Virus record (IMG/VR): IMGVR_UViG_3300013006_000018
DNA length: 64,000 nt
Source of the DNA: a virus
Direction: 5' to 3' (one strand)
The position numbers and the translations under genes were made by a program. Positions 1 through 64,000 of the stretch are shown here, piece after piece; the stretch's first letter is position 1, and each line of letters opens with the position of its first letter. The notes under the pieces are model-generated. The model did no database searches. It was given only the letters and a program-made list of their open reading frames with translations, and was not told where the DNA came from.

Positions 1-828
1 AGAATTTGTAATTAATTTTTTTAGAGCTAATGCTTTGCTGAATGTATCGAAGGTATAAAAGAAGATTTTTTTTCTTAAAAAGGTTGCTCTATCAATACAT
101 ACTTGCTTGTTTTCGTTATTAAGGATTGAAATATAATTAGCAAACTTACTCTTATAGGTGTGTAGTGCGAGTATGCCGCTATCTATCCCGCTTGACACCC
201 CAATACAGAATTTTTGAGATGGCACACGCTTGTTGATGGCTCTAGTTAAAGCTTTATTAAATGACTGTAGGTTGCCCTTCTTTTGCTGGGTGCAAAATTT
301 ATGAATATCTTTCTTAATAGTGAGCGTCCGACTTTTTATGTCGTATCTGTATAGGGTGTTCGGGAGTACACTCTTTGCATTTCCCGTAACCCCTAAGAGC
401 CCGCTTCGAAGTGATGAAACCAATAGCTTACTACCATCTGTCGAGTAATAGAGCGGCTTGGTACCAAAGATATCCTTAAAAAAATATACTGTACCAATGC
501 TCTTATCATATATTAACATGGCATACTCACCGTCCAATACGCTATGTATATTGTGTATGTTTTTATAGAATGTCGGTATGGATAAAGTATCGTTTTTAAA
601 GGTTCTAGGGTAATTGTATATTTCACCATTAAACAGTATGACTAGATTGTCCTTCTCAAGCGGTTGTACGGTCTTAGAACCTGTTATATGCAGTAGATTA
701 TGTGCGGCACAGTATGTATCTGCTTGAATATAATTTGTATTGTCGGGGCCCCTTTTCCCGAGAAAGGTATTGTTTCTTTTAAATAGTATTATATTCTTAG
801 GGTCAGTTGAAAACGAAAAACTGCACAT
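1..828 (-). CDS. Asparagine synthetase B-like glutamine amidotransferase (N-terminal part; runs off left edge)
   Basis: Not in ORF track. Manual translation from ATG at 828 gives MCSFSF...KRGPD...HNLLHITG...QP...FNGEIYNY...LDGEYA...KDIFGTKPLYY...GVSSGIDSG: Ntn Cys2, RGPD, NGEIYN and the SxGxDS PP-loop of AsnB. Confidence 0.85.
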   Translation of the reverse strand, partial: MCSFSFSTDPKNIILFKRNNTFLGKRGPDNTNYIQADTYCAAHNLLHITGSKTVQPLEKDNLVILFNGEIYNYPRTFKNDTLSIPTFYKNIHNIHSVLDGEYAMLIYDKSIGTVYFFKDIFGTKPLYYSTDGSKLLVSSLRSGLLGVTGNAKSVLPNTLYRYDIKSRTLTIKKDIHKFCTQQKKGNLQSFNKALTRAINKRVPSQKFCIGVSSGIDSGILALHTYKSKFANYISILNNENKQVCIDRATFLRKKIFFYTFDTFSKALALKKLITNS

Positions 829-842
829 AATATTATATTATA

Positions 843-1601
843 ATGTTCAATGATTTTTTATACGACGAAGTCGTCAATAGCTTTATAGTAAACTATAGGA
901 ATATAGATGCAAATAATAAGTTCTGTCGAGGCAATATAATTGGACTGAATGTAAATGCCTTAGGAAATATCCTTTCCAAGAAATTTTATTTTTCTACATC
1001 CTTTGTCTTAAACAAAGATCAAATTTTAAAATTTTTACCTACAGAGGAAGATTTAATTGATGTTTATAAATTTACTGACTTTTCTGATAATGCTTTGTGT
1101 AGGAGAGGGGTTACTTTTGCTATTAAAAAGACGGGTAAGGAGTTGGTAAGACAGTTCCACTTCAAGGTATCACCCCAACACTACCAACAACCGGCTTTTA
1201 ATAAATACAAAACAGTATTTCTACCGAAAGATATTTTCGATGGGTCAGAGGTATATGGTATTTCATATGAATATAAAGGCTCGTCGAAACATCAGAAAAA
1301 TTACGTCTACTTTAAGAATAATAAAGCAAAGGAATATTTTAGTAACGCTTTAAACTCTATCATTAACTGCGATACGATAGAGTTTACTCAATCTGCAAAT
1401 AGTCAAAAAATTATATTGTTAAATTCAAGTCAAAAAGGGTATGAAAGATATTTTCCAAAACTTTCCAGTAATTTAGTTTATAAGAATTTTGGCTTGTATC
1501 TTAAAGAAGAGCAGTATTCAGGTTATATATATCCCAAAGATTATATTCAGTTAGAACAGACAGGCGAAATTGACACACTATCGGTATTAAATGAAGAATA
1601 A
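843..1601 (+). CDS. Hypothetical protein
   Basis: 252-aa ORF divergent from the AsnB-like gene and overlapping the next gene; no motif recognised. Confidence 0.6.
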   Translation: MFNDFLYDEVVNSFIVNYRNIDANNKFCRGNIIGLNVNALGNILSKKFYFSTSFVLNKDQILKFLPTEEDLIDVYKFTDFSDNALCRRGVTFAIKKTGKELVRQFHFKVSPQHYQQPAFNKYKTVFLPKDIFDGSEVYGISYEYKGSSKHQKNYVYFKNNKAKEYFSNALNSIINCDTIEFTQSANSQKIILLNSSQKGYERYFPKLSSNLVYKNFGLYLKEEQYSGYIYPKDYIQLEQTGEIDTLSVLNEE

Positions 1602-2364
1602 CACACATCTTGCTAATATTAAAAGTTACTATAATCGATCTACACAAGCTTGGATAGATTCCTACAGAAGAACACAGTCATATCGCTTCCATCAATTCCT
1701 AGAAGAGCACGATAATATATTAAAATCTAAAATCTTTAAACAAGGCACCGTTTATTTGGATGCGGGATGTGGAGATTTTTCATTTTCAATTAAAATGGCA
1801 AAGCAGAATAAAAAATTACAAATGCATGGGGTAACTATTAGTGATGTACAGATTAAATTAGCTAAATCAAAGTGCCCGAGCAATAGTTTTATTAGTCTAC
1901 AGAATTTTGAACAAATGAATTTTCCGGATAATACTTTTGACGGTTGTTATTTTTTAGAAAGTTTCTCTCATTCCCACAATAAAGATAAAGTTTGTAAGGA
2001 AATAAGAAGAGTAGTAAAGCCGGGTGGTCGTCTGTATGTTTTAGATTTGAATATTAAAGATAAAGTCCGAAAAGATAAAACATACTGGGGTTGGTATAAC
2101 ATTTTTTACTACCTGCCGATAAGCTACCATCAAAGCTTAAAACTATTTAAACGTTACTTTACAATTCAAGGGTCTTCTACAAATTTAAGAAACTATAGAA
2201 AGGATTTATACCAAAAATTAAGACCAACTGTCAATTTCAACAATTGTGAATGCACATATACCGATAATAAGAGCATAACGGACTATGGCATACATCATAG
2301 TAACCAATCAAAATTCAACTTGCCTGTGGTTTGGTCTGAATTTATCATGGTAAATAATAAATGA
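1591..2364 (+). CDS. Class I SAM-dependent methyltransferase (small-molecule type)
   Basis: Motif I VYLDAGCG, GVTISDVQ, FPDNTFDGCYFLESFSH, RVVKPGGRLYV. Confidence 0.85.
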   Translation: MKNNTHLANIKSYYNRSTQAWIDSYRRTQSYRFHQFLEEHDNILKSKIFKQGTVYLDAGCGDFSFSIKMAKQNKKLQMHGVTISDVQIKLAKSKCPSNSFISLQNFEQMNFPDNTFDGCYFLESFSHSHNKDKVCKEIRRVVKPGGRLYVLDLNIKDKVRKDKTYWGWYNIFYYLPISYHQSLKLFKRYFTIQGSSTNLRNYRKDLYQKLRPTVNFNNCECTYTDNKSITDYGIHHSNQSKFNLPVVWSEFIMVNNK

Positions 2365-3317
2365 TATACTTTCCGACAGAGAATATACTACCGAATTATA
2401 AAGATTACCCTACACTCTACAACCACTACAGTACTTTTAAAGGAAAAGATGTATACTCGTCATACGTGTATTGGATACTCAAAAACAACAATATAGACAA
2501 CATAGAGTTAGTAGGTAGTTTAGATAAAACTACAGAGGGCGACTTAATCTTTTTTCATTTCGATAATCTCAAAGCTTTTAATTTTAATACTTCTGCCAAG
2601 AAAGTGCAGTTTATTTCTGATAGACCATTAGTTAGTGGATGTTCTAAGTATTTGTCATCAGATATAACTGTATGTAATGAATACCCAGGGTTCGCGGGCG
2701 AGTTGCCGCCGTCCTTTATTATAGATAAAAGATATTCTGTAGAAATAAATTTCTTTCCTGAACCTTTACCCTGCAATCTAAGAAAATGTAAAGTACAATA
2801 CCCACCCAAGAAAGCTGTCTGCATGGGGTTGTATGATAATATCGATAAAGAACTATTAAAACTCGTTGAAGAGAAGAAGGATCTATTATTACTATATAAA
2901 AATACACGTAAACTGAGCAAAGACAAATTTAATATTCTCAATAGTATTAGTTTCGAGCTTTATAATGAATCTAATGCCAATAAGGGCGATGAAGATATCT
3001 TCTTTTTTATACGAAACAGGGAAAGCGGGTATAACTATGCGGGGTATAAGCACCCAAATAGACTTTTTATATCATTTCACTGTAACGTACCAGGTTTTTA
3101 TTATGGGGAGACTGTATTGAGAGCTAACCGTAAATCACGATTTGATTATACAGAGATAAGTGATGTATATGATTTTCTCGATAAACTCTTAGTATATTGT
3201 ACAGACGAAGAAGTGTTTTTAAGTATCTTAAAGCAAAATAAATTAAGAGAAAACGATAATACTGAAGCGATTTTAGTCGCTAGATTCAACCAAGTTATCC
3301 AACAATTAAAAAGCTAG
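2361..3317 (+). CDS. Hypothetical protein, possibly glycosyltransferase-related
   Basis: 318-aa ORF coupled to the MTase; C-terminal KHPNRLFISFHCNVPG weakly resembles GT-B C-terminal motifs. Confidence 0.35.
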   Translation: MIYFPTENILPNYKDYPTLYNHYSTFKGKDVYSSYVYWILKNNNIDNIELVGSLDKTTEGDLIFFHFDNLKAFNFNTSAKKVQFISDRPLVSGCSKYLSSDITVCNEYPGFAGELPPSFIIDKRYSVEINFFPEPLPCNLRKCKVQYPPKKAVCMGLYDNIDKELLKLVEEKKDLLLLYKNTRKLSKDKFNILNSISFELYNESNANKGDEDIFFFIRNRESGYNYAGYKHPNRLFISFHCNVPGFYYGETVLRANRKSRFDYTEISDVYDFLDKLLVYCTDEEVFLSILKQNKLRENDNTEAILVARFNQVIQQLKS

Positions 3318-4557
3318 AGAGTTGTTCCAGTACTTCTTCTTTAGAGACAGGTGTGGGCCACTGTTTTATTGCTTCGAACACCACCGTATCTGAATCATCT
3401 TTCAAGCAAATGGTCTCGTCTTCTATTGTTGCTGAATACCCTGTGATAGTATCAACTAGTTTACCTGACTCTTCCCTTTCAAAAATTAAATGGTTTATAG
3501 CATACGCATTTGTATTAATATAGATGTTAAATGGCTCAAAGTTGACCTGTTGTGCAATACAATCTTTTGTCGGTATAGATAAAATCTCTATTGTATCGGT
3601 GTTGATCTTTATGCCTACTATTTTGACTTCGACCTCACTACTAGCCTTATTAATGATATTATATTTGTAGAATGTAGCTATAGAATTAATGAGGCTGTTA
3701 TAGTAAGTAAGGAAGGCTTCTTTGTTGTATATAATACTGCCTTTATAGTTCGAAATGTTATTTACTATTGTATCGTCTGTGAGGATCCATTCAGGAGCAG
3801 GTAAGAGACTCTTAGGCCAACTACATAACATATCTAAAGGTATCAGATAATTCTTGATATCGATTTCATCATACTCTTTTTTTGCTGTATCTTCAAGTTC
3901 TGCTAATGTTTTTAAAGACTCAGCTGAGAATGGACAACCTTTAATGACTCTTTTCTGTAAGACCTTCTTCTCTTGATCGAATTCAGAGAAAAGATATTTA
4001 AAATGCTTGGTTATTTCTTTATTGTAGTTAAGGAATGCTGATTTTAACGCAGACTTTTTAGGTGACAAAGCTTCAATAGTAGTTATTTTTAGTATATCAC
4101 AACCAGGTTTTACTTTTTCAAGAAAAACGACTTTGGGTGTCAGGATTGTAGAGTCTTTATCCGACACAATATTATATTTCTTAAGATCTAATATTGTCCT
4201 CTTTTGAATTTTCTGGAAAGGAAAGTTTTTAATATGTGACTCATACTTTTCATTAAAGAGAAAGGCAGGAGAAAACTCAAACGGCAGTTCAGGAATTGAA
4301 ATACAATCGAACTTTGTGAGGTTAACAGTCGTTTTCTTACCTAACCTACAATCAAACGTTTCAAATTCTGTTTCTAAGCTTGTATTGAAACATAAATCCC
4401 GTGTTTCAACATCCGGGTACATACTCTTAATGGTTTTAATATTATTTGTAAAGAACGACCAAAACAAAAAGTTATCATCCTGATCATAGACACACTTGAT
4501 AATGACTTTTTCTAAAATCCTAGTATAGACTGTATCTAAAGAAGTCTTAGGGTCCAT
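3295..4557 (-). CDS. Hypothetical protein
   Basis: 420-aa ORF downstream of the tail-fibre genes. Confidence 0.6.
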   Translation of the reverse strand: MDPKTSLDTVYTRILEKVIIKCVYDQDDNFLFWSFFTNNIKTIKSMYPDVETRDLCFNTSLETEFETFDCRLGKKTTVNLTKFDCISIPELPFEFSPAFLFNEKYESHIKNFPFQKIQKRTILDLKKYNIVSDKDSTILTPKVVFLEKVKPGCDILKITTIEALSPKKSALKSAFLNYNKEITKHFKYLFSEFDQEKKVLQKRVIKGCPFSAESLKTLAELEDTAKKEYDEIDIKNYLIPLDMLCSWPKSLLPAPEWILTDDTIVNNISNYKGSIIYNKEAFLTYYNSLINSIATFYKYNIINKASSEVEVKIVGIKINTDTIEILSIPTKDCIAQQVNFEPFNIYINTNAYAINHLIFEREESGKLVDTITGYSATIEDETICLKDDSDTVVFEAIKQWPTPVSKEEVLEQLSSFLIVG

Positions 4558-4593
4558 AATATTATATATTCAATGAACCAGGCGTTTTCAACG

Positions 4594-5130
4594 TCAAGGA
4601 TAGCTGATTGTTCTGCCAATTTCTAGATTTGTACCACAGTTTTGGGAGTCTCTTACATAAAAAGTGTTGTTACCTCTTGTTACATTAAAGACAGCCTGGG
4701 CACTAGCATCCGTTACATACCATGTACCGCCAAAGTAGATAGTATAAGGCGCACCTGCATCACTACCACTGCATGTTATGCGTATTTGACCTGCATTACC
4801 TGGATTATCACCTGTAAAAATTACGGTACCTGCGAGGGTAGGTAGATTATTATATGCTGCGTAAAATTCACTGAAACGAGTAGGGCGCCATCTTACACCA
4901 GGGCCTGTATATGTCCATGAGACCGCTGCAGTACCTGCAGGCCGGGGGGTATTACTCATCTCTACTTGATTAGGCATGCAAACACCTGCTGATGCAGCAT
5001 TAGCAGAGTTTCCCCCACCTCCCATATACTGTAGTTCTCTTTGATCTAGAGATGTCGGTATTGTACCTAAGCTCTTAAGGGTGTTTATCTGGGAAACTGA
5101 TAGAGCGCCGGAGGATTGCAGTCTGGCCAT
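4594..5130 (-). CDS. Small tail-fibre tip/associated protein
   Basis: N-terminus MARLQSSGALSVSQIN matches the common phage 'LQSSGAISLSxI' fibre-tip module; lies directly after an S74-chaperone fibre. Confidence 0.55.
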   Translation of the reverse strand: MARLQSSGALSVSQINTLKSLGTIPTSLDQRELQYMGGGGNSANAASAGVCMPNQVEMSNTPRPAGTAAVSWTYTGPGVRWRPTRFSEFYAAYNNLPTLAGTVIFTGDNPGNAGQIRITCSGSDAGAPYTIYFGGTWYVTDASAQAVFNVTRGNNTFYVRDSQNCGTNLEIGRTISYP

Positions 5131-5138
5131 ACAATACT

Positions 5139-6926
5139 TTAATGCTTGCTGCTACAGCTGCAAGATCTTTTTCCTGCCAATTCCTTAATCGCTTCTATTA
5201 ATAATGGAACAATTTTTTCATACTGTACGGTCAAGTAATTTTCTTTAGATATACTGTTATTATCCTTATCTAGATCAAACGGTGCAGGCACAACAGCTTC
5301 AGGTAGTACTTTTTGTATCTCTTGGGCGATAACACCGACCCTTTGCTTATCATCAAAACCGAGATCGATTGCTTTTTTATTGTGTTTATAGATAATACCT
5401 GAAAGAGTTAGTACCTTTTCCAAAGCACCGGGGATAACGCCTGTGATGTCCTTTAATCTTTCATCAGAAGTAAAGGCTGTTATGTCTCCTGTACAGAGAG
5501 TTGCACCATTAATCTGTAGGGTACCAGAACCTGGCTGCAGTGTTAGTGCACCGTTAGGGTTAATTGTAGTTGTCGAGCCTCGTATTAAGACTGTTCCTGT
5601 TGGTTGTATTTCAACATTGCTTGTGGGGTTGATATAAACAGGCCCCGCCTTGCCTACATATGTATTGTTACTATCAATCTGAATATTACCCCCGGAAGCT
5701 CTCATAATAATACCGCCAGCTCCTGCAGATAATCCCATAAAGGCATTTATACCTGTACGTACTACGAAATTATTATCATCCCCACCAGGCCTAGGGGCAA
5801 AGCTTACAGCACCTGAGACAGAGAAATTAGCGTTGTATTGTGATGCCTTAGTAGCCCAACTTTCAGTACCGATACCAACAAACGGACCGTCCGCTATAGT
5901 GAGAACCGTATTGAGTCCGGCGGGATGTATGTTATTATCACCATCGAATCTAGCTATACCTTGTTGCGAGGTATCTTTCTGCCAAACAACAAGGGCGGGT
6001 GAGTTTTTGTTAGTATTAACAACAGATAAAGCACTTGTGGTAGAGATTACTGTTTCGAGATATGTTAAGTCCCCGTAGACTGATAAATTACCTGTAATAG
6101 TAGCATTTGCATCACAGAAGATATTGTTTCTAAATAATGCTAACCCGGTAAAATCTAGATCAGGTGATGATGTGTCACCGTTAGCGGGGGGTGTAAAGAG
6201 TAAATTATTATTGCTGTCCAGTGTTATTAGAGTTGTATTGTTCCTCTTTAAGAGTAAGGCGTCTTTTGCAAGAATATTAAAATTACCACTAACAGCCTCG
6301 ATTGTATTTTGATTGGCACGTATTTGAATTTGATTAGGGTTAGGGACGTTACCATTAATATACATTTTATCATCAATATTAACGCGTGCTTCAAGACTGT
6401 TCTTTACATATCTATTTCTCGCATCACCAAAGTAAAAGCTTTGATATAGTGAACATAAAGACCAATAGGTGGTGTCGAGATTTATCTTTCCGTATGTTTG
6501 TTGAATTGAATTCGGTAATCCGGTATCTGTATATTCAAGGTTAAACCCATCGCCAATTAATTCTCTTGAAACTCTCCATAACCCACCGATTGCTTCGGGG
6601 TTTTCTATTGAGTTAGGGTAGGGTAGCGGGCCTGCTGCATCCCAAGATAGCCCATTATAGCTAAATAAATTACCTTGCTTGGTGTCATAGATTAAATCAC
6701 CTATAAACGCGAGCGACGTGAATAAATTCTTATTGCTAGTTCTGCCTAAGAACAAGTTGCTCACTGTACGACCACCTTGCGATACACCGTCCCCTACAAA
6801 AAGCCTTTGTGTATCTACAGTATACCCAAGTTCTCCTTCAGAAAGAATAGTAGTAATTCTATCTGAATTCTGGCCTCTTCTAACAAGAATTTTTACTAAA
6901 GTATCAGATGTGATTTCTATAGCCAT
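5139..6926 (-). CDS. Tail fibre with Mtd_N-like N-terminus and C-terminal peptidase S74 intramolecular chaperone
   Basis: KILVRRG...LSEGELGYTVDTQRLFVGDG at the N-terminus; TSDERLK...GVIAQEIQKVLPEAV...YLTVQYEKIVPLLIEAIKEL at the C-terminus. Confidence 0.85.
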   Translation of the reverse strand: MAIEITSDTLVKILVRRGQNSDRITTILSEGELGYTVDTQRLFVGDGVSQGGRTVSNLFLGRTSNKNLFTSLAFIGDLIYDTKQGNLFSYNGLSWDAAGPLPYPNSIENPEAIGGLWRVSRELIGDGFNLEYTDTGLPNSIQQTYGKINLDTTYWSLCSLYQSFYFGDARNRYVKNSLEARVNIDDKMYINGNVPNPNQIQIRANQNTIEAVSGNFNILAKDALLLKRNNTTLITLDSNNNLLFTPPANGDTSSPDLDFTGLALFRNNIFCDANATITGNLSVYGDLTYLETVISTTSALSVVNTNKNSPALVVWQKDTSQQGIARFDGDNNIHPAGLNTVLTIADGPFVGIGTESWATKASQYNANFSVSGAVSFAPRPGGDDNNFVVRTGINAFMGLSAGAGGIIMRASGGNIQIDSNNTYVGKAGPVYINPTSNVEIQPTGTVLIRGSTTTINPNGALTLQPGSGTLQINGATLCTGDITAFTSDERLKDITGVIPGALEKVLTLSGIIYKHNKKAIDLGFDDKQRVGVIAQEIQKVLPEAVVPAPFDLDKDNNSISKENYLTVQYEKIVPLLIEAIKELAGKRSCSCSSKH

Positions 6927-6927
6927 A

Positions 6928-7608
6928 TTATGAGATCATTAAATTGCTTCCGCTTTTCCAGAGTTTGCCTGGAGTGGCGGGCGCTACAGTTGGTAGATTA
7001 TCGATACCAAAACCTGTGCCGTTAATGTTTTGATTTGTAGTTATAAGACTAGAGATGTTGATGACGGAAGGGTTTACAAACAGCTGGTTACTCGCATTTA
7101 TTTTTATAGTAGAATTGTCGTGATTTATTGAAAGGGGCGCTGTAGCGCCTGATCTGTATAACCCTGTAGTAGCTCCTGAATAAACTGAAGAATGAAGATT
7201 AATGGCACTGATTGAATTTGTAGTAACAGTGAGCTTACCTTGAGGGCTGAACGTTATAGAACTATCATCAGTTCTTGGACCTATATACATGTATGCAGAT
7301 CTACTACTGTAAAGCGGGAAGTTATTAGCATCTACACCAGTAAGAGCATATAGTTTACTATCACCGGTATTGAATATTAAGTCGTTAAGTTGTGCGAATT
7401 TAAAAACACTGATGGTAGTATCTAGATTACCTTGATAGAGTTTAGTGGAAACCGAACTACCTCCTGCGGTAGACCCATCACCAACGAACAGACGACGTGA
7501 CTGTACATCTGTAGTAAAACCGAGCTCACCGTTGTCTAAGATAACTAGCTTTCTTTCCGCATCTGTACCGCGTCTTATTTTGATTTTAGCTATAGTTACG
7601 GTTGCCAT
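6928..7608 (-). CDS. Short tail-fibre protein with Mtd_N-like domain
   Basis: KIKIRRGT...LDNGELGFTTD...RLFVGDG; paralogous to the N-terminus of the neighbouring fibre. Confidence 0.7.
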   Translation of the reverse strand: MATVTIAKIKIRRGTDAERKLVILDNGELGFTTDVQSRRLFVGDGSTAGGSSVSTKLYQGNLDTTISVFKFAQLNDLIFNTGDSKLYALTGVDANNFPLYSSRSAYMYIGPRTDDSSITFSPQGKLTVTTNSISAINLHSSVYSGATTGLYRSGATAPLSINHDNSTIKINASNQLFVNPSVINISSLITTNQNINGTGFGIDNLPTVAPATPGKLWKSGSNLMIS

Positions 7609-7648
7609 TGAGAATATTTATTAAAAAAATTTAAATTCCAAAGTTATT

Positions 7649-9253
7649 TTAACCTATTCTGACTATATCACTATCTAAAGGACCGTAACTAACATCATCT
7701 TTTAGAATATTTAACATACTTTCTTGGTCGTTGTATATCTTTTCTAAGCTTCTGTTAACTATGTTATTTTGTAAGATTTCATTTATACCGATAAAGTATG
7801 TTATATCTTGCTCAAACGATATTGAGCTATACTCTTCAGGTAGTAGGTAACGCGCGCCGTTGAATACAAGATTGTTGTAATTATCTTTACTGGCTACAAA
7901 TTTACCTTTAATTTGATCACGTAATCTCATATTAACAATACAAAATTTTGAAAGTGCTTTGTTAAGGACCCAGTTTTGAAGATACTCTTCTTTGTCAATT
8001 TTTATTTCATCAAAGCTATAAACGTCAAAGTCATTTACCGATAAAACGTCGTATAAATTAATACTATCATAGACTAGAGCGATTTTTCCAACGTTATTAT
8101 ACCAGAGAAATATAAAGACTTGTTCCCTACCATTAACATTAATCGATTCCGCACTCTTAATGACTTGATTACTATCAACTTTAACACGGTAAAATAGATA
8201 CTTGCCGATATTTATATTAGGTTTCGATACAAACCGCTTGTATATATTTTTTGAAGTTACTATATAGAAGATATTGCTGTTTGTCTTAGAGAAAAATATG
8301 TTACGTAAGACTTCGCCTGCTTGTGTATTGATTGTTACTTCTTCTTTTACTTGAAAGTTATTAGAATATACAAATATTTTTTTATCGTTTGTTAAGACAT
8401 AAATTTTGCCTGCATTATCGCAGCTTATATTCATAGGATATGAAGACAGAAAATCAGTAAACAATCTGTAGGATGTTATCCAATTTAAGTTAGAATCATA
8501 TTTTTTAATTGTTTTATTTCCAGAATCTAAAACATACACGTTATCATTAAAAATGGTTATACCTTCTGGTGAGTTAAATTCCGTTTTATCTCTTGTAGAG
8601 CCATATCCACCTATGCTCTTAATAAAGATAGGTATATTTTTATAGATGTTATCGTCTGTTAAAAACCCAGCTACATCATACTTGAATAAATAATTTAACC
8701 CTTTATCAAGTACAAACATGTTATTGAGAGAATTAAATGATATGGCTACGATATTATTAAATAGTACTCCGGAATCACTATAACTTGCATCAGATTGAAA
8801 AGTTAAGCTACCAAAAGTATTATAAAAATTCGAAATAATTGTTGAAATAGAACCGGAATTACTCAAAAATATTGTATATTCATCTTTATTTTTATTAGTT
8901 TGAACTGAAATGATAGTAGTGTTGTCTATATTATTATAACCTCTACCTGAAAATGAATAAAATTCACTGGCGCTTAACCCACGCTTCCATGTTAAGTTAG
9001 TATCTATAGTTGAAGATAGACCAAAAGTTGCAGTAGCTGAGATAGGTATTATGTTTGAAGCAATTTTACTGTACTTGTAAAGATATAATGTATTTTCATA
9101 GAGTTTTAATAATTTAGAATTTATTATATCACTAGTAGCGATTTCGTTGGGCTGAATCTTAATATCTTCAAAAGAATAAGGTAGTTCTATAGAATCACCC
9201 AGATATCTGTCATACAGCAAGCCACGAGATTCAAAAATATTACTAATATTCAT
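7649..9253 (-). CDS. Virion structural protein with NHL-type beta-propeller
   Basis: FNSPEGITIFNDNVYVLDSGNKTIKKYD and similar NHL-like blades. Confidence 0.6.
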   Translation of the reverse strand: MNISNIFESRGLLYDRYLGDSIELPYSFEDIKIQPNEIATSDIINSKLLKLYENTLYLYKYSKIASNIIPISATATFGLSSTIDTNLTWKRGLSASEFYSFSGRGYNNIDNTTIISVQTNKNKDEYTIFLSNSGSISTIISNFYNTFGSLTFQSDASYSDSGVLFNNIVAISFNSLNNMFVLDKGLNYLFKYDVAGFLTDDNIYKNIPIFIKSIGGYGSTRDKTEFNSPEGITIFNDNVYVLDSGNKTIKKYDSNLNWITSYRLFTDFLSSYPMNISCDNAGKIYVLTNDKKIFVYSNNFQVKEEVTINTQAGEVLRNIFFSKTNSNIFYIVTSKNIYKRFVSKPNINIGKYLFYRVKVDSNQVIKSAESINVNGREQVFIFLWYNNVGKIALVYDSINLYDVLSVNDFDVYSFDEIKIDKEEYLQNWVLNKALSKFCIVNMRLRDQIKGKFVASKDNYNNLVFNGARYLLPEEYSSISFEQDITYFIGINEILQNNIVNRSLEKIYNDQESMLNILKDDVSYGPLDSDIVRIG

Positions 9254-12200
9254 TTATTGTACCCATTTAATTTCATTTATCTTAGTATAACCAGGAGCTG
9301 TCTGTTCTAAGAACGTTAAGACCCTGGCTTCGAGAGCAGCCCGTAATTCTTTATCACTAATACCGGTGTTCTTTATTATAATATTGAAGTTAGTAGCTTT
9401 TGACCCGGGTTTTTTAAACTTAAAGAACCGCTCTACTTCTTCTAAGTAATTCCGTTTACCGCATGCTGTATCGAAGTTTACAGGTAAAATATTAAGGCTT
9501 TCCTTGTTGTGAAAGTAGATATCAAAATTGTTTAACGGCTTATTATATAGATAGAAATTCTTTATTTTAAAACCGTCTATTAAATAGATAGGCTTTTGTA
9601 GGTAGTTAAAGAGCGGTAAAGAATTTGTATAAATACTACTTCCAATAAAGAACGGTCTTTCAATTAAATTACTAAATTTATATTTTCTAGGTGAAAACTC
9701 AGATCTTTGAATTTCTTTACTATCTATAAATAGAGACATATAGCCCTTATATGAGTCATAACGAACTGCAAAATGATGATAACCAGCATCCAGCGATGAG
9801 AGGCCTGCAGTTATTTCTATGTCCTCTTTTTGTATGTTATTAAAGACATTTACAAGTCTAGCTTTAACGGTCAAACTGCTATCCGGATATTTGGCTTGAA
9901 TATAGTTTCTAAGATAAGCTGAATTAGTTAAGTTTGAACCAAAAGCGGTTGTTTTATCTGTATATGTAGTGTTTTTAATACTCCCGTCATTATTGAGAGT
10001 AACAAATTTAATTTTATTGCCCGATAGTGGTCCTTGTTGCAGAATTATTGGATATGTGTTAATTCCTTGATTGGTAATTTCGGATACGAAATCGATATCA
10101 TAATTTTCATATGAGGAATCAGTAAAGACACCTGAGAGCACAAACGTTCTATCTTCAGTGAGCTTAATATAGCTATTTTTATTGTACAACACCCATATAT
10201 TATTATCAAAATCAAAATTAAAAGTATCAACTTTATAGTTATTCTTATAGGCTGTCAACACAGGAACTGAATTCGATTGAAAATCTTTCCACTTAAGGAT
10301 CGTATTGGTATTATCTTTTAGATAGTAAATATCATTACCTACTTTTCTAGATATTCTACCCGGGGTCATATATACATACCCGTCATAAAACACAAAAGAT
10401 TTAACACTAGATGTTGTAACAGACGGGAACTCTCCGGAAGGAGAACGTCTTCTTATGATGTAATCAGGGTCACCAGTTACATCTTCAATATTCATGTTTA
10501 TTAAGTCTGCTCTATAGAACTTATTAGTAAATGACGGTCCCGCTGGCACTACACATAGAAAAAAGGCTTCTTCATTACCATAGTCGTAGTAAGTTGTATA
10601 TTTTATTTCATCGTTGGCATCTTTAATTATTTTCGTCTGTGTGTGTAAGTTGGACATCTTTATGAGACTACTATCAGTAGTAACAACATAGTAGTCTGTA
10701 AACCCGTCGTATCTTAAAACACATAACACATTTGACTTAAATTCTATAGTCTGAAGATATTTTAAATCTGTATTGTAAATTTCTATGTTAGTTTTATTGT
10801 TGAGCAATAGAGTTGGTGTTACAACATTGTAATTAAAAATACCAAAGCCATCACCTGCGTAATTACCCATAATTTGGTAACCGAAAGGTTTTGTCCAGTC
10901 ATCTGAATGACCGAAGAAGCATATAGTAAATTGATTTGTGTCTTCAATTGAAGAAAGATTAACGGTTTGGGAGTACTGAGTACCATTAAAAATAAATTCT
11001 CTTTGATTTTCAATTGCAGGGTCGTATGCTGGCGAACCGTTTATATATTTAAAATTGCTTAGTTCTTTTTGTACTAAGAAAGGTTTAAATATATTAATAA
11101 ACCCGTCAGTATATTTCGGACCTATACGCTGGTAAGCATAATATGTACCTGGTTCAAATATTAAATCAGAAGGCTTATCAAATACATCTATATCAGCTAA
11201 AATAGCTCTGGCTTGATCAAATAAGCATTCAAATAGTGATACATATCTTATAGCTTCAAATGTATTCCCACTTAAAGCATCAAAAAAAGATATTTTTTTA
11301 GGGTTATAGTATCTATCCACCCATAAAGGCTTGACATCAGAATTAATACTGCCAGAAAGCCATGAGCATAGAAATGTTGAATCGGTCTCTTCAATTGTAT
11401 CACCGAAATGCGAGGTCAGCTTGTAGTCGGCCTTTTTCTTGAAGACTCTATCAGACTTTAAAGGATGGTCACCTGCTATTGCACCGGCTTCTATAAGACC
11501 TGAATCATTAATATTTAGAATTTTATAAGGGTAAAAATTATAAGGTATATGAAAATATGTAACTTTATCCGGATTAAACGTAATTAAATTAGTAAACGCC
11601 TCGTAAGAGAAAGAAATGTTATCGTCACCAAGTATCTGATTAGATCCAGAGAAAATCTTTTTATAATCTCTTTGCTCAACAGCGGTTTGAAAGATAAAAG
11701 GGTTATTTCTAGATTGAAAATTTTCAGGTGTATTAGTATTTTTGAGAGAAAGACAGTTAACATCGAGTGTAGTACCGCTTACATTAAAAAACTCATTATG
11801 AACAAGAATATTTGATTGAATGTCTTCATAGCTTCTTAGAGGGTTAATATCTTGTGAATTGTTTTTAAAGTTTTTATTGTAAGAGACCCAGGAATCGTAT
11901 AATTTTGTGTTGTTAGATACCTCAGGTCTATACATACACTTCCAAAGGCTTAGCGATGAGTAGGGAATTGAACCAGCAGTCAGTGGATCAGAAAGAACAA
12001 GTTTGTTGGTGGTGTTGTTGAGCTCTAAAAACTTAGGTACATCGTTTAAATTTTTTAAAAATAAAATTGCATCACTATCTTTATCGTAGATATAATTAAA
12101 GATTTGCGGGCTATATTGACCTAAAGCATCAACACTTGCATCCACAGCAAATACTAGATTATTTGTAACATCAACTGTTAGATATCTTGCAACACCCTTG

Positions 12201-12643
12201 TCTTCATGTGATATTTTACATGAAGCTTCATCTAGAAAGATAATATCAAACAAGTATCTTTGGTCTAATTCTGCAATACTACCGGAAACAGCCACAGCAG
12301 CAGCAGTGGCACTTATATCTTTTTCTTGGATAACCCAAAACTTAGAAAAGTTTGTAACGCTAGGTATAGCATTACCTGCTAGATAAGTAGAAAACCCTTC
12401 ATCTACTAGTTGATCTAACTGTTTAATGGAAAAAGCATCGTTAATATTTTGTTTTTTAGATAAAAATAAATTAGAATAGTTATTAACTTTATTATCATTA
12501 GTATTTAAAAAAATGTCAGAAAACTGATAAGATATACCTGCATCGGTAGCATATTGATAGCCGTTTACTTCGAACGTTTTATCATGCTTATATGCAGCCG
12601 ATAATACAGCCAGATTATTTGTATTAAAAGCATTAATATTCAT
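9254..12643 (-). CDS. Large virion structural protein (propeller inserted in LamG-like domain)
   Basis: 1129 aa; FNGTQYS...QFTICFF and YHHFAVRYDSYKGYMSLFID...IKNFYLYNKPL are LamG-like halves. Confidence 0.55.
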   Translation of the reverse strand: MNINAFNTNNLAVLSAAYKHDKTFEVNGYQYATDAGISYQFSDIFLNTNDNKVNNYSNLFLSKKQNINDAFSIKQLDQLVDEGFSTYLAGNAIPSVTNFSKFWVIQEKDISATAAAVAVSGSIAELDQRYLFDIIFLDEASCKISHEDKGVARYLTVDVTNNLVFAVDASVDALGQYSPQIFNYIYDKDSDAILFLKNLNDVPKFLELNNTTNKLVLSDPLTAGSIPYSSLSLWKCMYRPEVSNNTKLYDSWVSYNKNFKNNSQDINPLRSYEDIQSNILVHNEFFNVSGTTLDVNCLSLKNTNTPENFQSRNNPFIFQTAVEQRDYKKIFSGSNQILGDDNISFSYEAFTNLITFNPDKVTYFHIPYNFYPYKILNINDSGLIEAGAIAGDHPLKSDRVFKKKADYKLTSHFGDTIEETDSTFLCSWLSGSINSDVKPLWVDRYYNPKKISFFDALSGNTFEAIRYVSLFECLFDQARAILADIDVFDKPSDLIFEPGTYYAYQRIGPKYTDGFINIFKPFLVQKELSNFKYINGSPAYDPAIENQREFIFNGTQYSQTVNLSSIEDTNQFTICFFGHSDDWTKPFGYQIMGNYAGDGFGIFNYNVVTPTLLLNNKTNIEIYNTDLKYLQTIEFKSNVLCVLRYDGFTDYYVVTTDSSLIKMSNLHTQTKIIKDANDEIKYTTYYDYGNEEAFFLCVVPAGPSFTNKFYRADLINMNIEDVTGDPDYIIRRRSPSGEFPSVTTSSVKSFVFYDGYVYMTPGRISRKVGNDIYYLKDNTNTILKWKDFQSNSVPVLTAYKNNYKVDTFNFDFDNNIWVLYNKNSYIKLTEDRTFVLSGVFTDSSYENYDIDFVSEITNQGINTYPIILQQGPLSGNKIKFVTLNNDGSIKNTTYTDKTTAFGSNLTNSAYLRNYIQAKYPDSSLTVKARLVNVFNNIQKEDIEITAGLSSLDAGYHHFAVRYDSYKGYMSLFIDSKEIQRSEFSPRKYKFSNLIERPFFIGSSIYTNSLPLFNYLQKPIYLIDGFKIKNFYLYNKPLNNFDIYFHNKESLNILPVNFDTACGKRNYLEEVERFFKFKKPGSKATNFNIIIKNTGISDKELRAALEARVLTFLEQTAPGYTKINEIKWVQ

Positions 12644-12679
12644 CTTTAATTACTTATAGAAAATAAAGGGTTTAACATA

Positions 12680-14716
12680 CTAGCAGCCTAATACTACAAT
12701 TGGGCCTGGTTCTGCGGCATTCACCGGTACCCACCCTATAGAAGGTACTGAATACGGATTTGTAGATGGGTTAGAATATAACACACTAAGAGTTGAAGCT
12801 GAGATTATTCTCCATGTAGGTGTCGGCCAGTAGTCTATAACACCATTGTATGTAGTTCCAAATATTACTACTGCATCTATAAAGGGTGTTGGTGCATAAT
12901 AGAAGGGTTTATATGTCGGAATGCTGGCCGATAAGACTAGATTATAACAATTATCAATAGCAGATGTACCGGCGCCGATAACTCTTATGCTTGTAGGTAC
13001 AGCGGTTGGTGTCGGAGTCGGTGTAGAGGTTACAGTAGCTGTGGGTGTCGGTGAAGCGTTATTTGTTCGAGTTATCGAAGGTGTAATTGAAGGTGTTAAT
13101 GAATTGGTAGGTGTGGGTGAATATGTAGGTGTATTGGTTGGAGTCGTTGTATATGTAGGAGTAACTGTTGGTGTGGGTGTATTTGTTGGTGTTGCTGGAA
13201 TTGTTGGTGTCGGGGTGGGTGTTATACCGTCAAATATGCTTCCCTTGGGCAGCACAGCAGGTGCAGATATAACTTCAAAGGTTGTTATGTAGTTTGGAGA
13301 TTGAAATTCAAGAATTTCAACACTCTTGCTGTTGGTTCTTGCAATACTATTAATCAGGTGCTGCGAACTTGTATCGTAGGATGAAAAAGGTAGTAGTTTA
13401 AAATTAATTTTGAATGTATTAAAGTCAAAATTACCCATAATTGCAGTTATCGAAGCAGAAAATGAGGTTAATTCTTGTTCGGTGGGGAGATAAGTAAACT
13501 GGACGGCGTAGCTCTTAGGATCTGCAGGGTCAGCACCAATTCTAATGATATTATCTCCTGAATAGGTATAGGTAGGCACAATATCTTTTTCAATTGTAAT
13601 TGTTTTACCATTATCATTACTATAGATTAACTTTAATATCTTAAAATAATTATCGGAAATTGCAGAAGGATTTATTGTAAGTGTAAGATCACCTTTGTAG
13701 AAACCTATATCAATTTCATTACTTCTTCTTTGAATAGGATACCCCCAAGGGTAGATACTACCACCATTAGCTGATGCATTAAAGTAGAAATTAGATGCAG
13801 TTAGAATGTAGTTATATGTATTAATATCGTTATTGACCTGCTGCTGGGTGAATGAATAGTTAAACATTTTAGTAACTGCAATACTGCCTGTGTAGTGTTC
13901 TGAAGTACCGCCGTCTGGGTTAGCGTCCTCTGGCGCGCCTCCGATTTGAAGAGGCGAGGAGGATGTAGCATTAGAATTCGCGCTTGCTCCAGATATGTCT
14001 AAATCTACACCACTAACATTAAGTAGATACGTCAAAGGAAGGCTCGCTGCGGGGCGTAAATATTGCTTTACACCGTTTATATAGAGGTTAGCAATATTTG
14101 TATTTCTATTAAAGACAGCAGCTACATGATTAAACCCGTTGTGCTTTAGCGGAGACCCGCTAGTTTCAAAATAAACACAATTACAACCAGGGCCATATGC
14201 AATATTACTGCCTATACCGCTATAAACTTTACCGCTCTTTGAAACTTGTAACACATATCCCGGGCTCAACGCCCAATGCCCGTGTGAAATAATTCTTCTT
14301 TGGTTTGTTGATGGTTGAGCAGTGAAACCTGAGAATACTGATACTAAAGTAAAGCTGCCTGTACCGAAGTCGAAAGAATTGTTATCTGCAAATTTAATTC
14401 TATCTAACTTACGAGCACTTAAATTAAAATACTTGTTATTATTACTAGTAACCTTGACACTTCCTACCTGGCTATAGTTAGAAATATCGTTAACAGAAAG
14501 ATTGCCATAGTAACAGTACGGGTTAAAGGATTCTATATAAAGATTAGCGAGCTGTGGAGGTGTTGCTACCGGAGAAGAGAAATAACCGTCATTGACGGTG
14601 CATAAATAAGAAAAAGCTGTACTATAAATTGGGTCTACAAACAAATAACCGTTAATACAATCAGGTTTTTGTATAGGCGCTTGGTATGAAGACAGTACGG
14701 CAGAATAAAACTTCAC
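12680..14716 (-). CDS. LamG/ConA-like domain protein with Pro/Thr-rich stalk
   Basis: [10 protein letters not shown]...[10 protein letters not shown]...LYINGV...LQIGG...[12 protein letters not shown]; TPTPT tract near the C-terminus; GTG start 5 nt after TATAAATA. Confidence 0.75.
12995..13226 (-). repeat. Pro/Thr-coding low-complexity tract
   Basis: TPTPTPT... in the 678-aa protein; boundaries approximate. Confidence 0.85.
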
Positions 14717-14721
14717 TCAAA

Positions 14722-14729
14722 TATTTATA
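14722..14729 (-). promoter_or_regulatory. T4-type late promoter TATAAATA
   Basis: Exact consensus 5 nt before GTG 14716. Confidence 0.8.
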
Positions 14730-14762
14730 TCAATCTCTGAATTCTACCACAAATGACAGATA

Positions 14763-15374
14763 TTACTTCAACCCTAATACTAGATAAGACCCTCTGTCAA
14801 AATAATTAGTAGCACTAGATGTATATAGAGTTATGCGGGTGTTGGCTGGTGTATAATTATGTGCTTTCATGAATACATAACTTCCATTGGTGTCATACTG
14901 TTGCCCACCATTTTCACTAACTGACATTAAAGTACCACCAATTAGATCTATTGTACAGTGTGCCCATACACCTGTGCTACCCGAGCTGTTATTATGGGTG
15001 ATGCAGCCATTTGAATAACTATTTATTGCTAAAGTAGTATTACCCGCTGTCATACTTACATCTTTGAGTATTAGTTTTAATATTTTATATTTAGTTAAGC
15101 TTCCCGTGTTTAACTCAAAAGAAGACTGTGTGTTGAACCCACCCGCAACAGGTAGTACGCCGGACACTAGTGTATCGACACCGTTAGAAATATAACCATT
15201 TGGGTTTGTACTATTGTAAGGAGTATATCCTAGGGAAGTTGTTATTTGACCAGCAGTGACAATTCCACATACTTGTGATACTGTAACTTTTCCTGTAGTT
15301 ATTCCATCAGAAACTGGAAGAACGAGACTCCCGTTGGGTGACGATGCGGGTAATTGTGATATTTTTACTGCCAT
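14763..15374 (-). CDS. Small fibre/appendage protein with KISQLP module
   Basis: MAVKISQLP...VLPVSDG.TTGKVTV is a typical phage fibre N-terminal module; LGYTPYNSTNPNGYIS is a common fibre segment. Confidence 0.6.
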   Translation of the reverse strand: MAVKISQLPASSPNGSLVLPVSDGITTGKVTVSQVCGIVTAGQITTSLGYTPYNSTNPNGYISNGVDTLVSGVLPVAGGFNTQSSFELNTGSLTKYKILKLILKDVSMTAGNTTLAINSYSNGCITHNNSSGSTGVWAHCTIDLIGGTLMSVSENGGQQYDTNGSYVFMKAHNYTPANTRITLYTSSATNYFDRGSYLVLGLK

Positions 15375-15405
15375 ATATTATTATTTATTGTTTTGTACCC
15401 TTATT

Positions 15406-18156
15406 CTATGGTGTGAAGTATTGTGAATTGTCTGTTATAATACGGTCCTGGTTATCTGCTATTATATAAATTGTTGTATCTGTTGAAGTCGGTGTAACAG
15501 ATGGGGTCATTGTCGGAGTTAAACCTGGGGTGGTCGTAACTGTCGGTGTCGGGGTCGGTGTACAGGTTCTTGTAGGTGTATTGGTTGTCGTGCAGGTTTG
15601 AGTAATTGTTGCTGTTGGTGTATTAGTTTGTGTGGGTGTGTTGGTTACTGTGTTTGTAGGTGTTACTGTACCTGTATTCGTAGGTGTACGCGACGGTGTA
15701 ACGTTCGGTGTAGGTGTATGTGACGGTGTAACGTTTGGTGTAGGGGTAAATGAAGGGGTCACAGTGCATGATGGTGTATTTGTAGGTGTAGCTGGCGGAC
15801 GAAAGTCTGGGCTCTTTGTATTATCTATAACACCGTTAATGTTGAAATTCTTAACTTCAAAATTACTACCGCATAATCCAGAGCTATAAGATAAACCGCA
15901 ATATACAGCGTTTGAAAGCGGTGTATCTTGCTGATAATAGTTAGCAGGCAGCTCAAAATTTACGTAATTTACAAAAATGTCTGTATTCTTTTTCTTTAAG
16001 TCTATTATAACGGTCCTGCCGATGTCTGTAAAACGTATTCTAGCTTTATGAAATTCTGGTTCACCGGAAGTTACTTGTTGATATAAGCTAATTGGTACCT
16101 TATATGCGGAGCTATCAAGTGAATTAGATGTATAGAGCAAAGGCCAAGTGTAATATGTAGGTCCTCTGATAGATATTGAATTAGATATCGGTACATCCCT
16201 GCCGGGCTGAATACCATAACTCGATAATGCGAAATTTCCTTTGAGATCAAATCCTATTCCTATGAGTCCTCCTGAAATACCGCCTGCAAATTGTGACCAA
16301 GGTACATATCCCGCATCATTTATCCATGCTGAAACACCAGACACCGCTGTATAACCTAAGCCGGGTCCTGGTGACCCACCACATAACGTAGAAACAAAAT
16401 TATTAAATAAGAATACACAAAAGCCTTCGTCACCCACAGGAGTTGTTCCATAGCATGCATACTCAAATGAGATAGTTAAGTCTGATTTTGTGCTAAACGA
16501 CTGTTGTAAGTAGAAAGAACCAGCTTTTCCATTGATAGGCATTTGATAAAAATCATATGACAGCGGAGTTGATGTAGGTCTCGGTGTAACCGTTGGTGTT
16601 AAGGTGGGGGTTGGTGTGTTTGTTGGTGTGGGTGTCTCGGTATAACCAACTGTCTTTGTGGGTGTCGGGGTGTATGTGGCGGTTCTGGTGGGTGAAGGTG
16701 TTAAGGTGAGGGTACCTGTATTTGTTGGTGTGTTAGTGGGGGTAGCTGTAGGTGTTAAACCTGGGGTAACAGTATTTGTGGGTGTGTTGGTTGGTGTCGG
16801 TGTTGGTGTAAACCCAACGCTGCATGTAGCTGTAGGTGTTTGTGTGGGTGACTGTGTAAAATTAGGGGTCGCGGGTGGTGTTCTTGTGGGTGTTGGAGTG
16901 ACTGTGTTTGTTGGGGTGAGTGTAATGGTCGTGGTCGGTGTCTGTGTCTGTGTTCTGGTGATTGTTACTGTGGGGGTTAGCGTTGGTGTGGGGGTGTTGG
17001 TAGCTGTAGGGGTCGGTGTTACTACATCAACCAGATTTCCTATGGAGTAACCTGAGTAATCGCTACTACCCGCGGTGTATAATACATATGTTACAAAATC
17101 TGTAAGTGAGGTTGGCTGTACGGTAAAGGCATTGTACGGATTTGTATCGCCCATTCCTAATTGCCCGAAATTATTTTGTCCGCAAACAGTTACTATGTCC
17201 CCATTAACACTATTGGGTACAGCGGATATACCTATACTATTTGTATACCCTCCAAATATACTAAATACACGTAAGCTATTTTGTAATACCGTCCAGGATG
17301 TTCTAGGTAGATTATCACTAGTACCTAACTGCCCGTGGGTATTATCTCCAGCAACCCATACCCGGTCATTCGATGAAATAGCTACGGAAAAAGCATTACC
17401 TGCATGAATACTTTTATATTTTCCTTCAATTCTTCGAAATGTGTATTGAATACCAGGTGCTCCGCCGGTACCTAATTGACCAGAAGAGTTATCACCAACA
17501 ACATATAAATCATATTCATTTGTTGTATTGCTCAATGCATTACCAGAAAGTAATAAAGCATGGGTAAGTCCGCATTTAAATGAAGTCCAGGTTCCGGTCG
17601 TTGCAGTCCAGGTAGTAAAGGAGGTACTAATATTACCGAGGCCTAATTGTCCTAACTTATTTGAACCGGCTACATAGATTTGATTGTTGCTTCTTAGTGC
17701 ATAAGAAAATCCGCTACCAGCACCAACCAGGGTATATGCAAAACCACCGTCGCTTGTAGCAACAAAAGTGTTTCTACTAATGTTTGTACCGTCACCAAGT
17801 GCACCGAAGGTATTGTTACCTGCGCCATATATGCGGCCATCAGCTAGATTAATAGCTAATGAATGAGCAACACCTGCGCCAATATTAGCCCATGTACCTG
17901 CAATAGGTTTATATACCTTTTGATTTACATTAGTACCATCACCTAACTGACCAGATATATTATTACCTGCAGCAGATAAAGAGCCTGCATTATTAAGAAC
18001 AAAGCTATGTGCACTACCTGCGGCTACATTTGTGAGTGTATTAAGAGGGAATAGGGTTGTACGGGCTGTAATCGTAAACAGTTCGCCTTGATTGAGCAGT
18101 CCTAATTGACCATGATGGTTGCTCCCTATACGTGAAAAAATAGTATTATTAGCCAT
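15406..18156 (-). CDS. RCC1-repeat propeller + Pro/Thr stalk + L-type lectin domain + Pro/Thr stalk
   Basis: Repeated GxNxxGQLG / AGxxHS RCC1 units; GDEGFCVFL...GPGLGY...IGIGFD legume-lectin signature; two TPT tracts. Confidence 0.8.
15480..15797 (-). repeat. Pro/Thr-coding tract
   Basis: C-terminal stalk of the RCC1/lectin protein; approximate. Confidence 0.85.
16566..17022 (-). repeat. Pro/Thr-coding tract
   Basis: Between the RCC1 and lectin domains; approximate. Confidence 0.85.
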
Positions 18157-21100
18157 TAGTCAATACCAAATACAAAGGTTCCATTGTTAATATTTAAATT
18201 GCCTGGTGAATTAAGCACGGTTTGTGTCTTAAAATATGCAGGTAAGTTGTTGAGTACAACATTACTTGCAGATAACCCGAAAGCTATATGGAGCGTATTA
18301 GCAGAAGGCATATACATGTTTGTTGAGGTATTCTCTAGGATACCATTAAAATACTTGAAGCCGTGTTTAAACATATAACTAGCATCCGAAGTATCTTTAC
18401 CGAGATATGTTACGAAAAAGGTTTCTGAATCTGCGTCATAACTCAACATCGATTTTTCGGTATAGTTAATATTAATATTAAGTTTTGAGGAGTTATTATC
18501 TAGTGTAAAGATAGGATCAGGATAGCTACCTTCATATGAAATTGAATTTGTATTGTCAGTTATTAATGAAAAATCTTTGAAGTTAAATATTTCGGGAGAG
18601 CCTTGTACGTTAAGCTGGGTATTTGGGTATTCCTTATGGATTCTACAATCTAATAAGCTTACCGAATACATTTCAGGTACTATCGTTTTATATATGGAAC
18701 CACTTAACAGGTGTAGTACTGTATTTTTACTAAAATAAAGTTTTTTCTCTTTTTCGTTAAAGAATATTGTTGAAATATCTTCTAAAGCATCTGAATTAAT
18801 ATGCTTTTGAATAAGATTAATATTATTTGAGGAGCTCTTGAGTGTATTGTCTGTATAATCAAATAATAATTTTTCAAAAATAACATAACTTTCTGTCTCT
18901 AAATACAGTACATCATAGTAAACATCGAAATTTATAAGTTTATTATTAATCTCGTCTTTTATTGTATCGGTATACTTAACAAACACCGCGCTTAAAGCTG
19001 AAGATACAGGCTCTATGATAGTACTATTTGAATTACGATAGTAGAGATCACCATAGTTAACAAAATTTGTATGATATATGTCTTGCTTTTCCAGGATTGA
19101 ATCCTGGTTATCGGCGTACAACGTTGTCCGACCAGGTATTCTTAAATTAATAAAATTTGAACGCTCAGTATATAGCGGTTCATTAAAGCTTACAGGGCTA
19201 CCACAAGGTGACGTTCCGTTTACTAGAAATACAAACCCATCTATACTAGTCACATTAGAAAGCGGTGCTTGATATGTAAAATCTGGAGGATAACCATAAA
19301 CAGGTCTATAGCCTGGTGCTGTAGGGTTTGCTGCACCATCAATGAGTTCGCTATAGTAAACCCTATAGGAAGCAGGGTTAAAGCTTGGATTATCGCTCGG
19401 ATAGTCTATAAGTTCTGCAGATGTCTGTGAAACAAAAGTTAAACCATCCTTATAATTACAACTATAAAACGTCTCTACAGTCTCAGAGCAGAATATTTCT
19501 GGTAAAAAATTATATGAAACAATATTAGTAAATTCGCCTTCTGGTAAACCGAAAGTAGGTACCCCATCATTATAATAAAAAGTGGAAAGCGGTGACTGAT
19601 CTGTATAACGCTTTAGTGGGTAGTCTGTATAAGAATAAGGAATATAGTATCCAGTACCTGGTGGCATATTAGTAGTTGTTTTTAACTCAAAATTATATAT
19701 AAAGGGATTTAAGGCCCCGCCATTAATAATAGAACAAAGTTTTAATCCTTCAGATTCTTTTTGTCCAACTACAGAAGGAAGTACCGCCAGAGGCTGTACG
19801 AACTTAAATAGCCCGTAGCTATTACCGTAAACATCTGATTTAAATTGAACAAGACTTTTATTTGTCGGTATGAGGGTCTTACTTCTGTTATTTATAGGAA
19901 ATTTATCAGCGGGTATTAAAGGGTATACATCTTCGTTAGCCCATACATTCTTAAGATATGAAGTAAAGAAATCTTGAGGGTCGGATTGTCTGTGTATTCC
20001 GTAGTTAATATACTCCAGGGACTGCTCCCTTGACTGATAAGCTCTAAATGTTTGTAGTTTACTATCTGTATATACATCACCAAACCGATATTGATTTGAA
20101 ATATCAATTTTATTGAAATAGTTATATTCAATAAATTTTAAGGGCGAATTAAATTCTTCTAGGGTAGTATTAGATATATTACCGTACTTGGATGGATCGG
20201 GAAATATATAGACAGAATTAGGAGCTAAGGTATCATAATTAAAATATGGTGTAAAGTTGAATGATGTAAATACGGATAACCCTAGTTTATCTGGTTTAAA
20301 GAACCCGCCAACCTCTTTTAATGTCTTTTGATTATTGGTGTCCTCTAGAACAGCAACAGTAGGATATCGCTTATTTACATAATTGGCATATGAATTTTTT
20401 GCTTTATAAACAATACCTGAAACATAATCATAGATAGTTGAACCAGTAGAGACATAGTAAAAATCTGTACCAATATATTTTTCAATTCCTAATTTTTTAA
20501 TGTTTAAATTTAAATTTTCATTGGTACCAGTGTTAACAGTATTAATAAAATCACTATCTTTTAAAAAGTAAAATTGTTCGGCAGATGAAGCCGGTGGTGT
20601 AATAGTAAAATTGTTTGTGCCTAATTCTTCTAAGAAGAATGGATAACTTGTAATGGCTTGTATTATTGATCTTGAAAAATCTAACGAAACATACGGGTCA
20701 CTATCATAAACGTTTAATTCAAAGTAAGTTTTCCTATCTCCGGAAGGATTATATGCCGTTAAAGGGACGTTGGGGCTAATATCATAATAATAGTCTGATG
20801 TATCATATAACTCCTCAACACCGATATTTAAATTATTTCGTATATCAGAAAGAGAGACATTTAGTGTCTTGATGATATCGGTTATATCTGCTGCTTCTAA
20901 TGCTTTTGATATTTCATTATAGATACCTTTTTGTATACCGTAGTTTGATCCACGTAAATTATTCTTAATCGGCGCGGTCTTGACGTCATCTCTAAGTGTA
21001 CTATAATAAAGACATATTTCTTTAATTTTCTTCGCAAAAAAAGGAATTACAGTTACTAATTCTCTATTATTATTAAAATCTATATTAGTTAAAAACCGTT

Positions 21101-21386
21101 TTTCATCCGGTGTTATATAGTTTAAGACGATTTCCTTGAGAAGAGTTACATATAGGTCCTTTATAGACGTATTATTTGTAAGTTCTTTATTATTCTGTAC
21201 ACTATACCAGATGTTTAAATATGTTTGGTATCTATTTAGAAATATTTCAGCTGTATCAAAAATCTTATTATTGTATGTTAACCACTGTTTAAAGGTAAAG
21301 GGTGATGTCTTGTCTAAGCCTGATTTATTGCCAGACGTAATAGACACTTCCAGTGTATTACTCTGTAGTTCAAGTATATCAGGCAT
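18156..21386 (-). CDS. Large baseplate/virion structural protein
   Basis: 1076 aa within the structural block, with its own late promoter; LRGSNYGI weakly recalls the gp7/P2-gpI 'KGT' motif. Confidence 0.5.
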
Positions 21387-21419
21387 TTAATTATTTATTA
21401 AAAACCTTGTTTTTGTGTT

Positions 21420-21605
21420 TTAAATGTCGGTAGGGTCAGAACTAAAGCAATCTTCTATGTTAAAATTCACAAAAGACATATCGGCCAATTCATCACTCGT
21501 AAAAAATTCACTAACAGCTATTTCTTCGTCCGGGGTTAATGCTTGATTGTTATCATGTTTTTCTTTTAAGAAATTAAATACTTCTGTTTTATTATTAAAG
21601 TTCAT
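21420..21605 (-). CDS. Small acidic hypothetical protein
   Basis: 61 aa, fills the intergenic gap; ATTAAATA 5 nt before ATG. Confidence 0.6.
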   Translation of the reverse strand: MNFNNKTEVFNFLKEKHDNNQALTPDEEIAVSEFFTSDELADMSFVNFNIEDCFSSDPTDI

Positions 21606-21619
21606 AAAATTATTTAATT

Positions 21620-31709: not shown

Positions 31710-32631
31710 CGTCAGATAGCTGTATAAAGCAGCTATAACAATTAATTTCTTGATCTATAACAAACGCACTCCTGTACAAATGTTCAGCAATAATAATTAA
31801 GTATTGTTTTTTAAGCTCGTTATCAGCTTCATTTTTATCTATATGATTAAAAAGAGATCGTAGTAGATTAATATAATCGGAATTAAACTTTTGTTCGTTT
31901 TCAATAAGAGATTTTCTGATAGCAAGTACATTCCCGGATTTAATATTATTCGTTATTAGATCGAGAACGTCACTTTTATTACTTTCAGTTAATAATAATT
32001 CACCACTCGAACAATTCTTATGTATCTCATTAATACATTTTCTTAGATCAGGGTAAAAAGCTTTAACAAGATGAACGATTTTACTTCTATCATCCTCCGA
32101 TACAGTGACGCCTTCATTTTTTAGTATATAGAGACATCTCTTTGCGACCCCAGCTAAGGGCGGTATAAGGTCGATACTTTGGCATCTACTTTGTAAAGCT
32201 GTAATAATTTTGTGCTTGTAATTTGCTGTAAGAATAAATCTTGTTATCTTAGAATACTCTTCCATAGTGTTACGAAGAGCTCGTTGGCCATCTATAGTAA
32301 GACCATCTGTTTCATCTAATACAACTACCTTTACTTTCCCATCAAAACTTCTTGTCTGCGCAAAGCTAGTAACCTTTGTACGGATAGTATCAATCCCATT
32401 TTCATCACTGGCGTTAATGTAAAGATACTGACATTGAAGGATATCATTAACAATGATCTTAGCTAGTGATGTCTTACCGATACCCGGGGTACCAGTAAAT
32501 AATAGATTAGGTATTTCTTTCTTCTGTAAGAATGATTCTATTATTCTCTTATTATCATCGGATATAACAAAATCTCCTAATGATTTGGGTCGATACTTTT
32601 CAACCCATATATTATTAAAATTTAAATTCAT
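31699..32631 (-). CDS. Clamp loader ATPase subunit (gp44/RFC-like)
   Basis: WVEKYRP, GTPGIGKT Walker A, INASDENGID, VLDETD Walker B, ALQSRC. Confidence 0.95.
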   Translation of the reverse strand: MNLNFNNIWVEKYRPKSLGDFVISDDNKRIIESFLQKKEIPNLLFTGTPGIGKTSLAKIIVNDILQCQYLYINASDENGIDTIRTKVTSFAQTRSFDGKVKVVVLDETDGLTIDGQRALRNTMEEYSKITRFILTANYKHKIITALQSRCQSIDLIPPLAGVAKRCLYILKNEGVTVSEDDRSKIVHLVKAFYPDLRKCINEIHKNCSSGELLLTESNKSDVLDLITNNIKSGNVLAIRKSLIENEQKFNSDYINLLRSLFNHIDKNEADNELKKQYLIIIAEHLYRSAFVIDQEINCYSCFIQLSDVKQ

Positions 32632-33077
32632 TTACCTGAAGAACCAAAACCTCTTTCATTACGCTCAGATGTTTCGACCTTACCCCAATCAATACCCATA
32701 TGAGCATTAATATAAACTACAAACTGAGCTATTCTATCTCCAGCTTTTATTTGATATTCAGTATCTGTTAAGTTATAAAGTTTAATACCTGCAGATCCTC
32801 TGTATCCATTATCTATAATACCTGGATGTGCCAATATACCGTGTTTAAACCCTAACCCGCTTCTTGATTCTACTTTTACCCAATAGCCGTCGGGTATATA
32901 AGCAAATTTTAAACCAACATCTACAACATTACTACCTCTCGCAGGTATAATTTTGTCCTCTATAGAATATACATCGTATCCTGTGTCAGACTCGTGGTTT
33001 TTAGAAGGTAATTTTGCCATTTCATGCGTTTTTTCAAATTTTAAGATAGGCATAAACATAATATTAGGGTCAATCAT
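32628..33077 (-). CDS. dut: Trimeric dUTPase
   Basis: GYDVYS, SRSGLG, GIIDNGYRG, GDRIAQ, RGFGSSG; start placed at ATG 33077 by promoter position. Confidence 0.95.
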   Translation of the reverse strand: MIDPNIMFMPILKFEKTHEMAKLPSKNHESDTGYDVYSIEDKIIPARGSNVVDVGLKFAYIPDGYWVKVESRSGLGFKHGILAHPGIIDNGYRGSAGIKLYNLTDTEYQIKAGDRIAQFVVYINAHMGIDWGKVETSERNERGFGSSGK

Positions 33078-33082
33078 ATATA

Positions 33083-33118
33083 ATATTATGATATAAAACC
33101 CGGAATTCAAGATAAGTA
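33083..33118. promoter_or_regulatory. Back-to-back sigma70-like (dUTPase) and late (TerS) promoters
   Basis: TTGAAT-N16-TAATAT-N5-ATG on -; GATAAGTA-N6-ATG on +. Confidence 0.65.
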
Positions 33119-33124
33119 ATTTGG

Positions 33125-33583
33125 ATGAGTGATGAGCTTAATGAAATGGTTGGAGACTTATTGGGACAGTTACAAACGGCTGAAAAGAAGGCAATAGAGG
33201 CAAGTAAAGAGCGGGACCTTCTTAAGAAAGAAGACTTAGAGACGTTTGTTGTAGAGAATGCAGGCAAGCTTGTAAGTGAGAGTCTTGATATGATCAAGAA
33301 TGTAAAGGAATACATTATTTCTGCTCCAGAGCATAAAGATGTTTCGGCATTAGCTGATTTGGTAGCTGCTACGTCATCTGCTATTGAAACCCTCAATAAA
33401 ATAGTTATTGCAGACAAGAGAAATGAAACATTTTTAAAGACAAAAGAAATGGATATAAAAAGTCGTCAAGAAAAACAAGAAGCAGATACCGGGCCAAAGA
33501 AATTATTATCTAGAGAAGACATCTTTAAGATGCTTATTGATGATAAGATTGTTGATGCAAAAGTAATAACTGACAAACAATAA
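33125..33583 (+). CDS. Probable terminase small subunit (T4 gp16-like)
   Basis: Helical pattern LVSESLDMIK...APEHKDVSALADLVAATSSAIETLNKI...LLSREDIFKML parallels gp16; preceded by late promoter GATAAGTA. Confidence 0.55.
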   Translation: MSDELNEMVGDLLGQLQTAEKKAIEASKERDLLKKEDLETFVVENAGKLVSESLDMIKNVKEYIISAPEHKDVSALADLVAATSSAIETLNKIVIADKRNETFLKTKEMDIKSRQEKQEADTGPKKLLSREDIFKMLIDDKIVDAKVITDKQ

Positions 33584-35293
33584 TTATTTGTTGCAAGTAA
33601 AGTACTTCTTAAAAAAGTCTTTGAATAGGGACTTAAAGTTAAATTTAATTTTTGCAGCGAGCTTATCGTAATCAAAAAAGCTTTCAATATTATTTACAAG
33701 TGCTGCTATTTTAGATTCTATATCCTTAAACATCGTCTCGATACCTGTCGTGAAGTCAAATAAATTATCTGTATCTACAGTAGGGGGTATAAAGTTACAC
33801 GCCACGTCCTTGATCTGTTGTGCGTAAGCTAGAGCAGTTGTAGGGTTAGCTAGCATGGCAGGGTTCATTACTATATTGGGGCCCAGGTTGGCAAGTGTTT
33901 CAAGTGAGCCAAAGCTTATTCCGGGTATAATATTTGGTAACCCAAAGTTGCCTAGTGTGCGGCTTATTTCAGTTATGCTCCCGGTAATACCTGTGTTATC
34001 TAAATTAGGAATAAAATTACCAGGCAAAAATTCATTTAAGTTTAATGAAGGCAGGCCTAGCGGTACACCCAAGTCTGCAATTTCTGAGACATATTTAAAT
34101 GCAGGTGAAGAAGAGAATATGGTAGAAATTTGTTCATCTAATTTTGCAATTGGGTTTGTAATTTGTTTGTTTATTTCGCTTATAAACCCATTCACCTTAG
34201 GTGTATAGTCGAAGAAGCTATTAATATTAGTTGTTTGATTAAAGAATGTTGCTGCTGTTTTATCTTCTACAGTATTAAAATACTGTGTATCTACTGTGGA
34301 TGTGTTTGTAGATACAGCAGATGAAGGTTGGGTTCTTGTACTCTGAAGAGAAGCAAGAGACCTTTGAATGGTAGCAGTCGATGTCACGGGTATTGCTTTT
34401 TTCTTTAATATATCTAATTTTTGAGTCAGGCCTTCGACCTTAACATCGAATAAATACCGATACATAATCTGTAGATTTGAATACGTTTCGTCTGCTGAAA
34501 AATTTCTCGGATTGTAAGCAACCCCGTCGTTGATATTACTAAAGTAAGAAATATAGGTATGTGTTCTATAATATAATTGTTGTATTAGCTTAACATAAGG
34601 AAACATATTCTTTTTATGATCAACAAAATATTTTAAATCTGTTACGAGGTTATTTCCGTGAGCTAGTGTAGGGTCTAATTTATTAATCATAGTGCCTCTA
34701 CTTGAAAATTGAATATTAACTAAATTAGTTCTAAGTAATGTAGATGTTTTTCTTGATAAGCTTTCCGATATTTCCTTGGCATTATCACTGAGTTTATTGT
34801 TTATGGAAACAGGCCAAGTGACGGGTTGTGAATACTGGTATAGATGGGTATCAAAATACGGAATAACAGAATCGTCAAGTTTTACTTTTGAGTTAACAAG
34901 CAGCCCTATGCTGTCGCTAACTTCATCATAATAACTTTGGAGATTATTCTCGCTCTCAAGCTTACTCTTTGTTCTTTCCTGAATTTCTTGATTTGTTGTA
35001 TTTTTATACTTTTTGGTCCAGAAATGAATAAATTCAAGATTAAAATTATCAAAATAATTATTGTCCAGAGCGGAATAAAAATCACCCATAGCACTAACGT
35101 TATCGGGTGCTTGTAAAGAAGCTCTATAGTTAATAGCTGCACTTAGTTCGGTTACATAACTTCCAAACGTTTCTAGAAAATTTGTATAATTTTTAACAGT
35201 GTCGAGTGATGTAGCCAATTCTATGTCTAAATTATCAGGGACACCTGTATTATTAAACGACTTAGCAGGCTGATTCTGTGTATTGACAATCAT
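33584..35293 (-). CDS. Hypothetical baseplate-hub-region protein
   Basis: 569 aa, coupled to the gp27-like gene; amphipathic C-terminus. Confidence 0.5.
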   Translation of the reverse strand: MIVNTQNQPAKSFNNTGVPDNLDIELATSLDTVKNYTNFLETFGSYVTELSAAINYRASLQAPDNVSAMGDFYSALDNNYFDNFNLEFIHFWTKKYKNTTNQEIQERTKSKLESENNLQSYYDEVSDSIGLLVNSKVKLDDSVIPYFDTHLYQYSQPVTWPVSINNKLSDNAKEISESLSRKTSTLLRTNLVNIQFSSRGTMINKLDPTLAHGNNLVTDLKYFVDHKKNMFPYVKLIQQLYYRTHTYISYFSNINDGVAYNPRNFSADETYSNLQIMYRYLFDVKVEGLTQKLDILKKKAIPVTSTATIQRSLASLQSTRTQPSSAVSTNTSTVDTQYFNTVEDKTAATFFNQTTNINSFFDYTPKVNGFISEINKQITNPIAKLDEQISTIFSSSPAFKYVSEIADLGVPLGLPSLNLNEFLPGNFIPNLDNTGITGSITEISRTLGNFGLPNIIPGISFGSLETLANLGPNIVMNPAMLANPTTALAYAQQIKDVACNFIPPTVDTDNLFDFTTGIETMFKDIESKIAALVNNIESFFDYDKLAAKIKFNFKSLFKDFFKKYFTCNK

Positions 35294-36822
35294 AAAGCTT
35301 TATTATTTAGAAAGATGTCAGAGTTTGCGTATGTCTTGACACATTTAAGTTCATTAATATAATTACCATCCCTGAAGATATGTCTTACGTTTACAATAAA
35401 ATATATACCTAATAGCTTTGAATCAAAGTCACTTGTATGAATAGCGCCCTCTCTATCTAAACCAATAAATCTACCTGATTGTCGATGTGTAGATCCATCG
35501 ACAGAGAACGATATAATTTGATTTAAGAATATACTAGCTCGTAAGAACTTATTTCTGCCTTTAGCCAATCTCTGGTCAGCGTTTGTTGAAGAGACAGAAA
35601 ATACATGTTTTACATTTTTATTTGATGTTTTAAGATAGCCGGGTAGAAAGTTATTAACCGGACTTCTATCACCTCTAAGTGTTGTGACATAGTTTTTGTT
35701 GTAAATGTCCATAGCTGAGTCTACCGAATTTCTCTCTATATCAATATTAAAAGCTTTATCCCCGTTGTCATAACTATGCACCATCCGGGTTACAAGTGCT
35801 TCCTGAGAGTGTATGCCAGGCATAAAGTCGAGGGTATAATGGGAAAGATTATTCGTATGGCTCAGATAATTTCCTACTTTTGGAGTGAACCGTATTTCTT
35901 GTACAGGTATTGTATTGTCACTATCATTATATGCACCGAGAATATACGTTTCTAAGTAATAGGCACCTCCACCGTCGGTGCTCTTGTCGAAGGCCTTATC
36001 AAAATATGATTTTAAACTTGTGAATCCAAATGCTCTTGAATCTCTTTCTATCTCTAGAAATGATTGGTCATAATTTGATCCTGGTGTGGATACATGCCTT
36101 TCTAAGAGATAGTTTAAGCTATCTGTGCCTTTAAACTGAGCGGGCGACGAGAAAAATAATATTGTAGAACCTTGATCCCACCCGTCAGCGAAAGAAACAC
36201 CCGGGCCATTGCTAGGATCATACGCTTTCGTTAGTAATGCTTTTATTGCGTCACCTGTATAAACACCTCTTGCGTTATCTGTTAGTTGTGTTGAGTCGTT
36301 ATTAACAAGCTCTGCGGTCGAAAAATCTACATTTTTATTTCTTAGTACCTCATAGTAGTTATCCCAGAAATACAGTATTTTATATTTTCTATTAGGTTCA
36401 TTTTCGGTTTTTTCCTCACTATTATATATAGAAAAAACATAGAGCATTTTAAAAATCTTATCCGACAGTTCAGTTTCAGTGCTACTACTATTCTCTGTAC
36501 TAACTCTAGGTTTAATTTCTACATAAAGAAAGTCTCTGCTATCACCACGAAATAAGAAACCTTTATTTGCATCGGTAGATGCGGCGTCAAACTCAGCTTC
36601 GCCTGCAGGGTTACCTCTTTCCAGATAGTCATAACTATTATCTAATGCAATATACCCTTGATGGTAAAAATTTTCAAAACTATCCTCTATGACAAGCTCT
36701 TTTATAGCAGCGGGCTTTATCTGCCTTCCTCTATTGTCGCCAGATACTAGAAAGATTTTAAATGTATAATAATCTCCGCCTATTTGACTTTTTGTAATAT
36801 TATCTACTACCGGGTCATTCAT
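35290..36822 (-). CDS. Baseplate hub protein (gp27-like)
   Basis: IKELVIEDSFENFYHQGYIALDN N-terminus; GSTHRQSGRFI...LGIYFIVNVRHIF...NELKCVK C-terminus; synteny. Confidence 0.7.
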   Translation of the reverse strand: MNDPVVDNITKSQIGGDYYTFKIFLVSGDNRGRQIKPAAIKELVIEDSFENFYHQGYIALDNSYDYLERGNPAGEAEFDAASTDANKGFLFRGDSRDFLYVEIKPRVSTENSSSTETELSDKIFKMLYVFSIYNSEEKTENEPNRKYKILYFWDNYYEVLRNKNVDFSTAELVNNDSTQLTDNARGVYTGDAIKALLTKAYDPSNGPGVSFADGWDQGSTILFFSSPAQFKGTDSLNYLLERHVSTPGSNYDQSFLEIERDSRAFGFTSLKSYFDKAFDKSTDGGGAYYLETYILGAYNDSDNTIPVQEIRFTPKVGNYLSHTNNLSHYTLDFMPGIHSQEALVTRMVHSYDNGDKAFNIDIERNSVDSAMDIYNKNYVTTLRGDRSPVNNFLPGYLKTSNKNVKHVFSVSSTNADQRLAKGRNKFLRASIFLNQIISFSVDGSTHRQSGRFIGLDREGAIHTSDFDSKLLGIYFIVNVRHIFRDGNYINELKCVKTYANSDIFLNNKAL

Positions 36823-37181
36823 ACAAGATATGTTCTTAGCTCATCTATAACCTGCCGGACATATGTGGGTTTTAATATTCTCAGCGTTGTTCCAATGTTC
36901 GGAATAATAATAGGATTATAGATGTTATTTACAAGACATATTAACCACCAGAGATCTATAGTTTTATATGCGTTATAGCTAATCATTGTCCACGGGAGCT
37001 TCTGTCTTACCGTTATGTAGTCGAGCATTGTTTCGTTTATTAACTTAGGAAAGTAAACGGTGTTAATGATATTATAAAAATATTGATTATTCTCTGTCTT
37101 AAACAGCTTAAAAATATTTTCATACTTTGTATCAGACAAAGCTGGTAAGGTTGCTATTTTATTTTGATAATCGCCATCCAT
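36819..37181 (-). CDS. Baseplate wedge gp53-like
   Basis: ISYNAYKTIDLWWLICLVNNIYNP LysM-like motif. Confidence 0.8.
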   Translation of the reverse strand: MDGDYQNKIATLPALSDTKYENIFKLFKTENNQYFYNIINTVYFPKLINETMLDYITVRQKLPWTMISYNAYKTIDLWWLICLVNNIYNPIIIPNIGTTLRILKPTYVRQVIDELRTYLV

Positions 37182-37185
37182 AATA

Positions 37186-38556
37186 TTATGCTAGTGCTAT
37201 ATTTGCACCAAACTGATTTAGTAATCTCTTCTCTGCTTCATCAAGGCTACTAATATCAGCCGCAGCTTGTTGAGTGTTTGCATTGACAGTATGAAATAGA
37301 AGATTTTTAGATTCTGAGAACATGCTTTTAACAGATATTTTTATTTGATATGCATCAGGTATGATGGCTTTAATGTTTTTAGTAACGGTTTTATTGGTGA
37401 TGGGTGTGGATTGATTGGAGTTTGTCAATGGTCCCCCAAAACTACCGCCAGCACCTCTACTAATCTCATTATTTAAATCTGTGTTCGGAAGATTTGAACT
37501 AGTATTATTCGATTGCGGTGTATTCTGTCTTGTTTCGACAGGTATTGTTAAATCTAGCTCTCTTCTTGAACCTTGAAACTCTACATTTATAGCAGTAATA
37601 TAGCAGAACGGTAAAAACTTTACACCAGGTATTCTGACTTCATATACCGGAGGGGGCTCAATAATAGACTTTGTTTGACGAGCTGGTTTATTATTATATA
37701 AAAGTAAAAATACAAGCTGCCAATTCCTTACAACATCATCAAACGTAAGAGAGCCTGTATTTATTAAAGGAAATCCAAAAGAAAATTCTTCACCATCCGT
37801 GGGGTAGTTATAAAACTTAGCTCTCTCTTGAAAAGAATAATTTAAAGGGGTTTCTATAGCATTCGCCGCTTCGGCAAAATTTATAACACCGTCTGTTACG
37901 CCCTTTACTAATCCTAATAATGGGTTTGTTGGATCACCTGAGAAGTTATTCTGAGTTGAGCCTTGATAATTTTCAAAATATGGCAGAATGAACTCCCATC
38001 CTGTATCTTTTGTTATATATAGATTTCTATAGGGCTCTAGCCAGGGCGATTGGTCATACACACTGTTTTCATCAGTCACATCACTAGAAATTTTACGCTT
38101 TAAGCCATCCAGGCTGGCTGAAAATCCTGGTATACGTTCCCCAGCTTCATTGAGTACGGGTTGAGCGGTATTAGTGCCCGTTTGGCCCGCTGCTCCTAGT
38201 GCACCCCCTACCATTCTTGTAACTTCATTAGCTGTCTGCTCGTTTAAATATGTTCTCAAGCTATTTTGCATAGAGTCAACAGAAGCTCCAAAAGAATATA
38301 TGAGCTGCGAAATGAGAGCGTTAACTTTTAGTTTCTTCTCTTTTAAGTAAATAGTGGGTACTTCTTTTCTGGCAACGTCACCGGGTTTTGAGTATGTCCA
38401 GTAATAATTCTTTGCTACGTCAACAGTAGTTCCCTTTTCACTATTTCCAGGTGCTACAAGATAAGGAGGGTTGCCTGATTTAAAGGGGCCCTGATTTAGA
38501 GTACTATCAGCTTCCGTTTTTTCTTTGTAAGCAAAATTCCAGAGTAAGCCAGCCAT
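37186..38556 (-). CDS. Baseplate tail-tube cap/initiator (gp48/gp54 family)
   Basis: FSFGFPL...EPPPVYEVRIPG...CYITAINVEF tube-like fold; synteny. Confidence 0.6.
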   Translation of the reverse strand: MAGLLWNFAYKEKTEADSTLNQGPFKSGNPPYLVAPGNSEKGTTVDVAKNYYWTYSKPGDVARKEVPTIYLKEKKLKVNALISQLIYSFGASVDSMQNSLRTYLNEQTANEVTRMVGGALGAAGQTGTNTAQPVLNEAGERIPGFSASLDGLKRKISSDVTDENSVYDQSPWLEPYRNLYITKDTGWEFILPYFENYQGSTQNNFSGDPTNPLLGLVKGVTDGVINFAEAANAIETPLNYSFQERAKFYNYPTDGEEFSFGFPLINTGSLTFDDVVRNWQLVFLLLYNNKPARQTKSIIEPPPVYEVRIPGVKFLPFCYITAINVEFQGSRRELDLTIPVETRQNTPQSNNTSSNLPNTDLNNEISRGAGGSFGGPLTNSNQSTPITNKTVTKNIKAIIPDAYQIKISVKSMFSESKNLLFHTVNANTQQAAADISSLDEAEKRLLNQFGANIALA

Positions 38557-38566
38557 AAAGTTATTT

Positions 38567-40696
38567 TTATACTAATGTCCGGGCTATACCCGATCTATAG
38601 CTAGCAGTTGATGGTAACTGAGTAGCCGACACTGTACGTCCTCCTTTATTTGCCATAATGATATTATTTGAAGAAAAATCTTTATTTCTTATGTCTTTTA
38701 AGAATGGGGTATGAGATGTAACAGCGTTTAGCTGTTTATTTTGTACTAACAGACTTTCTTTATAGAAATTTTCAAGACTAGAGAATTTCTTGTTTAATGA
38801 TTTAATTTCTTTTATTAACTCTTCGTTTGTTTTATTGGTCTTATTAGCGAAGTTTGCCATTAAGTTATCTACAGGGCCGCCCTTTTTAACAGCAAAAAAT
38901 TCATCACTCTTATTAAATTTATAAGCATTTCTTCCAGAGAATAATGTCTTCTCATTAGAGCTTATAAGATCATCTGCTTTATTAACCTTTATATTTGTCT
39001 TCTCTATGGGTGTTTGTTTTTCTAAATTATTAGCAGTATCGGATAGTCGCTTATTGATCGAATCAAAGCTAAGGTAGTTTTGAAATTGTCTTTTCCAAAA
39101 ATCCTTAGTTAATACACTCGATAAAAAGTCTTTAAGCTTAAGCCCCATACCGGCTATACCTTCACCTATCATATTACCGAGATTTTGCAATTCCTTCCCG
39201 AGAGAGAAGTTTGTAAAGAAATCTTCTAGTTCTTCACTCCAGTGTTTAAAGAATAATAGTATAGGGCCTTCTTTTTTATCACCAAACATCTTGTCCCATG
39301 CACTACCTATCCAGAATGGTAGGTCAGCAGCAAAAAACTTCAAAGTCATACCGAAAGCTTTATATAGAATTTCAGGTACTGCAGCAAAGGCGAGACCAAG
39401 CTTATTTAGAGTATCAGGTGCTTCATAGATATTTCTGATTATTGGTTCAAGTTGCTTGAGGGTTAAGAAAGCAAGAGGAAACAATACCCCGCTACTGAAC
39501 CACCCTATGGCGTTTAAAGCAATCGTCGTAGCTGCAGCTGTCAGTGTTGCATTATCTACTTTTTCACCCTTAATCTTCTTTTCGACTAATTGCATAAGGG
39601 TATCTACAGATGAAATTAAGGTCCCTATGTAAGGCATCTTTTTCATTATAAAGCCGATGCCGGGTATTTTCTCTAAAGCTTTAACAGCACCCTCTAGCTT
39701 GGAACCTACAAAGGAAAGCGCCTCTCCAGCAGACTTAAACAACTCACTAAATGTTTTTCCGAAACCTTCAAGAGCAATTTGAAATAAAGATTTGGGCTTA
39801 TCTATAAGTTTTATTTCTTCTTCAAGAGCTAATATCATTTCGTTAAACTTAAATCCTTCTTTTTTAAATTCTAGAAGTTTTTCCAGGGTGCTGATTTGCT
39901 CTTGTTGGGCTTTAGATATTTCTGCACCATAATCTAAGCCTGTTTTAAATTTTGTTTTCTTAATATACTCAGTCAACTGACCGACATTCATATCACGCAG
40001 GTATTTTGGTAATTCTTTTATTCTCTGGGTAAAGGTTTTCATTTCTTTCAGGGTATTGAGAAAATTTTCTGTTTGCCATAATTTAGGGGTCTTTAGATCC
40101 CGCATAAATTTGCCAAATTTTGATTCGCTAATTGTTTTTGCAATATCGCTAAAGACTTGACCTAATTTTGATTCTTTGAATGATTTCCACAAACTATCTC
40201 GTATATCTTTAAAGATATTCCTAATATTTTTCAGAGCATCTATAGAGTGAAGGTTTGCCCATAAAGCTTTTAATTTCTCCATAATGAAACCTATAACACC
40301 ACCGAGTAATCCCAATATTAAAGCTGCTATAGCACCCCAGATACCTGTTTTCTTATCTTCCAACTGCTTCTTATCAATATTAAATGTAAATAAGTTTTTT
40401 AGAACCTTTTTAAGACTCTTTTGACCATCTAAACTTATACTATCTATGGTAATTGGTACTGCCTGAAAAGCTTTCCTTTTCTGCTTGTAACGCTTCAAAG
40501 CTACATCATCTTTTTTATCACTCGCAAAAAGTTTATCTCTAAGCCGCTCCATTTCTTGCTCTTTCATAGCAGGAGGCAGTTTCTTATTGTCATCATGCCC
40601 GTTTAGCATTTCGAGCATAGCATCTACCTTGTTATTAATGACTCCTATATTGTCGTTAAGGACATTTAAATTATTATCTAAAGACATGTCGTCCAT
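38567..40696 (-). CDS. Probable tape measure protein
   Basis: 709-aa helical protein with hydrophobic/amphipathic segments (GIWGAIAALILGLLGGVIGF), after gp26-like chaperones. Confidence 0.6.
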   Translation of the reverse strand: MDDMSLDNNLNVLNDNIGVINNKVDAMLEMLNGHDDNKKLPPAMKEQEMERLRDKLFASDKKDDVALKRYKQKRKAFQAVPITIDSISLDGQKSLKKVLKNLFTFNIDKKQLEDKKTGIWGAIAALILGLLGGVIGFIMEKLKALWANLHSIDALKNIRNIFKDIRDSLWKSFKESKLGQVFSDIAKTISESKFGKFMRDLKTPKLWQTENFLNTLKEMKTFTQRIKELPKYLRDMNVGQLTEYIKKTKFKTGLDYGAEISKAQQEQISTLEKLLEFKKEGFKFNEMILALEEEIKLIDKPKSLFQIALEGFGKTFSELFKSAGEALSFVGSKLEGAVKALEKIPGIGFIMKKMPYIGTLISSVDTLMQLVEKKIKGEKVDNATLTAAATTIALNAIGWFSSGVLFPLAFLTLKQLEPIIRNIYEAPDTLNKLGLAFAAVPEILYKAFGMTLKFFAADLPFWIGSAWDKMFGDKKEGPILLFFKHWSEELEDFFTNFSLGKELQNLGNMIGEGIAGMGLKLKDFLSSVLTKDFWKRQFQNYLSFDSINKRLSDTANNLEKQTPIEKTNIKVNKADDLISSNEKTLFSGRNAYKFNKSDEFFAVKKGGPVDNLMANFANKTNKTNEELIKEIKSLNKKFSSLENFYKESLLVQNKQLNAVTSHTPFLKDIRNKDFSSNNIIMANKGGRTVSATQLPSTASYRSGIARTLV

Positions 40697-40727
40697 AGCT
40701 AATAATATTTAACGGAAAGATGTAGGT

Positions 40728-41480
40728 TTATACCGTAAAAAACGTAGCGTCTATATTAAGATCAATAGCTTTGCCATCTTTTATAAAATATTTTGATTCA
40801 AACTGTTTAACCTCATTTATATATGAAATAATCGCTGTATTAGTGGTTAAAGGTAGTTTTTCTACTATTTGCTTTTTTTGTGTAATGTTTATGTCGTTAA
40901 AATCAATATCTACCGGTGTTTCACCGTTCTTAAACATGACCTTGTCTATATATTTTACTAGTTCGTGTATATACAACTCGCCAATGACTTCTTTTGTTAT
41001 TTCATCCTTATCCTCGGTGTTTTGAGTTACCTTTTTTGATTCGTTATTGATAAGTATCTCTTTTTTAAAGTTAGGAATTGCTAGATGTACAGCTAACGGA
41101 CCATCTTCTATAATCTTTGTTCTCAAGACCTGGGGGACAGGTATATTGACCTGATTAATAAAGGATATATCAATTGTTTCATCCTTAACCTTAAGAATTG
41201 GTGATAGAGATAGTGATCTGAGAGCAGCTATAATATAAAATCTGTCAACTAGTAGAAAATTAATGTTTTGCTCAACAGAACTTTCAGTAATTATATCACA
41301 AAGTAGGTTTGCAAAAGTAATACCCGCAGCATTCCTATCTAAGACACTTTTAACAACATCTTTCTGTTGTTTTGTGGTAAGTCCTTTAAACTTTAGTTGG
41401 CGATTTAAAGACGGTACAAATATTGAGTACTCTTTACTAAGGGTAGCAAGAAAATCTAACGTCTGATTAAAGTTTTCCAT
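40728..41480 (-). CDS. Baseplate hub assembly protein gp26-like
   Basis: YSIFVPSLNRQLKFKGLTTKQQK...DRFYIIAALRSLS. Confidence 0.7.
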   Translation of the reverse strand: MENFNQTLDFLATLSKEYSIFVPSLNRQLKFKGLTTKQQKDVVKSVLDRNAAGITFANLLCDIITESSVEQNINFLLVDRFYIIAALRSLSLSPILKVKDETIDISFINQVNIPVPQVLRTKIIEDGPLAVHLAIPNFKKEILINNESKKVTQNTEDKDEITKEVIGELYIHELVKYIDKVMFKNGETPVDIDFNDINITQKKQIVEKLPLTTNTAIISYINEVKQFESKYFIKDGKAIDLNIDATFFTV

Positions 41481-41484
41481 AAAA

Positions 41485-42342
41485 TTACTTAACTAGCGGT
41501 GCTGCTTTTTCAATGGGTATGCTTTTTGATGTAGTATTGTCTTTATTATTCTTGTCATATTCTTGTTCTAACAGATTTTGTAATACTAGATTCTCTGCTA
41601 ATGTATTTTTATCAATATAATCGGGGCTGTACTGTGCCTTACTTACTAATACATATTGCAATTCATATAAACTACTTAAATTAGAACTAAATAGCGCCCT
41701 TAACAGCTCTAGCATTGATAGGTCAAACGGTTTTATTGCAATTGGTTGTACTAATTTAAAGTCTAGAACAAGGTTTTCAAAGTCTTTAGATATTTTAAGT
41801 AGGTAGTCTTTGAGGTGTTGAGTTAAGCTTATAGGTAAAGTTTTGTAAAGTTCATTTTTCTCTTCTACTGTAAGATCGTTTACAATAATTTTTGTATGAC
41901 CATGATTGATAGCATGTAGTAATCCAAAATAGGCATCGAACATGTCGTTAAAAATAAATTTATAGGGCAGTCCTAATATAAATTCTATATTATCTATGTT
42001 AACTACCTCGGTAAATGTAGTTTTCATGTCTAAGCAGTTATTAAGAAACGGGAGAAGAGGGTACTTAAAGTTTGAATTGTCTTTTTTATATTCAATATTG
42101 GGTGAGACAGAGAGACATCTAAGCATAAACAGCGCGCAAAACTTATCATAGCCTGTTAATTTGCTAACAATATCTTTTTCTAGTATATTTTCTTTTAAAA
42201 TTTCATCAAAATAACTAACAATATGCTCATCCTTATTATTAGTAATAAACTTATTGAGTATCTTGTACTGTAAGAAGCTAAGCTCCTTTATTCTAAGGTC
42301 TAAGTTGAGGGTAGGTGCGTATATATTAGCAAAGAAACTCAT
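41485..42342 (-). CDS. gp26-like protein with gp51-like C-terminus
   Basis: N-terminus parallels gp26 (DKFCALFMLRCLS); C-terminal LSSLYELQYVLVSKAQYSPDYIDKNTLAE resembles gp51. Confidence 0.55.
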   Translation of the reverse strand: MSFFANIYAPTLNLDLRIKELSFLQYKILNKFITNNKDEHIVSYFDEILKENILEKDIVSKLTGYDKFCALFMLRCLSVSPNIEYKKDNSNFKYPLLPFLNNCLDMKTTFTEVVNIDNIEFILGLPYKFIFNDMFDAYFGLLHAINHGHTKIIVNDLTVEEKNELYKTLPISLTQHLKDYLLKISKDFENLVLDFKLVQPIAIKPFDLSMLELLRALFSSNLSSLYELQYVLVSKAQYSPDYIDKNTLAENLVLQNLLEQEYDKNNKDNTTSKSIPIEKAAPLVK

Positions 42343-42362
42343 TACAGTAACTTATTACTAGT

Positions 42363-43256
42363 TTAAATAAATCCTATAGGATTAATACTACCGATACCAT
42401 TTTGAAAGGTTGTAACTCTCGGTATAGCTCCTTGCTGTATACGGTTAATGATATCTGAAAGAGCAAGGTAATTGTTGTTTTCAACAGTATAGTTTGTGTA
42501 TGTCCAGCGAGTCGCATATGTATCTAACCTTTCACTTTCATATTCGAGTGTTTCTTCCTGTACATTATAGGGTACACAGTTATAGAAAGTCCATATCTTG
42601 CGGGGTACCATAGAGATGGCTCTTAATGTTCTGGTGTATTGAAATATTTGAATGTTACATTTTATATTTTTATCATCTCTTTTTTCGCCTGTATCTCCAG
42701 GGCGAGCTACCATCCCATAATGGGATGCAAGAATAGTCCAAGGTCTAATAACGAAATCAATAAATGAGGTGTTGGTCTCTCTAAAATCAATAACTAATGA
42801 CGGTGGTTCTGTGCTTCTTCTTCCACCGAGTATACCAGGTAAGTAACCTCTATTGTTTGATATTACGGAAGATTCAGGATCGAAGCTTTCAGTTGGTATA
42901 GTTACTGAGCTTGCAAATAAACAACCAATAACCTTTTGATAAAAAAGACTAGTTAGGAGTGTGGTAGCTGGATTAATGTCAAACCCCCGTTTACCACCAT
43001 CAATTCGTTCTAATCCTTGAATAATGCTTGTACGTAAAGCCTTTGGATAGTTATCAACTACAATAACCCACTGGGTAGATGTCGGAATAGCGGTAAACCA
43101 CGATTCCATTTGCACGAGAAAGTAATCTCGTACACTTATTATTGGTACAGCAGGTAGATTAAAGCCGAATAGATTACCAAACTGCGGAGCAAACGTGAAT
43201 TGATTAAAGTTTTGACCAATACCTGCTAGAAAAGAACTATTGGGATCACTTATCAC
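42363..43256 (-). CDS. Tail-tube initiator/baseplate subunit (gp54/gp19 family)
   Basis: SVTIP...LVIDFRET...IQIFQY...WTFYNCVPYNV tube fold; adjacent to gp19. Confidence 0.65.
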   Translation of the reverse strand: MISDPNSSFLAGIGQNFNQFTFAPQFGNLFGFNLPAVPIISVRDYFLVQMESWFTAIPTSTQWVIVVDNYPKALRTSIIQGLERIDGGKRGFDINPATTLLTSLFYQKVIGCLFASSVTIPTESFDPESSVISNNRGYLPGILGGRRSTEPPSLVIDFRETNTSFIDFVIRPWTILASHYGMVARPGDTGEKRDDKNIKCNIQIFQYTRTLRAISMVPRKIWTFYNCVPYNVQEETLEYESERLDTYATRWTYTNYTVENNNYLALSDIINRIQQGAIPRVTTFQNGIGSINPIGFI

Positions 43257-43295
43257 CTAATTATTTATCAGGTAAATTTAGTTTAACCTTGAGGT

Positions 43296-43841
43296 TTATT
43301 GAAGTTTATAGTAATGAAACGCAAGGGTGGCAGTAAACTCTATTGTATCACCTGTTCCAGTGGCAATATTATAGGTTAAAGCCCCTACTTGTCTAGGAGA
43401 AACACCTACTAATTGATACTGCTGGACTCTATTTAATTGGTTATCGAGCTGTACTAGGTCAATAACTGATGTTTGATTGGGGGTAAAGTAGTTACCAGTA
43501 CTTGTCGCATCATCAAAGGTATCACGCGTCCATTGTTCAAACTTTTGACGGATCTGTGAGTTTGAATCAGCATAAAACGTTACATCCCATGCTTCACTTC
43601 CAGGGTAAGTAGCGGTACCAGGAATATTAAAATTAAGTCCCATGTATGGAACCGCAACGTTTGTTATAGCACGGGCTGGTAGTGTTGTTGATTTGATATA
43701 AACTAGATCGTTATTATCAAAACTAACACCACTTGCTCCACCGGCATTAATGTTTAATACGCGAAAGTTAAAATCACGCGCAAATTCTCTTGAGGTTGCT
43801 ACTCTGTAGAAGTCAGTAATAAGTTGATTTACATCGGCCAT
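43296..43841 (-). CDS. Tail tube protein gp19
   Basis: TLPARAITNVAVPYMG...PG...WDVTFY...IRQKFEQW...QLD...YQLVGVSP...EFTATLAFHY. Confidence 0.9.
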   Translation of the reverse strand: MADVNQLITDFYRVATSREFARDFNFRVLNINAGGASGVSFDNNDLVYIKSTTLPARAITNVAVPYMGLNFNIPGTATYPGSEAWDVTFYADSNSQIRQKFEQWTRDTFDDATSTGNYFTPNQTSVIDLVQLDNQLNRVQQYQLVGVSPRQVGALTYNIATGTGDTIEFTATLAFHYYKLQ

Positions 43842-43846
43842 AGAAT

Positions 43847-43854
43847 TATTTATC
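43847..43854 (-). promoter_or_regulatory. Late promoter for gp19
   Basis: GATAAATA 5 nt before ATG. Confidence 0.75.
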
Positions 43855-43856
43855 CT

Positions 43857-46142
43857 TTAGGTTACAATCTCCTGGAAGTTTGTACCGGTACGTGTCGCAT
43901 AGAAGTTACAAAGGATAAATTCTGCTGTACGAACCGGTTTAACATAGATATCTACAATTAAAGTACCGTCATCAACAATGTCAGGTGTATTATTACGTTC
44001 ATCGCAAATAATGAGATAATCGTATATACCTTGCGTGTTTTTCGCGTTATCAAATATAGGAGTAATTGTATTTATTACATTTGTACGTGTGAATAATGTG
44101 TTTGGTTCAAACACGAAGAATTTAACAGTATCGCGTGTTCTATTTTCCAAGCTTAAGAACAATCTGCGTACATTAATACGATCGAATACGCTAGGTTTCT
44201 GCTGTAAGGTCTTTTGTCCAAAGATTACAAAGCCTTCTGCAGGGAAGAACGCAACTGGATTAATACCAATCTTATAAAGCTGGTCTCTCTGCTTTTGCTT
44301 TGGATAAAACGCCAGGTCATTCAATCCTGTTACTATACCGCGTGTAAAGCCGGCTGGTGCATACCATGGTTGATATGTTGAGTCTGTATTTGCGAAGTTT
44401 GCAGCTGCAAACCCTGAGAATGGGACCCATATTTGCTGGTTTGTAACAACATCAACGGTGCGACCACAGTTAGCAAATGTACAAACGAAGCTTGAATCAA
44501 TAGCGCTAAACTGGTTACGTAAGGGCCAGTACAGATTTGTTGAAAAGGCCTTAGTGGGGTCATCTAAAGTTTTAACATTCTGCCCTTGTACGAAGATGTT
44601 TGTAATAGCATCAGCAATAAAAATATGATCTTTGCGCTTGTTACCTGCAAAATTAATAAATTCATTAGCTACTGCCAAGTAGTTTTGTACGACTACTGGT
44701 AATGTCTGTAGATCTGATGCGCTTAATGCATTGATGGCACCGTAGACTACAGAATCATCAAAGTATGTGTCGGTTAAAGGATTAAAGGAGTTTAAATATA
44801 CAGTACCTAACCCGGCTTCTACTGAAATATTGATTGGATAAACATCAGAATTATCGAGCTTATCAAAGGCCGCTGCTAATTTAGCAGGTACATTACCGAT
44901 TACCTTGGTAGTAAGATCGGTACTTTCGAAATCACCTAAAGCAAACAACGAGTTTGTTGCACCATAAGTCTCAATAAACCCTTGAACCGTGGCTGACGGT
45001 GCGCCGAGTCTTGTTTCATATGTATCAGATGCTTCTTCTGCAAGCGGTGTTGCCATGCTCTCACTCAAGAAGCGTACCATCTTCGACGGTACACCTGAAA
45101 GATTCAACCAGGTTGTAGTAGCTTTATTGGAAATATAAGGGTTAATGAGCATCGTAACATTGAGCGATGTATCATCAAGATTTTCTAGGAAGAAGCTTGT
45201 TGCGGGTCCACCATTTACGCTATTTATTTGCCTGTAGTTATCAAAAGAGCCTACAAAACTTTCTTCTAAAACATAATCAAGGGCTATTGTATCGGGTGAA
45301 AATACAGATTGACGCAGTTTAAATAAACCAAATACCACTGTATCATTATACTGATTTGTGTAAAGGTTAAATGAAGGTATATTTTCCAGTACTTCCGATA
45401 CACTACCAGCAACGCCTGCAGGTGTAGCGCTAAGCGGGAAGTTTAATCTAATACTAGGAATATCGATATAATTATCGATAACGATGTCAGTTGAATTAAT
45501 TGTTTTAATTGCATTAACATCATTAAAAGGGGTTGCGGGGTTTAAATTACTGTTATCAATTATACCGACATAGTAACCTTCATATCTTGAATTGATTGAC
45601 GATTGAGATTTATTGAGTACAATAAGACCTGCAGCACTTAAGGAGGTTACTGTTTCGAACACTCCAACGCCTTTAGTATCTGGTGACCAGTTAAAGGCAT
45701 CACCTCTTAAGATATTGAGATATTCAACTTCTGAAAGTTTTAAGTGCGTCGGTTTACCGAAATAATAATGTGAATTTGCTGTTGTAAGGCTTGTGCTCGA
45801 AGCACTGGCGACATACGACACTACAGGGTATACTAAAGCGCTATAATTTTGTGTTGTTCCGACACCTGCGCCGCCACCGTAAGGCAAACGATAGATTAAT
45901 ACATCGGCAGGACTTTGGAACACTGCTTTTACAGTGTGGTAGAAATATCTTTCAGCAGCATTTGTAGGTTGTCCGAAAATTTGTTCAAATTGAGAAAGAC
46001 TTGCAATCTTAAAGGGTTCTGAAACAGGTCCTTTAGCTGCAAAACCTGGAACAAAGACTGTCGTTGCGGCTGGTCCTATAGCTGCAAGTGAAAGGTCAAC
46101 TTCTTTAATTTCAACACCGGGGCTCTGGATCGTACGTGCCAT
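43857..46142 (-). CDS. Tail sheath protein gp18
   Basis: SPGVEIKEVDLS, PWYAPAGFTRG, RDQLYKIGINP, GQKTL...FDRINVRRLF, FEPN, KPVRTAEFI. Confidence 0.95.
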   Translation of the reverse strand: MARTIQSPGVEIKEVDLSLAAIGPAATTVFVPGFAAKGPVSEPFKIASLSQFEQIFGQPTNAAERYFYHTVKAVFQSPADVLIYRLPYGGGAGVGTTQNYSALVYPVVSYVASASSTSLTTANSHYYFGKPTHLKLSEVEYLNILRGDAFNWSPDTKGVGVFETVTSLSAAGLIVLNKSQSSINSRYEGYYVGIIDNSNLNPATPFNDVNAIKTINSTDIVIDNYIDIPSIRLNFPLSATPAGVAGSVSEVLENIPSFNLYTNQYNDTVVFGLFKLRQSVFSPDTIALDYVLEESFVGSFDNYRQINSVNGGPATSFFLENLDDTSLNVTMLINPYISNKATTTWLNLSGVPSKMVRFLSESMATPLAEEASDTYETRLGAPSATVQGFIETYGATNSLFALGDFESTDLTTKVIGNVPAKLAAAFDKLDNSDVYPINISVEAGLGTVYLNSFNPLTDTYFDDSVVYGAINALSASDLQTLPVVVQNYLAVANEFINFAGNKRKDHIFIADAITNIFVQGQNVKTLDDPTKAFSTNLYWPLRNQFSAIDSSFVCTFANCGRTVDVVTNQQIWVPFSGFAAANFANTDSTYQPWYAPAGFTRGIVTGLNDLAFYPKQKQRDQLYKIGINPVAFFPAEGFVIFGQKTLQQKPSVFDRINVRRLFLSLENRTRDTVKFFVFEPNTLFTRTNVINTITPIFDNAKNTQGIYDYLIICDERNNTPDIVDDGTLIVDIYVKPVRTAEFILCNFYATRTGTNFQEIVT

Positions 46143-46148
46143 ATAAAG

Positions 46149-46156
46149 TATTTATG
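46149..46156 (-). promoter_or_regulatory. Late promoter for gp18
   Basis: CATAAATA 6 nt before ATG. Confidence 0.75.
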
Positions 46157-46186
46157 TTTTTTTGGATAAAGTTTTACAAATTTTTA

Positions 46187-46831
46187 TTACAAGTCTATAT
46201 CTTTTACAAGAGACACGTAAAACTGCGAATAACTAAATGCAAAACTTGTTTCTATTTCAGAACCATCACGGTAATTGAAATTTACACCTCCAAGAAATGT
46301 CGGAAAAGCCTTATAATATTTAAATTGTACAGTTTTTTTGTTGTATTCGTCCAAGGCATATATAGATATATCCGATCTGTAGTTTAAATTTATATTGTTT
46401 ACATTATTATTGTCAGGCTTTGCAATACCATATTCTGCAAGCGCTTGCTTAGTCTTTGTCAGGTCATTTATATCATATGTACCTTCCCTCTCGTCATTAA
46501 ACAAATTTAACCATGTATAAATGACCCAGTAATTATTAAATCTATTATCAACAGTAAAATTTACAACCATAGGCGGATAGGGATTACGACTGTAACTGCT
46601 TGTTGTAAGTGTTTGGCCACTATAACGAACCGTTGAAGCACTGATCTCTATGTCTGGTACTATAATACCAAAGACTGAAAACTGTAATGTATCGGGTATA
46701 ATGATTTCGTTACTTCTAACATCTTTTGTAGAGATTTGTTTTAATGCAGGGGGTACATTAAACGACATTAAAAATTTATCGCGCCGTGACTTATTGAGAG
46801 GGCTCTGATTTAAAGGTGTAAGATCGGGCAT
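46187..46831 (-). CDS. Tail tube terminator/completion protein gp3-like
   Basis: LQFSVFGIIVPDI...VNFTVDNRFNNY..IYTW...YYKAFPTFLGG...FAFSY. Confidence 0.75.
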   Translation of the reverse strand: MPDLTPLNQSPLNKSRRDKFLMSFNVPPALKQISTKDVRSNEIIIPDTLQFSVFGIIVPDIEISASTVRYSGQTLTTSSYSRNPYPPMVVNFTVDNRFNNYWVIYTWLNLFNDEREGTYDINDLTKTKQALAEYGIAKPDNNNVNNINLNYRSDISIYALDEYNKKTVQFKYYKAFPTFLGGVNFNYRDGSEIETSFAFSYSQFYVSLVKDIDL

Positions 46832-46834
46832 ATA

Positions 46835-48541
46835 TTAATTTAATCTTTTCCACCCTTGAGATTCTAAATCTTGTAGGTCAGTGTTTGCTTCGTCTTCTCT
46901 ATTTGGGAGTAAAATCGGTAAAGGCTTATAACCACTACTATCTTTTTCATTATTATACATAGAATCTGGATTAACGAAATATTTCACACCATAATCTAGG
47001 GCGCGTATTTTGAGAGGTTTTTTGTTTGTATCTAACTCAACAACCTCAAAGAACTTTTCTGCTAATTCATTTTCTAGTATTATCAAAGCCCATATTAAGC
47101 TCATGACTCTGTCGTCCTGCATATCAGCACCAGGTTTTGCGGCCCAAGTGCCGTTGGGGTAACGAATAAAATCTCTTAATTCGTTTAAAGTTTTAAGATC
47201 ATGAATTTTGACAGCGTTAAGCTCATTTATCCAGTAACGCATATTCATAACACCCTTATATTTGGTATTCGTATGCGCGCTTATTCCGGCCTTTTTAAAT
47301 TCAGCTGAGCCAGCCTTGGTGCCGTATGAAACTATATTATCGTAATTTAGAGTAAATTTTAATTGATCAACAACTTGCGCACCACAATTATTTCTTTCTA
47401 TCATGGCTAGGGGCGACCCCCAATGCTTGAGAATTTCATGGAGCTTAGAAGTAAAGTTATATGGTGATATCTGTTTGTTGTGATAGGTAGCCACTTGTTC
47501 AATATTCTTTAAGTCCGTAATATCAAATATCTGTACAACACTAGCTGCCTCGCCGACACCTTCACTCACATCAACCCCTACTACATAAATTGATTCTTGC
47601 TTGGGTTCAGCCCATAAAAGATATTTTCCTTCATCATAAATAAATTTCGGTTCAAAGCATTCCGCTTTAAGCTTTTCAAACATGTTGTCATTAATCGAAC
47701 TTTCACCTGATTGAAAGAATACATTTCCGTACTCCTGGTCGAACGCGTCCTTGGTGCCTATTGATTTTGTTGTTAATGCTTTCCATTCTTCATCTCTGCC
47801 AGGTATTTCCCACCAATCAACCCGCTCCGCCCTCCAGCCATTTTTTTCCTCAAAAGCACCTGTGTATATTTCATGGAAAAGATTGCCTGTGCCGTTTGGT
47901 GTACTTGCAATAAAGATTTTAGATTTCTTGGAACTCGAAATAATAGGATAAACTGATTTCCAGAATTCTTCTACAAGATGATTATCAATAAACGCCAACT
48001 CGTCGAGGATTACGCAATTTACCGATTCACCTCGACCCGCATCGCTACTAGTTGTTGATATACCAATGCTGCTGCCGTTGCCTAAAGTCATAGAAGTTTT
48101 ACCGTACTCTACAGCCCCTGGTTTTAAGTAATTTGGTAGCTGTTCATATGCGATTCTCACGCGTTTAAAAATATTGATCGCGGTCTGCTCTTTATTAGCT
48201 ACAATTAATACCCGCTGATCTTCATGAAAACAAGCCAGCCAAAGGGCATATATAGTCATAACCGTTGTTTTACCTATTTGACGCGAAGCTAGTAGAACTA
48301 CAAATCTATTATCTCTTAATGATCTTAATACGCGTTTTTGACAGGAAAACAGTTCAATCTTAATTTTACCTTGGTCGAGATTAACTATGTAGAAAAAGTT
48401 TTCTGCAAAATACAATATATTCTTAGTACATTTTTGTATATCCTTGATCCATTGCGGGTTACTAGCATAATCAAAGGTAGCGGCTGGCCTAGGTAAATTA
48501 ACGTTGCCTAAATAAAATTGTTTTTCATTTTTTGGAGGCAT
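46835..48541 (-). CDS. Terminase large subunit gp17
   Basis: ASRQIGKT Walker A, ILDELAF Walker B, STPNG, FDQEYG, GVDVSEG, DDRVMS. Confidence 0.95.
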   Translation of the reverse strand: MPPKNEKQFYLGNVNLPRPAATFDYASNPQWIKDIQKCTKNILYFAENFFYIVNLDQGKIKIELFSCQKRVLRSLRDNRFVVLLASRQIGKTTVMTIYALWLACFHEDQRVLIVANKEQTAINIFKRVRIAYEQLPNYLKPGAVEYGKTSMTLGNGSSIGISTTSSDAGRGESVNCVILDELAFIDNHLVEEFWKSVYPIISSSKKSKIFIASTPNGTGNLFHEIYTGAFEEKNGWRAERVDWWEIPGRDEEWKALTTKSIGTKDAFDQEYGNVFFQSGESSINDNMFEKLKAECFEPKFIYDEGKYLLWAEPKQESIYVVGVDVSEGVGEAASVVQIFDITDLKNIEQVATYHNKQISPYNFTSKLHEILKHWGSPLAMIERNNCGAQVVDQLKFTLNYDNIVSYGTKAGSAEFKKAGISAHTNTKYKGVMNMRYWINELNAVKIHDLKTLNELRDFIRYPNGTWAAKPGADMQDDRVMSLIWALIILENELAEKFFEVVELDTNKKPLKIRALDYGVKYFVNPDSMYNNEKDSSGYKPLPILLPNREDEANTDLQDLESQGWKRLN

Positions 48542-48546
48542 ATTAT

Positions 48547-48560
48547 TATAAATATTTAAG
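48547..48560. promoter_or_regulatory. Overlapping divergent late promoters (TerL / 48560 gene)
   Basis: TATAAATA (+) and CTTAAATA (-) share the palindrome TAAATATTTA. Confidence 0.7.
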
Positions 48561-49396
48561 TGAATACCGCAAATACACTAGTAGACATTGGTTTGTTATA
48601 TGAAAAAACAGTTACAAAGAATACACCTTATAGGCCTGCCTATACTTTTAAGAAGGAAACAAATAAGAAAGTAGTTGATGCCAAAACAGACCCCAAGGCG
48701 TTCATAAAAGACACAGGCCCTGAGGCTGCAGAAAATTTTGACAAAGAAGCGCTGGTGGACCCAGAACATGATACAAAAGGCGATAATCATTTTCAGCCTA
48801 AAAAATATTCACAAAATTTAGAGAAAACAGAAGTTAAAAGCATAAATAATTCTATGAACAATAAGTCTATTTTCGATAAACTATACGAGGAAGTGCTCGG
48901 TGGGGAACCTACAGCACATGATGATATGGCTGATGCAGAAGCATTAGACATTAACATCGGTAAAGAAGAAGAAGGCAGCGATGTAACATTTACATTGCCC
49001 CGTGAAGTTGCACAACAACTTTGTGACGTTCTTCATTCTGCTTTAGGAAGTGGTGAAGAAGACATGGATGGTGAAGAAGATTTAGATGGTGGAATGGATG
49101 CCCCCGGCGGCGAACAAAAAGAAGATATGATAGGCGGAGGAGCTGATGTTTCACGTGAAGCTACTGAAATGACAGAATTAAAGCCCTCTGCTGGTGAATC
49201 CTTGATGAAAAAGGACAATAAAGTCCACGGGACAGTATCTAACTTAGTAAGCAAAGGTCATGGAGATGGAAAAGTTACTGATAAGGTAGGCAACGATGGT
49301 ACCTTGGCAGATAGCAAAGGAAAGACACTTACAGGTAAGAACAATAAGGTGGCTGGCAAAGCGTCTAACGTAGGTCAGTATATCTACCAAAAATAA
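48560..49396 (+). CDS. Acidic low-complexity late protein (candidate internal head/core protein) with nested start at 48854
   Basis: TATAAATA-5nt-GTG; D/E/G/K-rich; followed by a terminator. Confidence 0.65.
   Translation: MNTANTLVDIGLLYEKTVTKNTPYRPAYTFKKETNKKVVDAKTDPKAFIKDTGPEAAENFDKEALVDPEHDTKGDNHFQPKKYSQNLEKTEVKSINNSMNNKSIFDKLYEEVLGGEPTAHDDMADAEALDINIGKEEEGSDVTFTLPREVAQQLCDVLHSALGSGEEDMDGEEDLDGGMDAPGGEQKEDMIGGGADVSREATEMTELKPSAGESLMKKDNKVHGTVSNLVSKGHGDGKVTDKVGNDGTLADSKGKTLTGKNNKVAGKASNVGQYIYQK
48841..48848 (+). promoter_or_regulatory. Intragenic late promoter
   Basis: CATAAATA-ATTCT-ATG; in-frame start at 48854. Confidence 0.65.
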
Positions 49397-49419
49397 ATAG
49401 TAAGAATAGACTTAAAAAG

Positions 49420-49451
49420 AAAGAGCCTAACGTAAGTTAGGCTCTTTTTTT
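49420..49451 (+). terminator. Rho-independent terminator (possibly bidirectional)
   Basis: AAAGAGCCTAAC-GTAA-GTTAGGCTCTTT, a 12-bp stem with GNRA loop, followed by a T-run and preceded by an A-run. Confidence 0.9.
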
Positions 49452-49466
49452 GCTTAAATATATTTG

Positions 49467-49838
49467 ATGACCTTTTTAGAATATTATAGATCAGGTGTCG
49501 TCCATAGACATATGAAGGATATTATTCCTGATCCTTCGTCACATTCCCAATCTCCAGGTAAGACTGTACCGGATTATGTACGGACAAAGAAAACAAATAC
49601 AAAATTAGAAGCTATAAAGAACATGGAAGTAGGTAGGTTTGTATATCTCACACCTTTAGACATCAAAGAAATAGAAGGAATGTTCCCTACAAAAGCTGAT
49701 TTATCTACATCTGCTAAGCCTGAAGTGAAAGAGATAGGTAAACCTAACGAAAAAGACGGCACAAGAATAGTACTTAGCTATGATCCCATGGTTAAGAAAT
49801 ATAAACTAACAAAATCAAGAGGTGTTAAAAATGTCTAA
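49467..49838 (+). CDS. Hypothetical late protein
   Basis: CTTAAATA-6nt-ATG; begins MTFLEYY. Confidence 0.6.
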   Translation: MTFLEYYRSGVVHRHMKDIIPDPSSHSQSPGKTVPDYVRTKKTNTKLEAIKNMEVGRFVYLTPLDIKEIEGMFPTKADLSTSAKPEVKEIGKPNEKDGTRIVLSYDPMVKKYKLTKSRGVKNV

Positions 49839-50553
49839 TGATTTTTATACGGGCGGGAACGGTATTCAGACATATCCTATTACACAGCCGATTAATCAAT
49901 GCTTTAGTTTTACAGATAAATCTCAAAACGGTTGCGAACGGCTCATATACTCAAACTACTGGCAGGAGCAAATCAATCTATATGGTCAGAATGTATTGTA
50001 TTTTGTAAATAACTTCAACTTATCGAGTGCGGATAGTTTATACGGTGAAGAACCAACACAGAAGTTTCAAGAGCCTAAGTTTATTAAATTAGGGATCAAT
50101 CTTAACGAAAACGCACTCATGTTGAGCAAGTATGGGTTAATGTCAGAGGATGAAGTTACAGCTTACGTTCATATTTCTGGTTATTATTCAACCTTTGGTT
50201 ATGGAGCAGAACCAAAGTCGGGCGATATCTTTCAATTATATGATTACGGGTTAGATAGACCGGGCGGGAGGAATGGTAGATATTACGAAATAACTGAAAG
50301 ATTAGATCAGGATATAGCACAGATAAACCCACTTGCAGGTCATTATGTATGGTTACTAAAAGCCAAGCGCTTTGAATACTCTTTTGAATTAGGTCTATCA
50401 GGTGCTGCAGATGCAATGAATAACCAGATTTTTGATGATGCTAAAAACACTAGTGTATCGGGTGCTAACAAACCCTATAGTTACAGTGCGGATGCTCAGA
50501 ATATATTTGACTATTCAGCTAGTAACAACGATAGTGTATATGGTGGTTATTAA
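49831..50553 (+). CDS. Neck/head-closure protein gp14-like
   Basis: EQINLYGQNVLY...LYGEEPTQKF...LSKYGLMSEDE...EPKSGDIF...YEIT...YVWLLKAKRFEYS; AGAGGTG SD-like sequence before ATG 49831. Confidence 0.8.
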   Translation: MSNDFYTGGNGIQTYPITQPINQCFSFTDKSQNGCERLIYSNYWQEQINLYGQNVLYFVNNFNLSSADSLYGEEPTQKFQEPKFIKLGINLNENALMLSKYGLMSEDEVTAYVHISGYYSTFGYGAEPKSGDIFQLYDYGLDRPGGRNGRYYEITERLDQDIAQINPLAGHYVWLLKAKRFEYSFELGLSGAADAMNNQIFDDAKNTSVSGANKPYSYSADAQNIFDYSASNNDSVYGGY

Positions 50554-50822
50554 GCGGAAGCAGCTGGCACAACTTCGTTTCTAAAAGACGCAATTAAATT
50601 ATCTGCTTCTCTGGCATTATTAAATTCTAAAAACACAAATTTGCCTGCATTATCCTTTAGTTTATACACAATCATATTTTCCTTTTTAGAAATATTAACA
50701 ATAATGTAAGAGGTGCCGGCAGCTAACTGTCGTTCGTATCTTGTATTTGCAGCATTATTGCTGTCTATTATTACGTTTTTTCTTCTATTGACTGTAAAAT
50801 GGGTGCCAACAATGTAGTGCAT
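50550..50822 (-). CDS. Hypothetical protein
   Basis: 90-aa ORF in a chain of overlapping minus-strand genes. Confidence 0.55.
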   Translation of the reverse strand: MHYIVGTHFTVNRRKNVIIDSNNAANTRYERQLAAGTSYIIVNISKKENMIVYKLKDNAGKFVFLEFNNAREADNLIASFRNEVVPAASA

Positions 50823-51190
50823 AGATCAGACTCCAGTGTATCGGTGAGTTCTAGGTCGATAGGTTCCAATGTGGTGCATAAAACAGGCTTTAATAATGTG
50901 GTGCATAACTTAGGCTCTATAGTATTTATTTCAAAAGTCATTTTTTCAAATCCTGCTACCTCTTCAATCATTGTTTCATACCTTTCGACGATATACTTCT
51001 GAAATGAAAGTGGTTTAATCCAATCACTAGTCTTTTCCATATCGTGCTTGAGCTGCTTAGCCCTTATACTTACGTGATCTAAGGCTTCAATTAGACAAAG
51101 CCATCTACTGTATTCGTGTATTGTAAGTTCGTGTTCTTTTTGACTTGTTGATTTAATTTGTATACTGTTTTTTGAAGATTCCTGTCGCAT
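50771..51190 (-). CDS. Hypothetical protein with 3x LCTTL C-terminal repeat
   Basis: 139-aa ORF. Confidence 0.55.
   Translation of the reverse strand: MRQESSKNSIQIKSTSQKEHELTIHEYSRWLCLIEALDHVSIRAKQLKHDMEKTSDWIKPLSFQKYIVERYETMIEEVAGFEKMTFEINTIEPKLCTTLLKPVLCTTLEPIDLELTDTLESDLCTTLLAPILQSIEEKT
50811..50907. repeat. Three copies of 13-mer AATGTRGTGCATA
   Basis: At 50811-50823, 50868-50880 and 50895-50907. Confidence 0.85.
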
Positions 51191-51608
51191 ATCCCAGTAT
51201 TATAATAGAAATTTCTTTTGGTTCAAGAAGATTATTATTTTTATTAAAAAGATCCATTAGATCACAAAACGTTTCGACTTGAGAAGTAAAATTCTTAAAA
51301 TAACTTCTACAAAGATCCATGACGTCATGTTTTTTTTCCTCGTCCATTGTAGAAGTTTTAATCTTATCTAAAGTATAGTCATGTATTAAGGCAAGAGTAT
51401 TACTAAATATTTCCTTAGAAGTTGAAGCCTCTTTTTTATAATAAAAGAAACTCTGTTCTAATAGTTTACTAAGCTTTTCATCATTTAAATTATAGCGAAG
51501 GAAATCGTAAATTTCTTTTGGGTCTTTCTTTGTAAAAACACGTGATGGTATGAAGGGGTCACCAGCTCGTGCTTCGGATTGGGTTAAAATAGAATCAGGT
51601 ATATTCAT
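51153..51608 (-). CDS. Hypothetical protein
   Basis: 151-aa helical ORF. Confidence 0.55.
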   Translation of the reverse strand: MNIPDSILTQSEARAGDPFIPSRVFTKKDPKEIYDFLRYNLNDEKLSKLLEQSFFYYKKEASTSKEIFSNTLALIHDYTLDKIKTSTMDEEKKHDVMDLCRSYFKNFTSQVETFCDLMDLFNKNNNLLEPKEISIIILGYATGIFKKQYTN

Positions 51609-52029
51609 CGGCTAATGCAGATTCTACTATTTCTTTTAAAGCTTCTTTTGAATTATCCATAGGTTGCGTTGTAACAACAGTAGATATATCTATATAGATA
51701 GCGACATCTTTCTTACACTCTTGGCATGTATATAAATTGTCTGTATTGAATCTAATAGGCACAAACGCCTTAACTTTCTTATGACAAGGGCAAACTACTT
51801 CAGCGCCTTGATAAGAAAACTCTTTTATACGTTCATTTTCTAATTTTTTATTTTTTAAAAGAAAGTATACCGTAAAAACATTACTATAAATATAGTATAT
51901 AAAAAATTGAAGGCTGAGACCGATCCCGCATCCAAGCCAAAAGCTGAGCCCTAATTCTTTAGTTAGAAATCCTGTTAATAGAGAAACAGAGATTAGTATT
52001 AATAGTTGTACTATTGTCTTTAAGACCAC
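51595..52029 (-). CDS. Membrane protein (2 TM) with Zn-ribbon-like CPC...CxxC
   Basis: Two hydrophobic N-terminal segments, then VVCPCH...YTCQECK. Confidence 0.6.
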   Translation of the reverse strand: MVLKTIVQLLILISVSLLTGFLTKELGLSFWLGCGIGLSLQFFIYYIYSNVFTVYFLLKNKKLENERIKEFSYQGAEVVCPCHKKVKAFVPIRFNTDNLYTCQECKKDVAIYIDISTVVTTQPMDNSKEALKEIVESALADEYT

Positions 52030-52036
52030 AATATAT

Positions 52037-52064
52037 ATTTTATGAACTTTTTGATACTAATCAA
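52037..52064 (-). promoter_or_regulatory. sigma70-like promoter
   Basis: TTGATT-N16-TAAAAT-N7-GTG. Confidence 0.6.
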
Positions 52065-52431
52065 TGATCTTATCTAGAGTATCGCTGACGTGCTTGACTG
52101 TGTCAATTATAGCTTTAAGTTTTCTTATAGCATCCTGCACCTCGAGTTTTGCTTTAGTATTTTCAGATACTAAGGGAAAATTGAGTGAGGTTTCAAAGAG
52201 CTGTAATGCATTAGATGCATCAACATATATTTGGCCTAGCGAATCTGTTACCGTAGTGAGAGGGAACGGAAGGCTTTTTCTTAATTGTACTTGGTTCGGA
52301 AATTGGGACATCGACTTGTTAAATAGGTCCTTTATAGTAACCTGTTGTGCATTAACCTCTCTTGCAGCCATACCTGTAGTCCACTTGTTATAGTAGCTTA
52401 CTGTATCTTCAAACATTAACCTTTTCTTCAC
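52057..52431 (-). CDS. Hypothetical late protein
   Basis: AATAAATA-6nt-GTG; begins MKKRLMFED. Confidence 0.6.
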   Translation of the reverse strand: MKKRLMFEDTVSYYNKWTTGMAAREVNAQQVTIKDLFNKSMSQFPNQVQLRKSLPFPLTTVTDSLGQIYVDASNALQLFETSLNFPLVSENTKAKLEVQDAIRKLKAIIDTVKHVSDTLDKIID

Positions 52432-52437
52432 TAAATA

Positions 52438-52457
52438 TATTTATTCTAATATAAATA
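52438..52457. promoter_or_regulatory. Divergent late promoters
   Basis: AATAAATA (-, 52438-45) and TATAAATA (+, 52450-57). Confidence 0.75.
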
Positions 52458-52464
52458 ATAATGT

Positions 52465-52881
52465 ATGAGTAATATTTTTGAAAAACGATTTAATACGATT
52501 TTGGAAGCTGACGTTGCGCCAATGCCGGAGATGCAAGATGACGCGCCTATGACTGACAGAGAAGCAATGGCCCAGACATTAAAGACGTCAAAGCCAGAGG
52601 ATTATGATGTACAAGCACCTCATGGGGGCGGTGAGATAGAGAAGGAAAAAGAACACCAAAAAACGCAGCTCGGTGGTTGGGTACAGGAAATTGACAAGTT
52701 TATTGCCTTTTTGAACGGGACAGATGGTGGCTCAATTCAAGCAAAATTACATGCTGCCCGTTGCGATTCAGTGTTTGAAGATATCGCAAGAAGCGAGAAA
52801 AAGAAAATAGCTAGAATAGCAGCAGAATTGAGCGCCTTAAGCGAAGCGTTTAAGGGTTACTTGATTTCAATGTCTAGTTAA
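52465..52881 (+). CDS. Hypothetical late protein (candidate internal head protein)
   Basis: TATAAATA-7nt-ATG; begins MSNIFEKRFNTILEAD. Confidence 0.65.
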   Translation: MSNIFEKRFNTILEADVAPMPEMQDDAPMTDREAMAQTLKTSKPEDYDVQAPHGGGEIEKEKEHQKTQLGGWVQEIDKFIAFLNGTDGGSIQAKLHAARCDSVFEDIARSEKKKIARIAAELSALSEAFKGYLISMSS

Positions 52882-53914
52882 TATTTGTTAAAATAAGTCT
52901 TGCTTTTATACCGCTAAAGCTGTTTTCATTCACAAAGCTGGTATCAATACAATCTAGTTTTTGATCAATACAGATATCGTTAAAGTCTTTATATTTTTTC
53001 CCATATTTTTCTGGCCATACAAAAACTGTTTCCCCGCTTTCAACTAAACTTGCTGTCTTCTTTTTACTGGCCGTATCCTTCCACTGGCTATCAAGAACCC
53101 ATACTTTTTTAAATAAGTTAAATTCAAAGAGCTGCTTTTCTTGCAGGGGAGAAAAACTATTTATGGAATCTTCTTGAATACCAGCAACAGCAATACCATT
53201 ACGCATAAAAAAACAATCTATAGGGCCTTCGAAAATAAAGATCTGCTCCAAACCAGTATCAATTTGATTTATATTAAACAAAGACCGTTCACCACGAACC
53301 TTACTTAGGTAACGGGGTTTAAGTTTCAGATCAATATCATAGATAGCTCTCGTCTGATAAAAGATTATATTATTACTTTTATCATAAAACGGTATGATGA
53401 TACGGTTCTTGTGTATATAATCAGTAAGAGAAATATATAGAGCATGAGGACGATTGATTGCTGTATCTAATCTACGCTTCTTAATAAGACTCAACGCATC
53501 TATTACACATTTATTATCTTTAAAGAATTGTACCTGAGAATCATCAAATAAATTAATTGAATCTGTAGGTAGATGTTCAATGACCGGTATCTTATTCTTT
53601 ACTCTCTCTTCAATGTCTACGTCTTTTACCATATTAGGTATAACGTCAAAGTTGCCGGCCTCTTTTAATATTTCACCTACCGAAAGACCCGACACCTCCT
53701 GTATCCATTTAACAGGAGCACCATACCACCCGCAATTATGGCAGCAAATAATATTCTTAGTTATAACGTAATAGCAGCGGCGTTTTACTTGCCAGGAATT
53801 ACCTTCCCTGCATATAGGGCATCCCGCTTCATAGGTTTGTGATAACTTCTTAAATCGCGGGTACCCTGCGTACTGATAAAATTTTTGTACAATATACTCT
53901 TGAGGAATATCCAC
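52874..53914 (-). CDS. DNA primase gp61
   Basis: CPIC...CHNCG zinc-binding domain, RIIIPFYD...YQTR, IFEGPID, WVLD TOPRIM, KDFND. Confidence 0.9.
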   Translation of the reverse strand: MDIPQEYIVQKFYQYAGYPRFKKLSQTYEAGCPICREGNSWQVKRRCYYVITKNIICCHNCGWYGAPVKWIQEVSGLSVGEILKEAGNFDVIPNMVKDVDIEERVKNKIPVIEHLPTDSINLFDDSQVQFFKDNKCVIDALSLIKKRRLDTAINRPHALYISLTDYIHKNRIIIPFYDKSNNIIFYQTRAIYDIDLKLKPRYLSKVRGERSLFNINQIDTGLEQIFIFEGPIDCFFMRNGIAVAGIQEDSINSFSPLQEKQLFEFNLFKKVWVLDSQWKDTASKKKTASLVESGETVFVWPEKYGKKYKDFNDICIDQKLDCIDTSFVNENSFSGIKARLILTNIN

Positions 53915-53919
53915 AAGCT

Positions 53920-53948
53920 ATTGTAGTAATATAGGAAGTAAAATTCTA
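53920..53948 (-). promoter_or_regulatory. sigma70-like promoter for primase
   Basis: TAGAAT-N17-TACAAT-N5-GTG. Confidence 0.55.
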
Positions 53949-54143
53949 CTCTTTTTTATCTTGAGTAGCACTAGGTATGTCTCTAACAGAGACAACGCCT
54001 TTACGGATAAAAGTACCGCTTGCGGGATCAATATATTCGGCTTCAACAACTTCTTTGCGACCACGGATATATGTTTTTAATGTGGGCCTAACAGGTTCAC
54101 CGGAGATGGGTGATGTAATTATTACCGGCTTAATGAAGTCCAT
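53946..54143 (-). CDS. Small hypothetical protein
   Basis: Start revised to ATG 54143 (GATAAATA-5nt-ATG); SPISG...DPASG knuckles resemble a Cys-less zinc ribbon. Confidence 0.6.
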   Translation of the reverse strand: MDFIKPVIITSPISGEPVRPTLKTYIRGRKEVVEAEYIDPASGTFIRKGVVSVRDIPSATQDKKE

Positions 54144-54170
54144 AAAACTATTTATCAACCAAGTTTATAA

Positions 54171-54470
54171 TTACAAGTTGTTCTTATTGTATTGACGTAG
54201 ACAGGTATCATAAATATTCCTAGGTAGTCTTTCAACTATATCAACAATACCGTTGTCAAGACCAAATTGAAATTTTTCGACAGGAATAACTCTATTAATC
54301 ATCTTGGGCATAGATAGAAACCCATGGCTTTCGTTCATAGTCTTACAGTAAACAAGTAGTTCACCGAGGTATGTACCTTTTGTAACAGCGTAAATATACC
54401 CCCTTTTAGGGTGAGGCTTAACCGAGAAGCTGTTCTTTAAGTGCGATAATACATTTTTGAGCTGAGTCAT
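54171..54470 (-). CDS. Hypothetical protein
   Basis: ORF; first ATG at 54470. Confidence 0.5.
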   Translation of the reverse strand: MTQLKNVLSHLKNSFSVKPHPKRGYIYAVTKGTYLGELLVYCKTMNESHGFLSMPKMINRVIPVEKFQFGLDNGIVDIVERLPRNIYDTCLRQYNKNNL

Positions 54471-55296
54471 AAATATCAGGTAGGCCGAGTTCAAGTTTAT
54501 GAATTTTTTCAGTAGAAAGCAAGCAATTTGATCTATTCGCTTTAAAGCCTATTTCGTCATAATTTTTCATTTTCCAGTTGGCGTTGATCAAATCATTTGC
54601 TGTAAGAATATCAACAACAGCACGTGCCGTAATACCACCTGTATTAACAACGTTATAGATACCGGACTTTGTGTATTGATAGTTGAGCGAAATAAATTTA
54701 TAGAAAAATTCACATAAATCCTCAACACAAGTACAGCTGTTATTAAAATCTATTAGGTTATCGTAGTTTAAGATCTTAATGAAATAATTTTTCTTGTTTA
54801 TCTCGCCTGTAAACGGTATGCGTACCCTAAAGATAGATGTATTGACATAGTTAGTAATAAGCTCGGAAATATGTTTTGTTTTTGAATAGAAGCTACTCTC
54901 TGGATTAAACAGTCCGAAGTTTGGTGTATCGGTTTCACTATATTCCTTTTCGTATCCGTTGTAAATACACCCACTAGAAATCGTAATTAATGCGTATTTA
55001 TTTTGAATACAAAAACTATTTAATATAGATTGGAGATTGACGTTGTAATTGAAACAAACAGATTTATTGTCCTCACAAGCTTCAACGTTCGGAGAGCCTG
55101 TATAACCAGAGCAGTTAACTACAGTAACAAATTCATTTCTAACATGCTTTGCTATATAACTAGCTAGCTTATTAGTATCAAAATAATCGCACTCAGATCT
55201 TGATATATGATGTAAATCTAGTTGTTTATCTTGTAAGAAAGAAAAAAGCTTATTACCAATGAAGCCTTTGCCTAGAACTAGAATTGAATCGCGCAC
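54418..55296 (-). CDS. NDP-4-keto-6-deoxyglucose 3,5-epimerase/4-reductase-like (RmlD/NRS-ER family SDR)
   Basis: GKGFIG Rossmann motif, NCSGYTGSPNVEACE, ISSGCIY, FYSKTK (YxxxK), RVRIP, GIYNVVN. Confidence 0.8.
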   Translation of the reverse strand: MRDSILVLGKGFIGNKLFSFLQDKQLDLHHISRSECDYFDTNKLASYIAKHVRNEFVTVVNCSGYTGSPNVEACEDNKSVCFNYNVNLQSILNSFCIQNKYALITISSGCIYNGYEKEYSETDTPNFGLFNPESSFYSKTKHISELITNYVNTSIFRVRIPFTGEINKKNYFIKILNYDNLIDFNNSCTCVEDLCEFFYKFISLNYQYTKSGIYNVVNTGGITARAVVDILTANDLINANWKMKNYDEIGFKANRSNCLLSTEKIHKLELGLPDIYDSAQKCIIALKEQLLG

Positions 55297-55313
55297 AAAA
55301 TAACTTATTTAAG

Positions 55314-55640
55314 TTATTCACTATCTCCAGGCTCACTCCTTACGTTTTTTATAAAAAACTTGTTTAAAAGTGTGGCGAGAGAGTCAGCCTCTTGCTCATT
55401 ATGAGCAAAGATAAAATTAACTGGTTGACCATCCATCGTGTAGCCTAAAATAATAAACGAGTTTAGGAACTCTTGTACCGTATTAACTAATGCGTCTGTA
55501 TTTTTTCGGGCAGAACTGTTTTCTTTAATCTGATTCTGAATAAAGGCGGCAAAAGCTTTTTTAGCTAAATCTTTTGTTTCGCTATCTTTTGGGTCAAAGT
55601 CGTTATTATCCTTCGACTGATTCTGGTTGACTTTCTTCAT
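55314..55640 (-). CDS. Hypothetical protein
   Basis: 108 aa; GATAAATA-6nt-ATG. Confidence 0.6.
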   Translation of the reverse strand: MKKVNQNQSKDNNDFDPKDSETKDLAKKAFAAFIQNQIKENSSARKNTDALVNTVQEFLNSFIILGYTMDGQPVNFIFAHNEQEADSLATLLNKFFIKNVRSEPGDSE

Positions 55641-55992
55641 TTATATTATTTATCCTCTTGGAGAGAAATCTACAGCGACCGGAGTAGTCTTGATTACATG
55701 TTACACCATATTTTACAAGGTATTCAATTATAGTTTCAATACTTTCGGTCTTTAAGGTAAAATTACGGGGGAATCTATTGCCGCCGTCATTCAGCTCAAA
55801 GCATGTTGAGTTATTGTCGCCGCCATCATTATAGCAAGTAATAAAGACAGAGACTTCACTAGGATTAACTAGTACGGTCCATCTACGGGGATCGCTTTTA
55901 TTAAAAATAGAGAACACTTTCAAGACAACAAACCCGTTGTCTTTAAGACGTTTTATAAAGTACCCCGGTGTACGTATTTTGTTTTTACTCAT
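55606..55992 (-). CDS. Hypothetical protein
   Basis: 128 aa, coupled to the clamp gene. Confidence 0.6.
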   Translation of the reverse strand: MSKNKIRTPGYFIKRLKDNGFVVLKVFSIFNKSDPRRWTVLVNPSEVSVFITCYNDGGDNNSTCFELNDGGNRFPRNFTLKTESIETIIEYLVKYGVTCNQDYSGRCRFLSKRINNINEESQPESVEG

Positions 55993-56723
55993 TAGCTTGT
56001 AAGAGCTGAGATGACAATTTTATGTTTCACTGCACTATCATCTAGTTCCAGTAACGCTATACCCATTTTCGAATGGATTTTAATGTTAAATGTTTTTACC
56101 CTCATAGAAGAAATTATTCTAAAAATTTCAAAATTCAACGGTATCCCTGTAGTTATTGCGACACCAACATAGTCATCTGTAAGCTTTAAATCAAAGGAGT
56201 CTATATTCGGTCTACTTTTATCAGTAAGCTCTCCAAATACACTATTATTTTTAAATGTTAAATACATCTTGCTTGAGTCATTATTAATAGAACTCGCTTT
56301 TACCAGGTTAACTAGGACAGACTGTGAAAGTGAAAAGCAACCATCGAACTTAATATCATCCAATTTATTAATATTAAGTTTTGGAGTTGTAATAATACCG
56401 TCATCAAACAAATGATATTTAAATCTGATATCGTCAGAGCTGTAGGAAATATTATTACTATTGATTGTAATATCAAATTCTTTACTTGAAATACAGGAGA
56501 ACAATCGATGTAATTTTTTAAGGTCCGGTATATTGAGTGTTACTTTACCTTTCATTTTTTCATCAGAAAAGGTAGAAGATACAATTACCGTACTATCACT
56601 TGTCGATAATAAGGAATTAATACCGCTGTCGGTAATATTAATTACCGCACTTTCAGAAATTTTACTTATAAAGCCGAGAAAGCTATCTAAAAAACAATCT
56701 CGATCACGAATTGTTACTAACAT
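55992..56723 (-). CDS. Sliding clamp gp45-like
   Basis: 243 aa alternating beta/alpha clamp pattern (LNIPDLKKL...IRFKYHLFD); replication context. Confidence 0.7.
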   Translation of the reverse strand: MLVTIRDRDCFLDSFLGFISKISESAVINITDSGINSLLSTSDSTVIVSSTFSDEKMKGKVTLNIPDLKKLHRLFSCISSKEFDITINSNNISYSSDDIRFKYHLFDDGIITTPKLNINKLDDIKFDGCFSLSQSVLVNLVKASSINNDSSKMYLTFKNNSVFGELTDKSRPNIDSFDLKLTDDYVGVAITTGIPLNFEIFRIISSMRVKTFNIKIHSKMGIALLELDDSAVKHKIVISALTS

Positions 56724-56728
56724 TAAAA

Positions 56729-57118
56729 CTACTTAGATGTTTTAGATAAAATTGTAAGTGTATTTTTAGTATTTTCTTGTATCTTCTCTAAACATATTGC
56801 TATTCTATCTAGACTCAAAGCAATCTTATTATTCTCTGGAGCAATAGGGATATGAGAAATGGTAGGTACTTGGGCCTGCTGTACAAAGGGCTGCACCTGC
56901 AGTGCAGGCGCCCCTTGAGGCAAGGGCTGTGCTTGAGTTTGTTGCTTTGGTATTGTTTTTAAGATGCCCTCGGGATTTAAGCTTAACCCCTGCAGCGTAG
57001 GATTCTTACTAACAATATGACCGTCTAGTGCCTTAAGGTCACCGAGATTCTGACCCATAAACTGGAGTGTTACCAGTCTGATCTCTTCTGGTGTAGGCTC
57101 TCTGAAAGTATCGCTCAT
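56729..57118 (-). CDS. Hypothetical protein (Q/P-rich middle)
   Basis: 129 aa between gp32 and gp45. Confidence 0.55.
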   Translation of the reverse strand: MSDTFREPTPEEIRLVTLQFMGQNLGDLKALDGHIVSKNPTLQGLSLNPEGILKTIPKQQTQAQPLPQGAPALQVQPFVQQAQVPTISHIPIAPENNKIALSLDRIAICLEKIQENTKNTLTILSKTSK

Positions 57119-57990
57119 TATTCGTCAAGCTCTTTAAGAAGATTAGTAATAGAATCATCACTTAAATCATCTTCAACTTTTTTAGTAGCTTTTACCGAGG
57201 GTGTTTCTGTATTTACCTGTTTTTTAATAGATTTTACTTCAGCTACGATTTGAGGTACTGTAACTTCTGCTTCCTCAGCTACATCCTCTTTACAATAGAA
57301 ATGCTGATCAAATAGTGATTTTAATTCATCGTAACTCTTAACAGATACATATGACTCTAAATTACAAGCGCCGTTATATTTTTCATCGTATTCATCTGCA
57401 TCTAATCCTTCAATTTCTTTAGCAGATTCAAATCTTGAAGAGACATACGTCGGATAATCACCTTGCTTTTCAACCCTAATCTTTAAATTACATCCTTTAG
57501 GAGATAAGTCAAAAATACGAGGACCAAACTCTTCCGCAGCTTCTCCTTCTATAGCATCCATAATAATCTTATGAAGCTGTTTGCCGAATCGGATAACTTT
57601 TATCTTTCCGTTGTTATCTGGATTGACAGGGTCTTTAACAACATAGGCGTTTACCATCCAATTTTCCCGTCTCATAATCACAGACATTTTCTTCTTTTCA
57701 TCTTCGGTACCATTACGAAGAACACGGTACCGCTCTTCTCCGATAGGGTCCCTTTGGCCCCATGTAGTTGGACTTACACACATAACAAGCTGGCCGGTAC
57801 TGTAACTATTCCAGCCGTATGAATAATAATGGAAGAAGGTCTTTGTAGGGTCTTTGATATTAGGTAACAGCCTTACCGTATATGTGTTGCCTACTTCAGT
57901 CCTTAAGAAGTCTTTGGTACGGGAGGCGGTTGGTTCTTTAGTTAGGGCAGACTTAATGCTTTCAAACATTGAATTTGTAAATGAGTTCAT
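57118..57990 (-). CDS. Single-stranded DNA-binding protein gp32
   Basis: VRLLP...DPIGE...NAYVVKDPVNPDNNGKIKVIRFGKQLHKII...FDLSPKGCNLKI...YVSSRF; acidic tail. Confidence 0.9.
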   Translation of the reverse strand: MNSFTNSMFESIKSALTKEPTASRTKDFLRTEVGNTYTVRLLPNIKDPTKTFFHYYSYGWNSYSTGQLVMCVSPTTWGQRDPIGEERYRVLRNGTEDEKKKMSVIMRRENWMVNAYVVKDPVNPDNNGKIKVIRFGKQLHKIIMDAIEGEAAEEFGPRIFDLSPKGCNLKIRVEKQGDYPTYVSSRFESAKEIEGLDADEYDEKYNGACNLESYVSVKSYDELKSLFDQHFYCKEDVAEEAEVTVPQIVAEVKSIKKQVNTETPSVKATKKVEDDLSDDSITNLLKELDE

Positions 57991-57996
57991 AATTAA

Positions 57997-58024
57997 ATTT
58001 TATGATAACGAATCTTGAATTCAA
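57997..58024 (-). promoter_or_regulatory. sigma70-like promoter for gp32
   Basis: TTGAAT-N16-TAAAAT-N6-ATG. Confidence 0.7.
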
Positions 58025-58683
58025 GCTTTATTTAAAGTATCTTTGATCTTTTTAATGGCATGCGTCCCGAGTAGTTTGGCCTTCTTAGAAAAACTGTACT
58101 TATTTTTAAGAGTTTCGACTCTATTAAAGAAATTATTTCCAAACATAAATTCTAAAATTTCAGCTCCTGAGATTCTCATATTACGAATAGCGTCTTTAAA
58201 TTCAAAAAGTGAATAGAGATTTATCTTATGCTCTTGTAGATGTAGCAAAAAAGAGAAGATATTGTTTGTCTTATGGTTTACATAACTATCAATAGTGATA
58301 TTGTTTTCGGTACAAAATTCTTTAATAAACTTAAAGGATATTAATAAAGCTCGAAGCTGTTTTAAATCATCCGGGTCGAGCTGCTCAGTTCTCTTTACAA
58401 TAAGGGTGTAGGCTCTGGTAGCTTTAAGACTAATATAATAATCCAGTCCGAAGTATTTTTCGTCTTTATATAGTTCATAGGGAGCTTGAAAAAATTCTAA
58501 TATGGAAATATGCTTAAATCTATTAAAGAAGTTGGACAACTTTTTAAGGTGAACGTAATCTTTGTCATTAAAATCAGTAAAGTCTTTGCGCGCTCGATAA
58601 GGCTGATTCTTGGCACCTCTTGAAACCTTTATAAAGGTATTGTATATGTGTTTTTCGAAATCTGTAAGAGTATTCAATACCAT
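58021..58683 (-). CDS. Probable helicase loader gp59-like
   Basis: 220-aa basic helical protein next to gp32, as in T4; FTDFNDKDYVHLKKLSNFF. Confidence 0.45.
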   Translation of the reverse strand: MVLNTLTDFEKHIYNTFIKVSRGAKNQPYRARKDFTDFNDKDYVHLKKLSNFFNRFKHISILEFFQAPYELYKDEKYFGLDYYISLKATRAYTLIVKRTEQLDPDDLKQLRALLISFKFIKEFCTENNITIDSYVNHKTNNIFSFLLHLQEHKINLYSLFEFKDAIRNMRISGAEILEFMFGNNFFNRVETLKNKYSFSKKAKLLGTHAIKKIKDTLNKA

Positions 58684-58965
58684 CTATGATAATGCATTTT
58701 TATTAGCGTTCAAATATTTCATTATATATTTACTTTTATATAATCCTGTATCAAACTGCAGAAAACTTTTTATCGCTGAGTAGTCGTTTTCAAAGCCACA
58801 GTACTCCTTAAACAGAGTTCTTACACTCGGATTCTGTAATAGTAGTAAGAATATATTTGCTAAGTTCATTTTTTTTGTCTGAAGTAAGCTAATAAGAGTA
58901 CAGAATGAATAAAACAAATGATTGAACTCATATGTGGTTATTGAATGGGATGGGTCTGATTTCAT
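58684..58965 (-). CDS. Hypothetical protein
   Basis: 93 aa; occupies the position of gp33 in T4 gene order but no sequence motif is recognised. Confidence 0.5.
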   Translation of the reverse strand: MKSDPSHSITTYEFNHLFYSFCTLISLLQTKKMNLANIFLLLLQNPSVRTLFKEYCGFENDYSAIKSFLQFDTGLYKSKYIMKYLNANKNALS

Positions 58966-59873
58966 AATGCAGCCAGGCTTTTACTAAAGCGAAGAAACTC
59001 CTCGTTAAGAGGTCCTCCACCAATATTCTTTGTACCTTCGCCTTTAAAGTTTTCCCTAGCAAATCTGCCTATGTGTAAATCATGGTTTTTGTTTTTATCT
59101 TTTCTTAAGCTTATATATTTTACATTTAAATTGACTACTATAGCGATATCTGCATCAGCTTTAGTTAGAATATAGTGTGCAACTTCACTCGGAGCGAAAT
59201 CTGAGGTTGTACTGACTACTTTATAATTCTTGTCTTCAAAGTTAACATTTGTTGTATATATACTAAGTTGATCGAGAATACCGTTTAATTTATTTTTATA
59301 TTGCTTAATAAGATTAGTTTGTTGGTTATTAAATCCTTTAAACCCGTCCTTAAAATCATTATAAAATTTTTCTATTCTGTCTCCTGTATAGCTCCAGAAG
59401 AGAAAGTTTAAATCTTTAGAAAAAGGGTGTTTAAGGTTATAGCTGTCATAATCATTAACTAAGGAAATTAGTAATTTTTGTTCTTGTGTTAGAATATCGT
59501 TATATTTTTCTTTAAGTCTTTTGTATAGCATTAATGCACAGCTTGAACTGTTGTCAGTAATAATTTTTGCATTTTTAAATTTAGCTACATGCTTTGGATT
59601 ATCTTCACCGTGGTTAATATATGTTACATTTTTGAGATCTGCAATATCGTCTGTAAAGCCAAGAATAGCTAAATCAAAGATATAGATTTTTTTAAAGTTT
59701 TCAGATTTATTATTATTAAGAAATGACTCAAAATCTTTACGGAAAGATTTCTCTGTAGATGCCCTATAGGGACATATAAGCTTTGTAAACCATCTGAAAA
59801 CTGTATAGCAGCATGCACCATCAAGGTCTGCATCTGTGAAGATAAAAATATTGTCGACAGGTTTTTCTGCCAT
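58962..59873 (-). CDS. DHH/DHHA1-family phosphoesterase-like protein, degenerate active site
   Basis: FTDADLDG, IFDL, LVNDYD and ISLRK present; INHGE replaces DHH and GEGT replaces GGGH. Confidence 0.75.
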   Translation of the reverse strand: MAEKPVDNIFIFTDADLDGACCYTVFRWFTKLICPYRASTEKSFRKDFESFLNNNKSENFKKIYIFDLAILGFTDDIADLKNVTYINHGEDNPKHVAKFKNAKIITDNSSSCALMLYKRLKEKYNDILTQEQKLLISLVNDYDSYNLKHPFSKDLNFLFWSYTGDRIEKFYNDFKDGFKGFNNQQTNLIKQYKNKLNGILDQLSIYTTNVNFEDKNYKVVSTTSDFAPSEVAHYILTKADADIAIVVNLNVKYISLRKDKNKNHDLHIGRFARENFKGEGTKNIGGGPLNEEFLRFSKSLAAL

Positions 59874-59908
59874 AAATTTATTTAGAGTTTATAACAAAGA
59901 AATCAATT

Positions 59909-61234
59909 CTAATTGTTTGAAAGTGAAGCAAGACTGTTTATAGTTGATGTACTTGCTTCGGTGTCGTTTACATGTTCATCTTCTGAAATTGTAAGAGTAC
60001 TATAGTCGACACGCATAATGCAGTGACCGAAATTTGTACCAAACCGATTTTTCATAATTCCGAGCTTTATAACACCGAGCTCTCTGTCTGTATCTTCTTG
60101 CCAAATGCTCATTATAACATCGGCTGTAGCGGCCAACCCCATACTCTCAGAGATGGTATTTAAACCTGGGTCAGAGGTGTTATAGCCTTCACGGTTTAAC
60201 TGTGTAGCGCTAATGACAGGGCAATTAAACACATAAGTTAACGCTCTTAACTGTTCAGTACAATATTTGATACGTTCATAGGTGTTACTTCCCAAGGTAG
60301 TATGTAGTAGATTGATATAATCTAAAACAATAGCATCAATCTTGAGACCCTTGCTAGTAAGTTTTTTGATAAAAGCTTTAAGGTGATTTGTTGTAATAGT
60401 TGAAGGGGGGAATTCTTTAACAAGAATTTTTGCACCAGGCTTTTCAGCAGTATATCCTTCTATCTGATTCTTTAATGTAATACACTCAGGCTTTAGATGG
60501 TTAAAAGGTATCTTAGTAATATTTGTATAAAGACGTTTTGCATAAACCATTTCCGGCATTTCAAGTGTTATAAGGAGAACGGTCTTATTTTGACTTGCTA
60601 TATTAACTGCAACATTACCAAGGAATATGCTTTTACCAATATTAGTTTCACCTGCAAACACATAGATTGAACGGCCTGATTCTAAAAAACCACCACCTAA
60701 TCTTTCATCAAGCCACTTCCATTTACTAGAAATATAATTATCTTCTCTATTCAGATCTTGGATAACTTTTTCAATATCGGGAAATAGATCTAGACCTGCA
60801 TCCGTCGTAAGACTAATACTGCATGCTTTATCAAATTTATTTAAAATAGCAGATGTATCAATACTATTCTTCCCGATATCATCCACGGTATCCATCATAG
60901 TATGATAGACCGCTTTTTCTTTGAGAAAAATTTCCGTATTGTTATAAAGTTCGTCGTTGTTAAATTTTTTATCTAAATCAACGAACTTGTTTACGACAAC
61001 CTTACAAGACGCTTTTAATTCGTCTGTATTGAGATAGCTCTTTATTTCTGTTAATGTCGGTTTTGTACTTCTTTTAGTATAAAAATCTTTAATGATATTA
61101 TAGATATCTCTATTATTTTTATCTTTAAAAAAGCGCAGCTCGAGAATATCTACAATCGATGCCAGGTACATCTCATCTGAAAGACATTTATAAATTATGA
61201 CTGTCTCAAAGAAATCTAAATCTAGCTTAACCAT
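59909..61234 (-). CDS. Replicative helicase gp41 (DnaB-like)
   Basis: AGETNIGKS, ITLEM, VKEFPP, VLDYINL, SATQLNR, SESMGLAATAD, KNRFG. Confidence 0.95.
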   Translation of the reverse strand: MVKLDLDFFETVIIYKCLSDEMYLASIVDILELRFFKDKNNRDIYNIIKDFYTKRSTKPTLTEIKSYLNTDELKASCKVVVNKFVDLDKKFNNDELYNNTEIFLKEKAVYHTMMDTVDDIGKNSIDTSAILNKFDKACSISLTTDAGLDLFPDIEKVIQDLNREDNYISSKWKWLDERLGGGFLESGRSIYVFAGETNIGKSIFLGNVAVNIASQNKTVLLITLEMPEMVYAKRLYTNITKIPFNHLKPECITLKNQIEGYTAEKPGAKILVKEFPPSTITTNHLKAFIKKLTSKGLKIDAIVLDYINLLHTTLGSNTYERIKYCTEQLRALTYVFNCPVISATQLNREGYNTSDPGLNTISESMGLAATADVIMSIWQEDTDRELGVIKLGIMKNRFGTNFGHCIMRVDYSTLTISEDEHVNDTEASTSTINSLASLSNN

Positions 61235-61240
61235 CTAAAG

Positions 61241-61268
61241 ATTTTATCTATGACAAGCAAATATTCAA
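61241..61268 (-). promoter_or_regulatory. sigma70-like promoter for gp41
   Basis: TTGAAT-N16-TAAAAT-N6-ATG, identical geometry to the gp32 promoter. Confidence 0.7.
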
Positions 61269-61930
61269 GAATACTCTTGAATAAACTTTTCCTGACTGCT
61301 GAGAAACACCGAGCTATTAGGATCAAGTAGCCCGGGTGACTTATGAATAACCCAGATTGGAGTAACCCCGAGCTTTAATTTCTTTTTGTTTGCATCAATA
61401 CTGCTAGCAATATCATAGTGATGAAAAGTATAGTTTTCGTTAAATTTCCAGTCTACTTCCTTTACCCTTTTAGTATTAACGCTAATAAAAAGACCATCTA
61501 GCAACGTAACTCTTGATGGTGTCGGACCGAAGCTTGTCATAAGAATTGTTTTCTCTTGGAGTGGGTGGGCAACTGCTCCTCTAAGGTTAGTACTATTAAA
61601 ACCGCCGCACATTATATGCCATAGCGCAGGTTCAATAATTCTGGGGTTAGTACCGCCGGCTAACCCAACTATGTCGTATTCCATATGAGCTGTATGTAGC
61701 TTTTCACAAACATTAAGATCATCAACATATACATCGTCATGAATAAAGGTTATATAATCATAGGTGTCGCTATGTTTTTGCAGTATAAGATTGTAATTAG
61801 TGCTTAACCCTATTTTATTGTTTGAATTATAAGCTATGTCTATATCTTTAATTTTAGATAGAGATTTACATGCTTGTGTATCTTTAGGGTCAATATTTCT
61901 TGTACAGAAATAAAATAGGATCTTTTTCAC
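61265..61930 (-). CDS. GT-A fold glycosyltransferase
   Basis: GLSTNYN, FIHDDV (DxD-type), DIVGLAG, LLDGLF, FHHYDI, HKSPG. Confidence 0.8.
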   Translation of the reverse strand: MKKILFYFCTRNIDPKDTQACKSLSKIKDIDIAYNSNNKIGLSTNYNLILQKHSDTYDYITFIHDDVYVDDLNVCEKLHTAHMEYDIVGLAGGTNPRIIEPALWHIMCGGFNSTNLRGAVAHPLQEKTILMTSFGPTPSRVTLLDGLFISVNTKRVKEVDWKFNENYTFHHYDIASSIDANKKKLKLGVTPIWVIHKSPGLLDPNSSVFLSSQEKFIQEYS

Positions 61931-62616
61931 TTCGTAAAGAAGGGTGAGCTCGCTTTAAATTCACACACCTCAGTTATACCTTCAGGCGTTAAGAGATAAA
62001 GAATACCTTCGTCTATAGGTTTGAAGCCCTTCTCAGTTAATGATGAGAAGCTATTATTGAGAAAATCTGCATAAAGGGTACAGCCTGAGCGAGCGATATA
62101 AATATTTTGGTTCTTAGAATTATATATCCATAAACCAAAATTACCTTCAAGAACACTCAATACAGAGCAAATAATTTGAGCTTCCGTTTTCTTAGGGAAC
62201 TTTTTCTTTTGTAAATGTAGTAGTACTGGAATTACTGACGAATCTACTTCATTGAATAACTTTTTGTCTCTAATTGGTTTCTTTAATTCCAGGTGGTTAG
62301 TTAGCACACCATTGTGAGCTACAACCCAATTTTCTATATTAAAAGGATGCGATGTCTTGATGTTGTATTTTCTTGCAGATGACGTGGGTGCCTGTGTATG
62401 GCCAAGAAAGTAGTCAAAATCATAGATTTTTTTATTGGCTTTGCCGTATTTTATAACTAAATTCCGAGTTAGGTTAATTTTACCCGGTGAGCGTAATGTT
62501 GCGTATATAGATTTTGTCACTAAAATACCACCAAACGCGTAAGTTCCTCGTTTTTTGTTCATATTATACAGCTGCGTGTACAGTTTATAATCTTTTGCTC
62601 CAAATATACCGCACAT
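61927..62616 (-). CDS. Stand-alone class II (Ntn) glutamine amidotransferase
   Basis: True start MCGIFG at 62616 (the ORF track extends it spuriously); RG, GHTQAPT, SHPF, AHNGVL, VDS. Confidence 0.85.
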   Translation of the reverse strand: MCGIFGAKDYKLYTQLYNMNKKRGTYAFGGILVTKSIYATLRSPGKINLTRNLVIKYGKANKKIYDFDYFLGHTQAPTSSARKYNIKTSHPFNIENWVVAHNGVLTNHLELKKPIRDKKLFNEVDSSVIPVLLHLQKKKFPKKTEAQIICSVLSVLEGNFGLWIYNSKNQNIYIARSGCTLYADFLNNSFSSLTEKGFKPIDEGILYLLTPEGITEVCEFKASSPFFTK

Positions 62617-62624
62617 ATAAGAAT

Positions 62625-62652
62625 ATATTAATAGAAAGAATAAATATTTCAA
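62625..62652. promoter_or_regulatory. sigma70-like promoter for GATase with an opposite-strand late promoter in its spacer
   Basis: TTGAAA-N16-TAATAT-N8-ATG (-); AATAAATA at 62639-46 (+). Confidence 0.6.
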
Positions 62653-62653
62653 G

Positions 62654-63511
62654 ATGAATAAGGATGTACACTTAATATATGAAGCGTATACAGATAGATT
62701 TCTAGTCGAAGCACCTCCTGTTGAGATGTCTGGTGATGTAAATGTCGAGCCAGTCACGAGCAAGACTATACCTGGACAAGGAAAGAAGTACGGCGGAGGC
62801 GCCATTACTGCTGTAGCCCAACAACAAGGGAAAAGTGAAGAAGATGTCACCCAGGATATGGCTAAAACAATAATTGCAAAAGCACAAGATAAAAAAGAAA
62901 TTGACGGGAAGATGGTGCATTATTTTTCAGGCGAACCTGATGCATTTATTGAGAGCCTCGTTCCTGAGTTTGAACAGAAGTACGGTATCAAGCCTACAAT
63001 GGCCAGATACACTATAAATTATCTTCTAATATATGTGTTGAATGCAAAGAAAACACCCGGTGGTCTGATTAAGCTGAGCACTAAGAATATATCGAACCCG
63101 GAAGCATTACCTGACCAGCCTACGGTAACAGATATGAAATTCCCTTCAGTAGATGAAGGGTATGGGCCAGAGTTTAATTATATTAAGAATAAAGAAGCAA
63201 AGCTAGAGGGTAAAATAGGAGAAGTTTTTAATTTAATGCCTGAAGAGGTTAGCGGCGATGACATGTCGTCGGCTATCAAGAGAAACATGATACAAGTTGG
63301 TATTGATAAAAGACAATTCTGGAGTGTTATCACCGGGTTAATAGAAAATCGTGCGTTTTTTGAAAAGAAGAAAGATGAGACTTCTGATCCTGAGAGCGAT
63401 GTTTCTGTAGAGCCTTTATCAGTTTCAAAGAGAGATACAGAAGATGCTGTTAGAGAGCTCCCTGCATATAGAGAAATGCAAAGACAAAAAGCAAGAGAAA
63501 CTAGTTACTAA
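62654..63511 (+). CDS. Hypothetical late protein (candidate internal head protein)
   Basis: AATAAATA-7nt-ATG; begins MNKDVHLIYEAY. Confidence 0.65.
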   Translation: MNKDVHLIYEAYTDRFLVEAPPVEMSGDVNVEPVTSKTIPGQGKKYGGGAITAVAQQQGKSEEDVTQDMAKTIIAKAQDKKEIDGKMVHYFSGEPDAFIESLVPEFEQKYGIKPTMARYTINYLLIYVLNAKKTPGGLIKLSTKNISNPEALPDQPTVTDMKFPSVDEGYGPEFNYIKNKEAKLEGKIGEVFNLMPEEVSGDDMSSAIKRNMIQVGIDKRQFWSVITGLIENRAFFEKKKDETSDPESDVSVEPLSVSKRDTEDAVRELPAYREMQRQKARETSY

Positions 63512-64000
63512 TTAAGTAACACCCATTATCTTTCCAGGGTATACTAATTTTATAAGGTAGGGGGTCTATTAATTTAGCTTCCAAAAAGCCTTTTATTCTT
63601 AATGAACAGGCTGTACACTCACCGCATGATATCTCACCGCCCTCATAACATGTCCATGTTGACCTGAAATCAACCCCGAGTTTAATACCCTTTTTAATAA
63701 TATCTTTTTTAGATAATTCTATTAACGGTGCTTCAATAATAATTTTATTTCTTCTATTGAGAGCAGAGACATTATTAATTTGTTCTAAAAATTCAGGACT
63801 ACCATCCCAAAAACCTGCAACGCTATCGGCTTGTGCAGCTCCATGAAAAACTGTGCTAGCCCCGTAGTTTTCTGCTATTGCAAGTGATATACTTAAGAGC
63901 ATTAAGTTTCTGTATGGGACATAGTTCACCGTCTGCGGATCACCCATTACATCTTTAGCCTTAGCAACTGCAACCTTGTTATTAAGAAGGGAAGAAACCT
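63501..64000 (-). CDS. queC: 7-cyano-7-deazaguanine synthase-like (C-terminal part; runs off right edge)
   Basis: Frame is open to the window edge (VSSLLNNK...); YVPYRN, EAPL, TWTCY...CGECTAC..R zinc motif. Confidence 0.9.
   Translation of the reverse strand, partial: VSSLLNNKVAVAKAKDVMGDPQTVNYVPYRNLMLLSISLAIAENYGASTVFHGAAQADSVAGFWDGSPEFLEQINNVSALNRRNKIIIEAPLIELSKKDIIKKGIKLGVDFRSTWTCYEGGEISCGECTACSLRIKGFLEAKLIDPLPYKISIPWKDNGCYLISN

What the first reader, a model, noticed from the sequence alone, without database searches (positions are those of the whole stretch)
5139..50553. Recurrent [L/I/V/F]-S-[A/G] tripeptide across unrelated outer virion proteins: possible modification sequon
Seen, by hand count: LSA/LSG/VSG/VSA/ISA/ISG/FSA/FSG occurs about 11 times in the 1142-aa protein, 9 in the 1129-aa, 8 in the 678-aa, 7 in the 916-aa, 6 in the 849-aa, 6 in the sheath and 3 in gp14. 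I found none in the 617-aa gp6 and only 0-2 each in terminase, helicase, primase, clamp and clamp loader. Related LSS/LTA forms add more. These proteins have different folds, so shared ancestry does not explain the pattern. Inference: a convergently acquired recognition site on surface-exposed virion proteins, most simply a Ser O-glycosylation sequon for a phage enzyme.
Basis: partly seen in the sequence, partly recalled or inferred. Interest (0 to 1): 0.72.

Follow-up and report, generated by a model that had tools for sequence, protein, structure and literature searches.

The report
Leu-Ser-small motif on phage tails
The outward-facing tail proteins of this uncultured T4-like phage and of its many relatives carry the short motif Leu-Ser-(Ala/Gly/Ser) about four times too often; it may mark serines to which something such as a sugar is attached, but no chemistry shows that.

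Summary
In the 13 ORFs after gp6, [LIVF]-S-[AG] occurs 54 times against 22-24 expected, even under 15-residue local shuffles (0 of 1000 reach it). The rest of the window has 30 against 26.

It acts at protein level, since the codons vary. I found no BLAST-detectable paralogy among the proteins that carry it.

It replicates. In 68 related viral contigs, ORFs after gp6 have L-S-[AGS] 991 against 225 expected (4.4x). ORFs before gp6 have 153 against 190. Sheath homologues show 2.6x, ORFs flanking the sheath 1.0x, and the capsid protein about 1.1-1.7x. T4 and one cyanophage show none.

Some sites are conserved within families. Others turn over while the excess is kept. Motif serines are more conserved than other serines and are replaced by T, N or Y, rarely by A.

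Whether this is a modification sequon cannot be decided here. I put Ser O-modification (glycosylation the leading candidate) at about 0.4 and a structural strand-end or turn motif at about 0.35. No reading enzyme was identified.

Earlier notes of this scan report a different Ser tripeptide, [ST]-[GAS]-S, in other phage clades. That motif is not enriched here.

The parts
25261..28689 (-). 1142-aa protein directly after gp6 (PKD domain plus NHL/YVTN-type beta-propeller). It has the strongest excess in the window.
   Evidence: [LIVF]S[AG] 11 vs 3.4; L-S-[AGS] 12 vs 1.8; [AGP]LS[AGS] 6 vs 0.27. Pfam PKD. AF2 model pLDDT 80.6. Foldseek finds NHL/YVTN propellers. In 92 homologues the mean is 9.6 vs 3.3.
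9254..12643 (-). 1129-aa distal tail protein with no known family.
   Evidence: [LIVF]S[AG] 9 vs 2.5, shuffle p=0.0005; L-S-[AGS] 7 vs 1.3.
12680..14716 (-). 678-aa protein with a Laminin_G_3 domain and an 88-residue Thr/Pro linker.
   Evidence: [LIVF]S[AG] 8 vs 2.5 after masking; L-S-[AGS] 3 vs 1.1. Only 2 homologues were found.
15406..18156 (-). 916-aa protein: RCC1-type propeller, Thr/Pro linkers (296 residues masked) and C-terminal domains.
   Evidence: [LIVF]S[AG] 7 vs 3.2 after masking.
21620..24169 (-). 849-aa protein: Thr/Pro stalks (253 residues masked) and a head domain carrying an HExxH motif.
   Evidence: [LIVF]S[AG] 6 vs 2.7; L-S-[AGS] 4 vs 1.4.
18156..21386 (-). 1076-aa distal tail protein, weaker excess.
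   Evidence: [LIVF]S[AG] 4 vs 2.1; L-S-[AGS] 3 vs 1.4.
7649..9253 (-). 534-aa protein with an NHL repeat.
   Evidence: [LIVF]S[AG] 3 vs 1.4; L-S-[AGS] 3 vs 0.8.
5139..6926 (-). 595-aa tail fibre protein (Mtd_N domain plus Peptidase_S74 chaperone domain).
   Evidence: [LIVF]S[AG] 4 vs 2.0.
24184..25257 (-). 357-aa protein that is almost entirely a Thr/Pro stalk (303 residues masked). It has no motif sites. It matters because such stalks distort composition-based expectations.
43857..46142 (-). Tail sheath, 761 aa.
   Evidence: [LIVF]S[AG] 6 vs 2.5; L-S-[AGS] 4 vs 1.0. In 35 non-redundant homologues L-S-[AGS] is 109 vs 42.6. T4 gp18 has 2 vs 0.8.
49822..50553 (+). gp14-like neck protein, 243 aa.
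   Evidence: [LIVF]S[AG] 3 vs 0.7 (p=0.03); L-S-[AGS] 2 vs 0.4. Not tested in relatives.
28689..30542 (-). gp6 baseplate wedge protein, 617 aa. Negative contrast and the boundary of the enriched block.
   Evidence: 0 vs 1.2. ORFs before and including gp6 in 68 related loci give L-S-[AGS] 153 vs 190.1.
61265..61930 (-). Small GT-A glycosyltransferase (Pfam Glyco_tranf_2_5). It is the only glycosyltransferase in the window and was tested as a candidate reader of the motif.
   Evidence: Pfam E=9e-8. 44% identical to the G001 homologue. Found in 4 of 5 further large genomes. Missing from a complete genome that has the excess, and present in the one that lacks it.
54418..55296 (-). RmlD/epimerase-like sugar-nucleotide enzyme.
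   Evidence: Pfam RmlD_sub_bind E=1.5e-14.

Best explanation
[A/G/P]-L-S-[A/G/S] is a short linear motif that selection keeps at high density in the outward-facing tail proteins (giant baseplate-periphery and fibre proteins, and the sheath) of a large clade of uncultured aquatic T4-like phages.

The most likely mechanism, by a small margin, is that a trans-acting phage factor reads the motif and modifies the serine hydroxyl. O-glycosylation is the leading candidate, because these genomes carry glycosyltransferase cassettes.

Shown: the excess, its sequence specificity, its restriction to outer tail proteins, its replication across the clade, and the extra conservation of the motif serines.

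Inferred: that a factor reads it, that the factor is an enzyme, and that the product is a glycan.
For: 1. Size and specificity.
- L-S-[AGS] occurs 148 times vs 37.8 expected in a five-phage set.
- L-T-[AGS] is at 1.03x, L-N at 0.56x and L-D at 0.96x.
- I-S is at 1.45x, V-S at 1.68x, F-S at 1.14x, and the reversed order [AGS]-S-L at 1.16x.
- L-S-K is at 0.33x and L-S-P at 0.55x.
- [AGP]LS[AGS] occurs 218 times vs 26.9 (8.1x) in 40 loci. LSA, LSG and LSS are the top 3 of 8000 tripeptides in 14 spread loci.
- A preference for unbranched Leu over Ile/Val, with a small residue after Ser, looks more like a binding pocket than like core packing.

2. Independence of fold.
- The carriers have no BLAST-detectable paralogy. 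They include PKD, NHL and RCC1 propellers, LamG and orphan domains.
- In the AF2 model of the 1142-aa protein the 11 sites lie in coil (about 6-7), strand (3) and helix or N-cap (1-2).

3. Topology on the virion.
- ORFs after gp6: 4.4x (991 vs 225.1). ORFs before gp6: 0.80x.
- Sheath: 2.6x. Tube, terminase and inner-baseplate neighbours: 1.01x.

4. The excess is kept while sites move.
- 8 of 11 sites are kept at 78% identity, but only 1 column is shared with relatives at 25-34% identity. Those relatives have their own excess.

5. The hydroxyl matters.
- Motif Ser conservation is 0.63 vs 0.43 (p=0.008) in one family and 0.58 vs 0.46 (p=0.02) in another.
- Replacements are T, N and Y. Ala is rare: 5% vs 16% in family 2 and outside the top 8 in family 1.
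- One family member has L-S 8 and L-T 12 vs 2.7 expected.

6. It is not a general property of fibres.
- T4 fibres give 7 vs 8.0, all T4 ORFs 29 vs 28.8, and cyanophage structural proteins 8 vs 11.6.

7. Enzymes are on hand.
- Relative G001 has an 11-kb cluster with GT25 x2, GT10, a GT47-like gene, a Nucleotid_trans gene, FkbM methyltransferases and an epimerase.
- 3 of 3 complete clade genomes searched have GT2 matches.
Against: - No chemistry of any kind.
- No conserved reading enzyme was found. The PF13712 transferase is absent from complete genome G008, which has the excess (14 vs 4.5), and present in G010, which lacks it. GT25 and Nucleotid_trans are not shared across the clade.
- The capsid protein, the largest exposed surface, has [LIVF]S[AG] at 1.09x and about one L-S-[AGS] per protein, which is probably a single inherited site.
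- Asn, which cannot carry an O-glycan, is a leading replacement of the motif Ser (17-28%). That fits a side-chain-to-backbone hydrogen bond.
- In the second AF2 model, by my reading of the DSSP string, about 8-9 of 11 sites sit at or just after the C-terminal end of a beta-strand (pLDDT only 62.9).
- A Thr six residues upstream is enriched (35 vs 12.2). That suggests a hairpin-like element in part of the sites.
- Four sites in the propeller fall in the equivalent loop of successive blades. This is my reading.
- The Leu is strongly conserved and probably buried.
- Exposure of the Ser could not be measured.
Confidence: 0.4

Rival explanations
1. Structural micro-motif with no modification. A buried Leu ends a beta-strand (or precedes a helix), the Ser side chain caps the backbone, and a small residue lets the chain turn. 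The outer tail proteins of this clade draw on a shared pool of beta-rich domains that use this device, so the excess reflects a family 'style', partly inherited and partly convergent.
For: - By my reading of the DSSP string, about 8-9 of 11 sites in AF2 model 2 lie at strand C-termini.
- In model 1, sites 500, 592, 650 and 696 lie in the loop after the first strand of successive propeller blades. Sites 620 and 723 share a P-L-S-G-F blade consensus.
- Several motif columns are conserved in 55-78 of 92 homologues. Some are invariant in the 2000-aa family.
- Ser is replaced by N and T but rarely by A.
- Thr is enriched at S-6.
- No reading enzyme was found.
Against: - Secondary-structure contexts in the better model are mixed and match those of all Ser.
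- T, N and D in place of Ser are not enriched overall (L-T 1.03x, L-N 0.56x, L-D 0.96x). A generic capping motif should show them enriched.
- Leu is far ahead of Ile/Val, which is unexpected for strand residues.
- There is no excess in T4 fibres, in a 6330-aa stretch of a cyanophage giant structural protein, or in any other protein of the same phages.
- The carriers include several unrelated folds.
Confidence: 0.35
2. The motif is read by a factor that does not modify it, for example a fibre or baseplate assembly chaperone, a docking partner within the tail, or a host-surface ligand.
For: The sequence specificity, fold independence and restriction to tail proteins are as listed for the best explanation. 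T4-type fibres are known to need dedicated chaperones (established knowledge, recalled, from no call).
Against: 10-40 copies per protein is far more than a docking or chaperone signal needs. No candidate partner was identified. Nothing here tests binding.
Confidence: 0.1
3. Statistical or compositional artefact: a pattern chosen after seeing the data, Ser/Gly/Ala-rich patches, dilution by Thr/Pro linkers, hidden repeats, or a DNA-level motif.
For: Four of the proteins hold 88-303 residues of Thr/Pro linker that distort whole-protein composition.
Against: - It is the top pattern of 50,953 after masking.
- 0 of 1000 local shuffles reach the observed count.
- It replicated as a pre-specified hypothesis in 16 loci and 68 loci. 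It was rediscovered blind as the top of 59,510 patterns in relatives alone.
- Codons at the sites follow general Ser codon usage.
- No paralogy by BLAST.
Confidence: 0.01

Closest known systems
Virion glycosylation of mycobacteriophages by phage-encoded glycosyltransferases (Freeman et al. 2023). I saw it only as cited and summarised in passages of PMC12619734. The paper itself was not held.
   Same: A phage would decorate its own virion proteins with phage-made sugars. Glycosyltransferase genes lie in the phage genome.
   Different: There the glycans sit on the C-termini of capsid and tail-tube subunits. Here the capsid and tube are not enriched, the candidate sites are internal and number 10-40 per giant tail protein, and nothing has been shown chemically.
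General protein O-glycosylation of Bacteroidota with its three-residue Asp-Ser/Thr-hydrophobic sequon (recalled; not read here).
   Same: A three-residue motif centred on Ser/Thr that marks many unrelated proteins for one enzyme system.
   Different: Different residues: here Leu precedes Ser and a small residue follows. Asp before Ser is not enriched (D-S-[AG] 3 vs 4.3). That system works outside the cytoplasm, whereas phage proteins fold in the cytoplasm.
Cytoplasmic Ser glycosylation of folded beta-helical autotransporters by heptosyltransferases (AIDA-I/TibA type; recalled).
   Same: A soluble transferase modifies many serines at strand-loop junctions of a folded, beta-rich surface protein.
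   Different: No homologue of that transferase family was looked for or seen. The substrate folds differ.
ST-turns, Asx-turns and helix N-cap with hydrophobic staple (structural motifs; recalled).
   Same: A hydrophobic residue followed by Ser at the start of a turn or helix. N/T can substitute for Ser.
   Different: Those motifs use S, T, D and N alike and occur in all proteins. Here only Ser is enriched, only after Leu, and only in outer tail proteins of one clade.
[S/T]-[G/A/S]-S excess in outer tail proteins of other uncultured marine T4-like phages. These are earlier notes of this scan (e1-5836438, e1-5698509, e1-5745087 and others): AI notes, unchecked by me.
   Same: The same kind of observation: a Ser-centred tripeptide, 3-12x too frequent, confined to outer tail proteins of a clade.
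   Different: A different motif. In this clade [ST][GAS]S is at only 1.17-1.39x and [ST]GS at 1.36-1.87x, while L-S-[AGS] is at 3.1-4.3x.

Membership tests
Bacteroidota-type O-glycosylation sequon (Asp-Ser/Thr-hydrophobic; recalled) | Asp directly before the Ser/Thr, hydrophobic or Thr residue after it | tested here: not met
   D-S-[AG] 3 vs 4.3. After [LIVF]-S only A (26 vs 9.5) and G (28 vs 12.5) are enriched, not I/L/V.
Mycobacteriophage-type virion glycosylation | Glycosyltransferase genes in the phage genome | tested here: met
   Window: Glyco_tranf_2_5 at 61265-61930. Relative G001: cluster with six glycosyltransferase-family genes (GT25 x2, GT10, GT47-like, Nucleotid_trans, Glyco_tranf_2_5). 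GT2 matches in 3 of 3 complete clade genomes.
Mycobacteriophage-type virion glycosylation | Glycans on capsid and tail-tube subunits (C-termini) | tested here: not met
   The motif is not enriched in 57 capsid homologues ([LIVF]S[AG] 83 vs 76.5) nor in ORFs flanking the sheath, which include the tube (L-S-[AGS] 47 vs 46.5). This tests motif placement only, not glycans.
Mycobacteriophage-type virion glycosylation | Covalent sugar on virion proteins shown by mass spectrometry or staining | not testable with these tools
   Uncultured phage. No proteomic data at hand.
   All motif counts were made with the Thr/Pro stalks masked. Relative G001 has the excess (67 vs 21.6) but almost no stalks (0-20 residues masked). 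The two features are separate.
Helix N-cap / ST-turn structural motif | Ser interchangeable with Thr, Asp and Asn in the same context | tested here: not met
   L-T-[AGS] 30 vs 29.3, L-N 23 vs 41.1, L-D 22 vs 22.9. But at conserved motif columns T and N are the main replacements. The test is therefore not clean.
Helix N-cap / ST-turn structural motif | A uniform structural position (start of a helix or turn) | tested here: inconclusive
   Model 1: mixed contexts, 2-4 of 19 [LIVF]S[AGS] sites at helix starts. Model 2 (low confidence): by my reading about 8-9 of 11 at strand ends. No atomic coordinates were available.
Lipoprotein lipobox / signal-peptidase site (Leu, Ala/Ser, Gly/Ala, then Cys; recalled) | Cys directly after the small residue; position near the N-terminus | tested here: not met
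   No Cys enrichment after the motif in position profiles of 54 and 162 sites. Sites are spread over whole proteins.
[S/T]-[G/A/S]-S motif of other marine T4-like clades (scan notes) | Several-fold excess of [ST]-[GAS]-S in outer tail proteins | tested here: not met
   38 vs 27.3 in the window block and 469 vs 399.9 in 40 related loci.

The most novel reading that the evidence does not exclude
A clade-wide, phage-encoded system modifies the serine of a defined four-residue sequon, [A/G/P]-L-S-[A/G/S]. The product is most simply an O-glycan built by the variable transferase cassettes. It would be placed at 10-40 sites per protein on the sheath, baseplate periphery and fibres. If the scan's unchecked notes on other marine T4-like clades hold, different clades use different sequons ([S/T]-G-S elsewhere). 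Enzyme and sequon would then co-evolve, and the virion 'coat' could be read straight from sequence.
Probability: 0.3. Interest if true: 0.85.

Novelty: new variant of a known kind. Interest (0 to 1): 0.62.

Why it matters
If the motif is an attachment site, it would be, as far as my four literature searches show, the first sequon-defined virion modification in T4-like phages. It would cover the parts of the particle that meet the host and the environment, in a clade abundant in aquatic metagenomes (more than 533 contigs matched gp6). Modification sites could then be predicted from sequence. A mass-spectrometry test could be aimed at known peptides. It would also bear on host recognition, stickiness, protease resistance and the decay of marine viruses.

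If the motif is structural, it is still a strong and unreported sequence rule (8x for four residues). It flags outward-facing tail proteins of this clade in unannotated contigs, and it should be understood before similar motifs elsewhere are read as sequons.

Tried and rejected
- DNA-level motif: rejected. At the 54 sites all six Ser codons occur in proportion to their general use, and Leu, Ala and Gly codons vary.
- Composition, local composition and Thr/Pro-linker dilution: rejected.
- Shared ancestry among the window's fibre proteins: BLASTP finds only the N-termini of the 595- and 226-aa proteins and a Thr/Pro stretch. Fold-level kinship cannot be excluded.
- General property of phage fibres: rejected on T4 and on one cyanophage. 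These are only two outgroups.
- The PF13712 glycosyltransferase as reader of the motif: it does not track the excess.
- GT60 (PF11397) in five related records: no match, but the control genomes rang nowhere, so this is uninformative. The same holds for PF03407 in G006-G010.
- N-x-S/T reading (Asn before the Leu): Asn is not enriched at that position.
- The 678-aa protein for a second family analysis: only 2 homologues.
- Whole genome of the window: not held.
- Depletion of the motif in non-tail proteins: 0.80x before gp6 and [LIVF]S[AG] 0.56x beside the sheath, but 0.97-0.98x in the window and in G001. The rows are homologous, so I draw nothing from it.
- Literature: four full-text searches found no report of a Ser motif or of glycosylated tail proteins in T4-like phages. 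Freeman et al. 2023 was not held.

Full report
WHAT THE WINDOW IS. The window is part of an uncultured T4-like myovirus of about 35% G+C. It has recognisable gp6, gp25, sheath, tube, terminase, clamp loader, primase, helicase and gp32. It has no close cultured relative: the sheath is under 41% identical to any of 2699 matching phage records. After gp6 (28689-30542, minus strand) come 13 ORFs (4594-28689) that look like baseplate-periphery and fibre proteins. Their domains include PKD plus an NHL-type propeller, an RCC1 propeller, Laminin_G_3, NHL, Mtd_N and Peptidase_S74.

THE OBSERVATION. Composition predicts 2.4-3.4 per large protein. Whole-protein shuffles give p from 0.0005 to 0.05 for the seven proteins named. 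Pooled, the 13-ORF block has 54 against 22.0 and the other 46 ORFs have 30 against 26.0.

Two traps were checked.
- Thr/Pro stalks. Four of the proteins hold 88-303 residues of Thr/Pro stalk (TPT occurs 118 times), which distorts composition. With the stalks masked and shuffling kept within windows of 60, 30 or 15 residues, the expectation stays at 22.4-24.0. None of 1000 shuffles reaches 54.
- Post hoc choice of pattern. Among 50,953 class patterns scored on the masked block, [LIV]-S-[AG] is the top one (50 vs 18.1, p=4.9e-10). [AGP]-[LIV]-S is close behind (59 vs 24.0).

The signal is specific. Only Ser in the middle is enriched (Thr 28 vs 25.1). Leu is far ahead of Val and Ile, and Phe adds nothing. 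Only Ala and Gly are enriched after the Ser. Codons at the sites follow general usage, so the signal lies in the protein and not in the DNA. BLASTP finds no paralogy among the carriers beyond two N-termini and a stalk.

REPLICATION. The 1142-aa protein found 16 related viral contigs.

A blind scan of 59,510 patterns on 20 ORFs from four of those loci (window excluded) puts L-S-[AGS] first: 111 vs 25.4, p=6e-36.

A gp6 profile then matched more than 533 contigs, of which 80 loci were kept. I gave 68 of the 80 to the script. The 12 left out were:
- L006, L008 and L105, already counted;
- L054, L062, L069, L072, L075, L078, L099, L100 and L106, left out by hand as short and not computed.

In the 68 loci, ORFs after gp6 have L-S-[AGS] 991 vs 225.1 (4.40x) and [LIVF]S[AG] 1119 vs 392.5 (2.85x). 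ORFs up to and including gp6 have 153 vs 190.1 and 324 vs 342.6. Of the 43 loci with at least 1500 residues after gp6, 42 have O/E of 2 or more. The exception is L065 (3 vs 3.4, with L-T-[AGS] 9 vs 4.4).

In 40 of those 43 loci (three duplicates dropped) the four-residue form [AGP]-L-S-[AGS] occurs 218 times vs 26.9 (8.1x). In 14 loci picked by hand to spread over gp6 identity, LSA (5.9x), LSG (4.5x) and LSS (3.5x) are the top three of all 8000 tripeptides, followed by PLS, LTA and ALS.

These rows are related phages, so the p-values overstate independence. The effect size does not depend on that.

WHERE ON THE VIRION. In the 163-kb relative G001, fetched whole, seven giant tail ORFs have L-S-[AGS] 67 vs 21.6 and the other 148 ORFs have 36 vs 36.9.

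Over 35 non-redundant sheath homologues the picture differs. These came from 63 of 64 full-length loci that passed the filters, clustered at 90% together with the window's sheath. There L-S-[AGS] is 109 vs 42.6 (2.56x). The N-terminal and variable part has 87 vs 38.4, and the last 320 residues have 22 vs 7.3. The latter are probably a few inherited sites.

ORFs flanking the sheath in the same loci (tube, terminase, inner baseplate) have 47 vs 46.5. Of 72 capsid homologues, 57 are non-redundant; they have [LIVF]S[AG] 83 vs 76.5 and L-S-[AGS] 55 vs 32.4, about one site each.

The resulting order is: giant distal proteins, then sheath, then capsid, with inner and non-virion proteins at about 1.

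CONTROLS OUTSIDE THE CLADE.
- T4 fibres and outer baseplate: [LIVF]S[AG] 17 vs 20.4 and L-S-[AGS] 7 vs 8.0.
- All 86 T4 ORFs on 94 kb: 29 vs 28.8.
- Three structural proteins of cyanophage ACG-2014d, including 6330 residues of a giant one: [LIVF]S[AG] 40 vs 30.4 and L-S-[AGS] 8 vs 11.6.
These are only two outgroups.

ANATOMY OF THE MOTIF. In a set of five phages (23,121 residues):
- L-S-[AGS] is 148 vs 37.8.
- L-T, L-N and L-D before a small residue are at 1.03x, 0.56x and 0.96x.
- I-S, V-S, M-S, F-S and Y-S are at 1.45x, 1.68x, 2.45x, 1.14x and 0.78x.
- The reversed order is at 1.16x.
- Lys or Pro after the Ser is avoided (0.33x and 0.55x).

Flanks are weak: Ala, Gly or Pro two residues before the Ser, and a Thr six residues before it (35 vs 12.2; in [IV]S[AGS] sites 29 vs 7.3).

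CONSERVATION. The 1142-aa protein has 290 relatives at E<=1e-10. In an alignment of 92 full-length ones the motif occurs 9.6 times on average vs 3.3 expected, over 81 different columns. Four columns hold it in 55-78 sequences and many in one or two. Against relatives at 25-34% identity, only one of the window's 11 sites shares a column, although those relatives have their own excess.

Motif serines are more conserved than other serines (0.63 vs 0.43, p=0.008). They are replaced by T (34%) and N (17%). Ala is not among the eight commonest replacements, whereas it makes up 13% at other serines.

A second, unrelated family (about 2000 aa, 16 members) has 14-26 L-S-[AGS] vs about 3.5-4 expected in most members. 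Its motif serines are also more conserved (0.58 vs 0.46, p=0.02). Replacements are N 28%, T 22%, Y 12% and A 5%, against A 16% at other serines. One member has L-S 8 and L-T 12 vs 2.7 expected.

STRUCTURE. The AF2 model of the 1142-aa protein (92-sequence alignment, pLDDT 80.6) has a PKD-like domain, a propeller and a helical region. Foldseek finds NHL/YVTN propellers and streptogramin lyase. The 11 sites lie in coil (about 6-7), strand (3) and helix or helix start (1-2). The 19 [LIVF]S[AGS] sites are distributed like all serines. By my reading, four sites follow the first strand of successive blades.

A weaker model (pLDDT 62.9) of residues 640-1100 of the 2000-aa protein is all-beta. By my reading of its DSSP string, about 8-9 of 11 sites lie at or just after the C-terminal end of a strand.

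ENZYMES. The window has one small GT-A transferase (PF13712), an RmlD-like enzyme, a methyltransferase and amidotransferases. G001 has an 11-kb cluster holding GT25 twice, GT10, a GT47-like gene, a Nucleotid_trans gene, two FkbM methyltransferases and an epimerase. Elsewhere it has a PF13712 homologue (44% identical to the window's), RmlC, a cytidylyltransferase and an APS kinase.

Among five further large genomes:
- PF13712 is found in 4. It is absent from complete genome G008, which has the excess, and present in G010, which lacks it.
- GT25 is found in 1 of 5, and GT2 in 4 of 5, including all 3 complete genomes.
- Searches for PF11397 and PF03407 were uninformative, because the control genomes gave no match either.

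So transferases are plentiful and variable, but no conserved candidate reader was found.

READING. Four things argue for a factor that reads the sequence, and the serine hydroxyl evidently matters:
- the residue-level specificity (Leu not Ile/Val, Ser not Thr overall, a small residue after, an ordered motif);
- the independence of fold;
- the restriction to outward-facing tail parts;
- the absence from outgroups.

Together with the transferase cassettes, this makes a Ser O-modification the marginally best explanation (0.4), with glycosylation first in line.

Against it stand:
- the lack of any chemistry or reader enzyme;
- the unenriched capsid;
- Asn as a common replacement;
- the strand-end tendency;
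- the upstream Thr;
- the blade-periodic sites.
These fit a structural strand-end or turn device shared by this clade's outer-domain pool (0.35). A non-modifying binding signal (0.1) and artefact (0.01) trail.

RELATION TO OTHER NOTES OF THE SCAN. Notes on other genomes report a different Ser tripeptide, [S/T]-[G/A/S]-S, 3-12x too frequent in outer tail proteins of other marine T4-like clades and said to travel with a pair of transferase genes. One related claim on a giant virus partly fell on later checking. I tested that motif here. It is at 1.17-1.39x, against 3.1-4.3x for L-S-[AGS]. The present motif is therefore a different one. Those notes are unchecked AI readings and I give them no weight as support.

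LITERATURE. Four full-text searches found no report of a Ser motif or of glycosylated tail proteins in T4-like phages. Passages of PMC12619734 summarise mycobacteriophage capsid and tail-tube glycosylation (Freeman et al. 2023). That paper itself was not held.

Noticed in passing
window 12680-14716, 15406-18156, 21620-24169, 24184-25257 (all minus strand): Long Thr/Pro stalks (TPTPTxTPT...). 88, 296, 253 and 303 residues are masked in the four proteins. T-P-[ST] occurs 152 times vs 21.7 expected in the block. Earlier notes of the scan already cover these stalks.
   Followed up: partly
window 21620-24169 (-), residues about 540-546 of the 849-aa protein: An H-E-x-x-H motif (zincin metalloprotease signature) sits in the head domain behind a Thr/Pro stalk. 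It is possibly a virion-borne protease. No Pfam match.
   Followed up: no
clade set (window block plus L003, L007, L010, L012): A Thr exactly six residues before the motif Ser is enriched (35 vs 12.2; 29 vs 7.3 for [IV]S[AGS] sites). Typical contexts are L-T-V-x-G-x-I-S-G. This may mark a hairpin or a hexad-like repeat in a subset of sites.
   Followed up: partly
L065 (record G010, 222 kb, complete by CheckV): This is the only one of 43 well-sampled clade members without the L-S-[AGS] excess (3 vs 3.4). It has L-T-[AGS] 9 vs 4.4 and V-S-[AGS] 6 vs 3.0, and the richest set of GT2 and GT25 matches. It is a natural contrast for finding a reader enzyme.
   Followed up: partly
G001 = L024-L032; cluster at L027:901-11816: An 11-kb sugar cluster with families more usual in eukaryotes (GT47 exostosin-like, GT10 fucosyltransferase, Nucleotid_trans, GT25 x2, FkbM methyltransferases). 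Elsewhere in the genome there are an APS kinase and a SET-domain protein.
   Followed up: no
L111-L188, ORFs flanking the sheath gene: [LIVF]-S-[AG] is depleted in the tube, terminase and inner-baseplate neighbours (50 vs 89.9). L-S-[AGS] is at expectation (47 vs 46.5). The rows are homologous, so the meaning is unclear.
   Followed up: no
window 63501-63947 (-), 61927-62850 (-), 1-828 (-): A QueC-like gene and two glutamine amidotransferase-like genes. They suggest a 7-deazaguanine DNA modification pathway.
   Followed up: no
window 5139-6926 and 6928-7608 (-): Two adjacent proteins share an Mtd_N-type N-terminus (29% identity over 212 residues). The larger one ends in a Peptidase_S74 self-cleaving chaperone domain.
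   Followed up: no
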